Source: Monocercomonoides exilis PA203 | Lineage: Eukaryota > Protista > Preaxostyla | NCBI GenBank assembly: GCA_001643675.2 | Contig: LSRY02000020.1 | Span: 62,001 to 126,000, forward strand | Direction of reading: 5' to 3' | Length of the DNA: 64,000 nucleotides | Shown: positions 1-64,000 of the stretch, in pieces | Layout: each line of letters begins with the position of its first letter | Position numbering within the stretch: the first letter of the stretch is position 1 | Program-made: the position numbers and the translations under genes | Notes under the pieces: generated by a model | Databases searched by the model: none | The model's input: the letters and a program-made list of their open reading frames with translations, nothing else | Told to the model about the DNA's origin: nothing

Positions 1-996
1 TTGGTGACTTCTGCAACGGTCATACATTACAAAAGTAGAACCTTGTAGATAAAAGGGAAATTTTAAAGCCAAAATTGTTTCTCTCTCTCTCTCTCTTTCT
101 TTCTCTCTTCCTATTCTTTCTTTAAATAATAATTGTTGCGACTGCATTAATTACTTTTGATGTTATTTTTTTTCTCTTACATTATCTTTTTTAAAGAACA
201 TTTCGAGTTAAAATTATTTGTTTTTAAATATTTAGTTTTTGATTTATTGTTGCAGCTCTGTTTTCAATTTGTAATCTGTCAAGTTTTGTTCATGCAAAGG
301 TTTTTTTGACATGAGATCTTCTTCTTTTTTTGATTTTTGTTTCAAAATGATTATGTTGTTATGTTCCAAACGGTGAAATATTTATCTGCTCAAGAAAAAA
401 ACAAAACATATCAGCATATATTCCTCTTCAAACATTATTTTTCGGGTTTTTGCACAATATTTCAATAGACAATTATTAAATGTATTCATTAAATGTTTAT
501 TGAAATATGAAAATAAAACATGATTATCTTTTACAAATTGATGGGAAATGTTTCAGATTATTCAGAGGTTTTCAAAAAAAAAGAATTAGATTCGTTTTCA
601 ATTTAATAAATTGCTACTAGATCATCATTTTTGCAAAACAATATAACAAAGTGAAATTTTACATATGATATAAAAAATGTGTATAAAATAAGATTCGAAA
701 TAAGACACCAGTATTTTTATATTTTTATATTAAAAAAAAAATTATATAAAATATGTAACTTTATACAATGCACAATCAAGAGAAATGCAATGTAAACAAT
801 TTCGGTTATGAATCAACTTGACTAACACAAAAGAACAGAAAGATTTCGGTTCTTTCAGCAAGTTGAGCAACTCCTTTTCTAACATTCTGATTGTAATAAG
901 CAATCGCAGCGAAGTTCAATGAAGTGTTATTATTTAACCAAAAGATAATAAATCCAAAAAAATACACATAAACTAAAACTTGTGATCACATATTGA

Positions 997-3693
997 TTAA
1001 ATAGGATAAGACAATGCAGAAGTTGAAGATGAAGGAATGTCGGTGGATGATTCTTGTGTGAGCTGATCTGCAGAAATTGTTGCATTTGAAGAAGACACAG
1101 CTTCCTTTCCCATCAAATTTTGGGATTTTTCATTTGCATCTTCTGAAGCAACTTCAGAACTTAAACCTATTGCTTTATTATCACCGCCTTCTTCATCTTC
1201 TTGCTGTTCATCTGCTTTATCATCATCCTCCTCTTCCTCTTCCTCTTCCTCTTTTTCATTCTCACTTTCAGATGTGCCTTCGCTCGAATCTTCTTCACCT
1301 TCTGTGTTTTCGTCTCGCTTTTTCCTGAGTCGTTCTTCTAAAAGTTTTAATTTCTTTTCCATTTCTCTTTGCTTCGCTCTTTCTATCAACTTCTCCCTCA
1401 ATTGTTTCTTCAGTCGTTCTGTCTCTAACAGATCTTCTTCATCTTCCTCTTCTTCCTCTTCTTCCTCCTCCTCCTCCTCCTCTTCCTCCCATTCTTCTTC
1501 TTCCCACTCTTCCTCTTCTTCTTCCTCCTCCTCTTCGTCATCTTCTTCTGACTCAGACTCAGACTCCGACTCAGATTCAGATTCTGATTCTGATTCTTTC
1601 CTGTCTTCCTCATGGCCAACGTGTGCATCAACCCTTTCTGATGCCTCCTCTGCCACACTCTGATCAGATGCATACACTTTGTCTTCAACACTCTCAATCG
1701 TCGCCTCCACAGCCTTCGGCCACACTTCCACAGACTCGTCTTCATACACCTCAACAGAACCCCACTGAAGCCTTTTCATTTCTCTTCGGACAACTTCGAT
1801 CGGCAGCTGCAATTTGTCCTCGCTTTTCCCTTTGCCAAGTGAAGAATACGTTGAAAACTGAGCAATCGAAGAAGCTCTTGAATGGGAGCGGACAGACTCC
1901 TCTTTCGTGTCCTTCTTCGTTTCAGAACGATGTTTGTGTGACTTTTTGCTTCTTTTGCTGTGTTTGCGATCGGATTTAGAGCTGCCTGACTCGCTGTCTT
2001 CGCCTGACGACTCGTTGGATTTTCTAGTTTTTCTCTTTGATGTGCTGCCTCTATCGCTATCTTCGCTGTCACTCCCCCCATGTTTTGAGTGCGTGCCATG
2101 CCGATGGCGATGGTGGCGGTGGTGATGTTTCGAGCTTTTGCTGCGTTTGTGGTGCTTGTGGTGCTTCTTCGTTTTCCGATGCTCATCATCATCGGTGTCG
2201 CTGTTGCTTGATTCTCCTCTTTTTTCTCTTCCTTCGCTCTTCTTTTTCTTCTTTGCAGCTTCGCGATCTTTCGTCTTTTCCTGCTTTCCTTCCTTCACAT
2301 CCTTCCCAGATGTCTCTGCTCCCTCCTTTTCACCCTGGAACCATCTGATAGACGCTTCCTTCTCATCCAGCTTCAGCAGCCCATACTGCACAGCAACACG
2401 AGCCATCCAAAGCTCAGCAAATCGCACAACCATCAGCTCAACATCCAGCTCTCCCTTTTCGTCTTTCCCCTCAGCCGCAGAAGCTCCTGCCATTGACTGC
2501 GCTCCTGCGAAGCCTTGCCTCGAACTAGCTCCCTGAATTCCTCTGCCACTCCTGCCTCTTGCTTCGTTCTTTGCGGATTGGGTCTTTGTGCCCATTTCGC
2601 GCTCTTTCTTCTTCGCCTCTCTTTCTCTCATCGCCCGTTTGGGCTCCAACGCGTCCAGTTCCCTCTTCGTAAGGCTTGTCGAGTCAACCACAATTCCCTT
2701 TCCGCTCCAGCAGCACAACGTCTTTTCTCTTTTGCGTTGCGGGTGGTCTTCAGAAAGAAGAGAAATTTTAATAAACGGCATATTGCAAATCATATCCCAA
2801 ATTCTTGATCTGTCAAGTTTTTTCAATGGCTCATGTGCTGGAATATGAGGCGCTTCCTTTCCTGCAAATGGAGTAGAATAGGAAGAAAACTTCGATTTTG
2901 CTTTTGGTGTTGGTTTTGGCTGCCTGCTAAGTTTATCTGCCTCTTCAATTATTGTAACGAGTAATGTAATAATGCTTTTCTCGTTAATTTGATTGCGAGG
3001 ATCTTTATGAGTAATCACAACAATTGGATCGTGTGGACGAGTAAAACTAATTGCATCTCCCCGAATTTTCGATGAAACATTTGAAGATGAAGATTTTGCG
3101 GAATTAGAAGCAATGGGTTGTTTCTGTTCATTATCTTTTGTCTGAGATGAAGAAACATTTGAAGAACCCGGAGATGAATAAGAAGAAAAAGAAGCAGATG
3201 CTTTGGATACAACGACAGATGCAAATGCTGGTGGTTGGGGAAAAAGAGGAGGAAGTGCCGAAGGTTGAATTTTCGTCACGCGATGATGGGCTCGAGTTGA
3301 TTTTTCTTGCTTTTTTCCAGGCAATTCTACGGCAACTGCTCCTTTCAATTTATCTGGCACATTGCATTCTGCTTGTGAAAAAATATGGAGATGTTCTGAA
3401 ATGATGGAGAATGGATATTTTTTCTTATCTTCTTTTCCGATAACAAATGACTGGGAAAATATAGAAGGGAATTCGTCTTCTTTTTTAATCCATCCTCCAA
3501 TGGATATGTGGTAAAATTCTAAAAACGAGGCAATTTGCTCCTCTGAATGAATTACTTCAGCTTTCTTTTCATTCTCAAATTCAGCTCTTATATCTTCAAT
3601 CCCCACTCGATGGACAGTATTTTTATTACATTCTATAACTCTTATAGCGTTTTCTGCATAAAGATCGACCAATTCTAACGGATTTGTATCCAA
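997..3693 (-). CDS. Hypothetical protein, large terminal exon; Lys/Ser/His-rich and poly-Glu low-complexity C-terminus; probably more exons upstream to ~3990
   Basis: 898-codon ORF, GC-richer than flanks; a TTAG acceptor near 3677 suggests the ORF start is not the true start; no family recognised. Confidence 0.75.
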   Translation of the reverse strand: MDTNPLELVDLYAENAIRVIECNKNTVHRVGIEDIRAEFENEKKAEVIHSEEQIASFLEFYHISIGGWIKKEDEFPSIFSQSFVIGKEDKKKYPFSIISEHLHIFSQAECNVPDKLKGAVAVELPGKKQEKSTRAHHRVTKIQPSALPPLFPQPPAFASVVVSKASASFSSYSSPGSSNVSSSQTKDNEQKQPIASNSAKSSSSNVSSKIRGDAISFTRPHDPIVVITHKDPRNQINEKSIITLLVTIIEEADKLSRQPKPTPKAKSKFSSYSTPFAGKEAPHIPAHEPLKKLDRSRIWDMICNMPFIKISLLSEDHPQRKREKTLCCWSGKGIVVDSTSLTKRELDALEPKRAMREREAKKKEREMGTKTQSAKNEARGRSGRGIQGASSRQGFAGAQSMAGASAAEGKDEKGELDVELMVVRFAELWMARVAVQYGLLKLDEKEASIRWFQGEKEGAETSGKDVKEGKQEKTKDREAAKKKKKSEGREKRGESSNSDTDDDEHRKTKKHHKHHKRSKSSKHHHRHHRHRHGTHSKHGGSDSEDSDRGSTSKRKTRKSNESSGEDSESGSSKSDRKHSKRSKKSHKHRSETKKDTKEESVRSHSRASSIAQFSTYSSLGKGKSEDKLQLPIEVVRREMKRLQWGSVEVYEDESVEVWPKAVEATIESVEDKVYASDQSVAEEASERVDAHVGHEEDRKESESESESESESESESEEDDEEEEEEEEEEWEEEEWEEEEEEEEEEEEEEEDEEDLLETERLKKQLREKLIERAKQREMEKKLKLLEERLRKKRDENTEGEEDSSEGTSESENEKEEEEEEEEDDDKADEQQEDEEGGDNKAIGLSSEVASEDANEKSQNLMGKEAVSSSNATISADQLTQESSTDIPSSSTSALSYPI

Positions 3694-5382
3694 TAAATGA
3701 AAATAGCATTGAACAAAATCTTTTCCAAATGTTTGTCCTTCTGCAATCTTTTCCTATATAATTTATAATAAAAAATAATGTTCCACTTTTTAATGAAAAG
3801 CATACATTTTGTTCCATTGAGCTCAGAAAAAAAATTTTTGATCAACTTGATCGATAAAAACCATTTTCGCATACATGTGTTTTTACAGAAAAACACAAGA
3901 AACTGATAAAAGTGTATTGTTACAGTGCTCAAGAAACATGTGTCTCATTTAATGATGAGGATTATTTGACAGGATGAGGAGGAGAGGAAGTGATTTGTTC
4001 ACAAGAACAGACTTCTTTTAAAAAGCACCAGAAAATGAAGGAATAACAAAACAAAATGTTTATTTGAATATTCCCACTTCTTTTCCTTTTTTTGGCGAAC
4101 ACATGCGCAAGAAGCATTTTCAGTCATCTACTCTGTCCTTGAGAAGTATGCTTTCTATTATTTGTAACTCAAATCTCTTTTTTATGTATATCGCCCACAC
4201 TAAAACATAAGTTAATATTGTTTGAAAACTTAAATTTTATTAACCATTGATTTCATATACAATTATTTCGAGAAAAGATTTTGAGATTCAACTCGGCTGG
4301 ACAATGCAAAGATTCAAAGAAAGATATAGATAATCAACTTCATTATTAACATAATCCAATTTGCATTTCATTTATTGTTTTGGAATGAACAAGTGATCTG
4401 GTGATTTGATTGAAAAAGTTGAAGTGAAGGGAAATGGAAACAAAATGAGTTTTCATGAAAAAGAAAGAGGAATGGTGAAACAAATGAACAATAAATTCAA
4501 TTTGAAGCACAAACAAGTCATTTAAGAGAATGAAAAGATAAATTCTGTTCGAAGATGAGCATTAACCATTTCTATTTGATGTTATTTTGAATTGATCTGT
4601 TTTAAATACTGAAAGCTTTTGAGAACCAAATGAATTTGAGTCTATCGCTTACATCATCGTCATGTCTGTTTCAGCAAATGTTTAAAGATATTGTAATGAC
4701 ATGTATAGAAAATAAATTGGGGTCGTCAGCAAAGAGTTTCCCTTCATTTTTTGTTTAAAAGCTCAATCTCGTTGTTTCTGAATGAAGTGAGTAACTGTGG
4801 TCGGGATTTTTAATTCTCTCTCAAATGAAAAGTTGAAGCATTTGCTTGATGAGTTTGTGAATGAGAAAGAATGAAAAACAGAAAGGAAGGAGAGATTTAA
4901 TGATGGATGATCATAACTGTGCCTGCAATGAACGAATGGAGTTGAGAAAGCGAAGTGAGAGAAGGGGTATTTTGGATGGCTCCCTATCAGAAACACCAAC
5001 AAATGAAAAGAAATATACTGGGAAGAGATTCATGAAGGAAAAGATAACCGAACGAAACTCTTCATACGAAAAAGAAACGAAAAGGATTCTTTTCATGAAA
5101 AACAATAACAATTCGTTTTAAGATGAGGTGCATCATTGTTGATGCTTCAGAATGTGAATTGTTTTTCTCGAAATGAGAGAAATTATATTCTATTTGTAAT
5201 GATGATTGAAAAGAAATGATCATTGGTAGTTGAAAAATGCAGTGGTGTTTATATCCATTGGAATTGGCAGAAAAGCATCATTAATCTTCACTTTTATTTC
5301 AGTAACAATTTCATGTGAATTTCACTCATAAACATCGACTCTAGAAAAAACCACTGAGAATTCTTACCCATCAACTCGAAAT

Positions 5383-6270
5383 TTATTTTTTTGAATTTCT
5401 CAGATTTTTTGTGTTCATGTTCATTTTTTCATCGAATGCAGACTCTTTCTCAATCTTCATATTCATCTTTATTCTTTCAACAATGTGTGATTCAACTTGT
5501 AATGGATTATTATCTCCAAATGGGATATCAAGCGTCAGACATTCCCACAGCATCATTCCTATCGAAAACACAACCGTCTTCTTCGTTGCTTGCTTTTTTG
5601 TTCCATTCATCAGTTCAGGCGCCTTCCACCTCATGCACTCTGTCCTGTTGTCTTCCTCATCTTCAAAGGCAGATGAAGGAGGTGAATTTCTGTTATAGTT
5701 ATTCACAACCGAGCAATCAGATGAAGATGTGATTATCGTTGAGGCTGACGAAATAGATGAAGAATCTGAATCTGATGAAAAGTCGGAATGCATCGCAACG
5801 CAGATGACCATGTGTTCGGAGAACAGTACAATGAGAGGACTCAGATTGGTAAGAGAAGAAAGAGGATTATCCATTTCATCAAATGAGTGGAGCGCGAGAT
5901 TAGCCACCCAGAACAGGATTTGAGCAGCTGTCATCTCTCTCTCCTGAAGAGTTCCGATTGCCATCTCTTTCTTCTCATTTTTCCCATGAAGAAGCATGAA
6001 CAATGAATCCCTCAGATCCACAATCAGCTTTTCATGTGGTGATGAGCAGGCCATTGCATCCACCAGATTCGACATCGATGAAGTGGTTGGGCACAGACTT
6101 TCCGATCGAACAAATGTGGATTCTGTGTCTGATGTGTCTGTGGTTGAAGTGGGTGAAATGGATGGTGAAGGAGTTCTCTTTCTTGTCTCTTCTTCTTCTA
6201 TTTCATTCTTCTGTGGTTTCCATTCTGGAATCTTACTTTTCACTTTCTTCAGATAAAAAATTTTTGTCAT
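5383..6270 (-). pseudogene. Truncated C-terminal pseudokinase-like region of a repeated membrane-protein family
   Basis: Near-identical blocks to 14726-15829 (SSMSNLVDAMACSSPHEKLIVDLRDSLFMLLHG; RWKAPEL; FSIGMMLWECLTL resembling kinase subdomains VIII-IX); no HRD/DFG; both ends degenerate. Confidence 0.75.
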
Positions 6271-7056
6271 TATTCATATGGGAGAAGACAAAATCAAATC
6301 ATTTTCGATTATCAAGAGTCGTGCCCATTTTTTTGAAAGGTTTTTTTTTAACTTTCTCTCTCAACCTCTCACTTTTTTGATCTTCTATTTCCTCCAATTG
6401 AATGATTAATTATCTTTTCGAATCCTTCATCACTTTGATATTCATATTTCAATAAATTCTTCCACGCAACAAATTTTCTTCTAAAAATTCGACAAAAAGA
6501 CAAATTCTTGTTGAATAATCAATTAAAGTTTGGTTCAAACAATTTGTTATCTGAATAAAGAAAATGCTATGTGTTATGTATTACCTGCTTTTCTATTTTT
6601 GTTGTCACTTTGTTTGCTCTTTCGAACAATTTGATTCATGTGTTTAAAGATTATCAATAATTGAAGAAAACAACTCTATCACATGTATTCTTTTCTTTGA
6701 CGCAATGATGACCTTTAGCATATTTGTTATTATCTCCTTTTATTAAATCTGATTCTCAAAAAATAATTTTTCTATCACCTAATTTCATGTCAAAAGCAGT
6801 GTTTTGTCTGTGACAGTCTCACATAATCTTGCTCCATTTTTACTAACAAATTTTGAAATTAAATTAATAAAATTTTTTATCAAACAACACAAATTATAGT
6901 TAATTGTTTCTCTTAAAGTTTCTGACTGGAAAGATATTTGATGGGAAAATATATTCTTTTTTTTTTTTTTTGTAAAATTGAATACCATTGTGTTGAAGAT
7001 GAAAAATTATTTTTATAGCAAGGAAAAAGTTTTAAACCATAATAAAAACAATTTCA

Positions 7057-8423
7057 ATGATGAACTCAAGAATGTTTAAATTACTTACTCATCCAAGAAA
7101 ACGTTTGTCAAAGTATCAGAACTTAGATGACGTGTGAAGAGTATTGCATAAATAAATTTAATATTAAAATCTGATTGTTCATTAGGCCGTGGAACTTATC
7201 CGAAATAGTCAAAGAATTGTTGTATTAAGCGGTGCTGGAATTTCAGTGTCGTGCGGAATTCCTGATTTTAGATCAAAAGGTGGATTTTATAGCAGGCTTG
7301 CAGATGAAGGAATCGAACCTCCAGAGAAAGTTTTCGATATAGAATATTTTTCGGAAGATCCTAGTCTATTTTACAAATACGGAGGATTGATCATGCCTAC
7401 AAAGTTTACTCCTTCATTAACTCATCGCTTTATTGCGAAATTAGATCAGGAAGGTAAACTTCTCAAAAACTATACACAAAATATAGATAATTTAGAAGTT
7501 GATGTGTGAATATTTTATTTTTTCAAAAATAAGCAGAAAGAATTGAACAACATGTATGCTACTCTTTATTTAATATCATTTAGGCAGGTGCTGTGCACGT
7601 TCGGCATTGCCATGGAACAATGGGTAAAGCAACTTGCATGAAGTGTGGAAAAGAAATTTCAGTTACAGAGATTCGTTCGGAATTGGAAAAGGGTGAAATT
7701 GCTTATTGCAAGTATTGCACGGATAAAGAGCCCGGAGTTATGAAGCCAAATGTTGTATTTTTTGGTGAAGCATTGCCTAGCGAATATTTTTCTGAATGGG
7801 AAGAAGATCAAGGCAAATGTGATTTGATGATTGTGGTTGGCACATCCCTAAAAGTTACACCAGTTGCTACAATGATTGCTGATGTTGCTTATGAAGTGCC
7901 TCAGATGCTTGTTAATCGTGAAAAAGCTGGTCCAAAAGACCATTTTGACATGTATTTGCTTGGAAATTGTGACGATGTGTTTGGAGAAATTGCAAAGAGG
8001 TTGGGTTGGGATTTAACGCCTGCGTCAAACAAACCTCAAGAAAAGAAGACAGAGTCAACAATAAAAGTCGAAGAAATTGCTAAAGAAGTTATTCTCAAAG
8101 AAGAAAAGGTTGAAAAAGATGAAGGATTAAAAGCAAAAGAAGTCAATTCTGAAGAAAAAGTGGAGGAAAGCACAATATCTTCTTCAACTTCGTCGTCTTC
8201 TGTTCCATCAGTCAATGAAACAGAACACAAAGAAAAGACCGTTACAATTACATTTATTGAGCCTAATACCACAATATTTAGAGGTGTGTGCAGCTGTTCT
8301 TTTTAACTTCAAATTTTTTCGCTTTCTTTTCATATTACCACATCAATTATCACATTTACATAAACTTTATTTTCTTCTCTTTCTCTTTCTCTTTCTCTTT
8401 CTCTTTCTCTTTCTCTTTCTCTT

Positions 8424-8457
<34 letters not shown>

Positions 8458-8621
8458 CTTTCTCCTTTCCTTTCTTTTTTATTCTTCATGCAGGTGATGA
8501 TGATCTTGAAATGCTTGAGAAAGAGATCTCTGCACTTTCTATAAAAGCTTCAAAGGATGCAAAGCCAATTCAACCAGAAGAAAAAGCATTGAAAGCAGAA
8601 GACGAAAAGAAAGATAATTAG
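7057..8621 (+). CDS. SIR2: NAD-dependent deacetylase, Sir2/SIRT1-like sirtuin, 4 exons
   Basis: GAGISVSCGIPDFRS, YTQNID, HCHG, CxxC..CxxC, KPNVVFFGE, GTSLKV; introns 7132-7185, 7504-7583 and 8284-8493 (GT-AG) restore the frame; TAG stop at 8619-8621. Confidence 0.95.
8376..8450. repeat. (TCTTTC)n microsatellite in Sir2 intron 3
   Basis: Direct tandem hexamer repeat. Confidence 0.9.
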
Positions 8622-9075
8622 AAAAGCATATGTTCTTATTGTAATAATTTTTGAAAATTATTTTTCCTTTTGAAAACTGATAGTTTTATTTCTGCTTTTT
8701 AAAGTTTTGGTTTGAGCTGAATTTTTAAACAGAAAATTTTCATTTAAAGAAGTATTGCTGAAGTTGAAATGTGATTGCTTCAAAAACAAAAAATCATTAA
8801 CTTAGAACAACAAATGTGTAAAAACTAACATCCCAAAAACCAGCAGCCATAATAAAAAAGGAATCAGTGCATCTAAACTATGCACAAATATATAATTTGC
8901 AATCCAAAAACAATAATTCACAAATTTCGCTCGTAAAACTATCGTCTCTAATTAAAAAGGAAAGAAATGAAATGTGATAAAAAACAGAAATTTCATAAGA
9001 TTTACAAGCTAAGCTATAAAAAGATTTCAAAGATTTTAAAAGTAATAAATATTACACATAGAATAAATCTGTATT

Positions 9076-10786
9076 TCAGCTCAAATAGCGAAGGAGCAAT
9101 GCTTTATTCACGGATTTTTCTGCAGTTAATAATTTTGTAGTGTAATTTCTCATTTTATTAAGTGATTCATCATGCACGTCGGCCCAAAAGAAATAAGTTA
9201 ATATAACAAATAAAATAAATCCAGCCAAGACAATCAAATAAAGCGGTATAAAATAGAAGCAAAAGTGCCCTTGCATAACATGATCCATGCGAAGTGTTAG
9301 AAGAAATGATTGTAAAAACACGAATGAAAACGAGAGGATATTAATTGTCCATTTTAAGCATGTCTCGTCATCCAAATCAAAAAGGTCCTCATAGTTTAAC
9401 ATAATGATTACCAATAGCAAAGACACATACATTGGTATCATTGCAATAGTCCAACTGTATGATACAATGCCTGTGAAGACAATTAATTGACAAAGAAAAA
9501 AAAAAAAAATCAAAAAGAAAAAGGAAATGTATTGAAATTAAAAAGCAAATAAATAATCTGAAAATTTTTATTAACAATGATGCTTATTCATACCATCAGC
9601 TTTAAATATTACGAGTAAGAAAGAAGCAAAAGAGCTTAATACAGAACCTGGAAGCAACACAAAGTTCGTTAGCCATTCGAATTCTTCAGAAAAAAAGTTG
9701 AAAATGCAAAAGACTATCAGAGCAAGATATAAAAGCTCATAAGGAATTAGCGGAACAGAGAAGCTAATCTTCATCAAGCCATCCAACCACATTGCAGGCA
9801 AGAATAGAAAGACGGAAGCAAGCGAAAGAAGTGCTATAATGCATTCTGATTCTGCAATTGACATAGAAATTGAAGCAACAGAAATTCCAATACTAAATAC
9901 TACGCCACTAAAGGTAAATGAAACAAAGCTATGTGGCCTAGTTCCTTTTTCCAAAGCTTCAGCAGCAAACGGAATCATAACACCTCCTGCAAGTGCAAAT
10001 CCAACAATGGCAAGCAAAAAAATGTAAAAAACTCCCCAAGCTAACATGGATCTTACATATTTTGATTTACCATTGTTTTTTGATATTTGTTTATTTTGCT
10101 TGATAGAATGAATGGTTCTTAAATAAGCGCTTTTCAAACAAAAATAAATAAAGCGATAATAACAATACGCGTAAACAACTTAAGTTACATATTTTGAAAC
10201 AATTCATACAAAAAAGTACTTTTCCATCCTTTTTCGCTTAATCCATATTTTCCTAAACTTTTTTTGTTTGGCTGGACACCGCAAACGGACATAGATAGTG
10301 GTTGGATATTTGTTGAATTAAGCCCTATTATTTCTCTAAAAATGGGCATTGAACAAGCACATTGATTCATCCAAAGGCTGAGAATGTTCAACAAAAAATA
10401 AGTATAAAACAATTCATAATATAACTCAAACACTTCGTTTTGAATAAGATTTTTTAGCCTTTTGTTTACAAATTGAAGATTCAGTAATGTGTTGTAATCG
10501 CAATTTCCCAGAATTCTACCAAATCATTTCCACAATTCAAAATTCAATTGAAAAATAACAGAAGTCATAAAAATGCAAAAAAATATATTCTCAATAAGTT
10601 TGGAAAACAATGATGTTAAAATAGCAAACAGATTCAATACTTCATCTGGTAAATCGCCTTTAAAAAATATTTTCAAGCATTTTCATGAAATGATAAAAAT
10701 TGTTATTTAGAATATTAAAATCTCTAAAAACAAATAGTTTCATTTAGAACAACATTCATACATAGAGATATTTCATTACGCATCAT
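9076..10786 (-). CDS. F-box protein with a multi-pass membrane C-terminal domain (TMEM185-like WxxxxIP/FIPL motifs)
   Basis: Splicing short exons from ATG 10786 gives MMRNEISLCDLPDEVLNLILGNCDYNTLLNLQFVNKRLKNLIQNEVLW (F-box consensus); it continues into hydrophobic ORFs 9571-10137 and 9076-9513. Confidence 0.7.
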
Positions 10787-11366
10787 TTTTTAAGTGTAAG
10801 CCCAATCCTAAAATTCTTATAGTCCAGTTATATGTTTTCAATGAATTGCTCGTTGATCAATATGATCTTTGTGTTGTCATAAAAATAGGTAAATCATAAC
10901 AATAAAAAAAGTCATAACACAATTTGACAAAACATCATAGGTTCTTTTTGAGTGATGTGAAAATGAGTTTTAAAATTTTGTTTCTAAATTTTCATTTCTT
11001 GAGAGGAAAAAAATTAGTTACCGATATTTTTTATTTTAACTGATAGCATAAAAAAATTAATTCAGGATATTTCGCAGCAAATGCTAAAGACAAGAATGAC
11101 CTTAGTATTCTTCATGTGGGTGATTATTTTTGAAATCATAACTTTTTTCGAGATATCGATTTTTCAAAGATTGTTTTCTTTTGGGAAGAAATTTTCCATC
11201 CAAGTGCTAAAATAATCACAACTGTTTCAAAAACAAATGCATGATCTGAAATATTAATTAAGAGGTCTTGAATATGCCTGTTCGCTTTTCAGTGTTCATT
11301 TGTAAACATTTAAAAGAAATTTTCGAACCGAAATTTTTGAAAGAAAAAATATGTGTTCAAAAATAA

Positions 11367-11990
11367 TCACCCATATGTAATTTTGTTTTTGAATTCTCGC
11401 TTGTGACAGACAGTATCATGAGCGTAACCATAATCTTTCAATCTTGCATAAGTCTTCCATTCATCGCTTCTGATCCGAGTTCCAGGAAGAATTTTGGCTC
11501 GTTTTATTGGAACCAATGTCTCAGCCTTTCTATTTGGCACGATCATCACGAAGTTCTTCCCCGCACCTCCCTCTGGTTTCCTTTCCACAGTTCCAAATAT
11601 CCAAATTTGCCTCTTCTTTTTCCCTTGCCCACACTTTCTGTGCCTCCAAACCGCTTCGTCGATCTCCACAATTCTTCCTTGCCCTCCTATGGTAGCTTAA
11701 TTTTTTTTCCATATTGATGTGCATCTGACTCGAATAACACTCGTCCAATAATGTATTGTGTTTTCACTTATTCCAAGAAGTTCACAAATGTGTGCGGCTG
11801 ATATACCAATGTAATAACAAAAAACATTCATCAAAAACTTTCTCAGCGGTATTTCAGAATTTTCCAAAGATGTGTTTTTACAAACTGACTGTTTTTTGCC
11901 ACATTTTCCGCATCTCCAATATTAGAAATATTGCACTCCAGATGTGACTATCATTTTGCATTAATCATGTCTGCATTCTGGAGCTTCTCC
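11367..11990 (-). mobile_element. Decayed Merlin/IS1595 (ISXO2-like) transposase
   Basis: EIDE, WIFGTVER, VPNRKAETL, ILPGTRIRSDEW, HDTVCH motifs; upstream WRCGKCGK Zn-ribbon with stops; truncated before the NxIE catalytic motif. Confidence 0.85.
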
Positions 11991-13224
11991 TTCCAGCACA
12001 TTTTCGAAATACCATTTCCATGCACCCATATCATCAGAAAATATTTCGTTGAGTTCACAGATAAGTGTTTTTGTGAACATTCTTTGTGACAAAGACATTT
12101 GATGAATGTTTGATCAAACCCATAAATACTTGAAAATGACAATTTTTCAATAAAAAAAATAATATTTTTGACCACTTTCCGCATGTTTTTAAAAGATAAT
12201 AATTGCATAATAATTAATAAAAAATCATTATAAACAGAAATAAACGTATTCCAGGCGTTCCCATATCTTCAGGTCTTGCCAAACTTTTTTCGGATTGTTG
12301 ATTTTTCAAAAGGTTTATTTCTTTGGAGTGGAATTATCCATTCAAAAGAAAAAAATTTTAATAATTGTTTGAAATAACATTGATTAAGATTATACTCATT
12401 TTAAATTTGTCTTCGAATAAGAAATGACTTTTCGATGTTTATTTTTCAATATTCGAAATGATTTTTCAAACACAAATATTTGAACGAAAAAATATGGATT
12501 CAAAAATCATCACCCATTGGCTTTTCTTTTTGGAAAGTTGCAAATATTTAATTATGGGAATAATAAAAAAACTTCATATCTTTATCGAATTACTGTTCCC
12601 ACTCATAAATGAAAACAAGAATGAATATTAAGCATTGTCAATAAATGACCATGATGCTTTTGAATGCATATTTCTTGATTTTCTGATCAAAAAATAAATC
12701 CATTTCAAATACGCATTTATTTGTTTTTTTAACAGATAAGAATAAATAAACAAATATAAAACAACACTTTTAAAAAAATTAATCAAAAAAAAATTAGAAA
12801 TAGCGTTTTTGCTTTTTCATTCATCTCTCTGGTTTTTATGAAATTTAGTTATTTTAAATGTTCTTCCATCTTTGGAACAGTGAATCTCAGAAAAATAGTG
12901 GTCACATGTCATTTCATCTGCAATAACGGTTAAAGTGGAATCAATCTACACCTATTTCGATCACGCCCATTATATTTAAATTTATGTTATTTCCTATCTT
13001 AAACAAACTCTGAATTAAATAATTTCTAGTGTTATATGACTAATTGTTTTCGCGTTTTATTTGCAAGGGTTAAGAAAATGAAAAAAAGTTAGGGTTTTCC
13101 AAGAAAATCCATTTCTTTTTTTGAAAATTAACGATAAGAAAGAGATGATTTTAAATAGGCCTTTGCGACAACCAATTTTTTCGTTTTCCATGTCGGTCGA
13201 TTTTGCTTTCAGTTGTCGAGGATT

Positions 13225-13261
<37 letters not shown>

Positions 13262-14359
13262 AATATGGCTTTCAATTTCTTGAAACCTAATAGAACCTAG
13301 GCCTTTGCGACAACTCATTTTTTAAATTATTGTGTCGGTCGAATAAGTCTTTCTTTGTCGATTTGTTAATTTTACAATTATTGTCCAAAAAGTGTGCAAT
13401 CATAGTTTTTATTGCAAACTTTCTCAATTTAATGAATTTCTCACAATTAATAGGTGTTAATTTTTAATACATTTAAAAGTCGAATAAAAAATAATCGAAA
13501 AAATTTATAATTCATTTGATCGAAATACATTCGTTGGAGATCCGATTCGTTGGCTTTGTTTTAATGCGCTATATTAGAAAATGAGTTCAATTTCCTTGTA
13601 AGAAAAGTTTGATGCAAAATTTTGCACTCTAAACTTTGTATATTTTCTTTTTTATTGTTAATTAATTAATGAAACGATATAGTTTAAACATATGCATTTA
13701 TTTCATTATCTCTTGTTTCACAATTTTGATGTTATTGCTTGATATGCAATATCTGCATGTGAGACATAAATAAAAAAGCAATCAATAAAGAGATTCAAAA
13801 ATATTTATTTTTTAAAAAACACATTGTTCAGAACAGGTTTGAAGCAGTTTTTCTTTTATTTAAGATAATATTTATTAGATGACGTTATTTTGTTGTTTTT
13901 ATCCTTTTTTAACAACAAACAGAATCAGATATTATATGAAAACGTTAATTTCAACAATAGAATCGGTTATAAAAACAACAGTCAATTGGAACCTTGTAAT
14001 TGAACCTTTGATATTCAGAAGTTCAAATTAAAAATAACTTGTCAAATATTTGTTTTTTAAGTTCGTTTTTAACTTTGTTTATTTTTGATGCTTTTTGTTT
14101 CTAAGAAAAATAATATTCATAAAAAGAAATGACTTAATAAGTCCTTTTTCCGATTGGTTGATTTTCTTCTTCTTCTTCTTTTTCTTTCTTTTTCTATTAA
14201 CTTTTCTTTTTTTTCCTTTTTCTTTCTTTCTTTCTTTCTTTTTTTGCAAAAATCACAAACTTGTAAACAAATGTTGAAGTTGTGAAATATAAAAATGGTA
14301 ATAAACATTGATTGCATCTTTTATTTAATTGTTTTGAACTCGTTTCTAAATCGGATAGA

Positions 14360-15829
14360 GGAATTCAGAAAAACAGGAAGAGATTGTGAATGACAACGTC
14401 AGAAAAGATCCAAAAGCATTTGAGATGGTGACGATGGAGATGTCGTCAGAGGAGCAATGGAGGAGAGCAGAGAGGGAGGCAGAGAAGAAGAATGAAGAGA
14501 GGATAAAGAAGAGAATATATGGGTGATTTTTTTTGAATTCATATTTTCTCGGTTAAATATTTCTATTTAAAAAGATCCATTGAATATCAACAAACGAACA
14601 ATGAGAAATGAAAAGACTTATTAAAGACATCTTCATCTTTATTTGAGTTGAAACATGTGTTAATGAAAACAGTTGAAATGTATTTAGCATTTGAATATAA
14701 AATCTCTTAAAGTGATAATCAATCTTTGAAAAAACAACACCCCGAAAAAAATTATGATTTCAAAAATAATCACCCATATGATACGAAAAGCTTGGGGCAT
14801 TCGGAATCATCAGAACATCTTCTCTCTGAGAGCGGTTCCACTGAATACATATTGGGGAGAGACTCTGACAAGATTCCTGAATGGGCATTGGAGAAAGTTG
14901 AGGAAGAAGAGACGAGAAAGCGAACGCCATCGCCATCCATTTCATCCACTTCAACTTCTTCAACAACTGATTCAGATTCCACTTTTGTTCGGGGAGAGGA
15001 TCTGTGCGCCACCACTTCATCCATGTCGAATCTGGTGGATGCTATGGCCTGCTCGTCTCCTCACGAAAAGCTGATTGTGGATCTGAGGGATTCATTGTTC
15101 ATGCTTCTGCATGGAAGGAATGAGAAGAAAGAAATGGCAATTGGCGCTCTGAAGGAGAGAGAACAAACAGCTGCACAGATCCTGTTCTGGGTGGCTAATC
15201 TCGCTCTTCACTCATTTGATGAAATGGAAAACAAGCTTCAGTCATTGTCCAGTCTGAGTCCTCACATTGTTTTGTTTTCTGAGCACATGGTGATCTGCAT
15301 TGTGATGCATTCTGATTTCCTTTCATCTGATGATTCTGATTCATCATCCATCTCATCATCAACAGTTGTGACTTCTGCAAGCGATGATGATGATGACAGC
15401 GACTCCCTTCCATCATCAGCCTTTGAGGATGAGGATGATTACAAGAAAGAGTGCATGAGGTGGAAGGCCCCAGAGCTGCAGATGAGCAAGAAGATGGGGG
15501 CAACAAAGGAGTCGGTGGCATTCTCGATAGGGATGATGCTGTGGGAGTGCTTGACGCTGGAGATCCCGTTTGGGGAGTATGAGGCAGAGGTGGCGGGGCA
15601 GAAGATTGTGAACGGAGAAATACCAGATCTAAGAAAAGTGCTGGAATCTTCATACGTAGAGGTGCTGCATCACGCTTATTCTCCTCAGAAAGGCAACCGC
15701 CCAACGCTAATTGCAATGAAAAGGGAGTTGATTCAACGTTTTCCAACAGGTGCTGCGATGATAACGATGTCAGATGCAATTTGTGAAAGTGATGGAAGAA
15801 GAATGAAAGAGAAAGAAGTCAATTTTTAA
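14360..15829 (+). pseudogene. 5'-truncated pseudokinase-family gene fragment carried inside the hAT element
   Basis: Exon ~14360-14521 (EIVNDNVRKDPKAFEMVTMEMS...) then an intron, then ORF 14726-15829 homologous to 5383-6270; no signal peptide or TM segment upstream. Confidence 0.75.
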
Positions 15830-16451
15830 AGAGGAGTGGAAAACTATTCGAGAGGTTTATATTTCATATTTTAGGCAGCAAAGAGTTTTGTGCGGAGGAG
15901 ATGAATAAATTGAGAAGAAGTTGAAACTTAAAAAAAAGAGGCAAAATAAATGAAAAACACATATCATCTTTTAAGAATCTTATGGAGTGTAAACGAGAAC
16001 TTTTTTGTGTTGATTTTGTGATATTTCAGTTTTGAAATGCAGTTTCAAATGCGTTTATCTATTAATCAAAATAAAGATATATTTTTTCAGGATTGAAATG
16101 ACATTTAAATCACAACCAACTTCTTGTTTTTCAACGAATGGTTGTTGCCATCGATGAAAATCAAATAAAAAGTTACATTTAAAAGAGAATGAAGAAATAA
16201 CTTGTTTCATTCGTTTTTTCTTATTAACGATTTGAGGAATATTGCAGCTTATTTCCAAGAGTCAATATTTAATAATTTTTTATCGTTGTTTCAATTGAAG
16301 TTCAGAATCTTATCTTTTAGATAATTTAGGCATAAATAATTATTGGTGTTTTAAAAACTGAAATATCAAATAAAAAAATAAAGAAAAAAAAAGAAAAACA
16401 AATTAATCTATTGTTTTGAATTTATGTTATAAAATGAAACTATGAAAACTT

Positions 16452-19400
16452 TCAAAGAAGAAGCAAAGAATTCAGCATTTCCAATGAAAGTGAGTGTCTA
16501 TTATCACCTACGATAAGACGAAGCCTTGAAAATAGTCGCTCGCAAGAAGTCTCGCTGCAGGGGAAAGTTATTAAAGCGAAACAAATGTTTGAAAAAATTG
16601 AGTGAAAATGATCAAGTTTACTAATTTCAGAGAATAAAACAAAACAATTATCAAGCACAGCAGACTGATGACAGTCAAAAATAAAAGAAGAATACAAAGC
16701 TTCCACATGTTTTCTAACTTCTTTGTTTTGGTTTGAAAGAACATTTGACGCATATTGATGAAAACCACTTTTCATTCTAATAAACCAATCCATCTTTATT
16801 GTTTCGATAATGCTTCTAATTGTCATTTGTTTCTGATCCATATCTTTCAGTTTACCAAATTCAATAAATTCACTTGAGCCAATAAATCGAAGATCATCGT
16901 CATTTTCAGAATTGTCTGAGGATTCGTCATCATCATTGCTTTCAGCAACTTCGCTTCTAACTTTGCACCTTATTTCATTGATTTCTTTTTCACTTTCTTT
17001 TCTTGTGATATATGTATTGGTCTCTTTCTGCAAAGATAAAGACGAATCAAAAGTATCAGGAAATTCGTCTTCTTCAGAATCTCTTTCAGCTTGTAATAAA
17101 CCAAAAATATCCAGATCTTCCTCATCAATTTCTTCTTGATCCATTGAAGAAAATTCATTAATTTTTAACGGAGAATTTTCTGATATTATTTTGAGTAACT
17201 GAATAATGTGCATGTCATCTGGATTCTCGCTATCCATCTTTGGAACAGTGATTGTTATATGAGAAGATGAATTGATTTCCTTTTGAGACGATGAAGTTTG
17301 CTTTTTATTTTCGCAAGGTTCAGGATTCAACGAACGAAGAGTGGAATAAAATGCGTTGATTGTGAAGGGGTTCGATTCATACGTTATTGAAGATGGAACA
17401 TCAAACATTATTTTTCGAAAAGATAAATCATTTCCAATGAACAAATCTTTCACAGTATTTTGCTTTGAAGTTTCATTTGGAAATTCATTTCGCTTATCTA
17501 TTCTTATCATCTTGCAGATTTTTCTATGATCAGTTTCCATTTCATTTTCAGAAGAAATCGAGTTCAAACAAAAGGGAGAAGAAGTTGATTGTTTTGATGG
17601 AATGGAAGGAAAGGAAGGCAGTTCAAAAGGTTGAACAGATGATACCTCATTGCGAGGTGAAAGTTGAGATAAAGTTATGCAAGTAGAAGGAGAAGTTAGA
17701 TGGGAATTTCGCGGTTTCCAGATTTGTTTGATTATTTGATGAGTGGAAGGAGAGGAAGGAGAAGTGGAAGAAGAGGGAGAGGTAGAGGAAGAGGAAGAAG
17801 ATGATGAAGAAGAAATTGCATTGGAGTTAAATGACGAAAATGAGGGTGAAATTGACTTGAATAAGTGTTCGCGACCCTGGGGTTTTGATGAATCTGCTTT
17901 GTTCGTTATATTCATATCAGTATGTGGTAATGCATTATTTGAATCAACGTGTGTGGAAATTGAACATGTAGTTTCCACTGAAAAAGCCTGTTTATATCCT
18001 TCTTTTAACCTGCACAATTCTGAGCAGAATGTTTCGGAAAATGATCCTGCTTGATAAAGATTTCTTCCTATTGGTGTCAAAGAGAAGGCTAAAGAAATAA
18101 TATTCCCTCGATTTCCTGCCAAGAAATAATTAAATAAAAGAATTATAATTTGACATAAACCAGATCGCCAGTTTTCATCGGAAAATTCTGCCAGCTCCTG
18201 CATCCAAATGAACCGTGCAAATGCCTTTAATATCTCTGGGAAAATATCACCTAACTTAATTTCTTCCTTTTCAAAGAACAACTGAAGTTCTTTGAGAGGA
18301 AATAAAAGAAGTTCATTTTTGATCACATCATTAACAAAAATTAATTCCTTCAACTCAGAAAAACAATCATAATAATAATGTTTTCCAATGAAACAACAAA
18401 TGTCATAAAGACAAAGCCATCTGGTTTCCACAAATGTGGGGTATTTCGGAATTGTCGGAATTCTTCGAGAAAGGACTTTCACTTGTTTGGAATATGTAAT
18501 TATTGTATCTCTCAATTTTTGAAAAAATTCATTTTTTCTGTAAAAATGACTCACCACTAAATTTAACAGATGATTGCAACAATACACAAATACTGGAGTC
18601 GTTCCTGCGCATATCGATAAAGACGTTTTTGTAATATTTTCTTCACTCAAACTTTCAATTGCTTTCCGTTGAGGAAGCAAACCATCAGTGCAAAAGCATC
18701 GCACTTCTCCGTGAAGATCTCTGATTTCCGTTAAAATTTGTGTGATGAGCTTCGAATAGTCTGATGAAGTGTAGTAAGCTTCATTTATCCTCCAAAAAAA
18801 TGGTTTTGCAAATTCCTTCAATGGGACAACTGTAATAACTGTGTACTTTTTGCTTGCAATAATTCCTCCATCAATCATTACTCCAACCATAGAATTATAT
18901 ATTATTTTTTTCCTTTCAGCGATTATTTTGTTCACTTCATCATGAATAATTGAAGAGAGTTTTCTGTGATTCAAACGTGGAAAAATGGACTCTGTTGATA
19001 AAGAAGGATTTTGTTGTGAGATCTGTATCAATGTTGAAATAAAAGTATTAAATTCCGATGAGTAAGCAGACAAGAAAGCTAAATTACAATGACTGATTAG
19101 CTTCAAAAAAAGACTAATTAAAGAATCATATTGAAAATGATAAGGTGCGATTTTCTATGTTGCAAAATTTGTTTGATAGCTTGAAGAACATGGTGATTTT
19201 AAATATTGGACAATACAAGAATTATTCAACAGAGAACATTGATGATTGCATATCCTTTCGCTTCCTTTCCTTCCACATATCCCGCAATCAACTCCTTGCT
19301 TGCTGTTAGGACATAAATAGTATTTGTGTCCATTTTTTTTTAACGAGCCATCATTTTTGACTGGAGTGTACGCTATCCAAAGTCTGTTATTGTTCACTTC

Positions 19401-19598
19401 AAAGTGAACTTTTCCAATTTCTTCACCTGTATTGTTGGGGTGTTTGAAATCTTTTTTTTTAATGAAGAAAAAGATATGATGTAACTTTTGATCGTAATAA
19501 ATTATATTCACACATTTTCCAAAATTAGTGGTTTTCGAATATTCTAACTTTACAAATGAACAATTGCTTCTTTTCAACTCTTCTATTTTTTTTCTCAA
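16452..19598 (-). CDS. hAT transposase interrupted by one in-frame TAG (19155-19157)
   Basis: MIDGG, FCTDG, CCNHLLNL (CxxH), ETRW and C-terminal CSETSCERLFSRL..NRHSL dimerisation motif; ORFs 19155-19598 and 16452-19106 share one frame, joined by 16 sense codons. Confidence 0.85.
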
Positions 19599-19769
19599 TG
19601 CATCGCTCTTCGAAAAAAAAAATCAAAACAATTCATTTTTGTTTAAATTAAACTATGTTTTCAAACCACTTCTTTTGTCTTAATACAATTTTGTAATTCA
19701 AGAGGTAAAAACTTAATAAAATCATAGTCATTTGAAACTTCCGTGATATCAGCTTTCTGAAATAAAAGT

Positions 19770-19850
19770 TGATCTATTCGACAGATTGATCAGATTGACA
19801 GACTGATCTATATGACAGGCTGATCAATTCGACCGACTGATCTTTGTCGA
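19770..19850. repeat. 17-bp subterminal tandem repeat (TGATCwwwwNGACNGry x4 plus a partial copy)
   Basis: Units tgatctattcgacagat / tgatcagattgacagac / tgatctatatgacaggc / tgatcaattcgaccgac / tgatctttgtcga. Confidence 0.85.
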
Positions 19851-20158
19851 AAAAAATAAAAAATGTTTATTAATAAATTGTAAACAAACAATTTATTATT
19901 TGAAAATACATGTGAATTATATCTATCTTTTTTTGTTTGAATAGAAAATAAAAAAAAAATTCGAAAAAAATAAAAATAAACATTCGAATATATTTTTTTT
20001 TGTCTGTCGACTTGTCGAATGCTTTCAAAAAATGTCGGTCTGTCGCAATGGCCTAATTTTAAATGTTTGAATACAGTTATTTTTCTAAAAAAAATAAGAA
20101 TATATTAAGTATTTATCATTTAATATGTTGGAAAAATGATTATGCATGTCAATTTTAG

Positions 20159-23100
20159 GGTGTCGGTTGAGTCCACTCTTGCCGCAATAACTTTGAACGG
20201 GTTATGAATCAAATAATTTTTCTAAATGAAGAATATCGTTTCTTCCACAGAAATTTGAGAATTTGATTGTCAGAAAAAATTATGCAAAAAGATCTAGATT
20301 GAGTTTCTTTTTTGCAGGGATGCATCTTTTCGGGCATGTCCTAAGTTTGCAATTTTTTATTTATTTCGCTATGCAAATTTATTGAAAATTTCATTTTTTT
20401 GCCTTTTAAATTTCTTTGGCAAACATTAATGCTGAAAAACAGCTATCCAACATCAATCAGCTATCGACGCATTGGAAGCTACATTAGCTCAACACAGAGA
20501 AATAACATGTGTAAAATATGGCTTGGATGTTTCTGGGACTCCTCTTCCGATGAATCCACCTGTTATGCAAAGTTTATGCCTTGGATTTGTTTCAAGTCCT
20601 CAGACAACCCAACTCGAGATTTGTGATATACCAATATCCTTACAAGAAATAGAATTTATGGCGCCATTATTTCAAAAGATAAGTCGCCTAAAAAATCTTA
20701 TTCTCGCAAATTGCAAGTTTGAAGTCAATTTTTTTTAAATAATTGTTAAAATAACAACTTATACATTATCAGCATTGATGATGATACATTTGTTGCTCTA
20801 GGTATACTTATCTTACAATCAAAATATTCTAGGCTTCGTTACCTTGATCTTAGAAGCAATCATATTGGTGTTTACACGGTAAATGCACCAAAAATTCAAT
20901 ACGACTCAACACCTGGATCAAAGCTGCTTTCTCGACTTTTACTCGACAAAACCGTAAAGCTATCTTGTCTTGATGTAAGCAATAACCCACTTGGGAATTG
21001 GGGTGTTCTTGCATTGGCACAAGTTCTTCCTCGGGCATTTATACGTGAATTACGATTATCTTCAATTGGGATGACGCCAAATGGATTTTTTTGTTTGAAC
21101 CGCGTGATAAAATACACACCTGGACTTACTAGACTTGATATAAGTCATAATTTTTTGGGATTAACTGCTCTTCACAGCTTATTTAATACAGTCCCTCACA
21201 CAAACATCATTTCGTTAAATATTAGAGGTATTCTTCAGAAAGAGCGATGAGTAACAAAAAATAGAATGAGTGAGAAAGATAGACTGAAAGAAAATTATCT
21301 CAATTATTGAAATTCTTTTTGTGAATTTTTGTTATTATCTTTTTGAATGACTTTATTTTGAGAAAATTTTGTTGAAAAAATCTGATGTATTTATTCTTAT
21401 TTGTGGCAATCGTGCATACAGACACTGGGCTCGATGATTTGTCATTGATTTCATTGGGAGAAATGCTTAAGAATAACACCAAAATGGCAGAACTTGACAT
21501 CTCAGAGAACAAAATCTCCAAAGAATCATCAAAGTTGTTTGTGGAATGCATTAAATCAAACGGGATACTTCAGACCCTCATCTGCCAAGGTATTTCATAG
21601 ATATCAGTAAGTGTTGTCGTTTTCATTTGCTTCTCTGTTTTAAAATGCTAAAATAAATATTATTCATTATTTTTGTGCATTTATATTCTTAATGTTTACA
21701 AATTTCAATGAAACACATCAAATTTCTTTTTCTTTTTCTTTTCCCTTTTTTTAAAATCCAAATGAAAATTTCATTTTTCCATATTCATTTTCTTTCTTTT
21801 TCCCCCATTCCTCTTCACATGCAACAGACCTGCCTGTCCCTGCCCTGTCTGTGTTCTCCAGTGCTGCCTACGACTCACAGACAGGCCAGAAGGACTCGCC
21901 TACTCGCAACATCATCTGCCTAAAGCACGAGCCAGTGACAATGCTGGTGCCCTTCAAATACCTCTCAATGGGCGGCTATGTCTTGTCTGGCGTGATCTTC
22001 TTGCTGGCCATCCTCGCAATGGAGATTGCTGACACTGTCATGGTCTGCTTGATGCTTTTTTTGTATTTGTGGTGTTGGCGAAATGAGTTTCTTGTATTTC
22101 TAAAAAAATTAATTGTTACTTTAATTTTTGATGACTGACATGAATTATATTTTGTATTTTTTATTTTTTTAAAATCAATACATATTCGATTGACAGGATG
22201 TGCTTACGATTCTTGAGTATTTTCAAACGGGCGATCTTGTTTGGGGCATATTGAATGCAGCTTTTGTTCTCTTGTCATTTACAACCACAGCTGTATTTTA
22301 TGGTGTCCATTCGCGGACGAAGGAGAAGAAAAGGTATTGGATAGCCTTTCTCTATCAGATAGGTCTGGGGCAGATTCCGGATACTTTTATTCTCCTCTCA
22401 AATGAGAAAGGTTTGTGCAATGAATTGCGAGATGCATTAAATAATGCAATTATTCGTGCTATTGTTTGATTGTGGAAATTAATAAAACTAAAATCAAATT
22501 TCCATTCTTTTTCCTTTCATTCATTTTTATTAATTATTTTTATTATAATCATCTGATTTGACTGAAAATTGAATAATCTAACATTAAATGAACATCTTAT
22601 GACACACACACATACAAATGATGATAGGCAATTGGGACAGGATGCGTGATCCAATCACCAACAGAGAGCTGACACATCTCTCAACTTTGGACAATCTGTC
22701 ACTCTGTCGTGCAATCGTTGAGTCAATTCCACAGGTGTGCTGAAATTAAAAGAAAGCAAAAAAGAAAAGAAAAGAAAAGAATAAAGTATAGCTAAAAGTT
22801 GAAGCTTCTGTGGGATTAATGAAAATGAATCGTTCATTTAATGTTGATGAATACTCTTTTTAAAATTCTTTTGATCAAAAGGAAGACGAAGAACTTTCAA
22901 ATTCTGATGATTATGCTTTTTAATTACAAATTCTTCAATCGTGCATATTAACATTTTCTTTAATCATATTTTGTTATATTCAATTTTCAGGTTGTTCTTC
23001 AAGGGTATATTCTCCTTGTGCAACAGAAGGACACTACAATCATTCCTGTCCTCTCTTTCCTCGGCTCAGTCCTCTCTGTCTGCTGGGTCTTCGGAAACTA

Positions 23101-24123
23101 TTTGTCCACCATCGATCCAGAAACGTATGAATTATTTAATGTTTATTGTTATTATTGAATATTCTGATGCTATTTCATGACAATGCAACATTCAGAGTGA
23201 AACAAGCAGAAGAAAAGCTGGACGAGTCCATCTTTTGGCAGCTGCGCACTTTTGTGTACATTCTCATCTCTTTGGCTGTGAATTTATTCCGCATTTCACT
23301 CATTTCTTCAACAGACGTGCTGAGTCTGCTGTTCTATCTGCTGATCTCCTTCTCATACTGGTTCTCTTTCTTCTCGCTGATTATGAACACATCCGGTTTC
23401 CGCCACTTAGAGGCCTTTCTCCACGCGCTGGCCATGACACCCTTTGGGATGGGCTTCTATTCAGACATCGCCTTCTGCTCAGGAAAGGGGCGGACACTTT
23501 ACTACCGCTGGACTCGCTCTGTGCCCCGATTCGTGTTCTTCTGTGTGGATGTGGTGGCGTGGGCATTCCGGTCTCTGTCGCTGTTTGTGCATCTGCTGAT
23601 CAAGCAGCACTCGCTCCACCTGGCCATCCTGCTGGCAATGCTGCTCGTCATCTTCATCGACATGACCCTCATCCCCCTCAGACTCGTCATTGAGACAAAC
23701 GGCGTCTCATCGAAGCTCCGAATGAAGCCAAAGGTCAAAGCGAAGCGGAAGAAGAAGACTGAAAAGGAAAGAGAGCGGCTTCTGATGGCAGGCGACTTGG
23801 CTGCCCAGCCGCTCATCGGCTCAGAGTTCAGTGTGCAGCAGCAGAGGGAGATAGAGATGATGATTGCGAGCGAGAAAGGTGCGAAGAACGGGAAGAAGCT
23901 CGTGCGGAGTGAGTATGCTCGTGGAGAGGACACTGACTCGAGCGACTTTTCAGACAGCAGCAGCGGCAGTGAGGGAGATTACAGCAGCTCAGACGACTTC
24001 AGCTCGTCTTCGTTTGGCGACTCTTCGTTTGACAGCAGCGACGACAGCTTTGGCGACTCAGAATCAGACAGCAGCTCAGAGGCACTGGGAAATGTGAGGA
24101 ACAAGAGAATTGGGAGATCTTAA
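20159..24123 (+). CDS. Multi-exon protein: ribonuclease-inhibitor-type LRRs fused to an XK-related (Xkr/CED-8-like) membrane domain
   Basis: LRRs (LSCLDVSNNPLGNWG, LTRLDISHNFLG, MAELDISENKIS); then EIADTVMDVLTILEYFQTGDLVWG and spliced RAIVESIPQVVLQGY (XK-type E-x-PQ-x-x-LQ motif); 5' end uncertain. Confidence 0.7.
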
Positions 24124-25224
24124 GAGAAGATGGCGGAGATGACAAGGGGAAGTCATAACTTTGAATACGATTGACATGTTAACAACATGATCACAAAAGA
24201 ATTTTTCATAATGCAATAGATTTTGTGGTATTATTTTTTGGAGAATGTTCAATGGAATCATTTGTGAGCAAAACCGAATTTGGAATAATTCATATCATGT
24301 TTCATAGTTCGCTGTTTCTTTTTCTTAATTTTTTTTCCCTGTTTCATTCATGTTATAATTATTTTTTAAACATTATCATCATTTTTTGTTTCACTTAAAT
24401 GTGTTTTTGTGTTTGTTTTTCTTTTCTTGCCGTTTTTTGGCAACTTTTGACATTCGCAGTGATTTTCTGTGGATTAGCAATGCTTTTTTTTTTTTATTAT
24501 TTTTTAAATCAAAATTATTATTCATTTTTCGTTATTATTATAAAATTTCACCATCTTCGTCATTTTTTTGATTGGATTGCATTTGTGTTGATTGCTGTTT
24601 CATCTCATCATCTGCATTTTTTCGTGTTTTAGCTGTTATGCCAGTTTACTACTTTTGAAATAGTGTCTCAATTTGTTGAAGGACAATGATTGTCTCTCTT
24701 TGCTGATTGCACAAATCTCCAATTTATATTAGTTTATCGAACATCATCTGAATATGTTTCACTCATTGCTTTCCGTTTGTTGAATTAGCTTTTTATTTAT
24801 TAGCTTTTAAGTTGTTGACGCAAAACAATTTCTTCCATCAATGCAAATACAAAAGATGTTTCAAGAACTTCACTTGTTTTTTGAATTCATTTTAAACTTT
24901 CATGAAATCTCAAACAAACTGCATTTGCTTAAATTATGCTATTTTTTGAAGTGAAACAATCGCAAGGATAAAAACTCACCAATTCATAAGGAAAATTGAA
25001 TGGCATCAAAATTAATATAACAGAAGTGGTTTAGACTTTCATAAACTGTCAATCGGATCAAATTCATCAAAAAGGCGCTGCTTTTCAATATCGTTTGCAA
25101 CATCGAAAATGAAAAAAAGAATTCATTTTGGCAATATCTATTTGACAAAGCAACAACACGTCACCTCAAAGGCATAGCTGAAATAGGTTATTTTTCGCAA
25201 AAAAGTAAAAACTTAGCCAAAGAT

Positions 25225-28045
25225 TCATCTGCAGCTAGTATCTTCATCCATTTTCCCATCAGAACCTTCATCATCCTCTTCACCTTCCCCTTCCCCTTCT
25301 TCATCAGAATAATACACTTCCTCTTCCATTTCATCTTTGAAGAATTTGTCCAGAATCTTCGATGCTTCGTTTCTCACATTTTTGTCCTTCGAATCTGCAA
25401 GTCTACGAATGAGATGCACTGCCCCAGCTCTCTTCAACCGCACACTCACATCGTTCTCTCTTCCTCCACCAAATATCTGCATCGAAGATCCGCTGCTTAT
25501 CACGCTGTCGTCACTCACATTGGCTGTGCAATAAGACATCCCGTACTCGTGGATGTTCTTTTCGTGGGAGAAGCTCTTGTAGTAAAAGAAGTGCTTGCTG
25601 AGATACAAACAAAACCTCAGAAAGCGCAGAGTCTCAAATGTCACTGAGTCATCAAGGTTGTCGTCTAAGAGCAGGCTGGTCCTCTCGATCACTTCCATAA
25701 GCACCAGCTGCATAAAGAAGCGCAGATTCCTCGAAAGAAAACGGAATATCTTAAGCGACTCGATCTGGAAAGAATATGTTGCTTTCCTGATTGAAGAAAG
25801 AATGGTCGACACAACACCTCCTTTTATAAGAAGAAGCTGCGACTATATTGTGTAAGAACAAGATTCATAGGAAAATGATTATTTATTGAAAAAGATAAGA
25901 AGGCAAATAAGCAAAGAAAAAAGAAAAAAAAAAAGCGAAAAAAGCAGCCATACATCACGAGGAGGCGACAAAGCAATATTTGCGCAAATGGTAAGCGCAC
26001 GGCTGACAATGACTTGATGCTCGTGCTTCAGAAGGACACATAGAAAGGGCACTAAATCTGACTTTATCAGAAGCTTTAAAAATCATTTTTAAAATTTCAA
26101 AAAAAAATTATCATCAAAGTCAATGAAAAGAGAATGAAGATGCTCACAAGATAGCAAATAATCTGAATAAAAACAAAGATACTTTTTAAAATGCAATTTC
26201 ACTTCTCTCTCTCTCCCTCTCGTCTTAAAGCTCTTTAATTTTTTCCTCATACATGACACAAGTCAGCAGATGCTCCAGTAACAGCAATCGCAATGCACAA
26301 TGTCAAGTACAAGATGTCATTGTTCGAACTGTTGAGAAGACAAGTGAATGTGCACAGTTTATCCCAATGTGCAATCATCTATTTGGAAAGAGAAAGCCAA
26401 CGGACATGATTGTTCGGCAAGGTCAATCAAACAAAGAATTGTCGAATAGCAACAAACAAGTAACGAAGAATAAACAAAGTGATCAATAACAAAATAAAAT
26501 TATCTATTAAACAAACTCTAACAAGTGGCAAGTTTTTGTATGCAAGGGTTCGAATGAAAAACAGTGCACAATGTGTTATCTGCACATCATTTTTCAGAAT
26601 CTCCTCCATCGCCAGCGGTACACCCACCAGAAGAGGTTCGTAATCATCTATTGTTCTTTCATCGTCATTTTTAGCTGTATCTTCTTCTTCCATTTTTTCA
26701 GTTGTCTGAATTGGTGAAGTGGAGGAGCTTGAGGCAGAAGAAAATGATATACCAGAAGTGGAAGGTTGCTTCTCATTAATTGGTTTTCCCAATTCACTCA
26801 CTTTCTTTTTATTTACCCGAAACAGCTGAGGATACAGCTGATGCAATTTTTGCAACTTCGTATTCTTTATGAAATTTATTTTCTTGTCATTTTGCTTTGT
26901 ACTTCCATCCAATTCTTTTCCGTCTGTTTGCATTTCTATTTCTTTTTCTTTCCTTTGAAACGTCTCGACAAGCAATTTACTGTTAAGTTTGAAATCTTCT
27001 TCTGCTTCTTCTGCTTCACTTTCATCATCATCTTTCTCTGTTCCATCACCATCTTTGCTTTTTGTATTGCTATCTTTTTCTCTCAATCCAATGCACCCCA
27101 AAGATTTGAACCCTTCTGATATGGTGGCATCGGTCAATTGTTTGTTTTCCTTTATTTTCTTCAAATAATCATCGTTGTCATCAGGATCCATTTTTTCATC
27201 AGTCTCTGATTGACAAGTCTGATCTCTTCTTACTGTCACTTTTTCAATCAAATCTATAATATCATCACAAATATTGCTGTGAAGAAGATATTCTCTAACT
27301 TCACTACTATCTTTTGATAGAGTCTGAAGCAAATGCAAAAGCTTTTAAAAAAATATAAATAATAAAAAATTTGTTAATTTTTAACCAAAAATACATAACA
27401 AACAGTAATTCTTACATTTGGATGAGCGCTTCTCAAAATATGAGAATATGCATTTGAACATGACGAATATGCAACTTGATGACCAACATCATGAGTGCTA
27501 ATTGGAACAACTTTAAGAATAATCGTAATAATCAACCAATATATTCATTAAAAAACAATATACCTATATTATTTAAAATCCATAAAACATCATTTTGTAT
27601 TTTTGGAAAGTTGTCCAAAGAAAGTAGATTTGAAAGCTGATCCAGCGGTGAATAAGATAAAAATACACTTATCAAAATTTTTGGTGATTTTTGTTCTAAA
27701 TTAGCACTAAAAATTTGTTTTAAAGTGTTGCATGCGCTCTTTACAATTTCTAAATTTTTATTGAATAAATTTTGAACAAGTTGACCAATCTCTTCATTCT
27801 AGGAAAATATGTAAATTGTAACAAAACAAAAACCGAAGCTAAACAAAAAATTAATATTTAAATCAAACTGTAGGCATTTTAACTTGATTTCTTCGTGTAT
27901 CTTCAAGACGACTTTTTGCTAAAAAATCTTTTCTTACTGTTGAACGCAACGAGAATGACAAATCAAATTTATCCCTACGAATGTTGTCAGATTGAAATTC
28001 TCCATGCATTGCATGGAATCTTTCCATTTTTTTATCGAAGAGCAT
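25225..28045 (-). CDS. Divergent importin-alpha-like ARM-repeat protein, multi-exon
   Basis: N-terminal IBB-like IRRDKFDLSFSLRSTVRKDFLAKSR; ARM-like FPKIQNDVLWILNNI and GAVHLIRRLADSKDKNVRNEASKILDKFF. Confidence 0.6.
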
Positions 28046-28199
28046 ATCTAAACTAGCTTAATATATCTTTTCTTCCTTTTTAGAGTACAAAAATAATTGA
28101 TCAAACACAAAAAAAATAATTAATTGGCCCAATTTTAATAATTGCTATTGTTTTTTCTTCGATTTAAACTTTTGTTTTTGGCTATTTTCGAACAATAAG

Positions 28200-29859
28200 T
28201 TGTTCAGAATTTAGCATTTCGCATTACCCTGGTGTGTCCGTTGCTACAACTTGCGTCTGTTTTCAGTTGCATGAATTTTTCTCGGAAATTATGTTTCTTT
28301 TGCAGATTGAAGAAGCAAGCAAATTACCAATAATATCCCAACGAAAAGATGATTAGAAATATTTTAATAATGAAGCCTTCCGGAATCATTTATTACAAAC
28401 AAGAATTTTTCAAAACATTCCCAAACGTATATATTTTGTGCACTTCTCCTTATTTAAGAATTTTTTAAAAGTCTGCCATGATAGGACAACTGATGGTTGC
28501 TATGCTTGATGCATTTTCACAAGCATTATCAAATTCAATTCCTTTTTATATTGAATTCAAAACCAGTATTTTCCGTTTATTTATTTTGTGTAAAATAATA
28601 CTTTTTTGTTTAAGTGGCTCTGTCTATTTGTCTAAAGGGAAAGCAATTAGCAGTTCTGGTTTTCCACGACCCTTCTGACGTTTGCTATTTTTTCCAATTA
28701 AATGAGAATAAAATATTTTTTCATAATATTGAAACGTTAGGGACCAAGGGTCGGACGTTTTATTGCCTATCAAGTTATGAATTTATTTTGCGAACTGTTC
28801 CCAACTCCTCCAGAAAAAGTGCATCAAGAATTTATCCAAAAGCGCTTACATTCAAAATTATCTGATGTATTCAGAGGAACTAGAAGGGATTTGCTGATTG
28901 AATGTGTGTTAGAATAGTAAATATAAAAAAAAATTGAATACCTTAAATTATTGTTTTGTATTATTAACTATAAATAAGATTTTATTTCGTTTTATATCTT
29001 TCCAATTTTTTTTTGAACTTATCAACAAGTTAACATTAAAATATATTTACATTTGTTCCACTTTTTTCTTTTTCTTTGAATTTTGTTTTAATTATTCAAA
29101 TATGAATTTAATTTTTGAATTTTTTATTGACATTTCCGACTTCTTAAAGTGGCATGGTCCCCTGGTATTCGTCGCTGCTTTCTTCTTCGCAGAATACAGA
29201 TATCTTCGCTTTCCACCTCCTCATCTTCGTCTTTTTCTCTTTCATCAGTTCAATTCAACGAAACAGCAACCAATTCACTAACGATAGAGACAAACTTTGA
29301 TTCGCTTTGGAGAGTTGTCGAAGATGTAAGTATGAATAAGGGTACTTGGTTGATGTTGCTTTCTACAATTTTTGTTTTTCAAGAAAGATTTTTTTGGAGA
29401 AATGATAATTTTTGTAAGCCTTTTATTTTGAAAAAATATTTTATTAAAAGCATTTATGTTCTCAAATATATTTCTCACAACAAAAATTGAATACGCTCAT
29501 TTCTTTCTATTTCTTCATTTGCTTCTTTCGATTTCCATTGCCCAGTGTCTCTCTCTCATCCAGACGAGTACCCTGGCGAGATAATACTCGAAGCAGGTGC
29601 TCATCGCATATTCGTATTCCCTGTGACATTCTCACTGTATTTGGTGGTTGTGACAATCCGCTCTTTTTCTACGATTTTGTCTTCTTCGCGCTCTTCTGCT
29701 TCGTCCATGTCATCTTCTTCGTTCTCTCCTTCATTCTCGTATCAGCAGCACCAGCTGATTCGGTATTTAGTAAATGAACACATCACACAAATTCGAAACG
29801 GTTTGCCACGAAAGTTAAATTGTGTTGAATGTATTTTATTTGGAAATGATCTTGACTAA
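28200..29859 (+). CDS. Hypothetical multi-exon protein with a longin-like N-terminal pattern; boundaries approximate
   Basis: Exon pieces ISHYPGVSVATT / MIGQLMVAMLDAFSQ..PFYIEFK / VYLSKGKQLAVLVFHDPSD-GPRVGRFIAYQVMNLFCELF separated by AT-rich introns; further exons near 29149-29326 and 29545-29800. Confidence 0.45.
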
Positions 29860-31468
29860 GGAAGAAATTAAAGAAAGTCATTCATTCATTCATTCATTCC
29901 TTTTTATTTTTTGAACTTATTATTCTTTTTATTTATGATGTTTTGATTGATTATCTATGCTTTCAATCATAAAAATACTTTTCACATCTATTTCAGTCTG
30001 TGGAATGATTGACCATGTAGAATAAGCTTTATTTGTTGATATTTTTCCTCTGAGAATCAAAAAACATGTTTCAGTGCGAGTAAAGAAGGGAGCATCAAAT
30101 GCGATTCTCCTTTTTTTTATGTTATCATCAAATCATTTCACAAAGCATCATTTCATTTCACATCACCATTTTTCGATTTTCATTTGTTGTTAGTGTGTTA
30201 TTCTGATTTCAAAAAATATGTTTTATGTGAATAATTTTGTGTGCATTAATTTATTTGTTTTGGTGAAAAAATAAAGAAAAAGAGAAAAAAAAATTTTTTT
30301 TCTTTCTAAATGGTAATTTTTGTTTTAACATATGAGAATTTTAAAAATTAAAAGAAGAATATCTATCAAAGTCGAGAAAGAACAATGAAAATAAAATTAA
30401 CTAAAAATACAGCATTAAAATAAAAAAATACGGAGTTGGTGCGTCAAAGCAAATAAAACAAAAAATGAGGCAGACAACATTCCATAAAAGGTGATTTATA
30501 TGAATCTGCTGGAAGCACTAAAACAACACAAATAAATGACTAAGATGAAAACAAAAAAATTACTCAAAATAAAGAAAACAGTTTTTAATATCGATAAATA
30601 AGCACATGTTAAGAATTATATGATTCATTTAGTGTATACAAACTGAGCAACATAAGTGAAACGATTAAATATCAGATAACTACAGACACAAATAAAATAG
30701 CTGAAAAGATGAACGAATTTGCGAATAAAAACGTTAAAAATATCAGCGAAATGAAAGCAAATAAAGACGTAGACAAATCGTTCACAAGAAAAGTGGATAT
30801 ATATACAGATATTAATTTGATATCGAGGTATGCAAATAAAACGATAAAAAAAGGTGTAATCGGATCATCTTATGAACTGAAATGGGGAATGAAATGATGG
30901 CTTCCAATAGCATTTCGATAGAATGAAAGCAAAAACGATAATAAAATTCATTCACACAGAAATGAATGAAAACAAAGCAAAATGAATAAAAGGCAATGCA
31001 ACATGTTGCATAAGCACAGATAAGGTCTGCTCTAAATGAAATGAATTTGGTCATTTTCGAACAGATTGGCAGCTTCATCCTCATAAAAAACGAATCACGA
31101 AGGAAACAAAAAAGATAAAAAAGCATAAGGAAAGGACTCTGGGACCAAATGATATGATTTTGAATAATGTAAAATTTGCACTTACACATTCGTTTTTTTT
31201 CTGTTGGACATTGAAGCATACATAAATGTGATGTGTAACTAACTTTCTAAGGATCAAATTCTTTGGCTCCTTTTAACTTTTCAGGTTCATCTTTCTTTTC
31301 TCTCTTTCTCTCTTTCTCTCTTTCTCTCTTCCTCTCTTCCTCTCTTCCTCTCTTCCTCTCTTCCTCTCTTTCAATGCAATTTGCTTCTTTTCTTTTCTTT
31401 CTTTCTTTCTTTTTTTTTGCACAAGCACCTCCTATCTCATCAGAGCCAATCTGTGCTCAGCCAGACAT

Positions 31469-34400
31469 TCAAGGCACTTTTATCATCAGCGCAAACTCGT
31501 CGATGACCTTCTGGAGGATAGTTCTGTCCTGAAGCGACGCATTGTCCGAGTTCAGATACTGCACATACGACCTCGGCAGCACTGGATTGCCCAGGATGTT
31601 CTCCTTCTCCATCTCCACATCAGTCATCTTCCCGCCCAGCAGCACCGCCATTTCTCTGTCTGTCTTCTTCACATGCTCGCTTATCCACATCGCAATCAGT
31701 TGCAAAACACCATTCACATGCTGCGACGTCAGTGCCTTCCCCTTCCGCACTGTCGCCACCATCTGCAGCGATGCCACAAGCATCTTCTTGATCAGCTGCG
31801 CATGCACCTCAAAGTGCGGGATGCGGTGGCTCGACGGAATGCGATGCTTGATCATCAGCGTCTCTTCGTCGTAGAACATTGCAAAAGAGGCAATCAGGAA
31901 TCTCCTCATCACTTTGAAGTATGGATGCTCCAGCTGGTTCGTTCCATCAGGAAGAAGACGATAGAGCGCCTTTGTGCGCTTCACTTTCTTCTTCACCAGC
32001 ACTCCTCTCTCGTCATACACCTCCTCCTCTTCATGGGCATTCTTGTCGATCAGCTCACCCTTCTCGTTTGCTCTGCCTGCTCTGATGTCGTCTTCAAGCA
32101 AGATGTCCTTCCACTCTGCCAGTTGCGCCACTTCCTGCTTCACATCCATCGTCTGATCAATCGCGCCACACATTTCAGCTGCTAGCAGTGCAACAATGTG
32201 ATGCTCATAGTCAAGTCGATGCATATCCACAAGACACCCATCGTCCCATGCAGCTGTTCCCATCGCGGATTTCTCCTCTTCTCCATCGTGGATTGGATTG
32301 AGGTCGGTTATTTTGTTTGACACCAGTGCCACGTGGAAGAGGTCAGAGCGAGAAGGAATGAAGCACGCGAAATAGCCAATAGACGATGCCACAATCGATG
32401 CAACGAAGAGGAGAATGAGAAGTGTCTCGTACAACTTCGTCACTCTGTCCTGCTCCAAGACAAGAAGACGATTAAACTCCAGCAAACCATCACTCAGATC
32501 AAATATCATTGCAGAGTTCATAAACTGCACAGCCGAAGACTCCATCGTAATCAGCGAAGGATCCATGTCCTTCCCCAGCGTCTGGGCGCGTGTCACAAAC
32601 ATCGTAATCAGCGGATCGAGCCCAGCAAAGGAGCCATACAGATCATAAATGTTGTTCTTTCCAGTGCACTGCGATTTGTCTGCCTTGAAGCAGCTCGTGT
32701 TCTCAAACATCAGTTTGTTCAGTGCAGAGCCTGGGTTGACTGTGCGGATTGCATCAAGCGCCTCTATTTCATCATCGCCTGTAATAATCAAGTTGCCGTC
32801 GTTATCTTTGTTGCCCATGGTTACTTTCTGGTTCAGCTGGATAAGAAATTCTATTCCATCGAGCAGCAGATTCTGTTGTGTGGTGAGTGACGTGTTCAGA
32901 TAGCTCATGTTGGTCACAATAGGATTGGTGGAACCTGTAATCTCAAAGATCGTTGGCGGGTCTGCAGCAAACGGGGCAGCAAGGTTAATGGAGAAGAAGG
33001 TCAGAAAGTTCATGATGAAGGCACGGTACATCGAAAGGAACACATTTCCCATCATTTCAGTCGCCTTCTGGTTGGCAAACACACAAATCACAAAGAATGC
33101 AACAGGAAGGAGTGTAATCAGCACAAAGCCAAATCCAATGCGGAAGTAGAATGTCATCCGAACAGGCGAGCCCATCGTGTTTATCTGCTCATGTAGCTCT
33201 TCCAGCTTTTCCTGTTCTTTCTCATTCAGCCTTTGCTCTTCGTCTGCCTGCTTGGAATCGCCATTCGCAGCAGCTTGTGGTGCAAGTGGCGTCATCATCG
33301 GAGAAGGTGTCTTTTGTGGTGCCTGAGAGCCAGGTTGTGGGGAAGCTGAAGGAGATATGAATCCGTTGTGGCCATACGATGTCTGCGATCCATTTGTCTG
33401 TGGAGGAGAGACAGTGCCACTGGGAGACACTCCAAACGGGGACTGTTGGTAGAAGAAGCCGTCAAACTGCGACGAAGGCGTGGCGAAGGAGGACGAGTTC
33501 TGCGAGGCCATCTGCTGCGCCTGCTGGGCAAACGAGGGCGAGGTGGTTGCCTGCGGCGGGGGAGTCCAGCCGAGCTGGTGAGCAAGCTGGGCAAACGCAC
33601 TCAGCTGCATCTGGCTGGCCAGAAAGTCCGAGGCAAAGGGGCTGCCTGGATTGTGCATGTATGGCTGCGGGGGATAGGCCTGTGTGGGTATCATCTGGTA
33701 GTGATTCTGGAAGTTGAGCTGAGGGTGGAAGAGGTTCGGAACAGGAGTGTTGCGGTCGTGGCTCTGATCGTATTCAATGCGCGAGTTCCAGGAAGGTGTG
33801 TCTGTGTAGATGCTGTCTGCTGTCTGGAAGCGATGAGAGGGCGGATAATCTGAATGGGGCTGCGCAAATGACTGTGTGCGGTGCTGCTGTGGTGGATGAG
33901 GCGAGTGTCTGCTCTGCTTGCGAGATGAGAGGGAAGTGCGGGACTCGTGTGGTGAGAGATGCCATGTGGACTGCGACTGCACTTTGTTCAGAGGATGTTT
34001 AGCGTTGCTCTGTTGTTGCTGCTGTTGCTCGCTCGTCTGCAGCTCGTTGAAGTGCTTCCGGCTGAAGTGATGGTGAAGCTCCTTATCAGACTCACTTGGC
34101 TGCGTCTCTGCTCTGTGGATCTGCTTCTGTCTGTGTGACTTCGTTCGATGAATTTGCTGAGGTGGTGGCTGTGGAGCCTGCTCTTCTTGTTGGGCGGGTG
34201 GATGTGGGCTCTCTCTGTGTAGAGTGGATGGACTGCCTTCATCGAACATCTCGTGTTCTTTGCTTTGCACAGCCTGTTGAGAGAGATGGGTGGGTGTAGA
34301 TGGCGAGGGAGAGAGACCAGTGCTGCGTCCATATCCATCGGAGGAGGCGTCAGTCTGCAGAAGAGGTGATGCAGGCTCAGCAAATGAACTGATCGGCGAT

Positions 34401-37400
34401 TCTTGTTTGAGAGAGGCCTCGCTAATGTGTGGTGTTGAATGGGAAATGCGTTCGACGTCAGACTCCAACTCGTCAGAGATCACCAAAATTGCCTCTTTTG
34501 ACTGGTTGTGTTGTGGCATAAGAGACGATGAGTCAGTCTGGTTATCAAGAGAACCACCTGAAGTCAAAGGAACAGGAGAAAGAGGTGAAGAAGAGGAAGA
34601 GGAAGAGGATGATGAAGATGATGAGGAAGAAGAATAGGAAGAAGAAGAGGAAGATAAAGGAGAAGGTGATGAAACAGAAGCTGTAATAGGAGACGATGAA
34701 GACAACAAATGTGACGATCCTTGTAATTCAGGTGTGTTTGGCGTGTCAGTCACTTGCTGTTGAACTGCCCCCACATTTGATGCCTCTGCTTCCTTATTAG
34801 CATTCTGAATGGACGCAGCAACAGATTGAATGCAAGGCGCAACAGTCGCACTAATGATGGTCTCGCTCAGCATCGTGTCATTTGGAGATATGGTTGATGA
34901 TGTCACAGCTGTTGTGGCTGAGCCAATTGATTGCTGACTCTGCGACGACCTGATCTGGATGATTTCATGTATCGTGGCTGACTGGTTGGGCAGGATGGTT
35001 CCTTTCAGCTCTTCATGGTCTTCTTCTTCCTCATCCTCTTCTTTCATCTCAATCCGCTCTGACTTCTTCAGCCCACTCGTCCCAACATTCGCACTCTCTT
35101 TTGCTGCCACCGCTGCTGCAGCTGTTCTGTCACCTGCATCTTTTCTTTTCCTCATCGAATTCTTGTGGCTCAGAATGAGCTTGCTGTCTGACTGGGCTGC
35201 TTTTATCTGCTCCTGAGCTGCCACAAGCGCTTCCATCCTCTTCCTCTCCTCGTTCCCATCTGCTTCTTCCACTCCATTCGCATACGGCGGCTCTGCAATA
35301 TTCAGTTGTGCTACATCTTTCGATCTCAGCTGTTCTGTGTGTCTGCGGTTGACAGATGCGTTTGGATCATATTCTTCTCCCAAATTGTGTTCATACTGCT
35401 CAATATCTTCAGTCATCACTTGCTCCTCTTTTGTCTGCGGAGGCTTCACCAGCTGCGGCAGCTTGGTTTTCGACTGCGCTTCGCTCTTCGAAATGCGGAA
35501 GGAATGTCTGCTACGCGGCGTCCGCTTTGGTTTCTGCAGACGTGGCAATTGCTTTCTTGATGTCTGATGTGACTGGCTCTGCAGCTTCGGAGAGAGTTGA
35601 AGCTGATACGTCGACTGCGAATGTGCCTGAGAGCGTGTGGTGAGGTTGATCGACTGCAGCACAGCTTGTGACTGAGAACTCTGCATCGACGATACACGCT
35701 TCAGCTTGCTGGACGACACATTGCCAATCGTCTTGTACCGATTGTGCGCCACTTGCAGCGCTTTTTTACTGCCAAAGCCGTCTTCACCGGTTGGCGGGTT
35801 GTCAAACAGCATCTCGTTTTCTGAGTCCATCGACATATCTGAACTCGAACGCTGCGTCGTTCGCTCGTATTCTGCTCTTGATTGTGAATGGACCATTCTT
35901 CTTTCGCTCTTCCCATCTCTGTCGTCCACTCCTCCTCCTCCTCCTCCTCCCCCAACTCCTCCATATGTCTTCACATCCAGCGAGTCCAGCACAGCCACTG
36001 CAGTGGGCGACTCAATGCTCGCTCGCGAGGCTGTTGTGGACGACTGGAACATTGCTGCGTCTTCAGGCTCCATCTGATTCTCTGCATCGTCCAGCCGCTT
36101 CTTCAGCTGCAGGATCTGCTCCTTCGGCACGCGGCACAAGTCAAACATGACAGCCTTCCTCTCCTTCTTCAGCTTGGCGATGGTAACAATGTACTGAAGC
36201 AGTTGGATGATGATTGTGATGACCAGCAGCGTCATACCAATAGACACCGACAGAATTGTCATTTGATTGCCGCTCTTCAGCGTGAGGGACGAGTAGAACA
36301 AGGTTGCTGCCTTCAGCTTCTCAGACACAGTGACTGGGATGTTGGCAGAGATGTATGCCATGCTGTTCTGAGAGGAAGAGGAGGCATATGTGAAGGAGCG
36401 TGCCATGTCGTGAAGTGTGTTCGAGATGCTGGAGACTAAGTCAATCATCGACACATTCGTCTGCCAGAATGCCTTGTATGTTGCATCCGGTCGCATAAAG
36501 CTTATTGTCTGCTTCATTGTATCCAGCTCCCACTGCTCAAACTGTACTGTCTGCGACGACTGTGCGTAGATATCATCGAGCAGCTTGCTGACTGTCCTCT
36601 GCTCTTCCGACAGCAGAGCATCGATGTTTCTGTGTGTCGGCATCCACCCCAGAAGAGACTGGTCAACAGCGCCGCTTTCGATCGTGGCGATGTATCTGGA
36701 GTAGAGCATGATGGTGGCGAAGGACAGCATCATCTGCGTGCCCTTGTTGATAATGTTGACTGTTGCCTTCGACTCGCTGAATTGCATCGTCGTCAGCACA
36801 AACCCGATAATGAGCGCAACCATAAACATCGTCATGCACAGTGCTAAAAGAGGGTAGAAAAGGGGAAGAAGCTTCTTCTGCTTCATCGAAATGTTCAATG
36901 TATCCACTGCACTTCCACCTGTGCCACTTGCACTGCCTGGCCCAGAACCAATCGAGTTGCGCATGGCCTTCGCCCGCTTCGCGCGTTTCTTCTTCTCAAG
37001 CTGCAACTTCTTCTTCTGCATCTGCTTGACCACATCCACGTTGTCTGTCAGTGCAACAGACGGATCAATATTTCTCCCTCTGAACGATGTTGATGATCTG
37101 CTCATGACACTCATCGTCTCAGGCACAGGATGTCTCACCGGAGCAAGCGAAGCAGTCGATGCGGTGTTCGCAATAGGCATCGTTCCAAGTGCAGTTGTCG
37201 AGGGGAAGTTCGAACTCAGGCCCAACAAACTGGGTGTTGTGTTGTAGTTGTCAGAGAAGCCCTTCTCTCTCGTCAGCCCTGTCACTCCTCCTCCCATTCC
37301 ACCCCATCCCCATCCGCCGACTCCTTCCAGCTGCACCATGCTCTCCTGCCCCATCCCCGTCTGCCCAAATGTGAATGTATCATCCAGTGTAGTTGATTGT

Positions 37401-40400
37401 GTGTATGTCAGCATCGATGCCTCGTCTTCAATAGCATTCGCCTGCATAAACAGAAGTGTTGCTGTCTCATCGTCTCTAAAGATGTCTCTAAGTAATGTTC
37501 CATACGCCCTCAGCACCTGCGTCGACTGCGGATTGGAGATGAGCAGCGAGTTGAACTCGGCGTTGGCTTCTTCCTCGTTCTGGATGGCCTTCTCAATCGT
37601 CATCGCTATTTTAGGCAGATCTAATCGCTCTTTTGACAAGAGCAGATACGCCTGCTGAAGATAAGCACGTGCCAAGTCAACACCTTTTGAGGCTCTGTCG
37701 AAACGCTGTTTGAACTGAAGAGAGAGAGAAGCATTGGGTGAGGATGAGGCTGATGGAAGATAGAGAATAAATAATAAATCAAAACATATGAGAAGGATAT
37801 AATACATATGAATATTGTTATTATTTATAAAGAAAAATATCATCTCATTAACCAACAAACATAACAGCAGTGTATAATTAAATTCTCCAATAAAAATGAA
37901 CACTCTCGTCAACCACACACACCTCCTCTTGTTCTCTGTGCCTTCCTCTCGACGTCTCTCAGCAGGCAGAACATGACAAATCTCTCGTGGATGGACGGAA
38001 TGCACTGCCGCAGAAACTGAATGGCCTGCATAAACTTCATCGTGCTCTCTGTGAAACTCATGTGGAAGATGCAGCAGCTCAGCCAGAGCGGCGACGAGTT
38101 GCGGAATTTCTTCACGCCATAGCTCAAAATGTTGTCGGCGAGGTCGATGCATTCAGGGCTCTTGGCAAAAGAAGAGTGAGAAAGAAAGCGGATGGCGTGG
38201 ATGACAGCTGTGGGCGAGGAGTACTTGGGGAGGACGCGAGGTGAGGAGGGAGATAACTGTGAGGCTAAGGTAGCAATAGAAGAGGAGGATGAGGAGGAAG
38301 CAGATGAAGAGGAAGAGGAAGAAGAAGATGAGGAAGAATTACTCGCGCCAGGTTGATTTTGCGGCAGCGGGAAGAAGAGCAGTGGAGTTGGTGGGTTAGC
38401 AATTGTTGGGGTTGTGGTGAATCTGGCAGAAGGGTGTTCTCCGAGAGGAGAATGATGGATGGGCTGGTGGATGGAGCTGACTGTTGGGAGCAGCTGTCTC
38501 GAAGGGGAAGCAGACATCGCCAGACGGGAGGAAGGGAAAGATGTGGATGAGACAGGGCGCAGCTGGTCAGCAGAGAAGCAGTTTGGGACAGGAGTTGAGC
38601 TCTGCATTGAGTGCATGCCAATCGGAGAGAGCACACTCGGCGCAGGAGAGACAACAGGTGAGGAAGATCCCACAGCCATGCTGTTATTATTGTTACTGTT
38701 GTTATTGTAATAAGAACTGTTGTTGTTGCTGTTGTGATTGCGAGCGCTCTGAATGGGTGAGCCAGACGTCCTTCTCGCCAGCAGCGGCACATTCGATCCC
38801 CACGCCTCGCTCGGTGCCTTCATCCCAATTGCACCTTGTTTCTGTCCGTCGCTGTTACCCTCTGCCTTCCTCTGTGCCTCACTCACAGCAGCTGAGTGTG
38901 TTGAGTGTGTGGAGCGTGTGGAGCGGGGCGTCCTCACCAGCTGAAGGGGCATGCTGTCTGCAGGCGCCAGAGGTACTGGGGTGTGTGCGGGGGAGATGCG
39001 CTGTGCTGAGTCCAAAGGCGAATGGGCAGGCGAAACATCATTCGGAGTGCTTAAGGGAAGCACATTTGTCAGCACTTCGTCTTCGTCTATCGCTGCAACC
39101 TCTGCATTCTCATCTCCTTCATCAGCTTCTCTGCTTCTGTCTGACTTCAGCTTTTGTTCTTCTTCTCCTTCTCCTCCTTCGTGTCCTTCATGAATATCAT
39201 GCACTTCATGCACTTCATTACCATCACTTTCTTCTTCATGTTGATGTTCTTCTGGTTCTTCATGCTCTTCCTCCTCCATCTCATCTTCCCCAACTCCCTC
39301 TGCCATTGCCTCATCGTCCTCTTCTCCCATCGTCTCCTGCCCATTCCCTTGTTCCTTTGCCAACTCATCTTCACTTCCCTTCATCATCCTCGTTGATGAC
39401 GTGGCTGAAGATGAATGTGATGTTGGCAGAGGTCCCTGGAAACCATGTTCCTGAAAGTTGTCTTGTGACAGCTTCAGAGGAGAGCGGTGGGAAGGAAGCG
39501 CAAGATTGATCTTGTCTAGCTGATCGGGCTGATTGGACTGTACTGTCACTTCATTCGCTGACTGTATCGAAAGCGAAGATGAAGAGGAGGAAGTCGAAGT
39601 GACTGGAGAAGAAGAAGAAGAAGATGTGTTTGTGGAGGCAGAGCCAGCGGTAGTTGTCTGAAAAGCAGAGAGAGAAGCAGTCTGTTGCATTTGAGGCGAC
39701 GCCATGACCGCAGGGCTGACGACAGGCAGAGCGAACTGAGTGGCCTTCAGATTGGGTGTGGTGGGGGTGGCTGACTGGGCAGTGGGGGTGGGGGAGATGG
39801 TGATTTGGATGGGGGGCATTATAGGGGAAGGGGGGAAGGGCTCGGTGGGTGTGAGAGACTGGACGAGGGGGGAGTTCTGGGAAGAAGGAGAGCAGGGGCT
39901 GTGGAAGTGGGGGGAGGTTCCGCCTTGTTGCATCGAAGGAAAGAGAGAGTTGGAGAAGGAAGAGAAGGCAAGAGAGGAGGAGGAGCACGACTGGCTCATC
40001 TGCTGTGACTGCATTTGCTGTTGCTGTTGTATCTGAAGGTGTCTGGCTGATTTGAATGGAGTGGAAGACGCTCGGATGTCTACAAGATGTGAAAGGGGAC
40101 GGAATTGGCGAGCGGATTTCGATGGGACTGAAAATATAAATTATCATTAAAAAAAATCAATGAAACCATTATTTTATTTCAAAATAAAGCTTTTCGTTAT
40201 TTCTTTAAAAACAAGAATAATAAATATTCCTGATTATTTTTCTTTCATTCTCTTTTCCCCCAGCCACACACCCATCATCTGCTCAATGTTTCCCTCGTCT
40301 CTTCTTCCCGACAAAATCAACATCTCTTTCTCTTTCATCTGCTGCTGCCCAGGTGCAAGTGGAATTGTTTCCTCTCCCTTCTTCATTGCCCACTCTGAAT

Positions 40401-41653
40401 ACGACAGCCGCCTCGCCAGAAAGAACGCCCCGACAGTCACGCCTGCCCCAAACACCACAATCCCTGCCCAGATGAGCGCCACTCCCCACACCGGCATTTC
40501 TGTGTAGTCGACTGTGTCCCCGTCTTCCAGCAGGGTTACATGCGAACACGCAGTGGATATCGTACCAAACAGAAAGAACACCAGCGGCAGAGCATGCGAT
40601 GCGGCCATCACTGCGTTGCCGATTGGAAGCGTGAACGGCTGCCAAAACACTGCCAGCAGCGTCAGAATCGCATAGCAGATCGTCCCGATGATGGATGGCA
40701 CCAGCGGAGATTTGCGCAGAGTAATCGATAAGACAATCACAAGAACATTGATTATTCCGCTGAATGTAACAAAGACGCCGTTTTGTGCTCCAAACGGATC
40801 TTTGCCTCGAAGATCGTAGCTGAAAACAAAAAATCGTACAGTCAATGCAGCAACAACATGAAGAACAAGAAGAACAATTCCAATGACAAGTAAAGGAATA
40901 CGACTTCCGGATGAACTGCATCCAAGATCGTAGACAGAAGCAGTCATTATTGATGATGAGATATATTCTCCGGATGTTGTTGTGCATAAAAGATTCCCTG
41001 AAAGCACATTAATACCAGGGATAAAGAAAATGTACGATAATAGCAATGCAAATAAGTTTGTATTGTAAGACAGCACAGGATTCATTGACGATCCTTTTCT
41101 GTTAAAAAAAGCTCCAATGCCAATTGCCGCAACTTCCAAAAGCATAATTGGAGCAAAGATACTTGTCATAACTAAAATGAACGCATCATGCGACCAAGAT
41201 ATTGAAAAATCAACATAACTAAAAATATTTTCAAATATTTAAATTTGTTGTTAATCTTATGATCAAACCGAAAAACATCAATGACAGTTTGATGTATTGC
41301 TGAAGGCAATGGGATATATTCGAATTTCATTGGAATGGCGATGCATTGCAATGTTATGAAAATGATTGATATATACCAAAAGATCGAATGAAAACGAGAC
41401 TCCTAAATTTTATTAAAATAATTTGAAAATATAATTCTATAAATCGCAGAAAATACCTTATGAAATGTGAATAAAGAAGAAAACAATCTGTTTTAAGAAT
41501 GGAAATTTCTTAATTATCTGAATGGATAATAAAATTTTATTTTACAAACAATTCATCAAAAGTACTGAATCTCACAACAGCTAAGCCTGTACTCGTTGAC
41601 TCAGACGATACAGATCGACTCATCGACCGGTTTTCATCGTCTTTTTGTGTCAT
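31469..41653 (-). CDS. Giant TmcB/TmcC-like multi-pass membrane protein with TPR-like region and C-terminal hemerythrin-like domain
   Basis: N-terminal TM bundle (40234-41169), Ser/Pro/Gln linker, helical region (LADNILSYGVKKF..; PQSTQVLRAYGTLLRDIFRDDE), two TM-flanked loops, then LDYEHH..FYDEE..HFEVH..WISEHVKKTD; putative ATG 41653 (MTQKDDENRSMS). Confidence 0.8.
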
Positions 41654-41746
41654 AACACAAAGCGGTTGTTCGAAGTTTCCTTAAAAAATGTAAGGGATTA
41701 TAAAAATAAGTTATTTTATTCTGATCAATAAAAAATATTCCTGAAA

Positions 41747-43258
41747 ATGGAGGTATCGGGTCAATCTGACCAAGAAGAAGAGTATGAAGAAGAGCAAGCT
41801 GGTATGTTGCAATTATTAACTTGCATAATTACATACTGTATTTTTAGAATCAAATTTTACTCAGCAAACTCTTCCAGGAATCAACCCAAAATTGACGAAT
41901 TTACAGTTAGTAATAGTACTTATCACATTTTGCATATTGCTTATAGTTATTGGGATTCCTTTGTTGATGACCTCGTTAAATGTGTGTTTTGCAAAATGAA
42001 ATTTTACAGTTTATTTCTTTTTTATTTTTTCAAGCTTTTTGAGCATGTAATTAGATATGATAATGTTTCAAAAGATAGAGTCATAGAAATTCCTTTCCAT
42101 GTTGAAAAAGATGTTGCTGGACCTGTGTACGTACTGTATCAACTTGATCATTTCTATCAAAATCATAGAAGATTTGTAACGTCTCGAGATTACGATCAAT
42201 TACGTGGGAAAAAACTTAATGATCGTGAACTTAACAGTTTGTTGTTTGTATTTAAAAATTTTTTATTCAAATTTTTGATATTTTCATTTGACAATCTTGC
42301 AGAATGTGATCCACGTTCTGGAGAAAATCAACAAATTAAAGATTCGGAACGTATACCATGTGGAATTGCAGCAAATACAATGTTTAATGATATATTTTCA
42401 GTTGAATATCTGGGTGATGCAACAAAATCAATCAAAAATAACATTTCTTCAAATGCTCAAGAAGAAATTAGACAACAGATAGAAATTAAAAAGGATGGCA
42501 TTGTGTGGCCTAGTGATAAGGTTTGTGACATCTTTTTGAAAAGACTTTTTTATTTAATTATTTGTTTTATTTTATTTTTTTAAAATATTATTGGTATATT
42601 TTATCGATTTCATATTGGTTCAAAAAATAATTTTTCACTTTTTAACTTCGAAATTTTTTCAATAGAAACTGTATAAATCGCAAGCTGGATCTCAAAAAGA
42701 TGTGACGAGCGATGCGTTTATCGGTTGGATGAAGCCTGCTGCCCTGCCATCATTCAGGAAAATGTACGGAATTATCACCGATGGACTTAAGAAGGGTGAT
42801 TACCAAGTAAATATTGTGAATAGTGTGTTACATTTACAGGAAGTGCAAATTTTGTTTTCATGCAACTATTTTAAGCAGAAATAATTGATTATTTCATTTT
42901 TTAAAAGTTTTTTTTTCGTTTGTTTTTCTCTCTTTGAATTTATATTTGGGTAATTTTTTTTGTTTGTTTGTTTGCTTGTTTTTATTTTGTTTTTTAATAC
43001 CAAAATTCAAGATTACAATCTAACATTGAATGAAAAGAGCGTTGTATTTACAAAGCATTCGTGGTTTGGAGGGAAGAATGATTTACTTGGTTTGCTCGCA
43101 ATTTATTCCTTCATTTTTGTATTTCATCGTTTTTATTTTCAATAGGTATTATGTATGTAGTATTTGGAGGATTATGTGGAATACTTGCTCTCATTGTTGC
43201 AGTTAAATCTTTATTCTGCCCAAAAAAATACCCTTTATTAGATGAAAAAGATGAATAA
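41747..43258 (+). CDS. CDC50: CDC50/LEM3 family P4-ATPase flippase beta subunit, multi-exon
   Basis: VYVLYQLDHFYQNHRRFVTSRDYDQL, PCGIAANTMFND, GIVWPSD, FIGWMKPAALPSFRKMYG, SWFGGKNDLLG. Confidence 0.95.
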
Positions 43259-43406
43259 CGCATTTCAGCATTTCACATATTTCCTATGATATAACTTATA
43301 ATGATTTTTTATTTTTTGAGTTGATCGCACATATTTTTTCGGTTTTTTTTTTTTTCTTTTTTTCGTTTTTATGTTGTTGGATCAAATATACCTTCTTTTT
43401 TTTTCG

Positions 43407-43767
43407 ATGAACAAAAAAGATGATCGTAGAAATGTTCACCAAAGAAATTCAGGATTGAGAATTCAAGGAATATATGCTTTGATGTTTTTTGCATTTGCTG
43501 TTGTTGGAATGATTTTCATTTGCATTAAAATTTACAAATATTGTTATTACGATTATTTCTTTGGTATTTCAATCCAGATTTAAATTATTATTTTTCATTT
43601 TTTGTTTATATCTTTTTGAATTGAATTTGGTTTTAATTTTCACACTTTTATTAGAAATGGATACAAAAAAGAGATTTGTTTTAACTCTCATGATTGTCGT
43701 CATAGTTTTTAATGCGCTGACAATGCTTCTTACTGCAGGATTTAACCATATACTCGGAACTTCATGA
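43407..43767 (+). CDS. Small 2-TM hypothetical protein, one intron
   Basis: Two hydrophobic coding segments separated by an AT-rich intron-like stretch. Confidence 0.45.
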
Positions 43768-43982
43768 GTATATTAAGAAATAATATTTTTTGTGCAATTT
43801 GTTTGAAAATCTTCAAGGTGGAAGAAGTTTTTCAAATCAAAATTTTAAACACGTATTTTTTTTAAAAAAAAAAAAGAAATATTTCCTCTCCTTTTTTTAT
43901 AAATATCTTTTCAAAGCTTTTTTCTTTTAAAACATAAACAATCACTTTAACAGAAACCATTTTTTTTCCTTTGCTGAAAAAA

Positions 43983-44536
43983 ATGAAAAGTCATTTTTCA
44001 TTATTCTTTGCACTAATCCTTCTGTCTTTATTTGGTCACGCCAAGGTTTTTCGTCACTAATTTAACCTAGGTGAAATATTTCAATTTTAATTGTTACTTT
44101 TAAGAAGCAAAAACCATGCAAAGAAGAACAAAATCCTTTTAGGGAAGAAGATTGTGAAGAGGATGAACTTGATGATGATGAAAAGAGCAATATTGGACGA
44201 TCTTTATTTGTGAATAAACAAAAAGATACCACGAAATCAAGCTCGAGACCACACTCAGCTCCAAATCATTTATTCCCTTTTCATCATGAAAATGGTAATG
44301 ATCCTCTTCCTCTTCGCTTTGTTAATTGGCTTGCGGTGGAAAATCATTGGATATATGTAACTGCAGGTATTGCATTATTGCTGACTGTTCAAATTGGATT
44401 GATGATCCTTTTGAACTACAGAATGAAAAGCAAAAATATCGAAGAAAAAATCCCGGCAAACAATGATAAGCAAATTTCACGTAGGCCCAAGAAGAAAACG
44501 TCAAATTTGAATTCAAAGAAAATGAAGACACAGTGA
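43983..44536 (+). CDS. Small type-I membrane protein (signal peptide, one TM, basic tail)
   Basis: MKSHFSLFFALILLSLFGHAK exon, an intron, an acidic segment, TM WIYVTAGIALLLTVQIGLMILL, Lys-rich tail. Confidence 0.6.
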
Positions 44537-45114
44537 CTTTTTATATTTTTAACTTTTATCCGATTGAATATTTGTTTACAAGCTTTCAATAGCATGTGTG
44601 TGAAAATTCAGATGGCAAATGATGTGAAAGGTTTTTGTAAGTGGGCACTTTTATCATTTTATGAAATATATAGTCTTTATTCATAAATTTCAATAAATCT
44701 CACAAAAAACAACATATTTTTCCAAAAGTCATTTTTGTTTTTTGTTTAATCATGATATCAACTGTACTTAAAAGGTGTGTGATAACTTGTTGAATTTGTT
44801 AAAAGTTGAGAATTACATCTGTGATTTTTCAAAATCTGTTTTTGTAACGAATGATTTGGATAATCTATAAATATTTCTTGTAACAATAAACCATTAAAAA
44901 AACTCTCAAAGTTTTATCTTTGCAATTTCAATGCAAGCATTGAAAAATGACCTGATCTTCAGTTATGCAAAAAAACGCAAGAAATCATCGAAATAACAAG
45001 TGAGGTGTAAAAAACTATGTATAAAAAAGTGTATTGTGATGAAAGACAAATTTCCCAATGTATTTGAAAATGTTTTAACTTTCTCAATAACTCCTTGGAT
45101 AATGTTGATTGAGG

Positions 45115-46154
45115 TTACTTACTTCCTAAAGGAGACGGAGCAGGAGATCTGCCTCTATCCTTCCTTTGGGAAGATTTCGCAGGTGAAGCAGATACTTTTC
45201 TTGTTTTCTTGTAACCTTGAGAATTGGTTCCAGAAAGCCAGGAATCTTGTTCTCTCTCTTCAACGGACTTTTTGGGTGCGGGGGAATATGAACCAGATGG
45301 TGATTTGGATGATTTGTCATTCTTCTTTTTTGGCTTCTTGAATCCCTTTGTTTTAATTTTTGTGTATGTATCCTTTGCATAATTTTTAATGCTTTCCCGA
45401 GCCATGTATCCACCAATAGATCCTGCAACGATAAGAGCGACAATAATCAAAAATGATCTTGTTCCGATTTCTCCTGGTGCATCAGAAACTGGAAGTGTCA
45501 TGTTTGCGACAACAGTGCTGTATTCATTTCCTTTTGAATCGTGATAAAATACAACTGCAACCACTCCGTATTCATAAGGGTTAATTCGAGGATCAACTTT
45601 AAATGCATATTCGAATGTGTGAATTTCATTTGAACGAACGGAAATGTTATGATGCATTGCTGAATAATTACGGAAATATTGTGTTGGTTCATAAGGAGCA
45701 GTCATAGCAGCAACAATATCAGTGACATAAAAAGTTTTGCTTCCATTATTTTCGAATCCAATCAGCAAAGAAACAACATCTCCTGGGCAAATCTTTGATC
45801 CTTCTCTCGTGAGCAACATTTTTGTTTTTGATTCAACGTTTGGACTTGGCTCTCTTAAATTGTCAAGCAACTCTGCAGTTTCACGGGATCGACTTCTTTG
45901 TTCAGCGGGAATCTCATAATCTTCATTTGAATCTCCAGTTCCAATTTCAACATCATCTTCTTGTCCTTTAACGAACAGTGCTGGTAATGCAAATATTTAT
46001 TAATTTTTTTTATCGCAGAAGAAAAGCATGTCAAATGACAAATTGAATTTTATAAATTTTTTGAATGAAATTGTAAAATGAAGAAAATGATTCTATAAAT
46101 ATCGAAACCTTTTGAATACAAAGCAGCTAAAAAGAATAATGAAATAAAATGCAT
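45115..46154 (-). CDS. SSR1: Translocon-associated protein alpha (TRAP-alpha)
   Basis: Signal-peptide exon (MHFISLFFLAALYSK), acidic N-terminus, LLIGFENNG..F.V..I, YFRNYSA, TFEYAF, YHDSKGNEY, NMT, one TM, SWLSGT tail. Confidence 0.85.
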
Positions 46155-46784
46155 GATTTCAAGAGATTGAGTCTTGACGACTTTTATTCCGGTCGAACAA
46201 GGGTATTATTTAATCTGAAAGTTATGGTTCATGATCAAAAAATCAAATCAACCAAAAAAAAATCTAATTTATAATTTTATTTTATATGAATATCACTTTA
46301 TGAGTTTTCTTTTTTTATCCTTTGAATGATGGAAAAGCATCCAGTTATTTTATTCATGAATATTCAGCTATTTTTTAAAAAATGATAAACACAGCGAAAA
46401 TAAGAAACAGAAGATAAAAATGATATGTGGAAAATAACAATCTTTTTTTCCGTTTTTATAAATTTTTTTGTTGAAATAACCAATGAAAGATTATGAGGTG
46501 CAAAGAGAAAAAAAGATTATTAATCAATGTTAGATCCCAGAAAAGTATAAAAATGATCAGAAAATAGAAAGAAAAATCACGCAAGATTTAAAACAACTTT
46601 CAAACAAATACTTTCAGAAGAAGAGAATTCATTAGTTTTTTCATTTAATGCTTGGTTGTGAATTGTGTTGTTATTCTTGCCTATCTATTGCAAACAACTT
46701 TTCCAAACAAAATTCGCTTCAAGATACCTTTAAAATATTGATTTTTCATTTTGATTGAGTTAATTTTATAATTTTACTTCATAA

Positions 46785-47924
46785 TTACAACTCGGTCTTA
46801 GCTTGTTCAGAATTTGCTTTCTCCTTTTGTGTTTCTGGGAAGAGCTGTTCAACCAACTTCTTCTGCTCCTCGGTCAATGTTTGAGGGAACTGCACGCGGA
46901 ACTCCACATACAAATCGCCTTTAACTCCAAATGACACGTCGTCTTTGATGGGCATTCCTTCCCCTGGCACTTTCACCACTTCTCCGTGCGCTGTGCACAT
47001 CCCTCTTCTGTCGATGGTGATTGTTCGTCCGTCAAGCTGCTTGACTTTCGCCTCCAGCCCGATAAGCGCATCGTGAATGGATATCACCACAAATGTGTGC
47101 AAGTCGTTTCCCTTTCGAGTATATAACGGGTGTGGACGCTCTCTGATCTTGAGAACCAATCTTCCTGTCTCGTAGTCGCTTGATGCATCCCCCATTTCCT
47201 GATACGACATCTCTTCTCCATCCTTTGCTCCTGGATCAACAAACACCACTTGCTTATCTTCTGTGAGAACAGTTCCCTCTCCTTTGCATTTTCCGCATTT
47301 CTGACCAACGACCTTTCCTGTGCCCTGGCAATGATCGCATTGCTTTTGCATTTGGAGAATTCCAATTGGTGTTTGTTGTTGCTGTAAGTAAGCTCCTTTT
47401 CCGTTACAATGGGGGCAAGTAGTCATCCCGCCACGTTTTGCTCCCGTCCCTGCACATTTTGGACAGATTGTTCGATGGTTTACAACAATATCAACTGATG
47501 TACCGATGTAAAGCTCTTCAAGATCGCATTCCAATATTGCAGGAAGATCACGGCCGGGTTGTTTCTGTTTTTTTCCTGGTGTTGTATCTTGTCCACCCAT
47601 AAAACGTTTGAAAATCGAAAGTGGATCATTTCCACCGCTTGTTTGTCCTTGTTGTACGGCTTTTTCACCATGTTGATCGTAGGTTCGACGCTTGTCTGGA
47701 TCTGAAAGAACTTCGTAAGCATATGCAATTTCTGCAAAAAGTTTTTCTGCTTCTTCTTTTGGCACGTCCTTATTTTTATCTGGATGATATTTCAGCGACA
47801 ATTTCTTATATGCTCTTTTTATCTCCTTTTCTGTTGCAGTTCTCGAGACCCCCAAAACTTCATAATAATCTCGCGCACTCACAAATTGTAGTAGTATAAT
47901 TCCAAGTATCACCGAAATTTTCAT
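46785..47924 (-). CDS. ER-luminal type I DnaJ (Scj1/ERdj3-like), intronless
   Basis: Signal peptide, J domain with HPD, four CxxCxGxG motifs, C-terminal KTEL retention-like signal. Confidence 0.93.
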
Positions 47925-49239
47925 AGTTCTTCTAAATGTTTAAAAAAAGTAATTATAAAAAAACATAAAGCAACAAAAACAAAAAGCAACAGAAGTCAAA
48001 AGTGCATCAATATATAAAACATATAACAAATGGTATTTTATGCAAACGTGTATATTAGAATCCTATTTGCACAAGTTTAATGGAAAAGGAACCAAGAAAA
48101 TGATCAGCCTATAATGATATTGGTTCGATCAAAACAAAAAAAGGAGCACAATTCTTGCATAAATGAACAAGACAGCTATTTGTTCCAAACTTTTTCTTCA
48201 ATAATAAATCCAAAAGTGTGACATTCTCTTGCAAAAAAATAAAGAAAAATCAAAAAAAATTGAGAAAAATATTTGAAAATATTGTACAAAACGAAATTCA
48301 AAAAGCAAATAATATCGTCCCAAATAGAAAATTCCAATCAAAAATCATAAAAATATATAATATTATGAAACTGAACACAAATTCATTTTTTGAAAAAGAT
48401 TTACAAATCTTTCAAATATTTTTGATTAATATAAAAAATGCGTGAAAAAACAATTTCCTTTGAGAAAATTATATATTCTATCTTCACAAATTTTCAAATT
48501 AATGCTTTTGAACATTTCAACGGATGAAATTTTTGTTCACAATATTTTTCCACACGTTATTATTCCACATTTCGATAAATAAATAATCTTTTGTAATTTG
48601 TGATTGATGAACATGTAATTGAACACAAGAAATCAAACTCAAAACAATGCACTTTCTTTATTTTTCATAAATAATGTTACTTCAAAGAAATGAAAATGCA
48701 GAATAGAAATCACACAAAAAAAAATCCTTTTTGAGAAATGATAAATAAATACTGAAGCGTAATTCTTCAAGAAAAATGGATAAATAATTTTGTAAGGATA
48801 ATTCAAATGAGTTTATTTGAGAAAATTGCAAAGAATATAATTCTTATAAATGAATTAGTCATTTATTTTGTATTTTAACATTTTTTGAAAGAAAAATGTT
48901 CATATTGACAATTATAAAAATAAAATCATTTTTTCAATCATCGTTTGATTCGAAATTTTACAAATTCAAAAAAGTTGAATTATGAATGAAAGAGATTGGT
49001 CAATTTTTTCAAAGAATTAATAAAATAGGTCAAAATATCTTAAAAGCACATTCGATTAAAAAATACCCAAAGAAATTTTAGTGAATAATTTTGAAGTGAT
49101 TTTATTGTTGATTCAAAAATAATTTGATCTTCAACTTTCATAATTTGTAGATTTCAAACATAACTCGATTCTTTTTAATAAGAAAAATTCAAAAGATGAG
49201 CTTTTTAGAAAATATTAAAGGTTTAAATGCACTTTTATT

Positions 49240-50700
49240 TTGATAAGGAAAACAATTGAATTAAAAAAATTGTTTTTCTTTGTAGAAATATTAACGAGAT
49301 TAAAAATATACCTTGATGGAGAAAATAAATTGAATATCACCAATGTTACTGAACTGATCAGCGAAATGAACACATCAGAACTGAATTTAATTATTACAAA
49401 AGAAATGTTTGATGAAATTAGCAAAAAGATAGAAGAAAAGGAATTATCATTGATAAAAGCTACTTTTTTGTTAAAACACATTGGATATTTTTCCGTTTTG
49501 AAAAATGTGCACAATGACGCCTTTTATAACTCTTGTTTGCGCATAACGTTTGAGAAGATGATTTTTGAGGAAGAAAAGAAAAAAGAAAGAATGAATGAAA
49601 AACTGAATAGATCTATGTGAATCCTATCTTCTATCGTGCGAATTTGTTTTTTGTCGCAATGTGTCCAAAGAGTTAGTTTCAATTTGTGTGTGTTGTCTTC
49701 TAAAAGTTGCTTTGAACAAAGAGGAAAGCAAGGAAAATAAGATCAAAGTTGAATTGGAATTACTTTCTTTATTGGGAATAGGCATTTTCCCTGTTTGATA
49801 ATTTTTGCTAATGATTATTGATTATTAATTTTTAAATGTAGGAATTGAATAAAGAATTGTTCTTGAATCAGATCACATATATTATCAAGTATCATCAACA
49901 CCATCACAATCTTACTCATATGGCATATCTATCTGCTTGGGAATTTTTCTATTGCAGGTATTTTAACAACAAAGAACTGGGAAATATATTTGTGAGTGAG
50001 TTGCATTTTGTGAGAGAATTTATTGCAGAATTAAAAGGGCTGTTGAAAATTGTGGATTGGAGCAATAAGGGAAAGAAAATGGATCAATTGAAAGATACAT
50101 GGACTTTAATGAGATGGCTAAAAACATTTTCTGGACTTTTTGAAATAGGAAAGCCTCAGAAAGAAGAGACAAATGAATTTATAACTTGCTTATCAAGGAT
50201 AAGCAAGGATGCAATGATTGTTAAGCATGAAATTTCAGAGGAATGCATACATATTTTTGAAGAAAAGTATAAAATGGGGAAGATAAACGTTGTTGATTTG
50301 TTGATGAGCGGAGCAGTAGAAGCCATTTTGGAGTAATATTGTCAATCAATAAACAGTGACGAAACTAAAATATTTTGCTTCATAGTTCTTAGATCAGTTT
50401 TCAAAATTCTGAATAGAAAATTGAATGAAAATCTTGATCAGAAGGATGACGAGAGCATCGAAACTGAAAGCGAAGAAAATCAAGACGATGCTGCATTTAA
50501 CCAGTTTTCTACTCACAGAAACGAACATGATTTTTATGAAAGATTTCATGAAAATTCGAGGGGAAAACATTGAAACAAAACTTATCATGATCAAGAGAAG
50601 AACACTTGCAAAATTTGAGGAAGAAGGACTTGAGGATGTTTTTGTTAGTTATTGTTTTGTAGATCTTAGAAAAAACGATTGTTTTCATTTTCCTTCATGA
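49240..50700 (+). pseudogene. Degenerate copy of a helical repeated hypothetical-protein family
   Basis: Fragmented ORFs 49240-49620, 49845-50336 and 50425-50700 with frameshifts and stops; ends EEEGLED. Confidence 0.55.
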
Positions 50701-50859
50701 AAAAGAAGATAAAAATATTAATTTGTATTGAGAACATTCAAATATAAAAGAAATTTGTTTTCCATTTAAATCAAACTGTTATATTTATCAGTAATAGTAA
50801 TTTTTATCAAAATTTTTTTCGCAATAACTTTGTTAATTTCTGGTGGAAAACCAAAAAAT

Positions 50860-50933
50860 TGTCACGATCCGGGATCGAACCGGAGACCTCATGCGTGTGA
50901 AGCATATGTGATAACCAACTACACCATCGTGAC
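50860..50933 (-). tRNA. tRNA-Val(CAC)
   Basis: Reverse complement GTCACGATGGTGTAGTTGGTTATCACATATGCTT-CAC-ACGCATGAGGTCTCCGGTTCGATCCCGGATCGTGACA; acceptor stem, D arm, anticodon arm and TTCGA T-loop all pair. Confidence 0.95.
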
Positions 50934-50940
50934 ATGTCTA

Positions 50941-52595
50941 GTCGGGGAGTTAACCCGCTCAGGGGAGTTAACCCGCTCAGATGATCACAGAAGTCAGAAC
51001 ATTTTTCCTTTTACAGTTTTCATTTTTCTCTTCGAAAACAAACAAAAATCGTTGGTTGTAACATTATAGCAGAATGTTTGTGGAAAAAATCTAATAAAGG
51101 ATGAAAAATAATTAAGAGAGGATAAAAAAATTGAAAAACTTTATCATATTCCAATATCAGACAAATCATCAGAACTGAGCCAAATTTTCCCAGATATTGC
51201 TCCTTCCGGTGCCCTGTTTGATGATGAAGCAATTTCTGCCCATTCTGGAGGCTTCTCTGGCAGTTGAGCAAGAACAGCATCTGGATTTAATGGATGAAGG
51301 CCTGTCACTCTCCAGCTGGCTTTAATTGTAGATGGAAACGAAGCCATTGCAATTGCTTCCTTTAAAACGGAAATAAATTCTTTTCTTCTTTCGCTAGCCG
51401 TGTTTGTTTTCCCACATTCAGTTGACTTTTTGAAACATTTTTTCATGTTGGCAAAAATGTACTGATCGTTGGGTTGCAGCAAGTGAGAGGTATGCGAGGG
51501 GAGTTGGATAAGATCGATTAAATTATCTTTGCATAATTTTACGATCTCTGTGGAAAAATGCCCTGTTCCTCCATCCATCACCAAAGCCGCGTGATTGTGT
51601 TGTAGTCCTATGGCAATTCGCTTTTTGTTTATGCTCGGAAGGATTGCTTTTTGAAATGTATCCAGAAAGCATGCAGTTGTCATGTGTCCAGTTGAACATG
51701 GTATGAATACCTCATTTTCTGTTGTAGCTTCAACATATTCTTTTGGAATTGTCGAATATGGGATAAGAATTGGAGTTAAATATCTCACTCCATCTGCGCT
51801 TGTGAGAAAAACAATACACGTTGAATTTGGCAACGAAGGCTCTGGAATGATTGGCTGAACTGAAGAAGAAGACGGAACCACGACATCTTCTGAAGATTTT
51901 GAAAATACAGTTGATGTTTCATCCAAATTGAACAACAATTGAGGTGCAATTTTCACTTCGGAAAAGAACTTTGCAACTTTGTCAAAAAAGGGACCTATAG
52001 TTTGCTTCGAATTATGTGCAGCACGGCCTATTGGTAACTTTGTTGCTTTTTTCAGAGCAAGTTTCGGATATCTTTCAATAAATCTCCTTGGCCAGTGTTT
52101 GTCTACTGATTTGACTTCTTCTTCTTCAGTTCTTTTTTCTCTTCTAATTTCATTTGCCTACAAATAATTAAAAATTAAAAATACAATAATTCGAATGCTA
52201 ACAAACCATTTCCGCAATATCTCTCATTGAATGGAAAATTCCTTTCTCTGCATCGACTTCCAATCTGACAATTAACCTTTGTTCGTCTGTTTTTGAAAAA
52301 AGAAAAGGTCTCCCGGGTTTTCCAACAACGCGATTCTCCTTTTGAGCTTTTTCTGCTCTTTTTAGAGAATGTCTGGAAATAATACTTGCTTGTTCAATTT
52401 CCGCCTTTTTGAATCCGCAAACAAGATGCAAGTGAAGACCTTTCTCGTGAGGAGTTTCCAGAAGCCTCGCTTCGCTGGATGCTGCAATTCTGTGGATCTC
52501 TTGCTCAATCTTTGACATTTTTTTCCAAACAAAAAATGGGTTGATTTTTGATCATCTGAGCGGGTTAACTCCCCTGAGCGGGTTAACTCCCCAAC
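50941..52595 (-). mobile_element. Full-length pogo-type (IS630/Tc1/mariner group) DNA transposon, 1655 bp
   Basis: ~46-bp TIRs, each with two tandem copies of GGGGAGTTAACCCGCTCA; flanked by TA at 50939-50940 and 52596-52597. Confidence 0.93.
51144..52518 (-). CDS. Pogo-type DDE_1 transposase, DD35D, one intron (52158-52206)
   Basis: HTH-like N-terminus (KPGRP, HWPRRFIERYP), NLDETS, VMDG, LPSHTSHLLQPND with 35 residues between the 2nd and 3rd D; spliced frame is open. Confidence 0.9.
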
Positions 52596-52910
52596 TATCA
52601 AAAAAGAATTTTTTGTTTAAATATAAATAATATAATTTGTCGCATCCATTGATATTATTGAAGAAAATTTTTAACAAAATTGAAAAACTTTAAAGCAGAG
52701 TGGAAAATTCGAACGACTTCAAGTTCTCTTAAACTTGACAATGATCAATAAAAGTCAAATGATATTATTGTTGTTGAAATATAAATGATATTAAATAATG
52801 TTCATTATTTTTTATCTATTTTCCAATTTATTTTTGTGCTTCTTTTTGAATAATTGAAAATTTTTTATGTGAAAAGAATTCTTTAAGTTAATTTATTTCA
52901 TATATGTGAC

Positions 52911-55900
52911 TAAACCTGTGTGACGTAATGACTACTGACGTGAATATTTACGTTTCTGACGGACTTAACGAAAATATTCGCGTCAGTAATTAATTGTGGT
53001 TATTTCTGAAGTAATTAATCAAAAAGGAATTATTAACTTTATTCATTTCATTTTCATATAACTTTTTTGCATAAAAAATTCACTCTCACATTGTTTTATT
53101 TTTTTTTTTTTGATCAAAATTCAAGATTTTTATTTCAATGGGATACTGACGAAAAGGCAAAAAAGGAATTTCAGATCGTCATTGACGGTTATGCCCGTCA
53201 GGTCAAGTCAGTGTCTCCATGAGTTGATCAAAAAAGCAAATTTTAACTCTTTGGTAAAAGAGTTACATTTATCTTTGCCTCCAATAAAATGGTTTGAGAT
53301 ATAAAGTTTTTTTTGAGCTTTTATCAAGATAATATTGCAGAAATCAAAATATATTGTCTATTGTGAAGAACAAATGAAGAAAATGTCACTGCGAGTTAAT
53401 TCAACAAAACATCCAGCTCGAAGTTTCATTTGTGAATGGTTTGTTCAAATGAAGTGATTTTCACGAACTGGTTTTCAGAAGTTAATAAAGAACATCACCT
53501 TTCGCATTTCATGTCTTCAGAAAATTCACCCTTCTTTGTTTGTTTTCGTCTCTTCGTTACATGAACAAATGAATTGAAGATTCAGCATCGATATACTTAT
53601 CTTCATAGAAATATTGCTTTCTAATTTTTCATTCAACCATCTCTTCTGAAAATGCAAATTAGCATTTATCCATTTCATCAACTTACGTGAAACATCAATC
53701 ATCTTCAACTTTGCTTCTTGAAAAATATTCATTATTTTCTCTGAAAATCCAACTGAACTCCCGACTAATGAATTTTTCACTGAAAACATTATGACAGAAG
53801 CAATATCTCTGAATGATACAAATACTCATTCATATATTGTTGAAAATAAAAATAGTGAAATCGAGAAATTTAAGATTTTCTGAACATTTTTTTGAAGCAT
53901 TCTTTTCGAATAAAGATATGAAAAATGTTGATTCGTGTCTTCTCCGAACTCTTATCCATTCTCTAAATACAGAATCCAGCTGGAGGTGAACAAACACATG
54001 AATCCATCGAATATTTGAAGATTAAAGATACTCAAAGATTGCCTAGACAGTTAATTTATTGTAGAGAATAATTTTTTTTTAAATTCAACCCATCCACGTA
54101 ATAATTATAAAACTTTGATCCATGTCATAAATCGTATCGAAAGAAAATATTATTAGTAATGATTGAAGTCTGTATATTTTTGTTGTTATTCAGATAAAAT
54201 GAAATGAATGAAGAATTAACCTCAAAAATGAACAAATAATCTATATTTTTCGTTTTGTTTCTTTTGCCAACAACGAAATTGTTGAGGTGGAGGAGTTAAG
54301 AGTGAGTGTAGCTGTGGGGGAGGTGAGGTGGAAGATGCTTTGGCTGTTGAGGGTGAGACTGGTGATTGCTGTGTGGTTGAGGGCGAGGGAGCCAGCAGTG
54401 ATGAAGAAGAGGGGGGTTGTGATTGATGATGAAGATGGGGTTGTTCCGGTGATGGTGGTTGTGTTGAGGTTGAGGGAAGGGGAGTTTTGGGAGAGGTGGA
54501 AGAAGATGGGGGTGATGTGATTTGTGGAGTTGTGGGCGATGGCGAGGGCAGAGACTGTGAGGGAGCCCTGGGTCTGTTGGAAGAGGGCAGAAGTGGCAGA
54601 TGGATCTGGTGAAGAAGATGCAGATGAAAATGATGAATATGATGAATATGATGATGATGACTGTGATGACTGTGATGACTGTGAATGTGAGTTTGGTGGT
54701 TGGGGAATGCCACTGGAGGCGATGGTGGTGGCATCTGTGCCATTTCCATTGATTTTTGTGTCAACCTCGCTAAAAGTGAGTGTTTGAATGGGAACAAATA
54801 TTGAGGTGAGGAGGGTGAGGGAAGCGTCTTGGAGGAGGGAAATGAAGCTATTGAGGGCATATTCGATGGTGGCACATGGGGTCTGTTGGGGCCTGCCACA
54901 TGCATCGATATCTGATCTTCCATTTGCAACAATTTTGTTTTGAGCGATGAGGGGGAGCCAGCCGTTGAACACATCACTATCAGCTGTGTAGTTGTTCCAG
55001 ACTCTTTTAGATGGAGTTGTTGATCCGCAATTCTCGAATGGGGATTGAGTGATGCTGTTTCCATTGAAGAACACATCATTCCCCCTGCCGTTTTTTGCTG
55101 TATTTCCATCAAAGAAACAAAAAGTGATAAATTTTGTTCCACTCATCCAGGAATAAGTTGCTGTGCAACACAGCGCAGCTCCTCCGTATGTGGAAGAAGC
55201 AGTCAGTTTATTATTTATAAATTGGCAATCATCAATCAAAAATTGATTTGGCTTCACTTGAGGAGGCCAATTGAATGTGAGAGCACCAGCAGAATCTCCA
55301 CCAGAATTTGAAATACACTTGCATTCGAAAAACAAAAATTGACCGTTTGAAGATAAGGTGCTGATAGCAAAAAACCAACCAGTTCCGCACCAGTTTGTGA
55401 TTGAACAACTTTCCACTCTGCTTTCTGAGAATGTCCAAACAGAATTTGATTGTGGATTCCATATTGCTGCTGCTCCTCCATGATATCCAGAACAATTTGT
55501 GAAATTGGATTGCATTATATTTAACTTTAACAAAAAAAAAAAAAAAAAAAAACAACGCTCCCCCATCCCAACTGCTTGAACAATAATTGAATGAGCACAA
55601 TGTGATGGCAAGATAAGAATTTACACTATCCACAGAAAGCGCTCCTCCTCGATTTCATCCGCTAGAAATATTTTCCCATTCGCACCACTCGAAGCGATGA
55701 CTGTTAACATCAAAGGAATGTAGTCTTCCAAGTTTCACTCTTTGAGTTTCGGAGCCGACATGTACAACAGCAGCATTTAACGAAGAGCATGCATTTTATA
55801 TGAAGTGGTTTGTTCTGAATAGAAGGATGAATCGATTAAGGCGTGAGGGATCTCTGACATAGAAGCAATTCAATAAAAAATCGATATTAAAATGGATTAA

Positions 55901-56120
55901 TGGGATATGAAAATTTGATTCAGAAATTATTCCTTTCTAAAATTATTCTCGTTAAATCTCTAATAGAAAATATAAAAGAGCGCTTGAAAAGAATAAGTTT
56001 TCTTATTTATTAATTATGAAAAACAAAAAAAAACAAAAAAAAAAAAAAAAAAACCACTGACGTGGAAATTCGTTCCTGACGGACGTGAAGACAAAACTCA
56101 CCTCACGTCACACAGGTTTA
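52911..56120. mobile_element. Non-autonomous hAT-type element with host-gene cargo (Pack-type)
   Basis: Perfect 16-bp TIR TAAACCTGTGTGACGT / ACGTCACACAGGTTTA; TSD TATGTGAC at 52903-52910 and 56121-56128; subterminal TGACG motifs; no transposase. Confidence 0.9.
54241..55860 (-). pseudogene. Beta-helix (pectin-lyase/Pmp-like GGA repeat) surface-protein fragment
   Basis: Repeated FxNC...GGA motifs, FDGNTAKNGRGNDV, CG...PCATIEYA; stops in the 5' part, a retained intron near 55510-55556, truncated 3' end. Confidence 0.7.
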
Positions 56121-56237
56121 TATGTGACTATTTTTGAAGTCATCTTTTTTCATGCAAAATTTTCTGTTCGAAAATTTCACTTGAATAATAACAAAAGAAC
56201 TCTGAAAAGTGAAAATACTTATTTTTGATATCTTCAT

Positions 56238-56316
56238 TATACATCTGTGACCTGACAAATAACTTGAAGCCTCGTCTGTCAAAAAAAAAAAAAAAAAAAG
56301 AAAAAAGAAAAAGAAA

Positions 56317-56347
<31 letters not shown>

Positions 56348-57110
56348 TATTTTGTATTAATATTAAATAAACAATTGCAAAAACTTCCAAAGACTTTTCA
56401 AAGCAAATTGGAAAAGATATGTTGATAGGATCTGTAATATCTTGTCGTTTTTTCTCTTTTGTCAGTGACCGTCAGTGACCGTCAGTGACTGTCCACGACA
56501 AATTGTGACAAAATTATTCCTCAATTGACATTTCGTGTCAAATAAAATAAATATTGGGAACTTGATCACATAAGAAAAAAATTCAATTTTTTCAAAATAA
56601 TAAGAATTATTACATGAAGATTTTCATATTAATAACAGATATCGCACAAAATACCGGACAAGGTCCATATCTCAATAACCTCAAGAAGAAAAATTCTGTT
56701 CATTTTCCTCAAAATATATCTCATCAATGCAAACTCACGTGCCATACCAGACTTTTAAAATCGCCTCATTCGTACTCAGAGAAAATTATTTTTTATATTT
56801 CGGAGTAATAGGATTTCAAGTTTCTCCGAAATATAAAAAATAATTTTCTCTGAGTACGAATGAGGCGATTTTAAAAGTCTGGTATGGCACGTGAGTTTGC
56901 ATTGATGAGATATATTTTGAGGAAAATGAACAGAATTTTTCTTCTTGAGGTTATTGAGATATGGACCTTGTCCGGTATTTTGTGCGATATCTGTGTTGTT
57001 GTATAAAAATTGTAAAATCGTTGCGCATTACCCATTTTGACAAGTCCTAAATATCTTGTCAGTCATTTTGTCATTTTTTCAATTTTCTCTTGTCATGTCA
57101 CAGAGGTGTA
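56238..57110. mobile_element. Short non-autonomous hAT-type element containing a long palindrome
   Basis: TIR TATACATCTGTGACCTGACAA vs reverse complement TACACCTCTGTGACATGACAA (18/21); TSD ATCTTCAT at 56230-56237 and 57111-57118; subterminal (GTCAGTGACY)x3 at 56461-56490. Confidence 0.85.
56635..56994. repeat. Perfect inverted repeat: 171-bp arms, 18-bp spacer
   Basis: Arm 56635-56805 is the reverse complement of 56824-56994; spacer TAATAGGATTTCAAGTTT. Confidence 0.95.
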
Positions 57111-59082
57111 ATCTTCATCTTTATTTCAGCTCACACTTTTGTTTTTAAAATGGATATGATGAAACTTATCATTAAAATACAAAATCTGGATTAAATTACA
57201 AACAACCTTTGAATAATTAACACTGCGAAAAAATTTATGATTTCAAAAATAATCAGACATATTTCCTTTAAAAGCACACTGTTTTTAAATTATTTGGAAT
57301 CTTCTTTTATAATTTCGTGTTTTTGCAAATTTAATGAAGAATGATAAAAATAGAATTCACTTTTTTCATTTCACTTTTTGAATTTCAAAAACATGGTGGC
57401 AAATATGGACTTTCAAGCTTTTTTTGAACAAAGAAAGAAAATTTTGTTTCACTTATAACATTATTAAACTTTCTCAGATTTCAAAAAAATTATGATTTTA
57501 ATAACTGTAAACAAACATCATTGATGTGATCACAAAATGTTTTGTAATCTCACATGTATTTTATACAATAAACCCATTTTTTAAACATATTTCCAGATCA
57601 CAAAAAGCGTATCAGAAGTGCATAATTTTTTCTTAGAAAATGCTTGCGGCTAAATATTTTGTCACATTTGTGTGATGATTTTTGAATAATTGTTTTCTCT
57701 TACAAAAATTTCTGTTTTATTATTCACTTTATATATCGAAAAACATACGCTGAAAAGTTGCAACTCTTTTTTAAAAATATATTTTTCTTGAGCATAATTT
57801 CGAACATCTTCATTTGAAACAATTGTAATGTTTTTTTCTTTTGTATGAATAAACTGTCTCCAAAGATATCAAGTCTGTGAAGAATCAACACTCCAACAAA
57901 AGTTACGATTTCTAAAATAATCACCTCGTCTCGTGAAATTTAATAAGTTCTAATGAAATTTTGATGAAAATGAATATTTTCATTTTCACCGGAAATTTTT
58001 ACGAAAGGATATTTCAAAAAATTATATTTTGGAAATTTGGTACTTTTTTTTTTTTTTCACTTTTTAATATTCAATTTGATAAGTTTGAAAATTGGTTTTC
58101 ATAATTTTTGTAATTAATTATGAAAAAAAACATTTTTAATGAAAAATATAAACAAATTTGAATGTTTGAAATCATAACATTCAGAAATGTCGAATCCCTA
58201 AAAATATAACATTGTTGAAATAAGTCGTATTTGGTTTTTTCATTTCGTTATGCATTATTTTTTTTTTAATATTTTTTATAAGTTACACCAATAATTATTC
58301 AAAGTCGAAATTTTTCATTCGAAGTCGAAAAAGTTTCAATCAAAATAGAAATTTTAATAATCAAGAACATATGTTTCCCAATGAAAAATCAATTGAAGAA
58401 AAATATTGTTCTTTTGTTTTTGTGAATATTATTGGCAATGTTTGTGTTGTTGTTTTCTACTAATTTTGAAGAATTCGAACAAAAATAAAGTCTGAAACAA
58501 ACTCCAAACAAAATTCAAGACATTTGTTTTTTTCAATAAGAAATAAGTTTTTTGTAATGAAAAAACACGAAATGAGAAAGCCAATACTGTATTCATCATT
58601 CTTCAAAAAATAAGTGAAAAAACAATATTTTTCTTTCGCAAATTTTCTGTGAAAAAGAATGCTTTCAATTGAAAATAGATAAAAATATGTTAGAATTCAT
58701 ATCATGTTTTGAATTTGCAATTGTTCAAAAAGAATAACAAAAATATTACAGAAAAGAGATAAAAATTCATTAAAATAGCAAACATCATTGATATTTCAAT
58801 AATTTAATTGTTTTTTGACTTTTATTGATTTTTGTCAACTTTTTGAAAATTTGAAGTTTTTCGAATTTTCGATTTTGCTTGAAAGTTTTTCGAATTTGAA
58901 TTATTCTTGGTGTGTTATTCTGAAATTAAGATTAAACCGGAAATACATTAACAATATGAACTTAATGTGTTTCATATGTATTGTAGGAAAAATGAAAAAA
59001 AAATTACTTTTTTGTTAAAAATTTTTTACACAAAAAAATGTAATTATGAGAAAAGATCATAAGTGAACATTAAATATTTCTA

Positions 59083-60782
59083 ATGGACAGCAGAAATATC
59101 AAACAAAATTATGCAGTTATGTGCATAGAATCAAAATATTGCAGGCCAGTGTTTCTAACATTATTCCTCATCTTTCTTGCTGCATTGACTATTGTTTGAC
59201 ATTTTGAGTATTTTATTTTAAATACAAATGAAAAATGATTATTTCCTTACAATTTTACAACAGGGAATTGGGTGTCTAACTATTATGTTACCAAAAAAAT
59301 TTGAATACCTTTATGAATCCACTTGGAAATGTGATTTGCCAACAGATTCCTTCAATCCAGAAATCTGTCACGGAGTTGATATTTTTCACGATCCATTTGC
59401 AACAATTTCAGGATCTGCAGACCCAGATAAAGTGAAATATAACTTGATGCTTAGTCTTCGCCCGAAAAGTGCTGCTAAAGAAATTGGTTTAAATTTTCAA
59501 ATGCCAATGCACATAAATCTATTACATCCGAATGGCAATTACATCAACGACACAAGGAATCTGACGTTTAATTGCAATCCTCGTGGTGATTGTGGTGAAA
59601 TTATGCTATTTCAATTTCATCAGATAAAGTATAGTTTCTTTATAGAAGTTGCAAATAAAACATTTGCAAAAGAAGTTCAGGAATTCATTGGAGATGCAGA
59701 GCTTGTATGGAGAAATGATAATCCAAAATACGAAGGAATTGCAGTTTGTATTCTTTGTTCTTCCAAAATAAATACGCTTCAACAAATCTATTTCTTTATC
59801 AATAAACTAGTGCATTTTCCGTTATGTCGGCCTTGGGATAACTTTAATTTTGCTTATTGTCTTTTGGGTGCAAACAGGAAGACAGCAGTATAAAACGTCT
59901 GCAGAACAGCGCTGGATTATGTACTTCATGATTGCAACAATTGTGATGGACAATCCGTTGTTTGGATTTATTTTAATATATCGTGGCGGTGTTTTCTCAA
60001 TAATTGATAACATCCTCAATGTGATTGGAGTTTGCTTCTTGATGCTGTATCCTCTTGTTGCGTTAGGAGGATTTATCACTACGAAAATGACATGCCGCGG
60101 GTTTTTCTTTCCGAGATGCATCCTCATTCTGGTTTACGGAGCAATGCTTCTTGTTGTGAATATCTATCAAACTATAAAATCCATTAAATATCCTACAACC
60201 ACTCTTCGAGATGTGCCTGGATATTTCGTTTTCAACTTCATTGCTATCTTTCTGTACATTATATGGTTAATATGGTTTCTCTACAACCTTATTCGTGTAT
60301 TTGTTGTCACAAAACAGCATCCACGAGCAATCAAGGGTAGATACAGAGCAGTCATTTGCTTTGTTGTTCTCTTCAGTCTGGGATTCCATGTGCTGGTGAC
60401 AATCGAGTCATTTGATTTTAGCATTTTCTCCGGAATAAATCCTGTGGCGAAGGTTTGGGTAGCTAACTGCTTCTGCTGGATGATGGCAATCGTGTTTATG
60501 CCAACACGTGCCGAGCGAATGACCAGCACAACAATTGAAGGCGCAATGCATCCAAAGCAAAGGAATGTCAGAGAATCGATCGTGAGGTCGGCTATTGAAG
60601 AGGTGACGGTCGATGACGAGGGAGAGCCGGTGGTGTACAGAGAACAGATCAACGAGATTGGACCAGGAGGAAGAGAAGGGAAGGAGAAGAAGAGCCCAAC
60701 TGGAACTGAAGCCAATGAGAGAGAAAAAGTTATCGAGTTAGAACCAGACTTTGGAGAGAACGACCCAACAGCAAACATTTAA
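59083..60782 (+). CDS. TMEM181/Wntless-like multi-pass membrane protein
   Basis: N-terminal TM, luminal domain with C..G.CGEI.LF, then EQRWIMYFMIATIVMDNPLF and FFFPRCIL TM motifs; two introns. Confidence 0.7.
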
Positions 60783-61229
60783 CTGAAAACACAGATGCAA
60801 TCCCAACTATTAACTCTTTCAATTATTTGTGATCTGCTTTAAGTCAGTTGTTTTTCTGTAGCTTATATTATCATTCTTGATTTCTCTTTGATTTCCCATA
60901 ATCTGCTTTTATTTCTTTTTAAGCATTTTTTGAGATTGCGGAGATTCTTCGTTCTTTTCTCCCTTCAGAAATAAAAGTTTATTAGAGAAATTTCTTTTCA
61001 TTTCTTTTCATTTCTATATTTTTATATGTGTATACTTCATTATTTCCTCTGAGAGAAAAAGTTAATGTTTCTGCCTGCAGCACGTCATTTACTACCAACA
61101 ACTTGTCTATTTCATGTTTTTGACATCTTTTTTTTCAGTTTTTCCCAGAAGCAGATGAAGAATAGAAAATATTCAAATATTGAATAAATATTTTATTTTG
61201 TTAATTTTGTAATTATGAAACACTAAAAA

Positions 61230-62304
61230 TTACAGAGGTAAAGGCCAAACTTGAACCAACCTAAAAATAAGAACAAATAAAGAGTTGTTAAAAAAGAAAT
61301 TAAGTTAAACAAGAACACAATCCAAATTGAAGAAAAAAATAAACATCTACATACCGAGGCTCAAATTCTCCAACTTTACCCTCCTTATGACTTCCCAATG
61401 AATTTTGCACATATCTTATTCCTTCAATCGTAACATCCTTGTTTACATGAGTATGACCAAAGCAATGTACACATGAGCCAAGACATCTAATTTGCTTTTC
61501 CAATTCACGAGATCCAGAAACGTGCTTCAAAAACTTTCGCTTACCTTCATATGGAGGCAGCAATTCGCTACGAGGGACCATATGCGAAAAAGAAATTATT
61601 GGAGATGCATCCATTAAATCAAATTCATTTATAAAACTTTCATTTCGTTCATATAATTTCATAGGAGCCGAATCATGCGGCCATTTACAATAATATAAAT
61701 CTGACCATCCTTTAAATAATTGTATATCCTCGTTTGATAACTCAACATCTTGTGCAAACGATGAATCGTACCATGAAAATAATGGAACAATCCAAACACC
61801 ACTAACAATTTCTGGCTTTGTCTTAACTCCTATTTCTTGACACACATTTAGTAGTGCATCTATCTATCAAAGTGAAAAATGAAAACAACAAAATATAAAA
61901 AAAGAAAAAACCCAAAAACTAATGAACAAACTTTCTTTTCAGAATCTTCAAATATTCCATCTATAATCCAGATATCATGATTTCCGGGTGTAAAAAACAC
62001 ATTCCTTTGATGCAAAAAAGTAATTAAGCAAAAAATATCAATGAAAGACAACAAAAAACTGCAAACTTAAACTTTCTTTTAAGCATCATTAAACATTTTT
62101 TTGTCTCTGAAAGATCATGAGAAATATCTCCAGCTATAATCTGAATTTAAAGTCATTAAAAACCGCAAATTAAAAAAAAGAAGATTCATGTGGAGTCGGA
62201 CAAACTAAAGTATCAAATTCATGACTCGGAATGGCTTCAAGCCATTTCAAATTTTGTAAATAATTTATGTGTAAATCAGATAAAAGAAACACTTTTTCGC
62301 TCAT
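61230..62304 (-). CDS. Calcineurin-like metallophosphoesterase, multi-exon
   Basis: LSDLH, AGDISHD, PGNHD, FSH, GHTH motifs; ATG 62304; last exon LVQVWPLPL-TAA. Confidence 0.9.
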
Positions 62305-62422
62305 ATAGTTAAAAAATAAAACAATAAAAAATACAGGATCAAATAACAAAAGAAAAATGATCCTATCCCACACACTTTTTTATTCTATTAACCAATTCTG
62401 TGCATTGAGCACATTAGAGTTG

Positions 62423-64000
62423 ATGGGAAACATAACTTTTGAAAATTGGTATATTAAAGATAGTCCAACAGGAAAATATATAGACGATTCATTTTTCCGT
62501 GATGTTTGTAATTTTATTTAAGAAATTTGTTTTGTTGCTGTTAAAATACTATGCCTTTGCGTTTAGAGTTATGAATATCATCACCGACGAGGATTTTACT
62601 CTAGCATTGCATCATATGCAGTTAGATGGCTGTATGATTTATTTTCATTTTTTAAAAAAACATTTTTAACATTTATCAAATTGTAAGTTCGGACATGTTT
62701 ATATTTGGAATACTGCTTCTTTTCTTAACATTTACAAATTGGGAAGGATTGTACAATTGTGCGAGAGATTCAGAGCTTCCATGTGATGATATATTTCGAT
62801 TCAGAATATATCCAATGTATGATATTTGATTAATTTTTCAATTCTTCATGAAAAATTGCAGGACTGGATTAATTGTCGCATTTTTGTTTTTTGCATTCAT
62901 AGGATCTTTTTGTTGGAATTTTTGTATCCTTATCAACCGAATTATAGCATTTAGCGCAATCAGACGTATATTATCACATGACCTGAAGCTTCGTGATGTG
63001 TGAAAAATTAACTTTGTGATTTTTTTAAAAAAGGACGTTTGCATACGCTTTTTAATACAAAAGGCGGATCTCCGTGCAATGTCCTTCGAGTTATTACTCC
63101 CTGATCTTCTTTCATACTGCAAGCTTAAGGGATTGGAGGTTGATGCGCACATGTTCCTTAATTGTGTTATGCGAGCAGAGAATTGCCTGAACAAGTTTTA
63201 TTCGGCTGCAATGGTGAACGATGAGGATATTCATCAATTTCCTCGCGATTTATACAAGTCAAGTGTGGACGTTTCTTAAATTTTGTTGAAATAAAACACT
63301 TTCACATTATTTAATAAAAATGCTTTATATATTTTTTCCCCTCAACACACGACGATGCATTCCGTTGATCAAAATGCTATTTGCATACACAGTCATCGTT
63401 AGGCATCGTCCGCAGTCATCAGAATTTATGGACGAAGTTATAACTCGCTTCCTGCTGAAGCCTTTGCTATCACAAATAGGACCAGTTTGCGATGATATTC
63501 TAATGTTTTACTAATCAAAATTTACTTTAACTTTTTGACAAATTTTTTAAAAATCATTCATAAATCCATATTTCTATGTTTTGTTATTGCACCTTAGGAA
63601 TATTCTCAAAAGACAAAAGAAAAGCTGGCAAAAAAGTATTCAAAATTCTTCTTCTTCATTTTTTTATCGATTTTATTTGTATTTTTTTATTAAAATCTAT
63701 GTTGCATATTCATTCTGCTCATAATTACTTTTCAATGGGCTTTTTTTCTAACAGTGTCAGAAAAAGAATGCTCATCGTCGGATTTCTGCTGCTTCTTGCC
63801 AGTCCCGTTTTCTTTGTGCTATTTTTGATGAAATTTGTATTTACACACGGACAAGTTTGCAAGTTAATCTCTTTCCTCACAAATAAAAAGTACAAATAAA
63901 AATCTTTAAATTCTTTCTTTCTTTTTTATAAAATTTCTTTATTTCTTTATTTTCCATTCACTTTTCTTACCTGCTTTTCATCCCTATCCCCTTCCCCCTT
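62423..64000 (+). CDS. ATG9: Autophagy protein 9 (lipid scramblase), 5' part; runs off the window end
   Basis: IDDSFFRD..YEYHHRRGF, DLKLRD-ADLRAMSF, DAHMFLNCVMRAENCL, RMLIVGFLLLLASPVFFVLFLMKFVFTHGQ follow the ATG9 motif order. Confidence 0.75.

Follow-up and report, generated by a model that had tools for sequence, protein, structure and literature searches.

A probably recently active, lineage-specific population of Ac-like hAT elements in Monocercomonoides exilis, with host-gene passengers in two elements and a nested MITE in a third

The closest described counterparts of the elements reported here are the hAT transposons Ac/Ds of maize and Hermes of the housefly (2BW3, 4D1Q, 6DWW), the Pack-hAT (Pack-TYPE) elements of maize and rice (PMC8903248), a hAT element of Pyrenophora tritici-repentis with a transduplicated histone H3-like gene (PMC3538342), and hAT-derived MITEs such as BniHAT of Brassica (PMC7385995). 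Both Pack-hAT elements and transduplication by hAT transposons have been described before, in plants and fungi. The P. tritici-repentis hAT is probably autonomous, and its complete H3-like open reading frame was amplified and is expressed (PMC3538342). In the published genome papers on M. exilis, DNA transposons account for 4.5% and unclassified repeats, which overlap 'protein tyrosine kinases', for 35%; hAT elements are unmentioned in them.

The window is a stretch of 64,000 nucleotides from M. exilis PA203; the assembly scanned along with it comprises 82.3 Mb in 101 contigs with an N50 of 1,379,369 bp (PMC8767320). An earlier note on this DNA had described three separate elements with related ends, each within its own perfect 8-bp target-site duplication, and all three were found in place. 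The features are as follows (positions counted from the first letter of the window).

13148 to 13155: left target-site duplication of element A, ATTTTAAA (right copy at 20056 to 20063)
13156 to 20055: element A, a 6.9-kb hAT element with a transposase gene (subfamily S4) and A-type ends; ends and duplication read directly
13298 to 13312, forward strand: internal second copy of the left end of A, 142 bp inside the functional end
14359 to 15829, forward strand: cargo of A, the C-terminal kinase-like tail of a giant gene family, interrupted by a MITE
14520 to 14776: nested 257-bp MITE in the cargo of A, with TGGGTGATT ends and TA flanks on both sides
16452 to 19154, reverse strand: core of the hAT transposase of A, with the catalytic region and the C-terminal dimerisation motif
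19155 to 19157, reverse strand: in-frame TAG in the transposase of A, between the core and a zinc-finger-like N-terminal region (19158 to 19620)
52903 to 52910 and 56121 to 56128: target-site duplication of element B, TATGTGAC
52911 to 56120: element B, 3.2 kb, Pack-like, without transposase, with perfect 16-bp inverted ends
54288 to 55786, reverse strand: cargo of B, a contiguous 1.5-kb piece from the N-terminal part of a giant-family gene
56230 to 56237 and 57111 to 57118: target-site duplication of element C, ATCTTCAT
56238 to 57110: element C, a copy of a hAT MITE family with a base form of about 470 bp
56636 to 56993: palindromic (foldback) MITE nested in C (arms 56635 to 56808 and 56821 to 56994, 99% complementary)

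The ends of A are TAGGCCTTTGCGACA and TAGGCCATTGCGACA, with one mismatch, and those of C are imperfect (TATACATCTGTGACC versus TACACCTCTGTGACA). The 8 bp preceding the internal copy of the A end do not match the right duplication. The ends are 14 to 16 bp long and start with TAG, TAA or TAT. The classical hAT end is YARNG, with G at position 5, whereas the end pairs found here have C at this position. A GAC-rich subterminal motif common to the three elements, as previously proposed, was not confirmed; the motifs are family-specific, namely GTCGA and GTCGGTC in A, TGACG in B, and GTCAGTGAC and TGTCA in C.

The end consensus TANNCCTNTGYGAC was matched five times in the window (0.02 expected) and 545 times genome-wide (273 + 272), as compared to 70 matches (34 + 36) for a reversed-pattern control, an approximately eight-fold excess. 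Regarding the individual end types, 194 matches versus 2 in the control were obtained for A, 39 versus 0 for B, and 70 versus 4 for C. Perfect, pair-specific 8-bp duplications flanked eight of the nine B-type pairs and 14 of the 20 A-type pairs sampled, and relatives of A share its ends, each with a duplication of its own. The proposed scan for end pairs with 8-bp duplications thus yielded more than chance, both in the number of consensus matches and in the duplication of most sampled pairs. Among 25 duplications, T occupied position 2 in 18 (p=9e-5) and A position 7 in 19 (p=6e-6), which corresponds to the target consensus nTnnnnAn of the Ac clade as opposed to Buster.

A profile built from 34 transposase homologues matched the Hermes transposase at E=1e-13, with the CxxH, TRW and C-terminal SER-FS blocks aligned. 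The conserved columns (D115, D177, C212, H215, R265, W266, E783 and R788) and this alignment together provide the elements of an RNase H-like core, that is, CxxH, RW and a catalytic E in the C-terminal block. Hermes was reached by the profile only; when the L015 transposase alone was compared with solved structures, the best hit (E=0.12) was an unrelated protein. The hAT dimerisation domain (Dimer_Tnp_hAT, PF05699) was matched in 11 of the 34 homologues, with 22.0 and 23.0 bits in L015 and L021 (Pfam cut-off 21.4), and the window's own transposase, that of A, scored 14.7 bits, below the cut-off. A C..C..H..C pattern is conserved in the N-terminal region, in which Pfam zf-BED was not matched. 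The duplications with their nTnnnnAn bias, the Hermes profile match and the Pfam dimerisation domain identify the elements as hAT, as first suggested; the three window elements belong to one diversified clade and are probably Ac-like.

The ends of all seven transposase subfamilies examined fit the consensus given in the earlier note, one of them with a single mismatch, in line with its view of a diversified system. A consensus-type end faces inward about 0.6 to 0.9 kb upstream of the transposase gene in five subfamilies, as judged by DNA, the reading being confined to short upstream stretches in four subfamilies; in S2, as judged by coordinates, A-type ends lie about 0.8 kb upstream. Over 26 positions, the end adjoining the transposase at C12:650182 and the C end are identical in 21. 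In the annotation, the transposase genes appear as uncharacterised proteins, one relative being MONOS_10729. Regarding A as the transposase carrier, the gene is present and belongs to subfamily S4, but its frame contains the premature TAG, which is aligned to a lysine of an annotated relative; transposition of A now probably depends on intact relatives.

In common with Ac/Ds and Hermes, the elements have nTnnnnAn 8-bp duplications, short ends starting from TA(G/A), family-specific short subterminal repeats, and transposases with CxxH and RW motifs and a dimerisation domain at the C-terminus. Derivatives with internal deletions, which are mobilised in trans in those systems, are known here from their sequences. 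In contrast to Ac/Ds and Hermes, the proteins are larger (approximately 900 to 1,000 residues), contain long low-complexity inserts, have a best identity of about 30% to any protein outside M. exilis and lack a Pfam zf-BED match.

By blastx, and by blastn against L031, the cargo of A corresponds to about residues 2518 to 2908 in a partial copy of 2944 residues, and Pfam assigns it to PK_Tyr_Ser-Thr, with the C-lobe alone. The 257-bp insert within it had been taken for an intron. This reading is ruled out by the inverted ends, the TA flanks and further copies of the same MITE in the window (11113 to 11377, 57111 to 57262 and 57666 to 57925); the cargo is contiguous across the site in L018 and in the host gene. 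The kinase-like tail occupies corresponding positions in A, in the S4 relative L043 and in collinear 9-kb elements of subfamily S1. The A subfamily carries a transduplicated 3' piece of the giant family at one fixed position. As in P. tritici-repentis, captured host sequence lies beside a transposase gene and shorter transposase-less derivatives occur; unlike the complete gene found there, the pieces carried here are truncated, decaying parts of a very large gene (PMC3538342).

The cargo of B is 82.5% identical at the nucleotide level over 1.5 kb to L031, a gene with a 3063-codon open frame. Two transposases searched against B with tblastn yielded no match. The B subfamily comprises about seven copies with one common backbone, which was found in B-like copies only, and five of the seven, namely that of the window, L006, L007 and one each on contigs C91 and C41, contain the same 1.5-kb cargo. 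L001, L002 and L005 are shorter B derivatives that have lost internal sequence. The two cargo-bearing copies L006 and L007 show 99.4% identity, each lies within its own duplication and between flanks unrelated to those of the other, and both are collinear with B through the cargo junctions, which indicates that the cargo was mobilised after its capture. B thus has the characters of a Pack-TYPE element (no transposase, intact ends and duplication, a host-gene fragment that also exists outside elements), and in its lineage the fragment moved with the element. The elements therefore carry and move host-gene fragments, as had been supposed, given the L031 matches and the near-identity of L006 and L007 at unrelated sites. 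B resembles Pack-hAT in lacking a transposase and in its hAT ends, 8-bp duplications, host-gene fragment and multi-copy clusters; it differs in its metamonad host, in that all identified cargo stems from one hyper-abundant family, and in that each copy holds one contiguous piece instead of a mosaic of several genes (PMC8903248). A search for a partner transposase of B gave none, no listed transposase locus being near a B-type end.

A beta-helix character of the B cargo is predicted from language-model features only (neighbours DUF1565, Chlam_PMP and Beta_helix); the structure predicted from a five-sequence alignment had a mean pLDDT of 33. The cargoes had been described as a beta-helix ectodomain and a pseudokinase tail. 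They are an N-terminal part and the kinase-like tail of one giant family and not of two, since the B-type piece and the A-type tail occur together in L031, within a single giant open frame.

Element C, which had been called a hairpin carrier, is a hAT MITE of about 470 bp into which an independent palindromic MITE has been nested: three other C copies, with base copies of about 470 bp, lack the hairpin, and the palindromic family has 638 candidate matches genome-wide as well as TA-flanked solo copies. The 8-bp duplications of these C copies are perfect in one case and agree at seven of eight positions in two. Many convergent end pairs about 470 to 490 bp apart occur in the genome. C is short and non-coding, has ends and a duplication, and is present in many copies, as expected of a MITE. 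Its base length, lack of coding capacity, hAT-type ends, 8-bp duplications and dozens of copies are shared with BniHAT, whereas the TA-flanked palindromic MITE of another family sets the window copy apart (PMC7385995).

In the assembled runs, in which cross-mapping of paralogues was dominant, no RNA contigs were placed on the B backbone or on C. RNA contigs at B covered the cargo part only, with 4 to 9 mismatches per approximately 90 nt, which points to paralogues as their source. No empty site was seen in the assembled runs, there being no clean joint at either place examined, again with paralogue cross-mapping dominant; one contig skips C, with 34 other letters between its two sides. An excision footprint was not seen in these runs, where paralogues are a confounding factor.

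The giant receptor- or kinase-like family, the largest gene family of M. exilis, has more than 1,400 genomic candidates, its best-scoring members being mostly open frames of about 2,000 to 4,200 codons. At least 11 of the 32 sampled elements carry pieces of it, and an additional family-derived frame of 502 residues is present in L017. In the 164 kb of element DNA sampled, the family accounts for 6.4%, versus about 14.5% or more of the genome, both figures being lower bounds and the former being based on a single family representative that misses diverged pieces such as the L017 frame. These lower bounds do not show the enrichment of the cargo families inside elements that the earlier note proposed to test. 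A Pfam search on nine other element frames gave no match except a nested pogo-type DDE_1 in L024.

These findings are very probably best explained by a recently active, lineage-specific population of Ac-like hAT elements in M. exilis, of which A and B carry host-gene passengers and C a nested MITE. Placement in a different superfamily that also generates 8-bp duplications (P, MULE or Zisupton), or a chance origin of the end pairs, might be suggested by the missing G at end position 5 and the near-threshold Pfam matches. Both are effectively refuted by the target preference, by the Hermes profile alignment, which covers the hAT-specific CxxH, TRW and C-terminal blocks, and by the genome-wide consensus counts together with the pair-specific duplications. 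The proposal that the giant surface or receptor-like family owes its spread and domain shuffling to these elements draws on the number of sampled elements with family pieces and the L017 frame, on the varying extent and orientation of the pieces (A, the S1 elements, L018 and the B lineage), and on the recent movement of cargo-bearing copies. It is nevertheless highly unlikely: the best-scoring family members are far larger than the carried pieces of 0.3 to 1.9 kb, the family is not over-represented by base pairs in the sampled elements (both shares being lower bounds), and the pieces are truncated, lack starts and, in S1, diverge faster than the transposase side. Supporting evidence for such a role was not found.

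The kinase-like tail could also be a retained module that benefits the element through 3' processing signals, repair homology or protection from silencing, given that its position and orientation are alike in S1 and S4, the proteins of which are only about 30 to 54% identical. This appears quite improbable, as in S1 the cargo side shows more divergence than the transposase side (87 to 92% versus 93 to 97% identical), the element cargo frames are shortened or split, the piece in A is disrupted by a MITE, no such frame is present in the S5 region read, and, with a family of this abundance, repeated capture by chance is plausible. A broader version, in which M. exilis transposon families of more than one superfamily, among them the hAT subfamilies S1 and S4, keep a giant-family piece in their autonomous copies as a selected module, is a long shot; if true, homology to about 1,500 host genes could serve as a shield from homology-based silencing or as a source of repair templates. 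Repeated overwriting of the cargo through gene conversion with host paralogues as donors in the course of gap repair, instead of one capture per lineage, is rather unlikely. It would account for the tail of A being 78 to 84% identical to four host genes and only 71% to the tail of L043, and for its place, in a tree of host and element kinase tails, in a polytomy with host genes and not with L043. That tree, however, has a single well-supported fork and is compatible with one origin, and faster neutral decay of element copies would give the same distances.

In the preferred reading of a recently active hAT population, the transposases would cut at ends fitting the consensus and re-insert at nTnnnnAn targets, thereby generating the 8-bp duplications, and each family would be recognised via its own subterminal motifs. 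Host pieces were probably acquired while excision gaps were being repaired, or when neighbouring ends were mobilised together, and would then travel as non-functional passengers.

Knowledge of how such elements work remains unchanged. The analysis provides the end consensus of the clade, at least seven transposase subfamilies and evidence of recent movement, and the capture of gene fragments by hAT elements is extended from plants and fungi to a metamonad. For M. exilis, the results can be used to classify part of the repeat fraction and to purge transposon-borne fragments from the gene count of the giant family.

Elements A (with a transposase of subfamily S4), B (without one) and C (a MITE) were re-read where an earlier note had placed them, each flanked by a target-site duplication and bounded by short terminal inverted repeats (ends).

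13156-20055: element A, both flanks ATTTTAAA, 15-bp ends with one mismatched base
52911-56120: element B, both flanks TATGTGAC, perfect 16-bp ends
56238-57110: element C, both flanks ATCTTCAT, imperfect ends

The consensus end TANNCCTNTGYGAC matched five times in the window, where chance predicts 0.02 matches. Genome-wide counts were taken from the 82.3-Mb Nanopore assembly of Monocercomonoides exilis PA203 (101 contigs; PMC8767320), with the same pattern reversed as the control.

Genome matches to end patterns (reversed control in brackets)
Consensus TANNCCTNTGYGAC: 545 (70)
A-type end, up to one mismatch: 194 (2)
B-type end, exact: 39 (0)
C-type end, up to one mismatch: 70 (4)

Regarding the convergent B-type pairs, eight of the nine fetched had their own perfect 8-bp duplication and the ninth a single mismatch; the duplication was perfect in 14 of 20 A-type pairs, and perfect or matching at 7/8 positions in three further C copies. 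End pairs beyond chance are evident both from the excess of the consensus over its control and from the pair-specific 8-bp duplications in most sampled pairs. Among 25 perfect duplications, position 2 was T in 18 (p=9e-5) and position 7 was A in 19 (p=6e-6), both relative to window composition, a bias that fits the target preference of Ac-type hAT elements, nTnnnnAn. Subterminal short repeats differed family by family (A, B, C), the pattern to be expected where a transposase is specific for its own ends. A second A-family left end lies at 13298-13312 of the window, 142 bp inside the functional one and behind a run of about 44 T; these left ends, which lie in direct orientation, could be a relic of abortive repair or of an earlier insertion.

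The assignment to hAT holds on the 8-bp duplications, the nTnnnnAn bias, matches to Dimer_Tnp_hAT and a profile match to Hermes. The long minus-strand frame of A terminates in a motif resembling the hAT dimerisation region (only 14.7 bits in Pfam). The transposase frames of the related 9-kb elements L015, L021 and L026 stay open for about 900 codons, or 815-864 aa when counted from the first start codon, and Dimer_Tnp_hAT scored above the curated Pfam cut-off in L015 and L021. An exhaustive search of 1.8 billion representative proteins yielded only 184 relatives, the best outside M. exilis being about 30% identical; the closest outside relatives (P0001-P0008) were about 24-30% identical to the M. 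exilis transposases, and those checked (P0001, P0002, P0003, P0006 and P0008) had ENA metagenome contigs of 3.5-5.9 kb as their only source. Four M. exilis transposases and 30 relatives were aligned; two aspartates, CxxH, TRW and a C-terminal S-E..C-E-R..FS block are conserved across the 34 sequences. The top four solved structures found with the profile of this alignment were all Hermes transposase (E=1e-13 to 4e-12), and the match covers exactly the aspartates, CxxH, TRW and C-terminal blocks. The frame of A's transposase core is open, and a TAG at 19155-19157 splits it from a conserved zinc-finger-like N-terminal region. MONOS_10729, an M. exilis homologue annotated as 'uncharacterized protein', has a lysine aligned to this TAG and reads through; A is therefore probably no longer autonomous. 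Another superfamily is nested within the A-type element L024, as a pogo-type DDE_1 transposase fragment at 3723-4448 (minus strand).

A genome search with the L015 transposase gave at least 55 loci. They fall into several subfamilies (33-100% identity), and open frames of 900-1,016 codons are present in many of them.

Ends associated with transposase subfamilies (S1-S6) and with loci on contigs C21 and C12
S1, S2 and S4: A-type end TAGGCCTTTGCGACA, about 0.8 kb upstream of S2 genes
S5: TAAGCCTTTGTGACT, 21 exact copies in the genome, pairs enclosing four transposase genes
S3: TAGGCCTCTGCGACA, 0.7-0.9 kb upstream, inward-facing
S6: TAAGCCTGGGTGACT, one mismatch to the consensus, 0.7-0.9 kb upstream, inward-facing
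C21 locus: TAATCCTCTGCGACT, 0.7-0.9 kb upstream, inward-facing
C12:650182 locus: TAAGCCTATGTGACA, 0.7-0.9 kb upstream, inward-facing

The ends of the transposase subfamilies fit the consensus of the earlier note (S6 with its one mismatch), in agreement with a diversified hAT system. Of 26 positions compared, 21 are the same in the C12:650182 end and the C-family end, among them those of the subterminal TGACAAAT, and the transposase at this locus would be the most likely one to act on the C MITEs. A partner transposase for B was looked for in the genome and none was found.

The 367-residue ORF of A and the 456-residue ORF of B were searched as proteins against the genome, and a first look yielded over 1,400 candidates for each. 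Scored cargo matches were 70-90% identical and lay mostly within open frames of about 2,000-4,200 codons.

14359-15829: cargo of A, split by a 257-bp insert at 14520-14776
54288-55786: cargo of B, one contiguous 1.5-kb stretch, 82.5% identical to the giant-family gene L031

The two cargoes had been attributed to two families; both are pieces of one, joined in the single gene L031 (2,944 of 3,063 codons read), with the B-type piece at residues ~248-749 and the A-type tail at residues ~2518-2908. The one part of the giant-family protein that Pfam recognised was a protein-kinase C-lobe at its extreme end. The proposed beta-helix nature of B's cargo is suggested by language-model neighbours only; structure prediction failed and gave no fold support. 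At 5383-6270 (minus strand) of the window, a 295-residue ORF encodes another kinase-like tail, whose DNA is 76% identical to the cargo of A; element ends were not recognised on either side, and the ORF is possibly a truncated copy from the family. DNA transposons are reported to make up 4.5% of the M. exilis genome and unclassified repeats 35%, the latter overlapping its largest gene family, 'protein tyrosine kinases' (PMC8767320).

The 257-bp insert in A's cargo might be taken for an intron, a reading rejected because it has inverted ends, a TA on either side and further copies, and the cargo is continuous across the insert point both in L031 and in element L018; these features identify it, from sequence, as a nested MITE. 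Its family (about 260 bp, ends TGGGTGATT, TA flanks), probably of Tc1/mariner/pogo type, has four copies in the window.

11113-11377: MITE copy
14520-14776: MITE copy nested in A's cargo
57111-57262: MITE copy directly right of C
57666-57925: MITE copy

Given the copy at its right border, C would have inserted into or beside this MITE. The hairpin of C, earlier described as cargo, is a foldback MITE nested in a hAT MITE, because three other C copies (L032-L034, about 470 bp) lack it, the unit has 638 genome candidates (both strands, many sites, 80-91% identity), and the ends of solo copies follow CAGTTTGTGC, with TA flanks. No clean junction is seen in the window copy, where about 45 bp of base-element sequence are replaced. 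Members of this palindromic family (56636-56993, L035, L036 and L037) measure about 360-415 bp, each with its own near-perfect palindrome despite 10-20% divergence between copies. Inverted repeats of 74-78% identity (52675-52882 and 58692-58898) lie on either side of the B/C region, about 5.8-6.0 kb apart. A GC-rich block at 31469-40014 (minus strand; about 50% GC vs about 30% in its surroundings) holds two ORFs, one of 2,227 residues with a TmcB-type TPR match and one of 701 residues.

The B backbone has about seven copies in the genome. A single capture behind the cargo of B, L006 and L007 is pointed to, because the three are collinear end to end, both cargo junctions included; L001, L002 and L005 retain the ends together with portions of this piece, a pattern typical of derivatives with internal deletions. 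L006 and L007 share 99.4% identity but lie on different contigs, with different duplications and unrelated flanks, which indicates recent transposition of a cargo-bearing B-type element and bears out the claim that these elements move host-gene fragments. The 3.48-kb B-type elements L003 and L004 (G000:C17:74570-78050 and 79859-83340; 99.9% identical, 1.8 kb apart, inverted, different duplications) look like a very recent local hop; L020 and L023 are another young pair (97.7%). L008 and L009 (G000:C62:205835-209167 and 222447-225757), 16.6 kb apart, share their duplication and identical 200-bp flanks, and represent a segmental duplication, not transposition. Among A-type elements, the kinase tail occurs at the same relative position in A and its S4 relative L043, in three collinear S1 elements (cargo side 87-92%, transposase side 93-97% identical) and, in opposite orientation, in L018; a tree of the tails did not resolve their branching. 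Giant-family DNA made up 6.4% of 164 kb of sampled elements, compared with a rough genome share of 14.5%, both lower bounds since the ORF of L017 was afterwards found to be family-derived. RNA contigs on B were confined to the cargo part, with mismatches as expected of paralogues. No empty sites were seen in sequencing-read contigs.

Two M. exilis papers do not mention hAT (PMC8767320, PMC6759080), and no description of such gene-fragment-carrying hATs was found in the literature searched on this lineage. Elements of the same kind as those of Monocercomonoides are the Pack-hATs known from maize and rice (PMC8903248) and the Pyrenophora hAT carrying a histone H3-like gene (PMC3538342). The Monocercomonoides elements extend gene-fragment capture by hATs from plants and fungi to a metamonad.

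What the first reader, a model, noticed from the sequence alone, without database searches (positions are those of the whole stretch)
50860..52597. Intact DD35D pogo transposon inserted 5-7 bp upstream of a tRNA gene: possible Pol III-targeted DNA transposon
Seen: the 5' end of tRNA-Val(CAC) is at 50933, the TA target at 50939-50940 and the TIR starts at 50941; the transposase frame and TIRs are intact and co-oriented with the tRNA. Known: upstream-of-tRNA targeting is established for retroelements (Ty3, Ty1, Dictyostelium TRE5), and Dada DNA transposons insert within small-RNA genes. I know of no such targeting for pogo-type elements. Inference: insertion near the Pol III start site, leaving the A/B boxes intact, may reflect safe-harbour targeting. 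This is a single example.
Basis: partly seen in the sequence, partly recalled or inferred. Interest (0 to 1): 0.8.

Follow-up and report, generated by a model that had tools for sequence, protein, structure and literature searches.

The report
Pogo transposon homing to tRNA starts
An intact cut-and-paste "pogo" jumping gene of the protist Monocercomonoides exilis sits 6-7 bases in front of a tRNA gene, and its relatives sit at the same spot in front of a dozen other tRNA genes, a precise homing habit that the papers I could search report only for retrotransposons such as yeast Ty3.

Summary
A 1,655-bp pogo (DDE_1, DD35D) element lies at 50941-52595 with 47-bp inverted ends and a TA duplication. 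It starts 8 bp upstream of an intact tRNA-Val(CAC) whose first base is 50933.

It is not a single case. The genome is Monocercomonoides exilis (82,301,135 bp in 101 contigs). Four of about 18 copies carrying this end sequence abut four different tRNA genes (Val, Pro, Ile, Thr), with the TA 4-8 bp upstream (P below 2e-11). Most other copies lie in end-to-end transposon stacks, four of them traced to a tRNA gene.

For the wider clade, 14 ends are followed by a tRNA B box at gene distance, against 0 in the control.

TA is rare in the window used and common further upstream, so position decides the site, not TA supply.

A PIF/Harbinger family uses the same spot. No copy lies near the 47 5S genes or the U6 gene found.

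Best reading: integration is aimed at the tRNA transcription start region, probably through the Pol III initiation complex. That last step is inferred.

Earlier agents of this scan reported the same habit on other contigs of this genome. I found no published report.

The parts
50853..50858 (-). T6 run, the Pol III terminator of the tRNA gene
   Evidence: Read directly from the sequence. It begins two bases after the discriminator base at 50860.
50860..50933 (-). tRNA-Val(CAC) gene, intact, with A box and B box. Mature 5' end at 50933.
   Evidence: Rfam RF00005 at 60.5 bits, E 9.9e-13, full model 1-71. ARAGORN. Cloverleaf fold.
50934..50938 (-). 5-bp spacer (positions -5 to -1) left between the tRNA and the target TA
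   Evidence: Sequence.
50939..50940 (.). TA target-site duplication, copy next to the tRNA. On the tRNA strand these are positions -7 and -6.
   Evidence: Sequence. TA flanks both ends in 8 of 9 full-length family copies.
50941..50987 (+). 47-bp terminal inverted repeat at the transposase 3' side. It holds two tandem 18-mers (50944-50961 and 50962-50979), presumed transposase binding sites.
51144..52157 (-). Transposase exon 2: 337 codons plus stop. It holds a weak HTH_Tnp_Tc5 match, the DDE_1 catalytic domain (DD35D) and a conserved C-terminal tail.
   Evidence: DDE_1 at E 2.6e-12. Open frame of 337 aa without stops. HTH_Tnp_Tc5 at E 0.012, below the cut-off. Tail conserved across the clade.
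52158..52206 (-). 49-nt intron (GTTTGT...TAG)
   Evidence: The exon 1 frame stops two codons into it and the exon 2 frame opens at its AG. Length and position are conserved in family copies and across the clade.
52207..52518 (-). Transposase exon 1: 104 codons from the ATG. Presumed N-terminal DNA-binding part.
   Evidence: ORF. Intact in 8 of 9 full-length copies. No Pfam family above the cut-off.
52549..52595 (-). 47-bp terminal inverted repeat at the transposase 5' side, with 18-mers at 52557-52574 and 52575-52592
52596..52597 (.). TA target-site duplication, distal copy
   Evidence: Sequence.
52598..52663 (-). The tRNA gene's original upstream region, pushed 1.66 kb away by the insertion. 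It carries the A-run, T-run and TATA-like stretch typical of empty tRNA genes in this genome.
   Evidence: Removing the element and one TA gives A6-TTC-T6-GA-TA-GACAT then the tRNA. This fits the consensus of 45 unoccupied tRNA upstream regions. The stretch is unique in the genome.

Best explanation
This is an intact, probably still mobile cut-and-paste pogo transposon of Monocercomonoides exilis, and its clade aims integration at the start of tRNA genes.

Shown: the element has the parts needed to move. These are a two-exon DD35D transposase, 47-bp inverted ends each with two 18-bp repeats, and a TA duplication. It inserted into a TA 6-7 bp upstream of the mature 5' end of tRNA-Val. That split the gene's native upstream region (TATA-like stretch, A-run, T-run) from the gene body and left the gene itself intact.

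Shown: independent insertions of this family and its clade use a TA at -10 to -4 of many different tRNA genes, in either orientation. [quoted passage not shown] Later elements, pogo or PIF/Harbinger, can therefore enter the same site and push older ones outward, which builds end-to-end stacks.

Inferred: the cue is not a DNA sequence. I think it is the Pol III initiation complex, or the DNA it bends or opens at the start site: TFIIIB placed by TFIIIC on the A and B boxes. The transpososome would be tethered to it, as Ty3 integrase is. A candidate contact is the conserved C-terminal tail of the transposase.

I put about 0.9 on real position-specific targeting and about 0.55 on the Pol III-complex tether.
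For: - Anatomy.
- Independent events in this end-sequence group: Val at -7/-6 (window), Thr at -7/-6 (L032), Pro at -8/-7 (L040), Ile at -5/-4 (L041). The chance of 4 or more of 18 in a 7-bp window is 2e-11 even if the genome held 3,339 tRNA genes.
- Clade-wide: 54 exact ends in the genome, control 0. Fourteen are followed by a B box at tRNA distance, control 0. Thirteen are followed by a tRNA D-arm pattern. One more end with a variant sequence abuts tRNA-Leu (L116).
- From the tRNA side: of the 63 best-scoring tRNA genes, 13-15 have a transposon end 4-13 bp upstream, and 4 of these belong to this clade.
- Position rather than TA supply: in 45 empty upstream regions the window -10 to -4 holds 0.27 TA per gene, against 4.0 at -48 to -25. 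Only 10 of 45 have any TA in the window.
- No shared sequence: the spacers between TA and tRNA differ, as do the tRNA bodies.
- Convergence: a PIF/Harbinger family (DDE_Tnp_4) with unrelated ends occupies the same position at 5 of the 63 tRNAs.
- Stacks joined end to end.
- Age order: all 3 family copies that abut a tRNA have both exons intact, against 1 of 6 displaced copies (Fisher p 0.048).
Against: - No experiment and no polymorphic empty site. The distal flank is unique, so there is no paralogous empty copy.
- The Pol III start site of M. exilis is not mapped. 'At the start site' rests on a conserved CAAnAA at -6 to -1 and on analogy with plants, which I recall from memory.
- None of the 47 5S genes found nor the single U6 gene has a copy nearby, although Ty3 and TRE5-A do use such genes. 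This is weak evidence: P is 0.046 for the 5S genes at the tRNA occupancy rate, and tandem arrays are homogenised.
- The only distant pogo family I saw (D, 31-32% identity) also lies in the stacks. I therefore cannot say where in the pogo tree the habit began.
Confidence: 0.7

Rival explanations
1. The transposase itself reads the DNA. It would recognise a sequence or shape feature common to tRNA genes or their upstream region, such as the A box at +8 to +19 or the junction between the T-run and CAA. It would then cut the nearest TA without any host protein.
For: Empty tRNA genes share a conserved upstream layout: A-run at -21 to -16, T-run at -14 to -7, CAAnAA at -6 to -1. The A box lies at a nearly fixed 12-18 bp from the TA used. 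The 18-mer contains a loosely B-box-like GGTTAACTCC, read directly. No copy lies near the 5S or U6 genes found, which lack tRNA-type sequence.
Against: In stacks the upstream side of the target is another transposon's end, not the native T-run, yet the site is used again. A PIF/Harbinger transposase with unrelated ends and fold picks the same position, which is easier to explain by a shared host cue. The spacers and tRNA bodies differ widely.
Confidence: 0.2
2. Integration is random at TA. Only copies that happened to land just upstream of tRNA genes survive, either through purifying selection in a gene-dense genome or because Pol III factors on the ends block re-excision.
For: The genome is gene-dense, with 62.6% coding on the complete chromosomes (PMC8767320). 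After insertion the two 18-mers of the end lie where TFIIIB would sit, which is my inference.
Against: Selection cannot give a 7-bp window. Sites at -11 to -60 would disturb the promoter no more, hold about 20 times more TA, and are not used. The genome tolerates dispersed repeats elsewhere, for example a roughly 200-bp repeat with at least 40 scattered copies. A random landing in the window has probability of at most 3e-4.
Confidence: 0.05
3. The elements seek other transposons' ends or transposon islands (nesting or local hopping). The link with tRNA genes is second-hand, seeded by another family.
For: Most copies are flanked by other transposon ends.
Against: In the window the distal flank is native tRNA upstream DNA, not a transposon. 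In four cases of this end-sequence group nothing lies between the element and the tRNA. Stack members are joined end to end rather than nested inside one another.
Confidence: 0.04

Closest known systems
Ty3 LTR retrotransposon of Saccharomyces cerevisiae
   Same: [quoted passage not shown] Both use a DDE-type RNase-H-fold enzyme for strand transfer, which I state from general knowledge.
   Different: Ty3 is a copy-and-paste retroelement with an integrase. This is a 1.66-kb cut-and-paste pogo with inverted ends and a TA duplication. Ty3's dependence on TFIIIB and TFIIIC is shown experimentally; here it is only inferred. No use of 5S or U6 genes was seen here.
Dictyostelium TRE5-A (non-LTR) and DGLT-A retrotransposons
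   Same: Both are a safe-haven strategy at tRNA genes in a compact protist genome. TRE5-A ORF1 binds TFIIIB subunits (PMC5911963).
   Different: TRE5 inserts about 44-54 bp upstream in a fixed, opposite orientation by target-primed reverse transcription. Here the distance is 4-10 bp, both orientations occur, and the mechanism is DNA cut-and-paste.
Dada DNA transposons
   Same: Dada elements are DDE DNA transposons associated with tRNA and snRNA genes (PMC3706591).
   Different: Dada inserts inside the gene at a family-specific sequence, makes 6-7 bp duplications, and each family uses one tRNA species. Its transposase is related to MuDR, hAT and P. Here the insertion is upstream, the gene stays whole, many tRNA species are used, the duplication is TA, and the transposase is pogo.
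Pogo superfamily, DD35D groups (Passer, Fot/Fot-like)
   Same: It shares the DDE_1 domain, DD35D spacing, TA duplication, inverted ends and an HTH_Tnp_Tc5-like N-terminal region (PMC7386202).
   Different: Two large pogo surveys do not mention tRNA at all. The closest proteins outside M. exilis in a library of 1.84 billion representatives are at most 36% identical. I did not place the clade in a pogo tree.

Membership tests
pogo superfamily (IS630-Tc1-mariner group) | DDE_1 (PF03184) catalytic domain | tested here: met
   47.1 bits against a cut-off of 22, E 2.6e-12.
pogo superfamily (IS630-Tc1-mariner group) | DDD triad with family-typical spacing (DD35D in Passer and Fot-like) | tested here: met
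   The three D residues lie in NLDETS, VMDGG and QPNDQ, with 35 residues between the second and third. The triad columns are kept in nearly all aligned clade members. Spacing ranges are from PMC7386202.
pogo superfamily (IS630-Tc1-mariner group) | TA target-site duplication and terminal inverted repeats | tested here: met
   TA lies on both sides here and in 8 of 9 full-length copies. The 47-bp ends match at 46 of 47 bases.
pogo superfamily (IS630-Tc1-mariner group) | N-terminal CENP-B-type, psq or Tc5 helix-turn-helix DNA-binding domains | tested here: inconclusive
   HTH_Tnp_Tc5 scores 16 bits against a cut-off of 22.2, E 0.012, at the start of exon 2. Nothing credible was found in exon 1.
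Pol III-gene-targeted mobile elements (Ty3-like behaviour) | Independent insertions at a fixed short distance upstream of many different tRNA genes | tested here: met
   TA lies at -10 to -4 at Val, Pro, Ile, Thr, Gln, Glu, Asp and Leu genes and others. Control 0. P at most 2e-11.
Pol III-gene-targeted mobile elements (Ty3-like behaviour) | Use of other Pol III genes (5S rRNA, U6) | tested here: not met
   No pogo match or clade end lies near the 47 5S genes or the single U6 gene found. The test is weak because the arrays are homogenised and P is 0.046.
Pol III-gene-targeted mobile elements (Ty3-like behaviour) | Dependence on TFIIIB or TFIIIC, or on a transcription-competent promoter | not testable with these tools
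   This needs an integration assay with B-box mutants and interaction tests.
Dada superfamily | Insertion inside the small-RNA gene at a specific sequence, with a 6-7 bp duplication | tested here: not met
   The insertion is upstream, the gene is whole and the duplication is TA. The Dada definition is from PMC3706591.

The most novel reading that the evidence does not exclude
In M. exilis, small cut-and-paste transposases of at least two unrelated superfamilies (pogo and PIF/Harbinger) have independently evolved tethering to the Pol III initiation complex at tRNA genes. They would be the first DNA-transposon counterparts of Ty3. For pogo, the address label would be a short conserved C-terminal tail that could in principle be moved to another protein.
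Probability: 0.45. Interest if true: 0.9.

Novelty: new variant of a known kind. Interest (0 to 1): 0.8.

Why it matters
Homing to the few bases in front of tRNA genes is the textbook safe-haven strategy of retrotransposons in compact genomes such as yeast and Dictyostelium. The review of the field that I read treats it only for retrotransposons (PMC5911963). The one known DNA-transposon link to tRNA genes, Dada, works differently, by sequence-specific insertion inside the gene.

A pogo clade, joined at the same site by a PIF/Harbinger family, shows that DDE cut-and-paste enzymes can reach the same solution. That makes the question of what marks a Pol III start site for an integrating enzyme testable with a 441-codon transposase and 47-bp ends. 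This system is far simpler than a retroviral-type particle.

It also matters for M. exilis itself. About a fifth of the sampled tRNA genes carry a transposon at their start. This explains the end-to-end transposon stacks and gives a first view of the tRNA upstream promoter layout in an oxymonad. A small transposase that docks at a harmless multicopy site is also of interest as a model for safe-harbour gene delivery.

Tried and rejected
I did not fetch those places by another route. The internal negative control is therefore missing.
- A paralogous empty site for this tRNA-Val: none. The first 66 bp of the distal flank are unique and a dispersed roughly 200-bp repeat follows.
- Rfam at gathering threshold on 17 loci missed the window's tRNA-Val and the intron-bearing tRNA-Ile. 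Both were recovered by ARAGORN and by a small-region Rfam search.
- A whole-genome tRNA count: the tool scored only 63 of about 3,339 rough candidates. I used 3,339 as an upper bound. A mark-recapture guess gives about 200.
- An 85-nt unit with a T7 run next to a family-B copy (L039): not a tRNA by ARAGORN or Rfam, and its fold is unremarkable. It has 17 dispersed copies and remains unresolved.
- Pfam on exon 1: nothing credible.
The two exons were searched apart by reference.
- The big word-indexed protein search was not used, because the family was already clear.
- The idea that the B-box-like core of the end sequence drives targeting was considered and set aside. The Harbinger family has unrelated ends and uses the same site.
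- My first regular expression for clade ends found nothing because of a spacing error. It was corrected.

Full report
**What is there**

The window is G000:C15:62001-126000. The assembly has 82,301,135 bases in 101 contigs. That is exactly the size of the Oxford Nanopore assembly of Monocercomonoides exilis PA203 (PMC8767320). The closest database proteins are annotated as Monocercomonoides exilis. One is KAH7818844.1, 97% identical to our exon 2, on a contig of 978,991 bp, the same length as contig C37.

- A tRNA-Val(CAC) gene lies on the minus strand at 50860-50933 (Rfam 60.5 bits; ARAGORN; cloverleaf). It is followed by a T6 terminator.
- Five bases upstream of its first base comes a TA (50939-50940), then a 1,655-bp element (50941-52595), then a second TA (52596-52597).
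- Each end of the element is a 47-bp inverted repeat: GTY, two tandem copies of an 18-mer, then GATGATCA. The 18-mer occurs 4 times in the window against 0 in shuffles.

The transposase lies on the minus strand, in the same direction as the tRNA:
- Exon 1 is 52518-52207, a 49-nt GT..AG intron follows at 52206-52158, and exon 2 is 52157-51144.
- Exon 2 carries DDE_1 (E 2.6e-12) and a DD35D triad, which I counted on the translation. It also has a weak HTH_Tnp_Tc5 match below the cut-off.

**Is it a single case?**

No. The 18-mer marks about 17 places in the genome. With the DNA search these resolve into two families that share the end sequence:
- Family A is 82-98% identical to this copy in DNA and has 11 copies, 9 of them full length.
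- Family B is about 66% identical and has 7 copies.

I fetched each place with 3 kb of flank and scanned for tRNA genes. Four copies directly abut the 5' end of a tRNA gene, each of a different species:

| Copy | tRNA | Position of the TA |
|---|---|---|
| Window (C15) | Val | -7/-6 |
| L032 (C11, family B) | Thr | -7/-6 |
| L040 (C47) | Pro | -8/-7 |
| L041 (C50) | Ile, with intron | -5/-4 |

Suppose the genome held 3,339 tRNA genes, which is the tool's rough candidate count. The chance of 4 or more of 18 random insertions in a 7-bp window is then still 2e-11.

Four more copies have a tRNA gene 1-2.4 kb away (L031, L033, L036, L038). The DNA between consists of other transposons. Where I read the joins they are end to end with only a TA between neighbours.
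- In L038 the order is tRNA-Asp, then another pogo family, then family A.
- In L031 the stack on tRNA-Asn has at least five members.

**The wider clade**

- The exon 2 protein finds about 45 copies at 45% identity or more in this genome, and many weaker ones.
- Their ends share GTC-GGGG-6 bases-CCCG. An exact pattern finds 54 such ends against 0 for the reversed control.
- Fourteen ends are followed by TA and then a B box at the distance expected for a tRNA gene, control 0.
- Thirteen ends are followed by a tRNA D-arm pattern.
- One further end with a variant sequence abuts tRNA-Leu(AAG) at -8/-7 (L116).
- The T of the TA lies between -10 and -4 in every case that I could place.
- Orientation is mixed. 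I counted 2 co-directional and 7 divergent, which is not significant.

**From the tRNA side**

I took the 63 best-scoring tRNA genes, chosen without regard to transposons, and read 300 bp upstream of each.
- Thirteen to fifteen of them have a transposon end 4-13 bp upstream.
- Four of these ends belong to this pogo clade.
- Five belong to a family whose full copies encode a DDE_Tnp_4 (PIF/Harbinger) transposase.
- Three belong to an unclassified family, and one to a further family.

The 45 distinct unoccupied upstream regions show a conserved layout:
- a TATA-like stretch around -34 to -30;
- an A-run at -21 to -16;
- a T-run at -14 to -7;
- CAAnAA at -6 to -1.

Removing our element and one TA rebuilds just such a site, with the A-run and T-run now found at 52598-52615. 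This supports a simple insertion into a normal tRNA promoter region.

**Position, not TA supply**

- In the empty sites TA is scarce where the insertions are: 0.27 per gene at -10 to -4. Only 10 of 45 genes have a TA there.
- TA is plentiful further upstream: 4.0 per gene at -48 to -25.
- A transposase that merely liked TA in AT-rich DNA would land further upstream.
- Few tRNA genes offer a usable TA, and each insertion re-creates the TA at the same distance. Repeated use of the same genes, and hence stacks, follows naturally. This last step is my inference.

**Activity**

- Four family A copies have both exons open: C15, C7, C47 and C50.
- All three copies that abut a tRNA are among them. Only one of the six displaced copies is intact (Fisher p 0.048).
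- This fits the stack model, in which the element nearest the tRNA is the youngest.
- Copies are 92-99% identical within subgroups.
- The intron position and a C-terminal tail are conserved across the clade. The tail runs LPxxPPxWA ... APEG ... G-x-h-Y-x-SSDD-LSD. Both features are also present in a distant pogo family at 31% identity.

**Mechanism**

The following are shown:
- precise, repeated, independent integration at -10 to -4 of many tRNA species;
- a TA duplication at each insertion;
- both orientations;
- the tRNA gene left whole;
- the native upstream elements displaced.

The cue is inferred. The spacers and tRNA bodies share no sequence. In stacks the upstream side of the target is foreign DNA. 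An unrelated Harbinger transposase picks the same spot. A host feature of active tRNA genes is therefore the most economical cue. The obvious candidate is TFIIIB, or the Pol III open complex at the start site, as for Ty3. I put about 0.55 on this step.

Direct reading of a DNA feature such as the A box gets about 0.2. Selection or retention alone cannot explain a 7-bp window.

One point cuts against a general Pol III cue. No pogo match or clade end lies near the 47 5S genes or the single U6 gene found. The test is weak, because P is 0.046 and the arrays are homogenised.

**Comparison and novelty**

- Ty3 integrates 0-20 bp upstream of tRNA genes.
- TRE5 integrates 44-54 bp upstream in a fixed orientation.
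- Dada DNA transposons insert inside tRNA and snRNA genes at family-specific sequences, with 6-7 bp duplications.
- The review of Pol III targeting treats retrotransposons only.
- Two pogo surveys and the M. exilis assembly paper never mention tRNA.
- Five full-text searches found no report of a cut-and-paste element homing upstream of tRNA genes. The library lacks most subscription journals, so absence there is not proof.
- Outside M. exilis, the best representatives whose source I looked up are at most 36% identical and come from short metagenomic or sequencing-run contigs.

Earlier agents of this scan reported the same habit on other contigs of this genome (s1-466278, s1-471025, s1-468300, s1-468371). 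I re-tested it independently for this family. One of those notes describes a fixed orientation. My counts for this clade show both orientations.

**Limits**

- There is no complete tRNA census, no mapped start site and no experiment.

Noticed in passing
L039:6299-6383 (G000:C41:746380-746464): An 85-nt unit ending in a T7 run starts 6 bp after the TA of a family-B pogo end, where a tRNA would be expected. ARAGORN and Rfam do not recognise it, and its fold is unremarkable. It has 17 dispersed copies at 80-91% identity. It may be an unknown Pol III gene or a SINE-like element.
   Followed up: partly
window 52664-52880 and window 58712-58898: A roughly 200-bp repeat with at least 40 dispersed copies at 72-79% identity begins 66 bp upstream of the original tRNA-Val site. 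A second copy lies 6 kb away in the window. It shows no obvious tie to tRNA genes.
   Followed up: partly
L051-L110 (300 bp upstream of 60 tRNA genes): M. exilis tRNA genes share a conserved upstream layout: a TATA-like stretch at -34 to -30, an A-run at -21 to -16, a T-run at -14 to -7 and CAAnAA at -6 to -1. I found no description of it in the papers I read.
   Followed up: partly
L068/L069, L082/L083, L070/L071, L077/L078, L103/L104, L108/L109, L063/L064, L058/L059: Many tRNA genes come in pairs with near-identical 60-bp upstream sequence. Often they are inverted and 0.7-20 kb apart, some with the same transposon end in both arms. This points to widespread palindromic or segmental duplication around tRNA genes.
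   Followed up: no
G000:C44:650656-651449: A roughly 690-bp non-autonomous element with clade-type ends is flanked on both sides, in mirror orientation, by the same intron-bearing tRNA-like gene at the same 7-bp spacer. It looks like a palindrome centred on the transposon.
   Followed up: no
L063, L064, L076 (upstream of three tRNA genes): A third, unclassified transposon family, whose end reads ...CCCGGGTATTTGACACGC followed by TA, also sits 6-8 bp upstream of tRNA genes.
   Followed up: no
L037:4668-7020; L036:4655-5626; L070, L071, L077, L078, L086: A family with GAACTTGATTGATTTGAC ends encodes a split DDE_Tnp_4 (PIF/Harbinger) transposase and has short non-autonomous derivatives. Its ends lie at -7/-6 of five of the 63 sampled tRNA genes. 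I could not settle whether its duplication is TA or TAA.
   Followed up: partly
G000:C15:1360580-1435538: The same contig carries two facing arrays of 5S rRNA genes, at least 42 copies with a period of about 1.3-1.8 kb, in opposite orientation. No unit is long enough to hold a 1.65-kb pogo copy.
   Followed up: partly
window 51147-51330 (C-terminal 60 residues of the transposase): A tail beyond the catalytic domain is conserved from this family to a pogo family at only 31% identity. It contains LPxxPPxWA, APEG, then G-x-h-Y-x-SSDD-LSD. It is a candidate protein-contact motif and is untested.
   Followed up: partly
L117:2945-3030 (G000:C8:100995-101080): Next to another clade end lies a tRNA-like sequence with a D-arm, a T-arm and a T-run that ARAGORN does not call. 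It is probably a decayed or rearranged tRNA gene.
   Followed up: no
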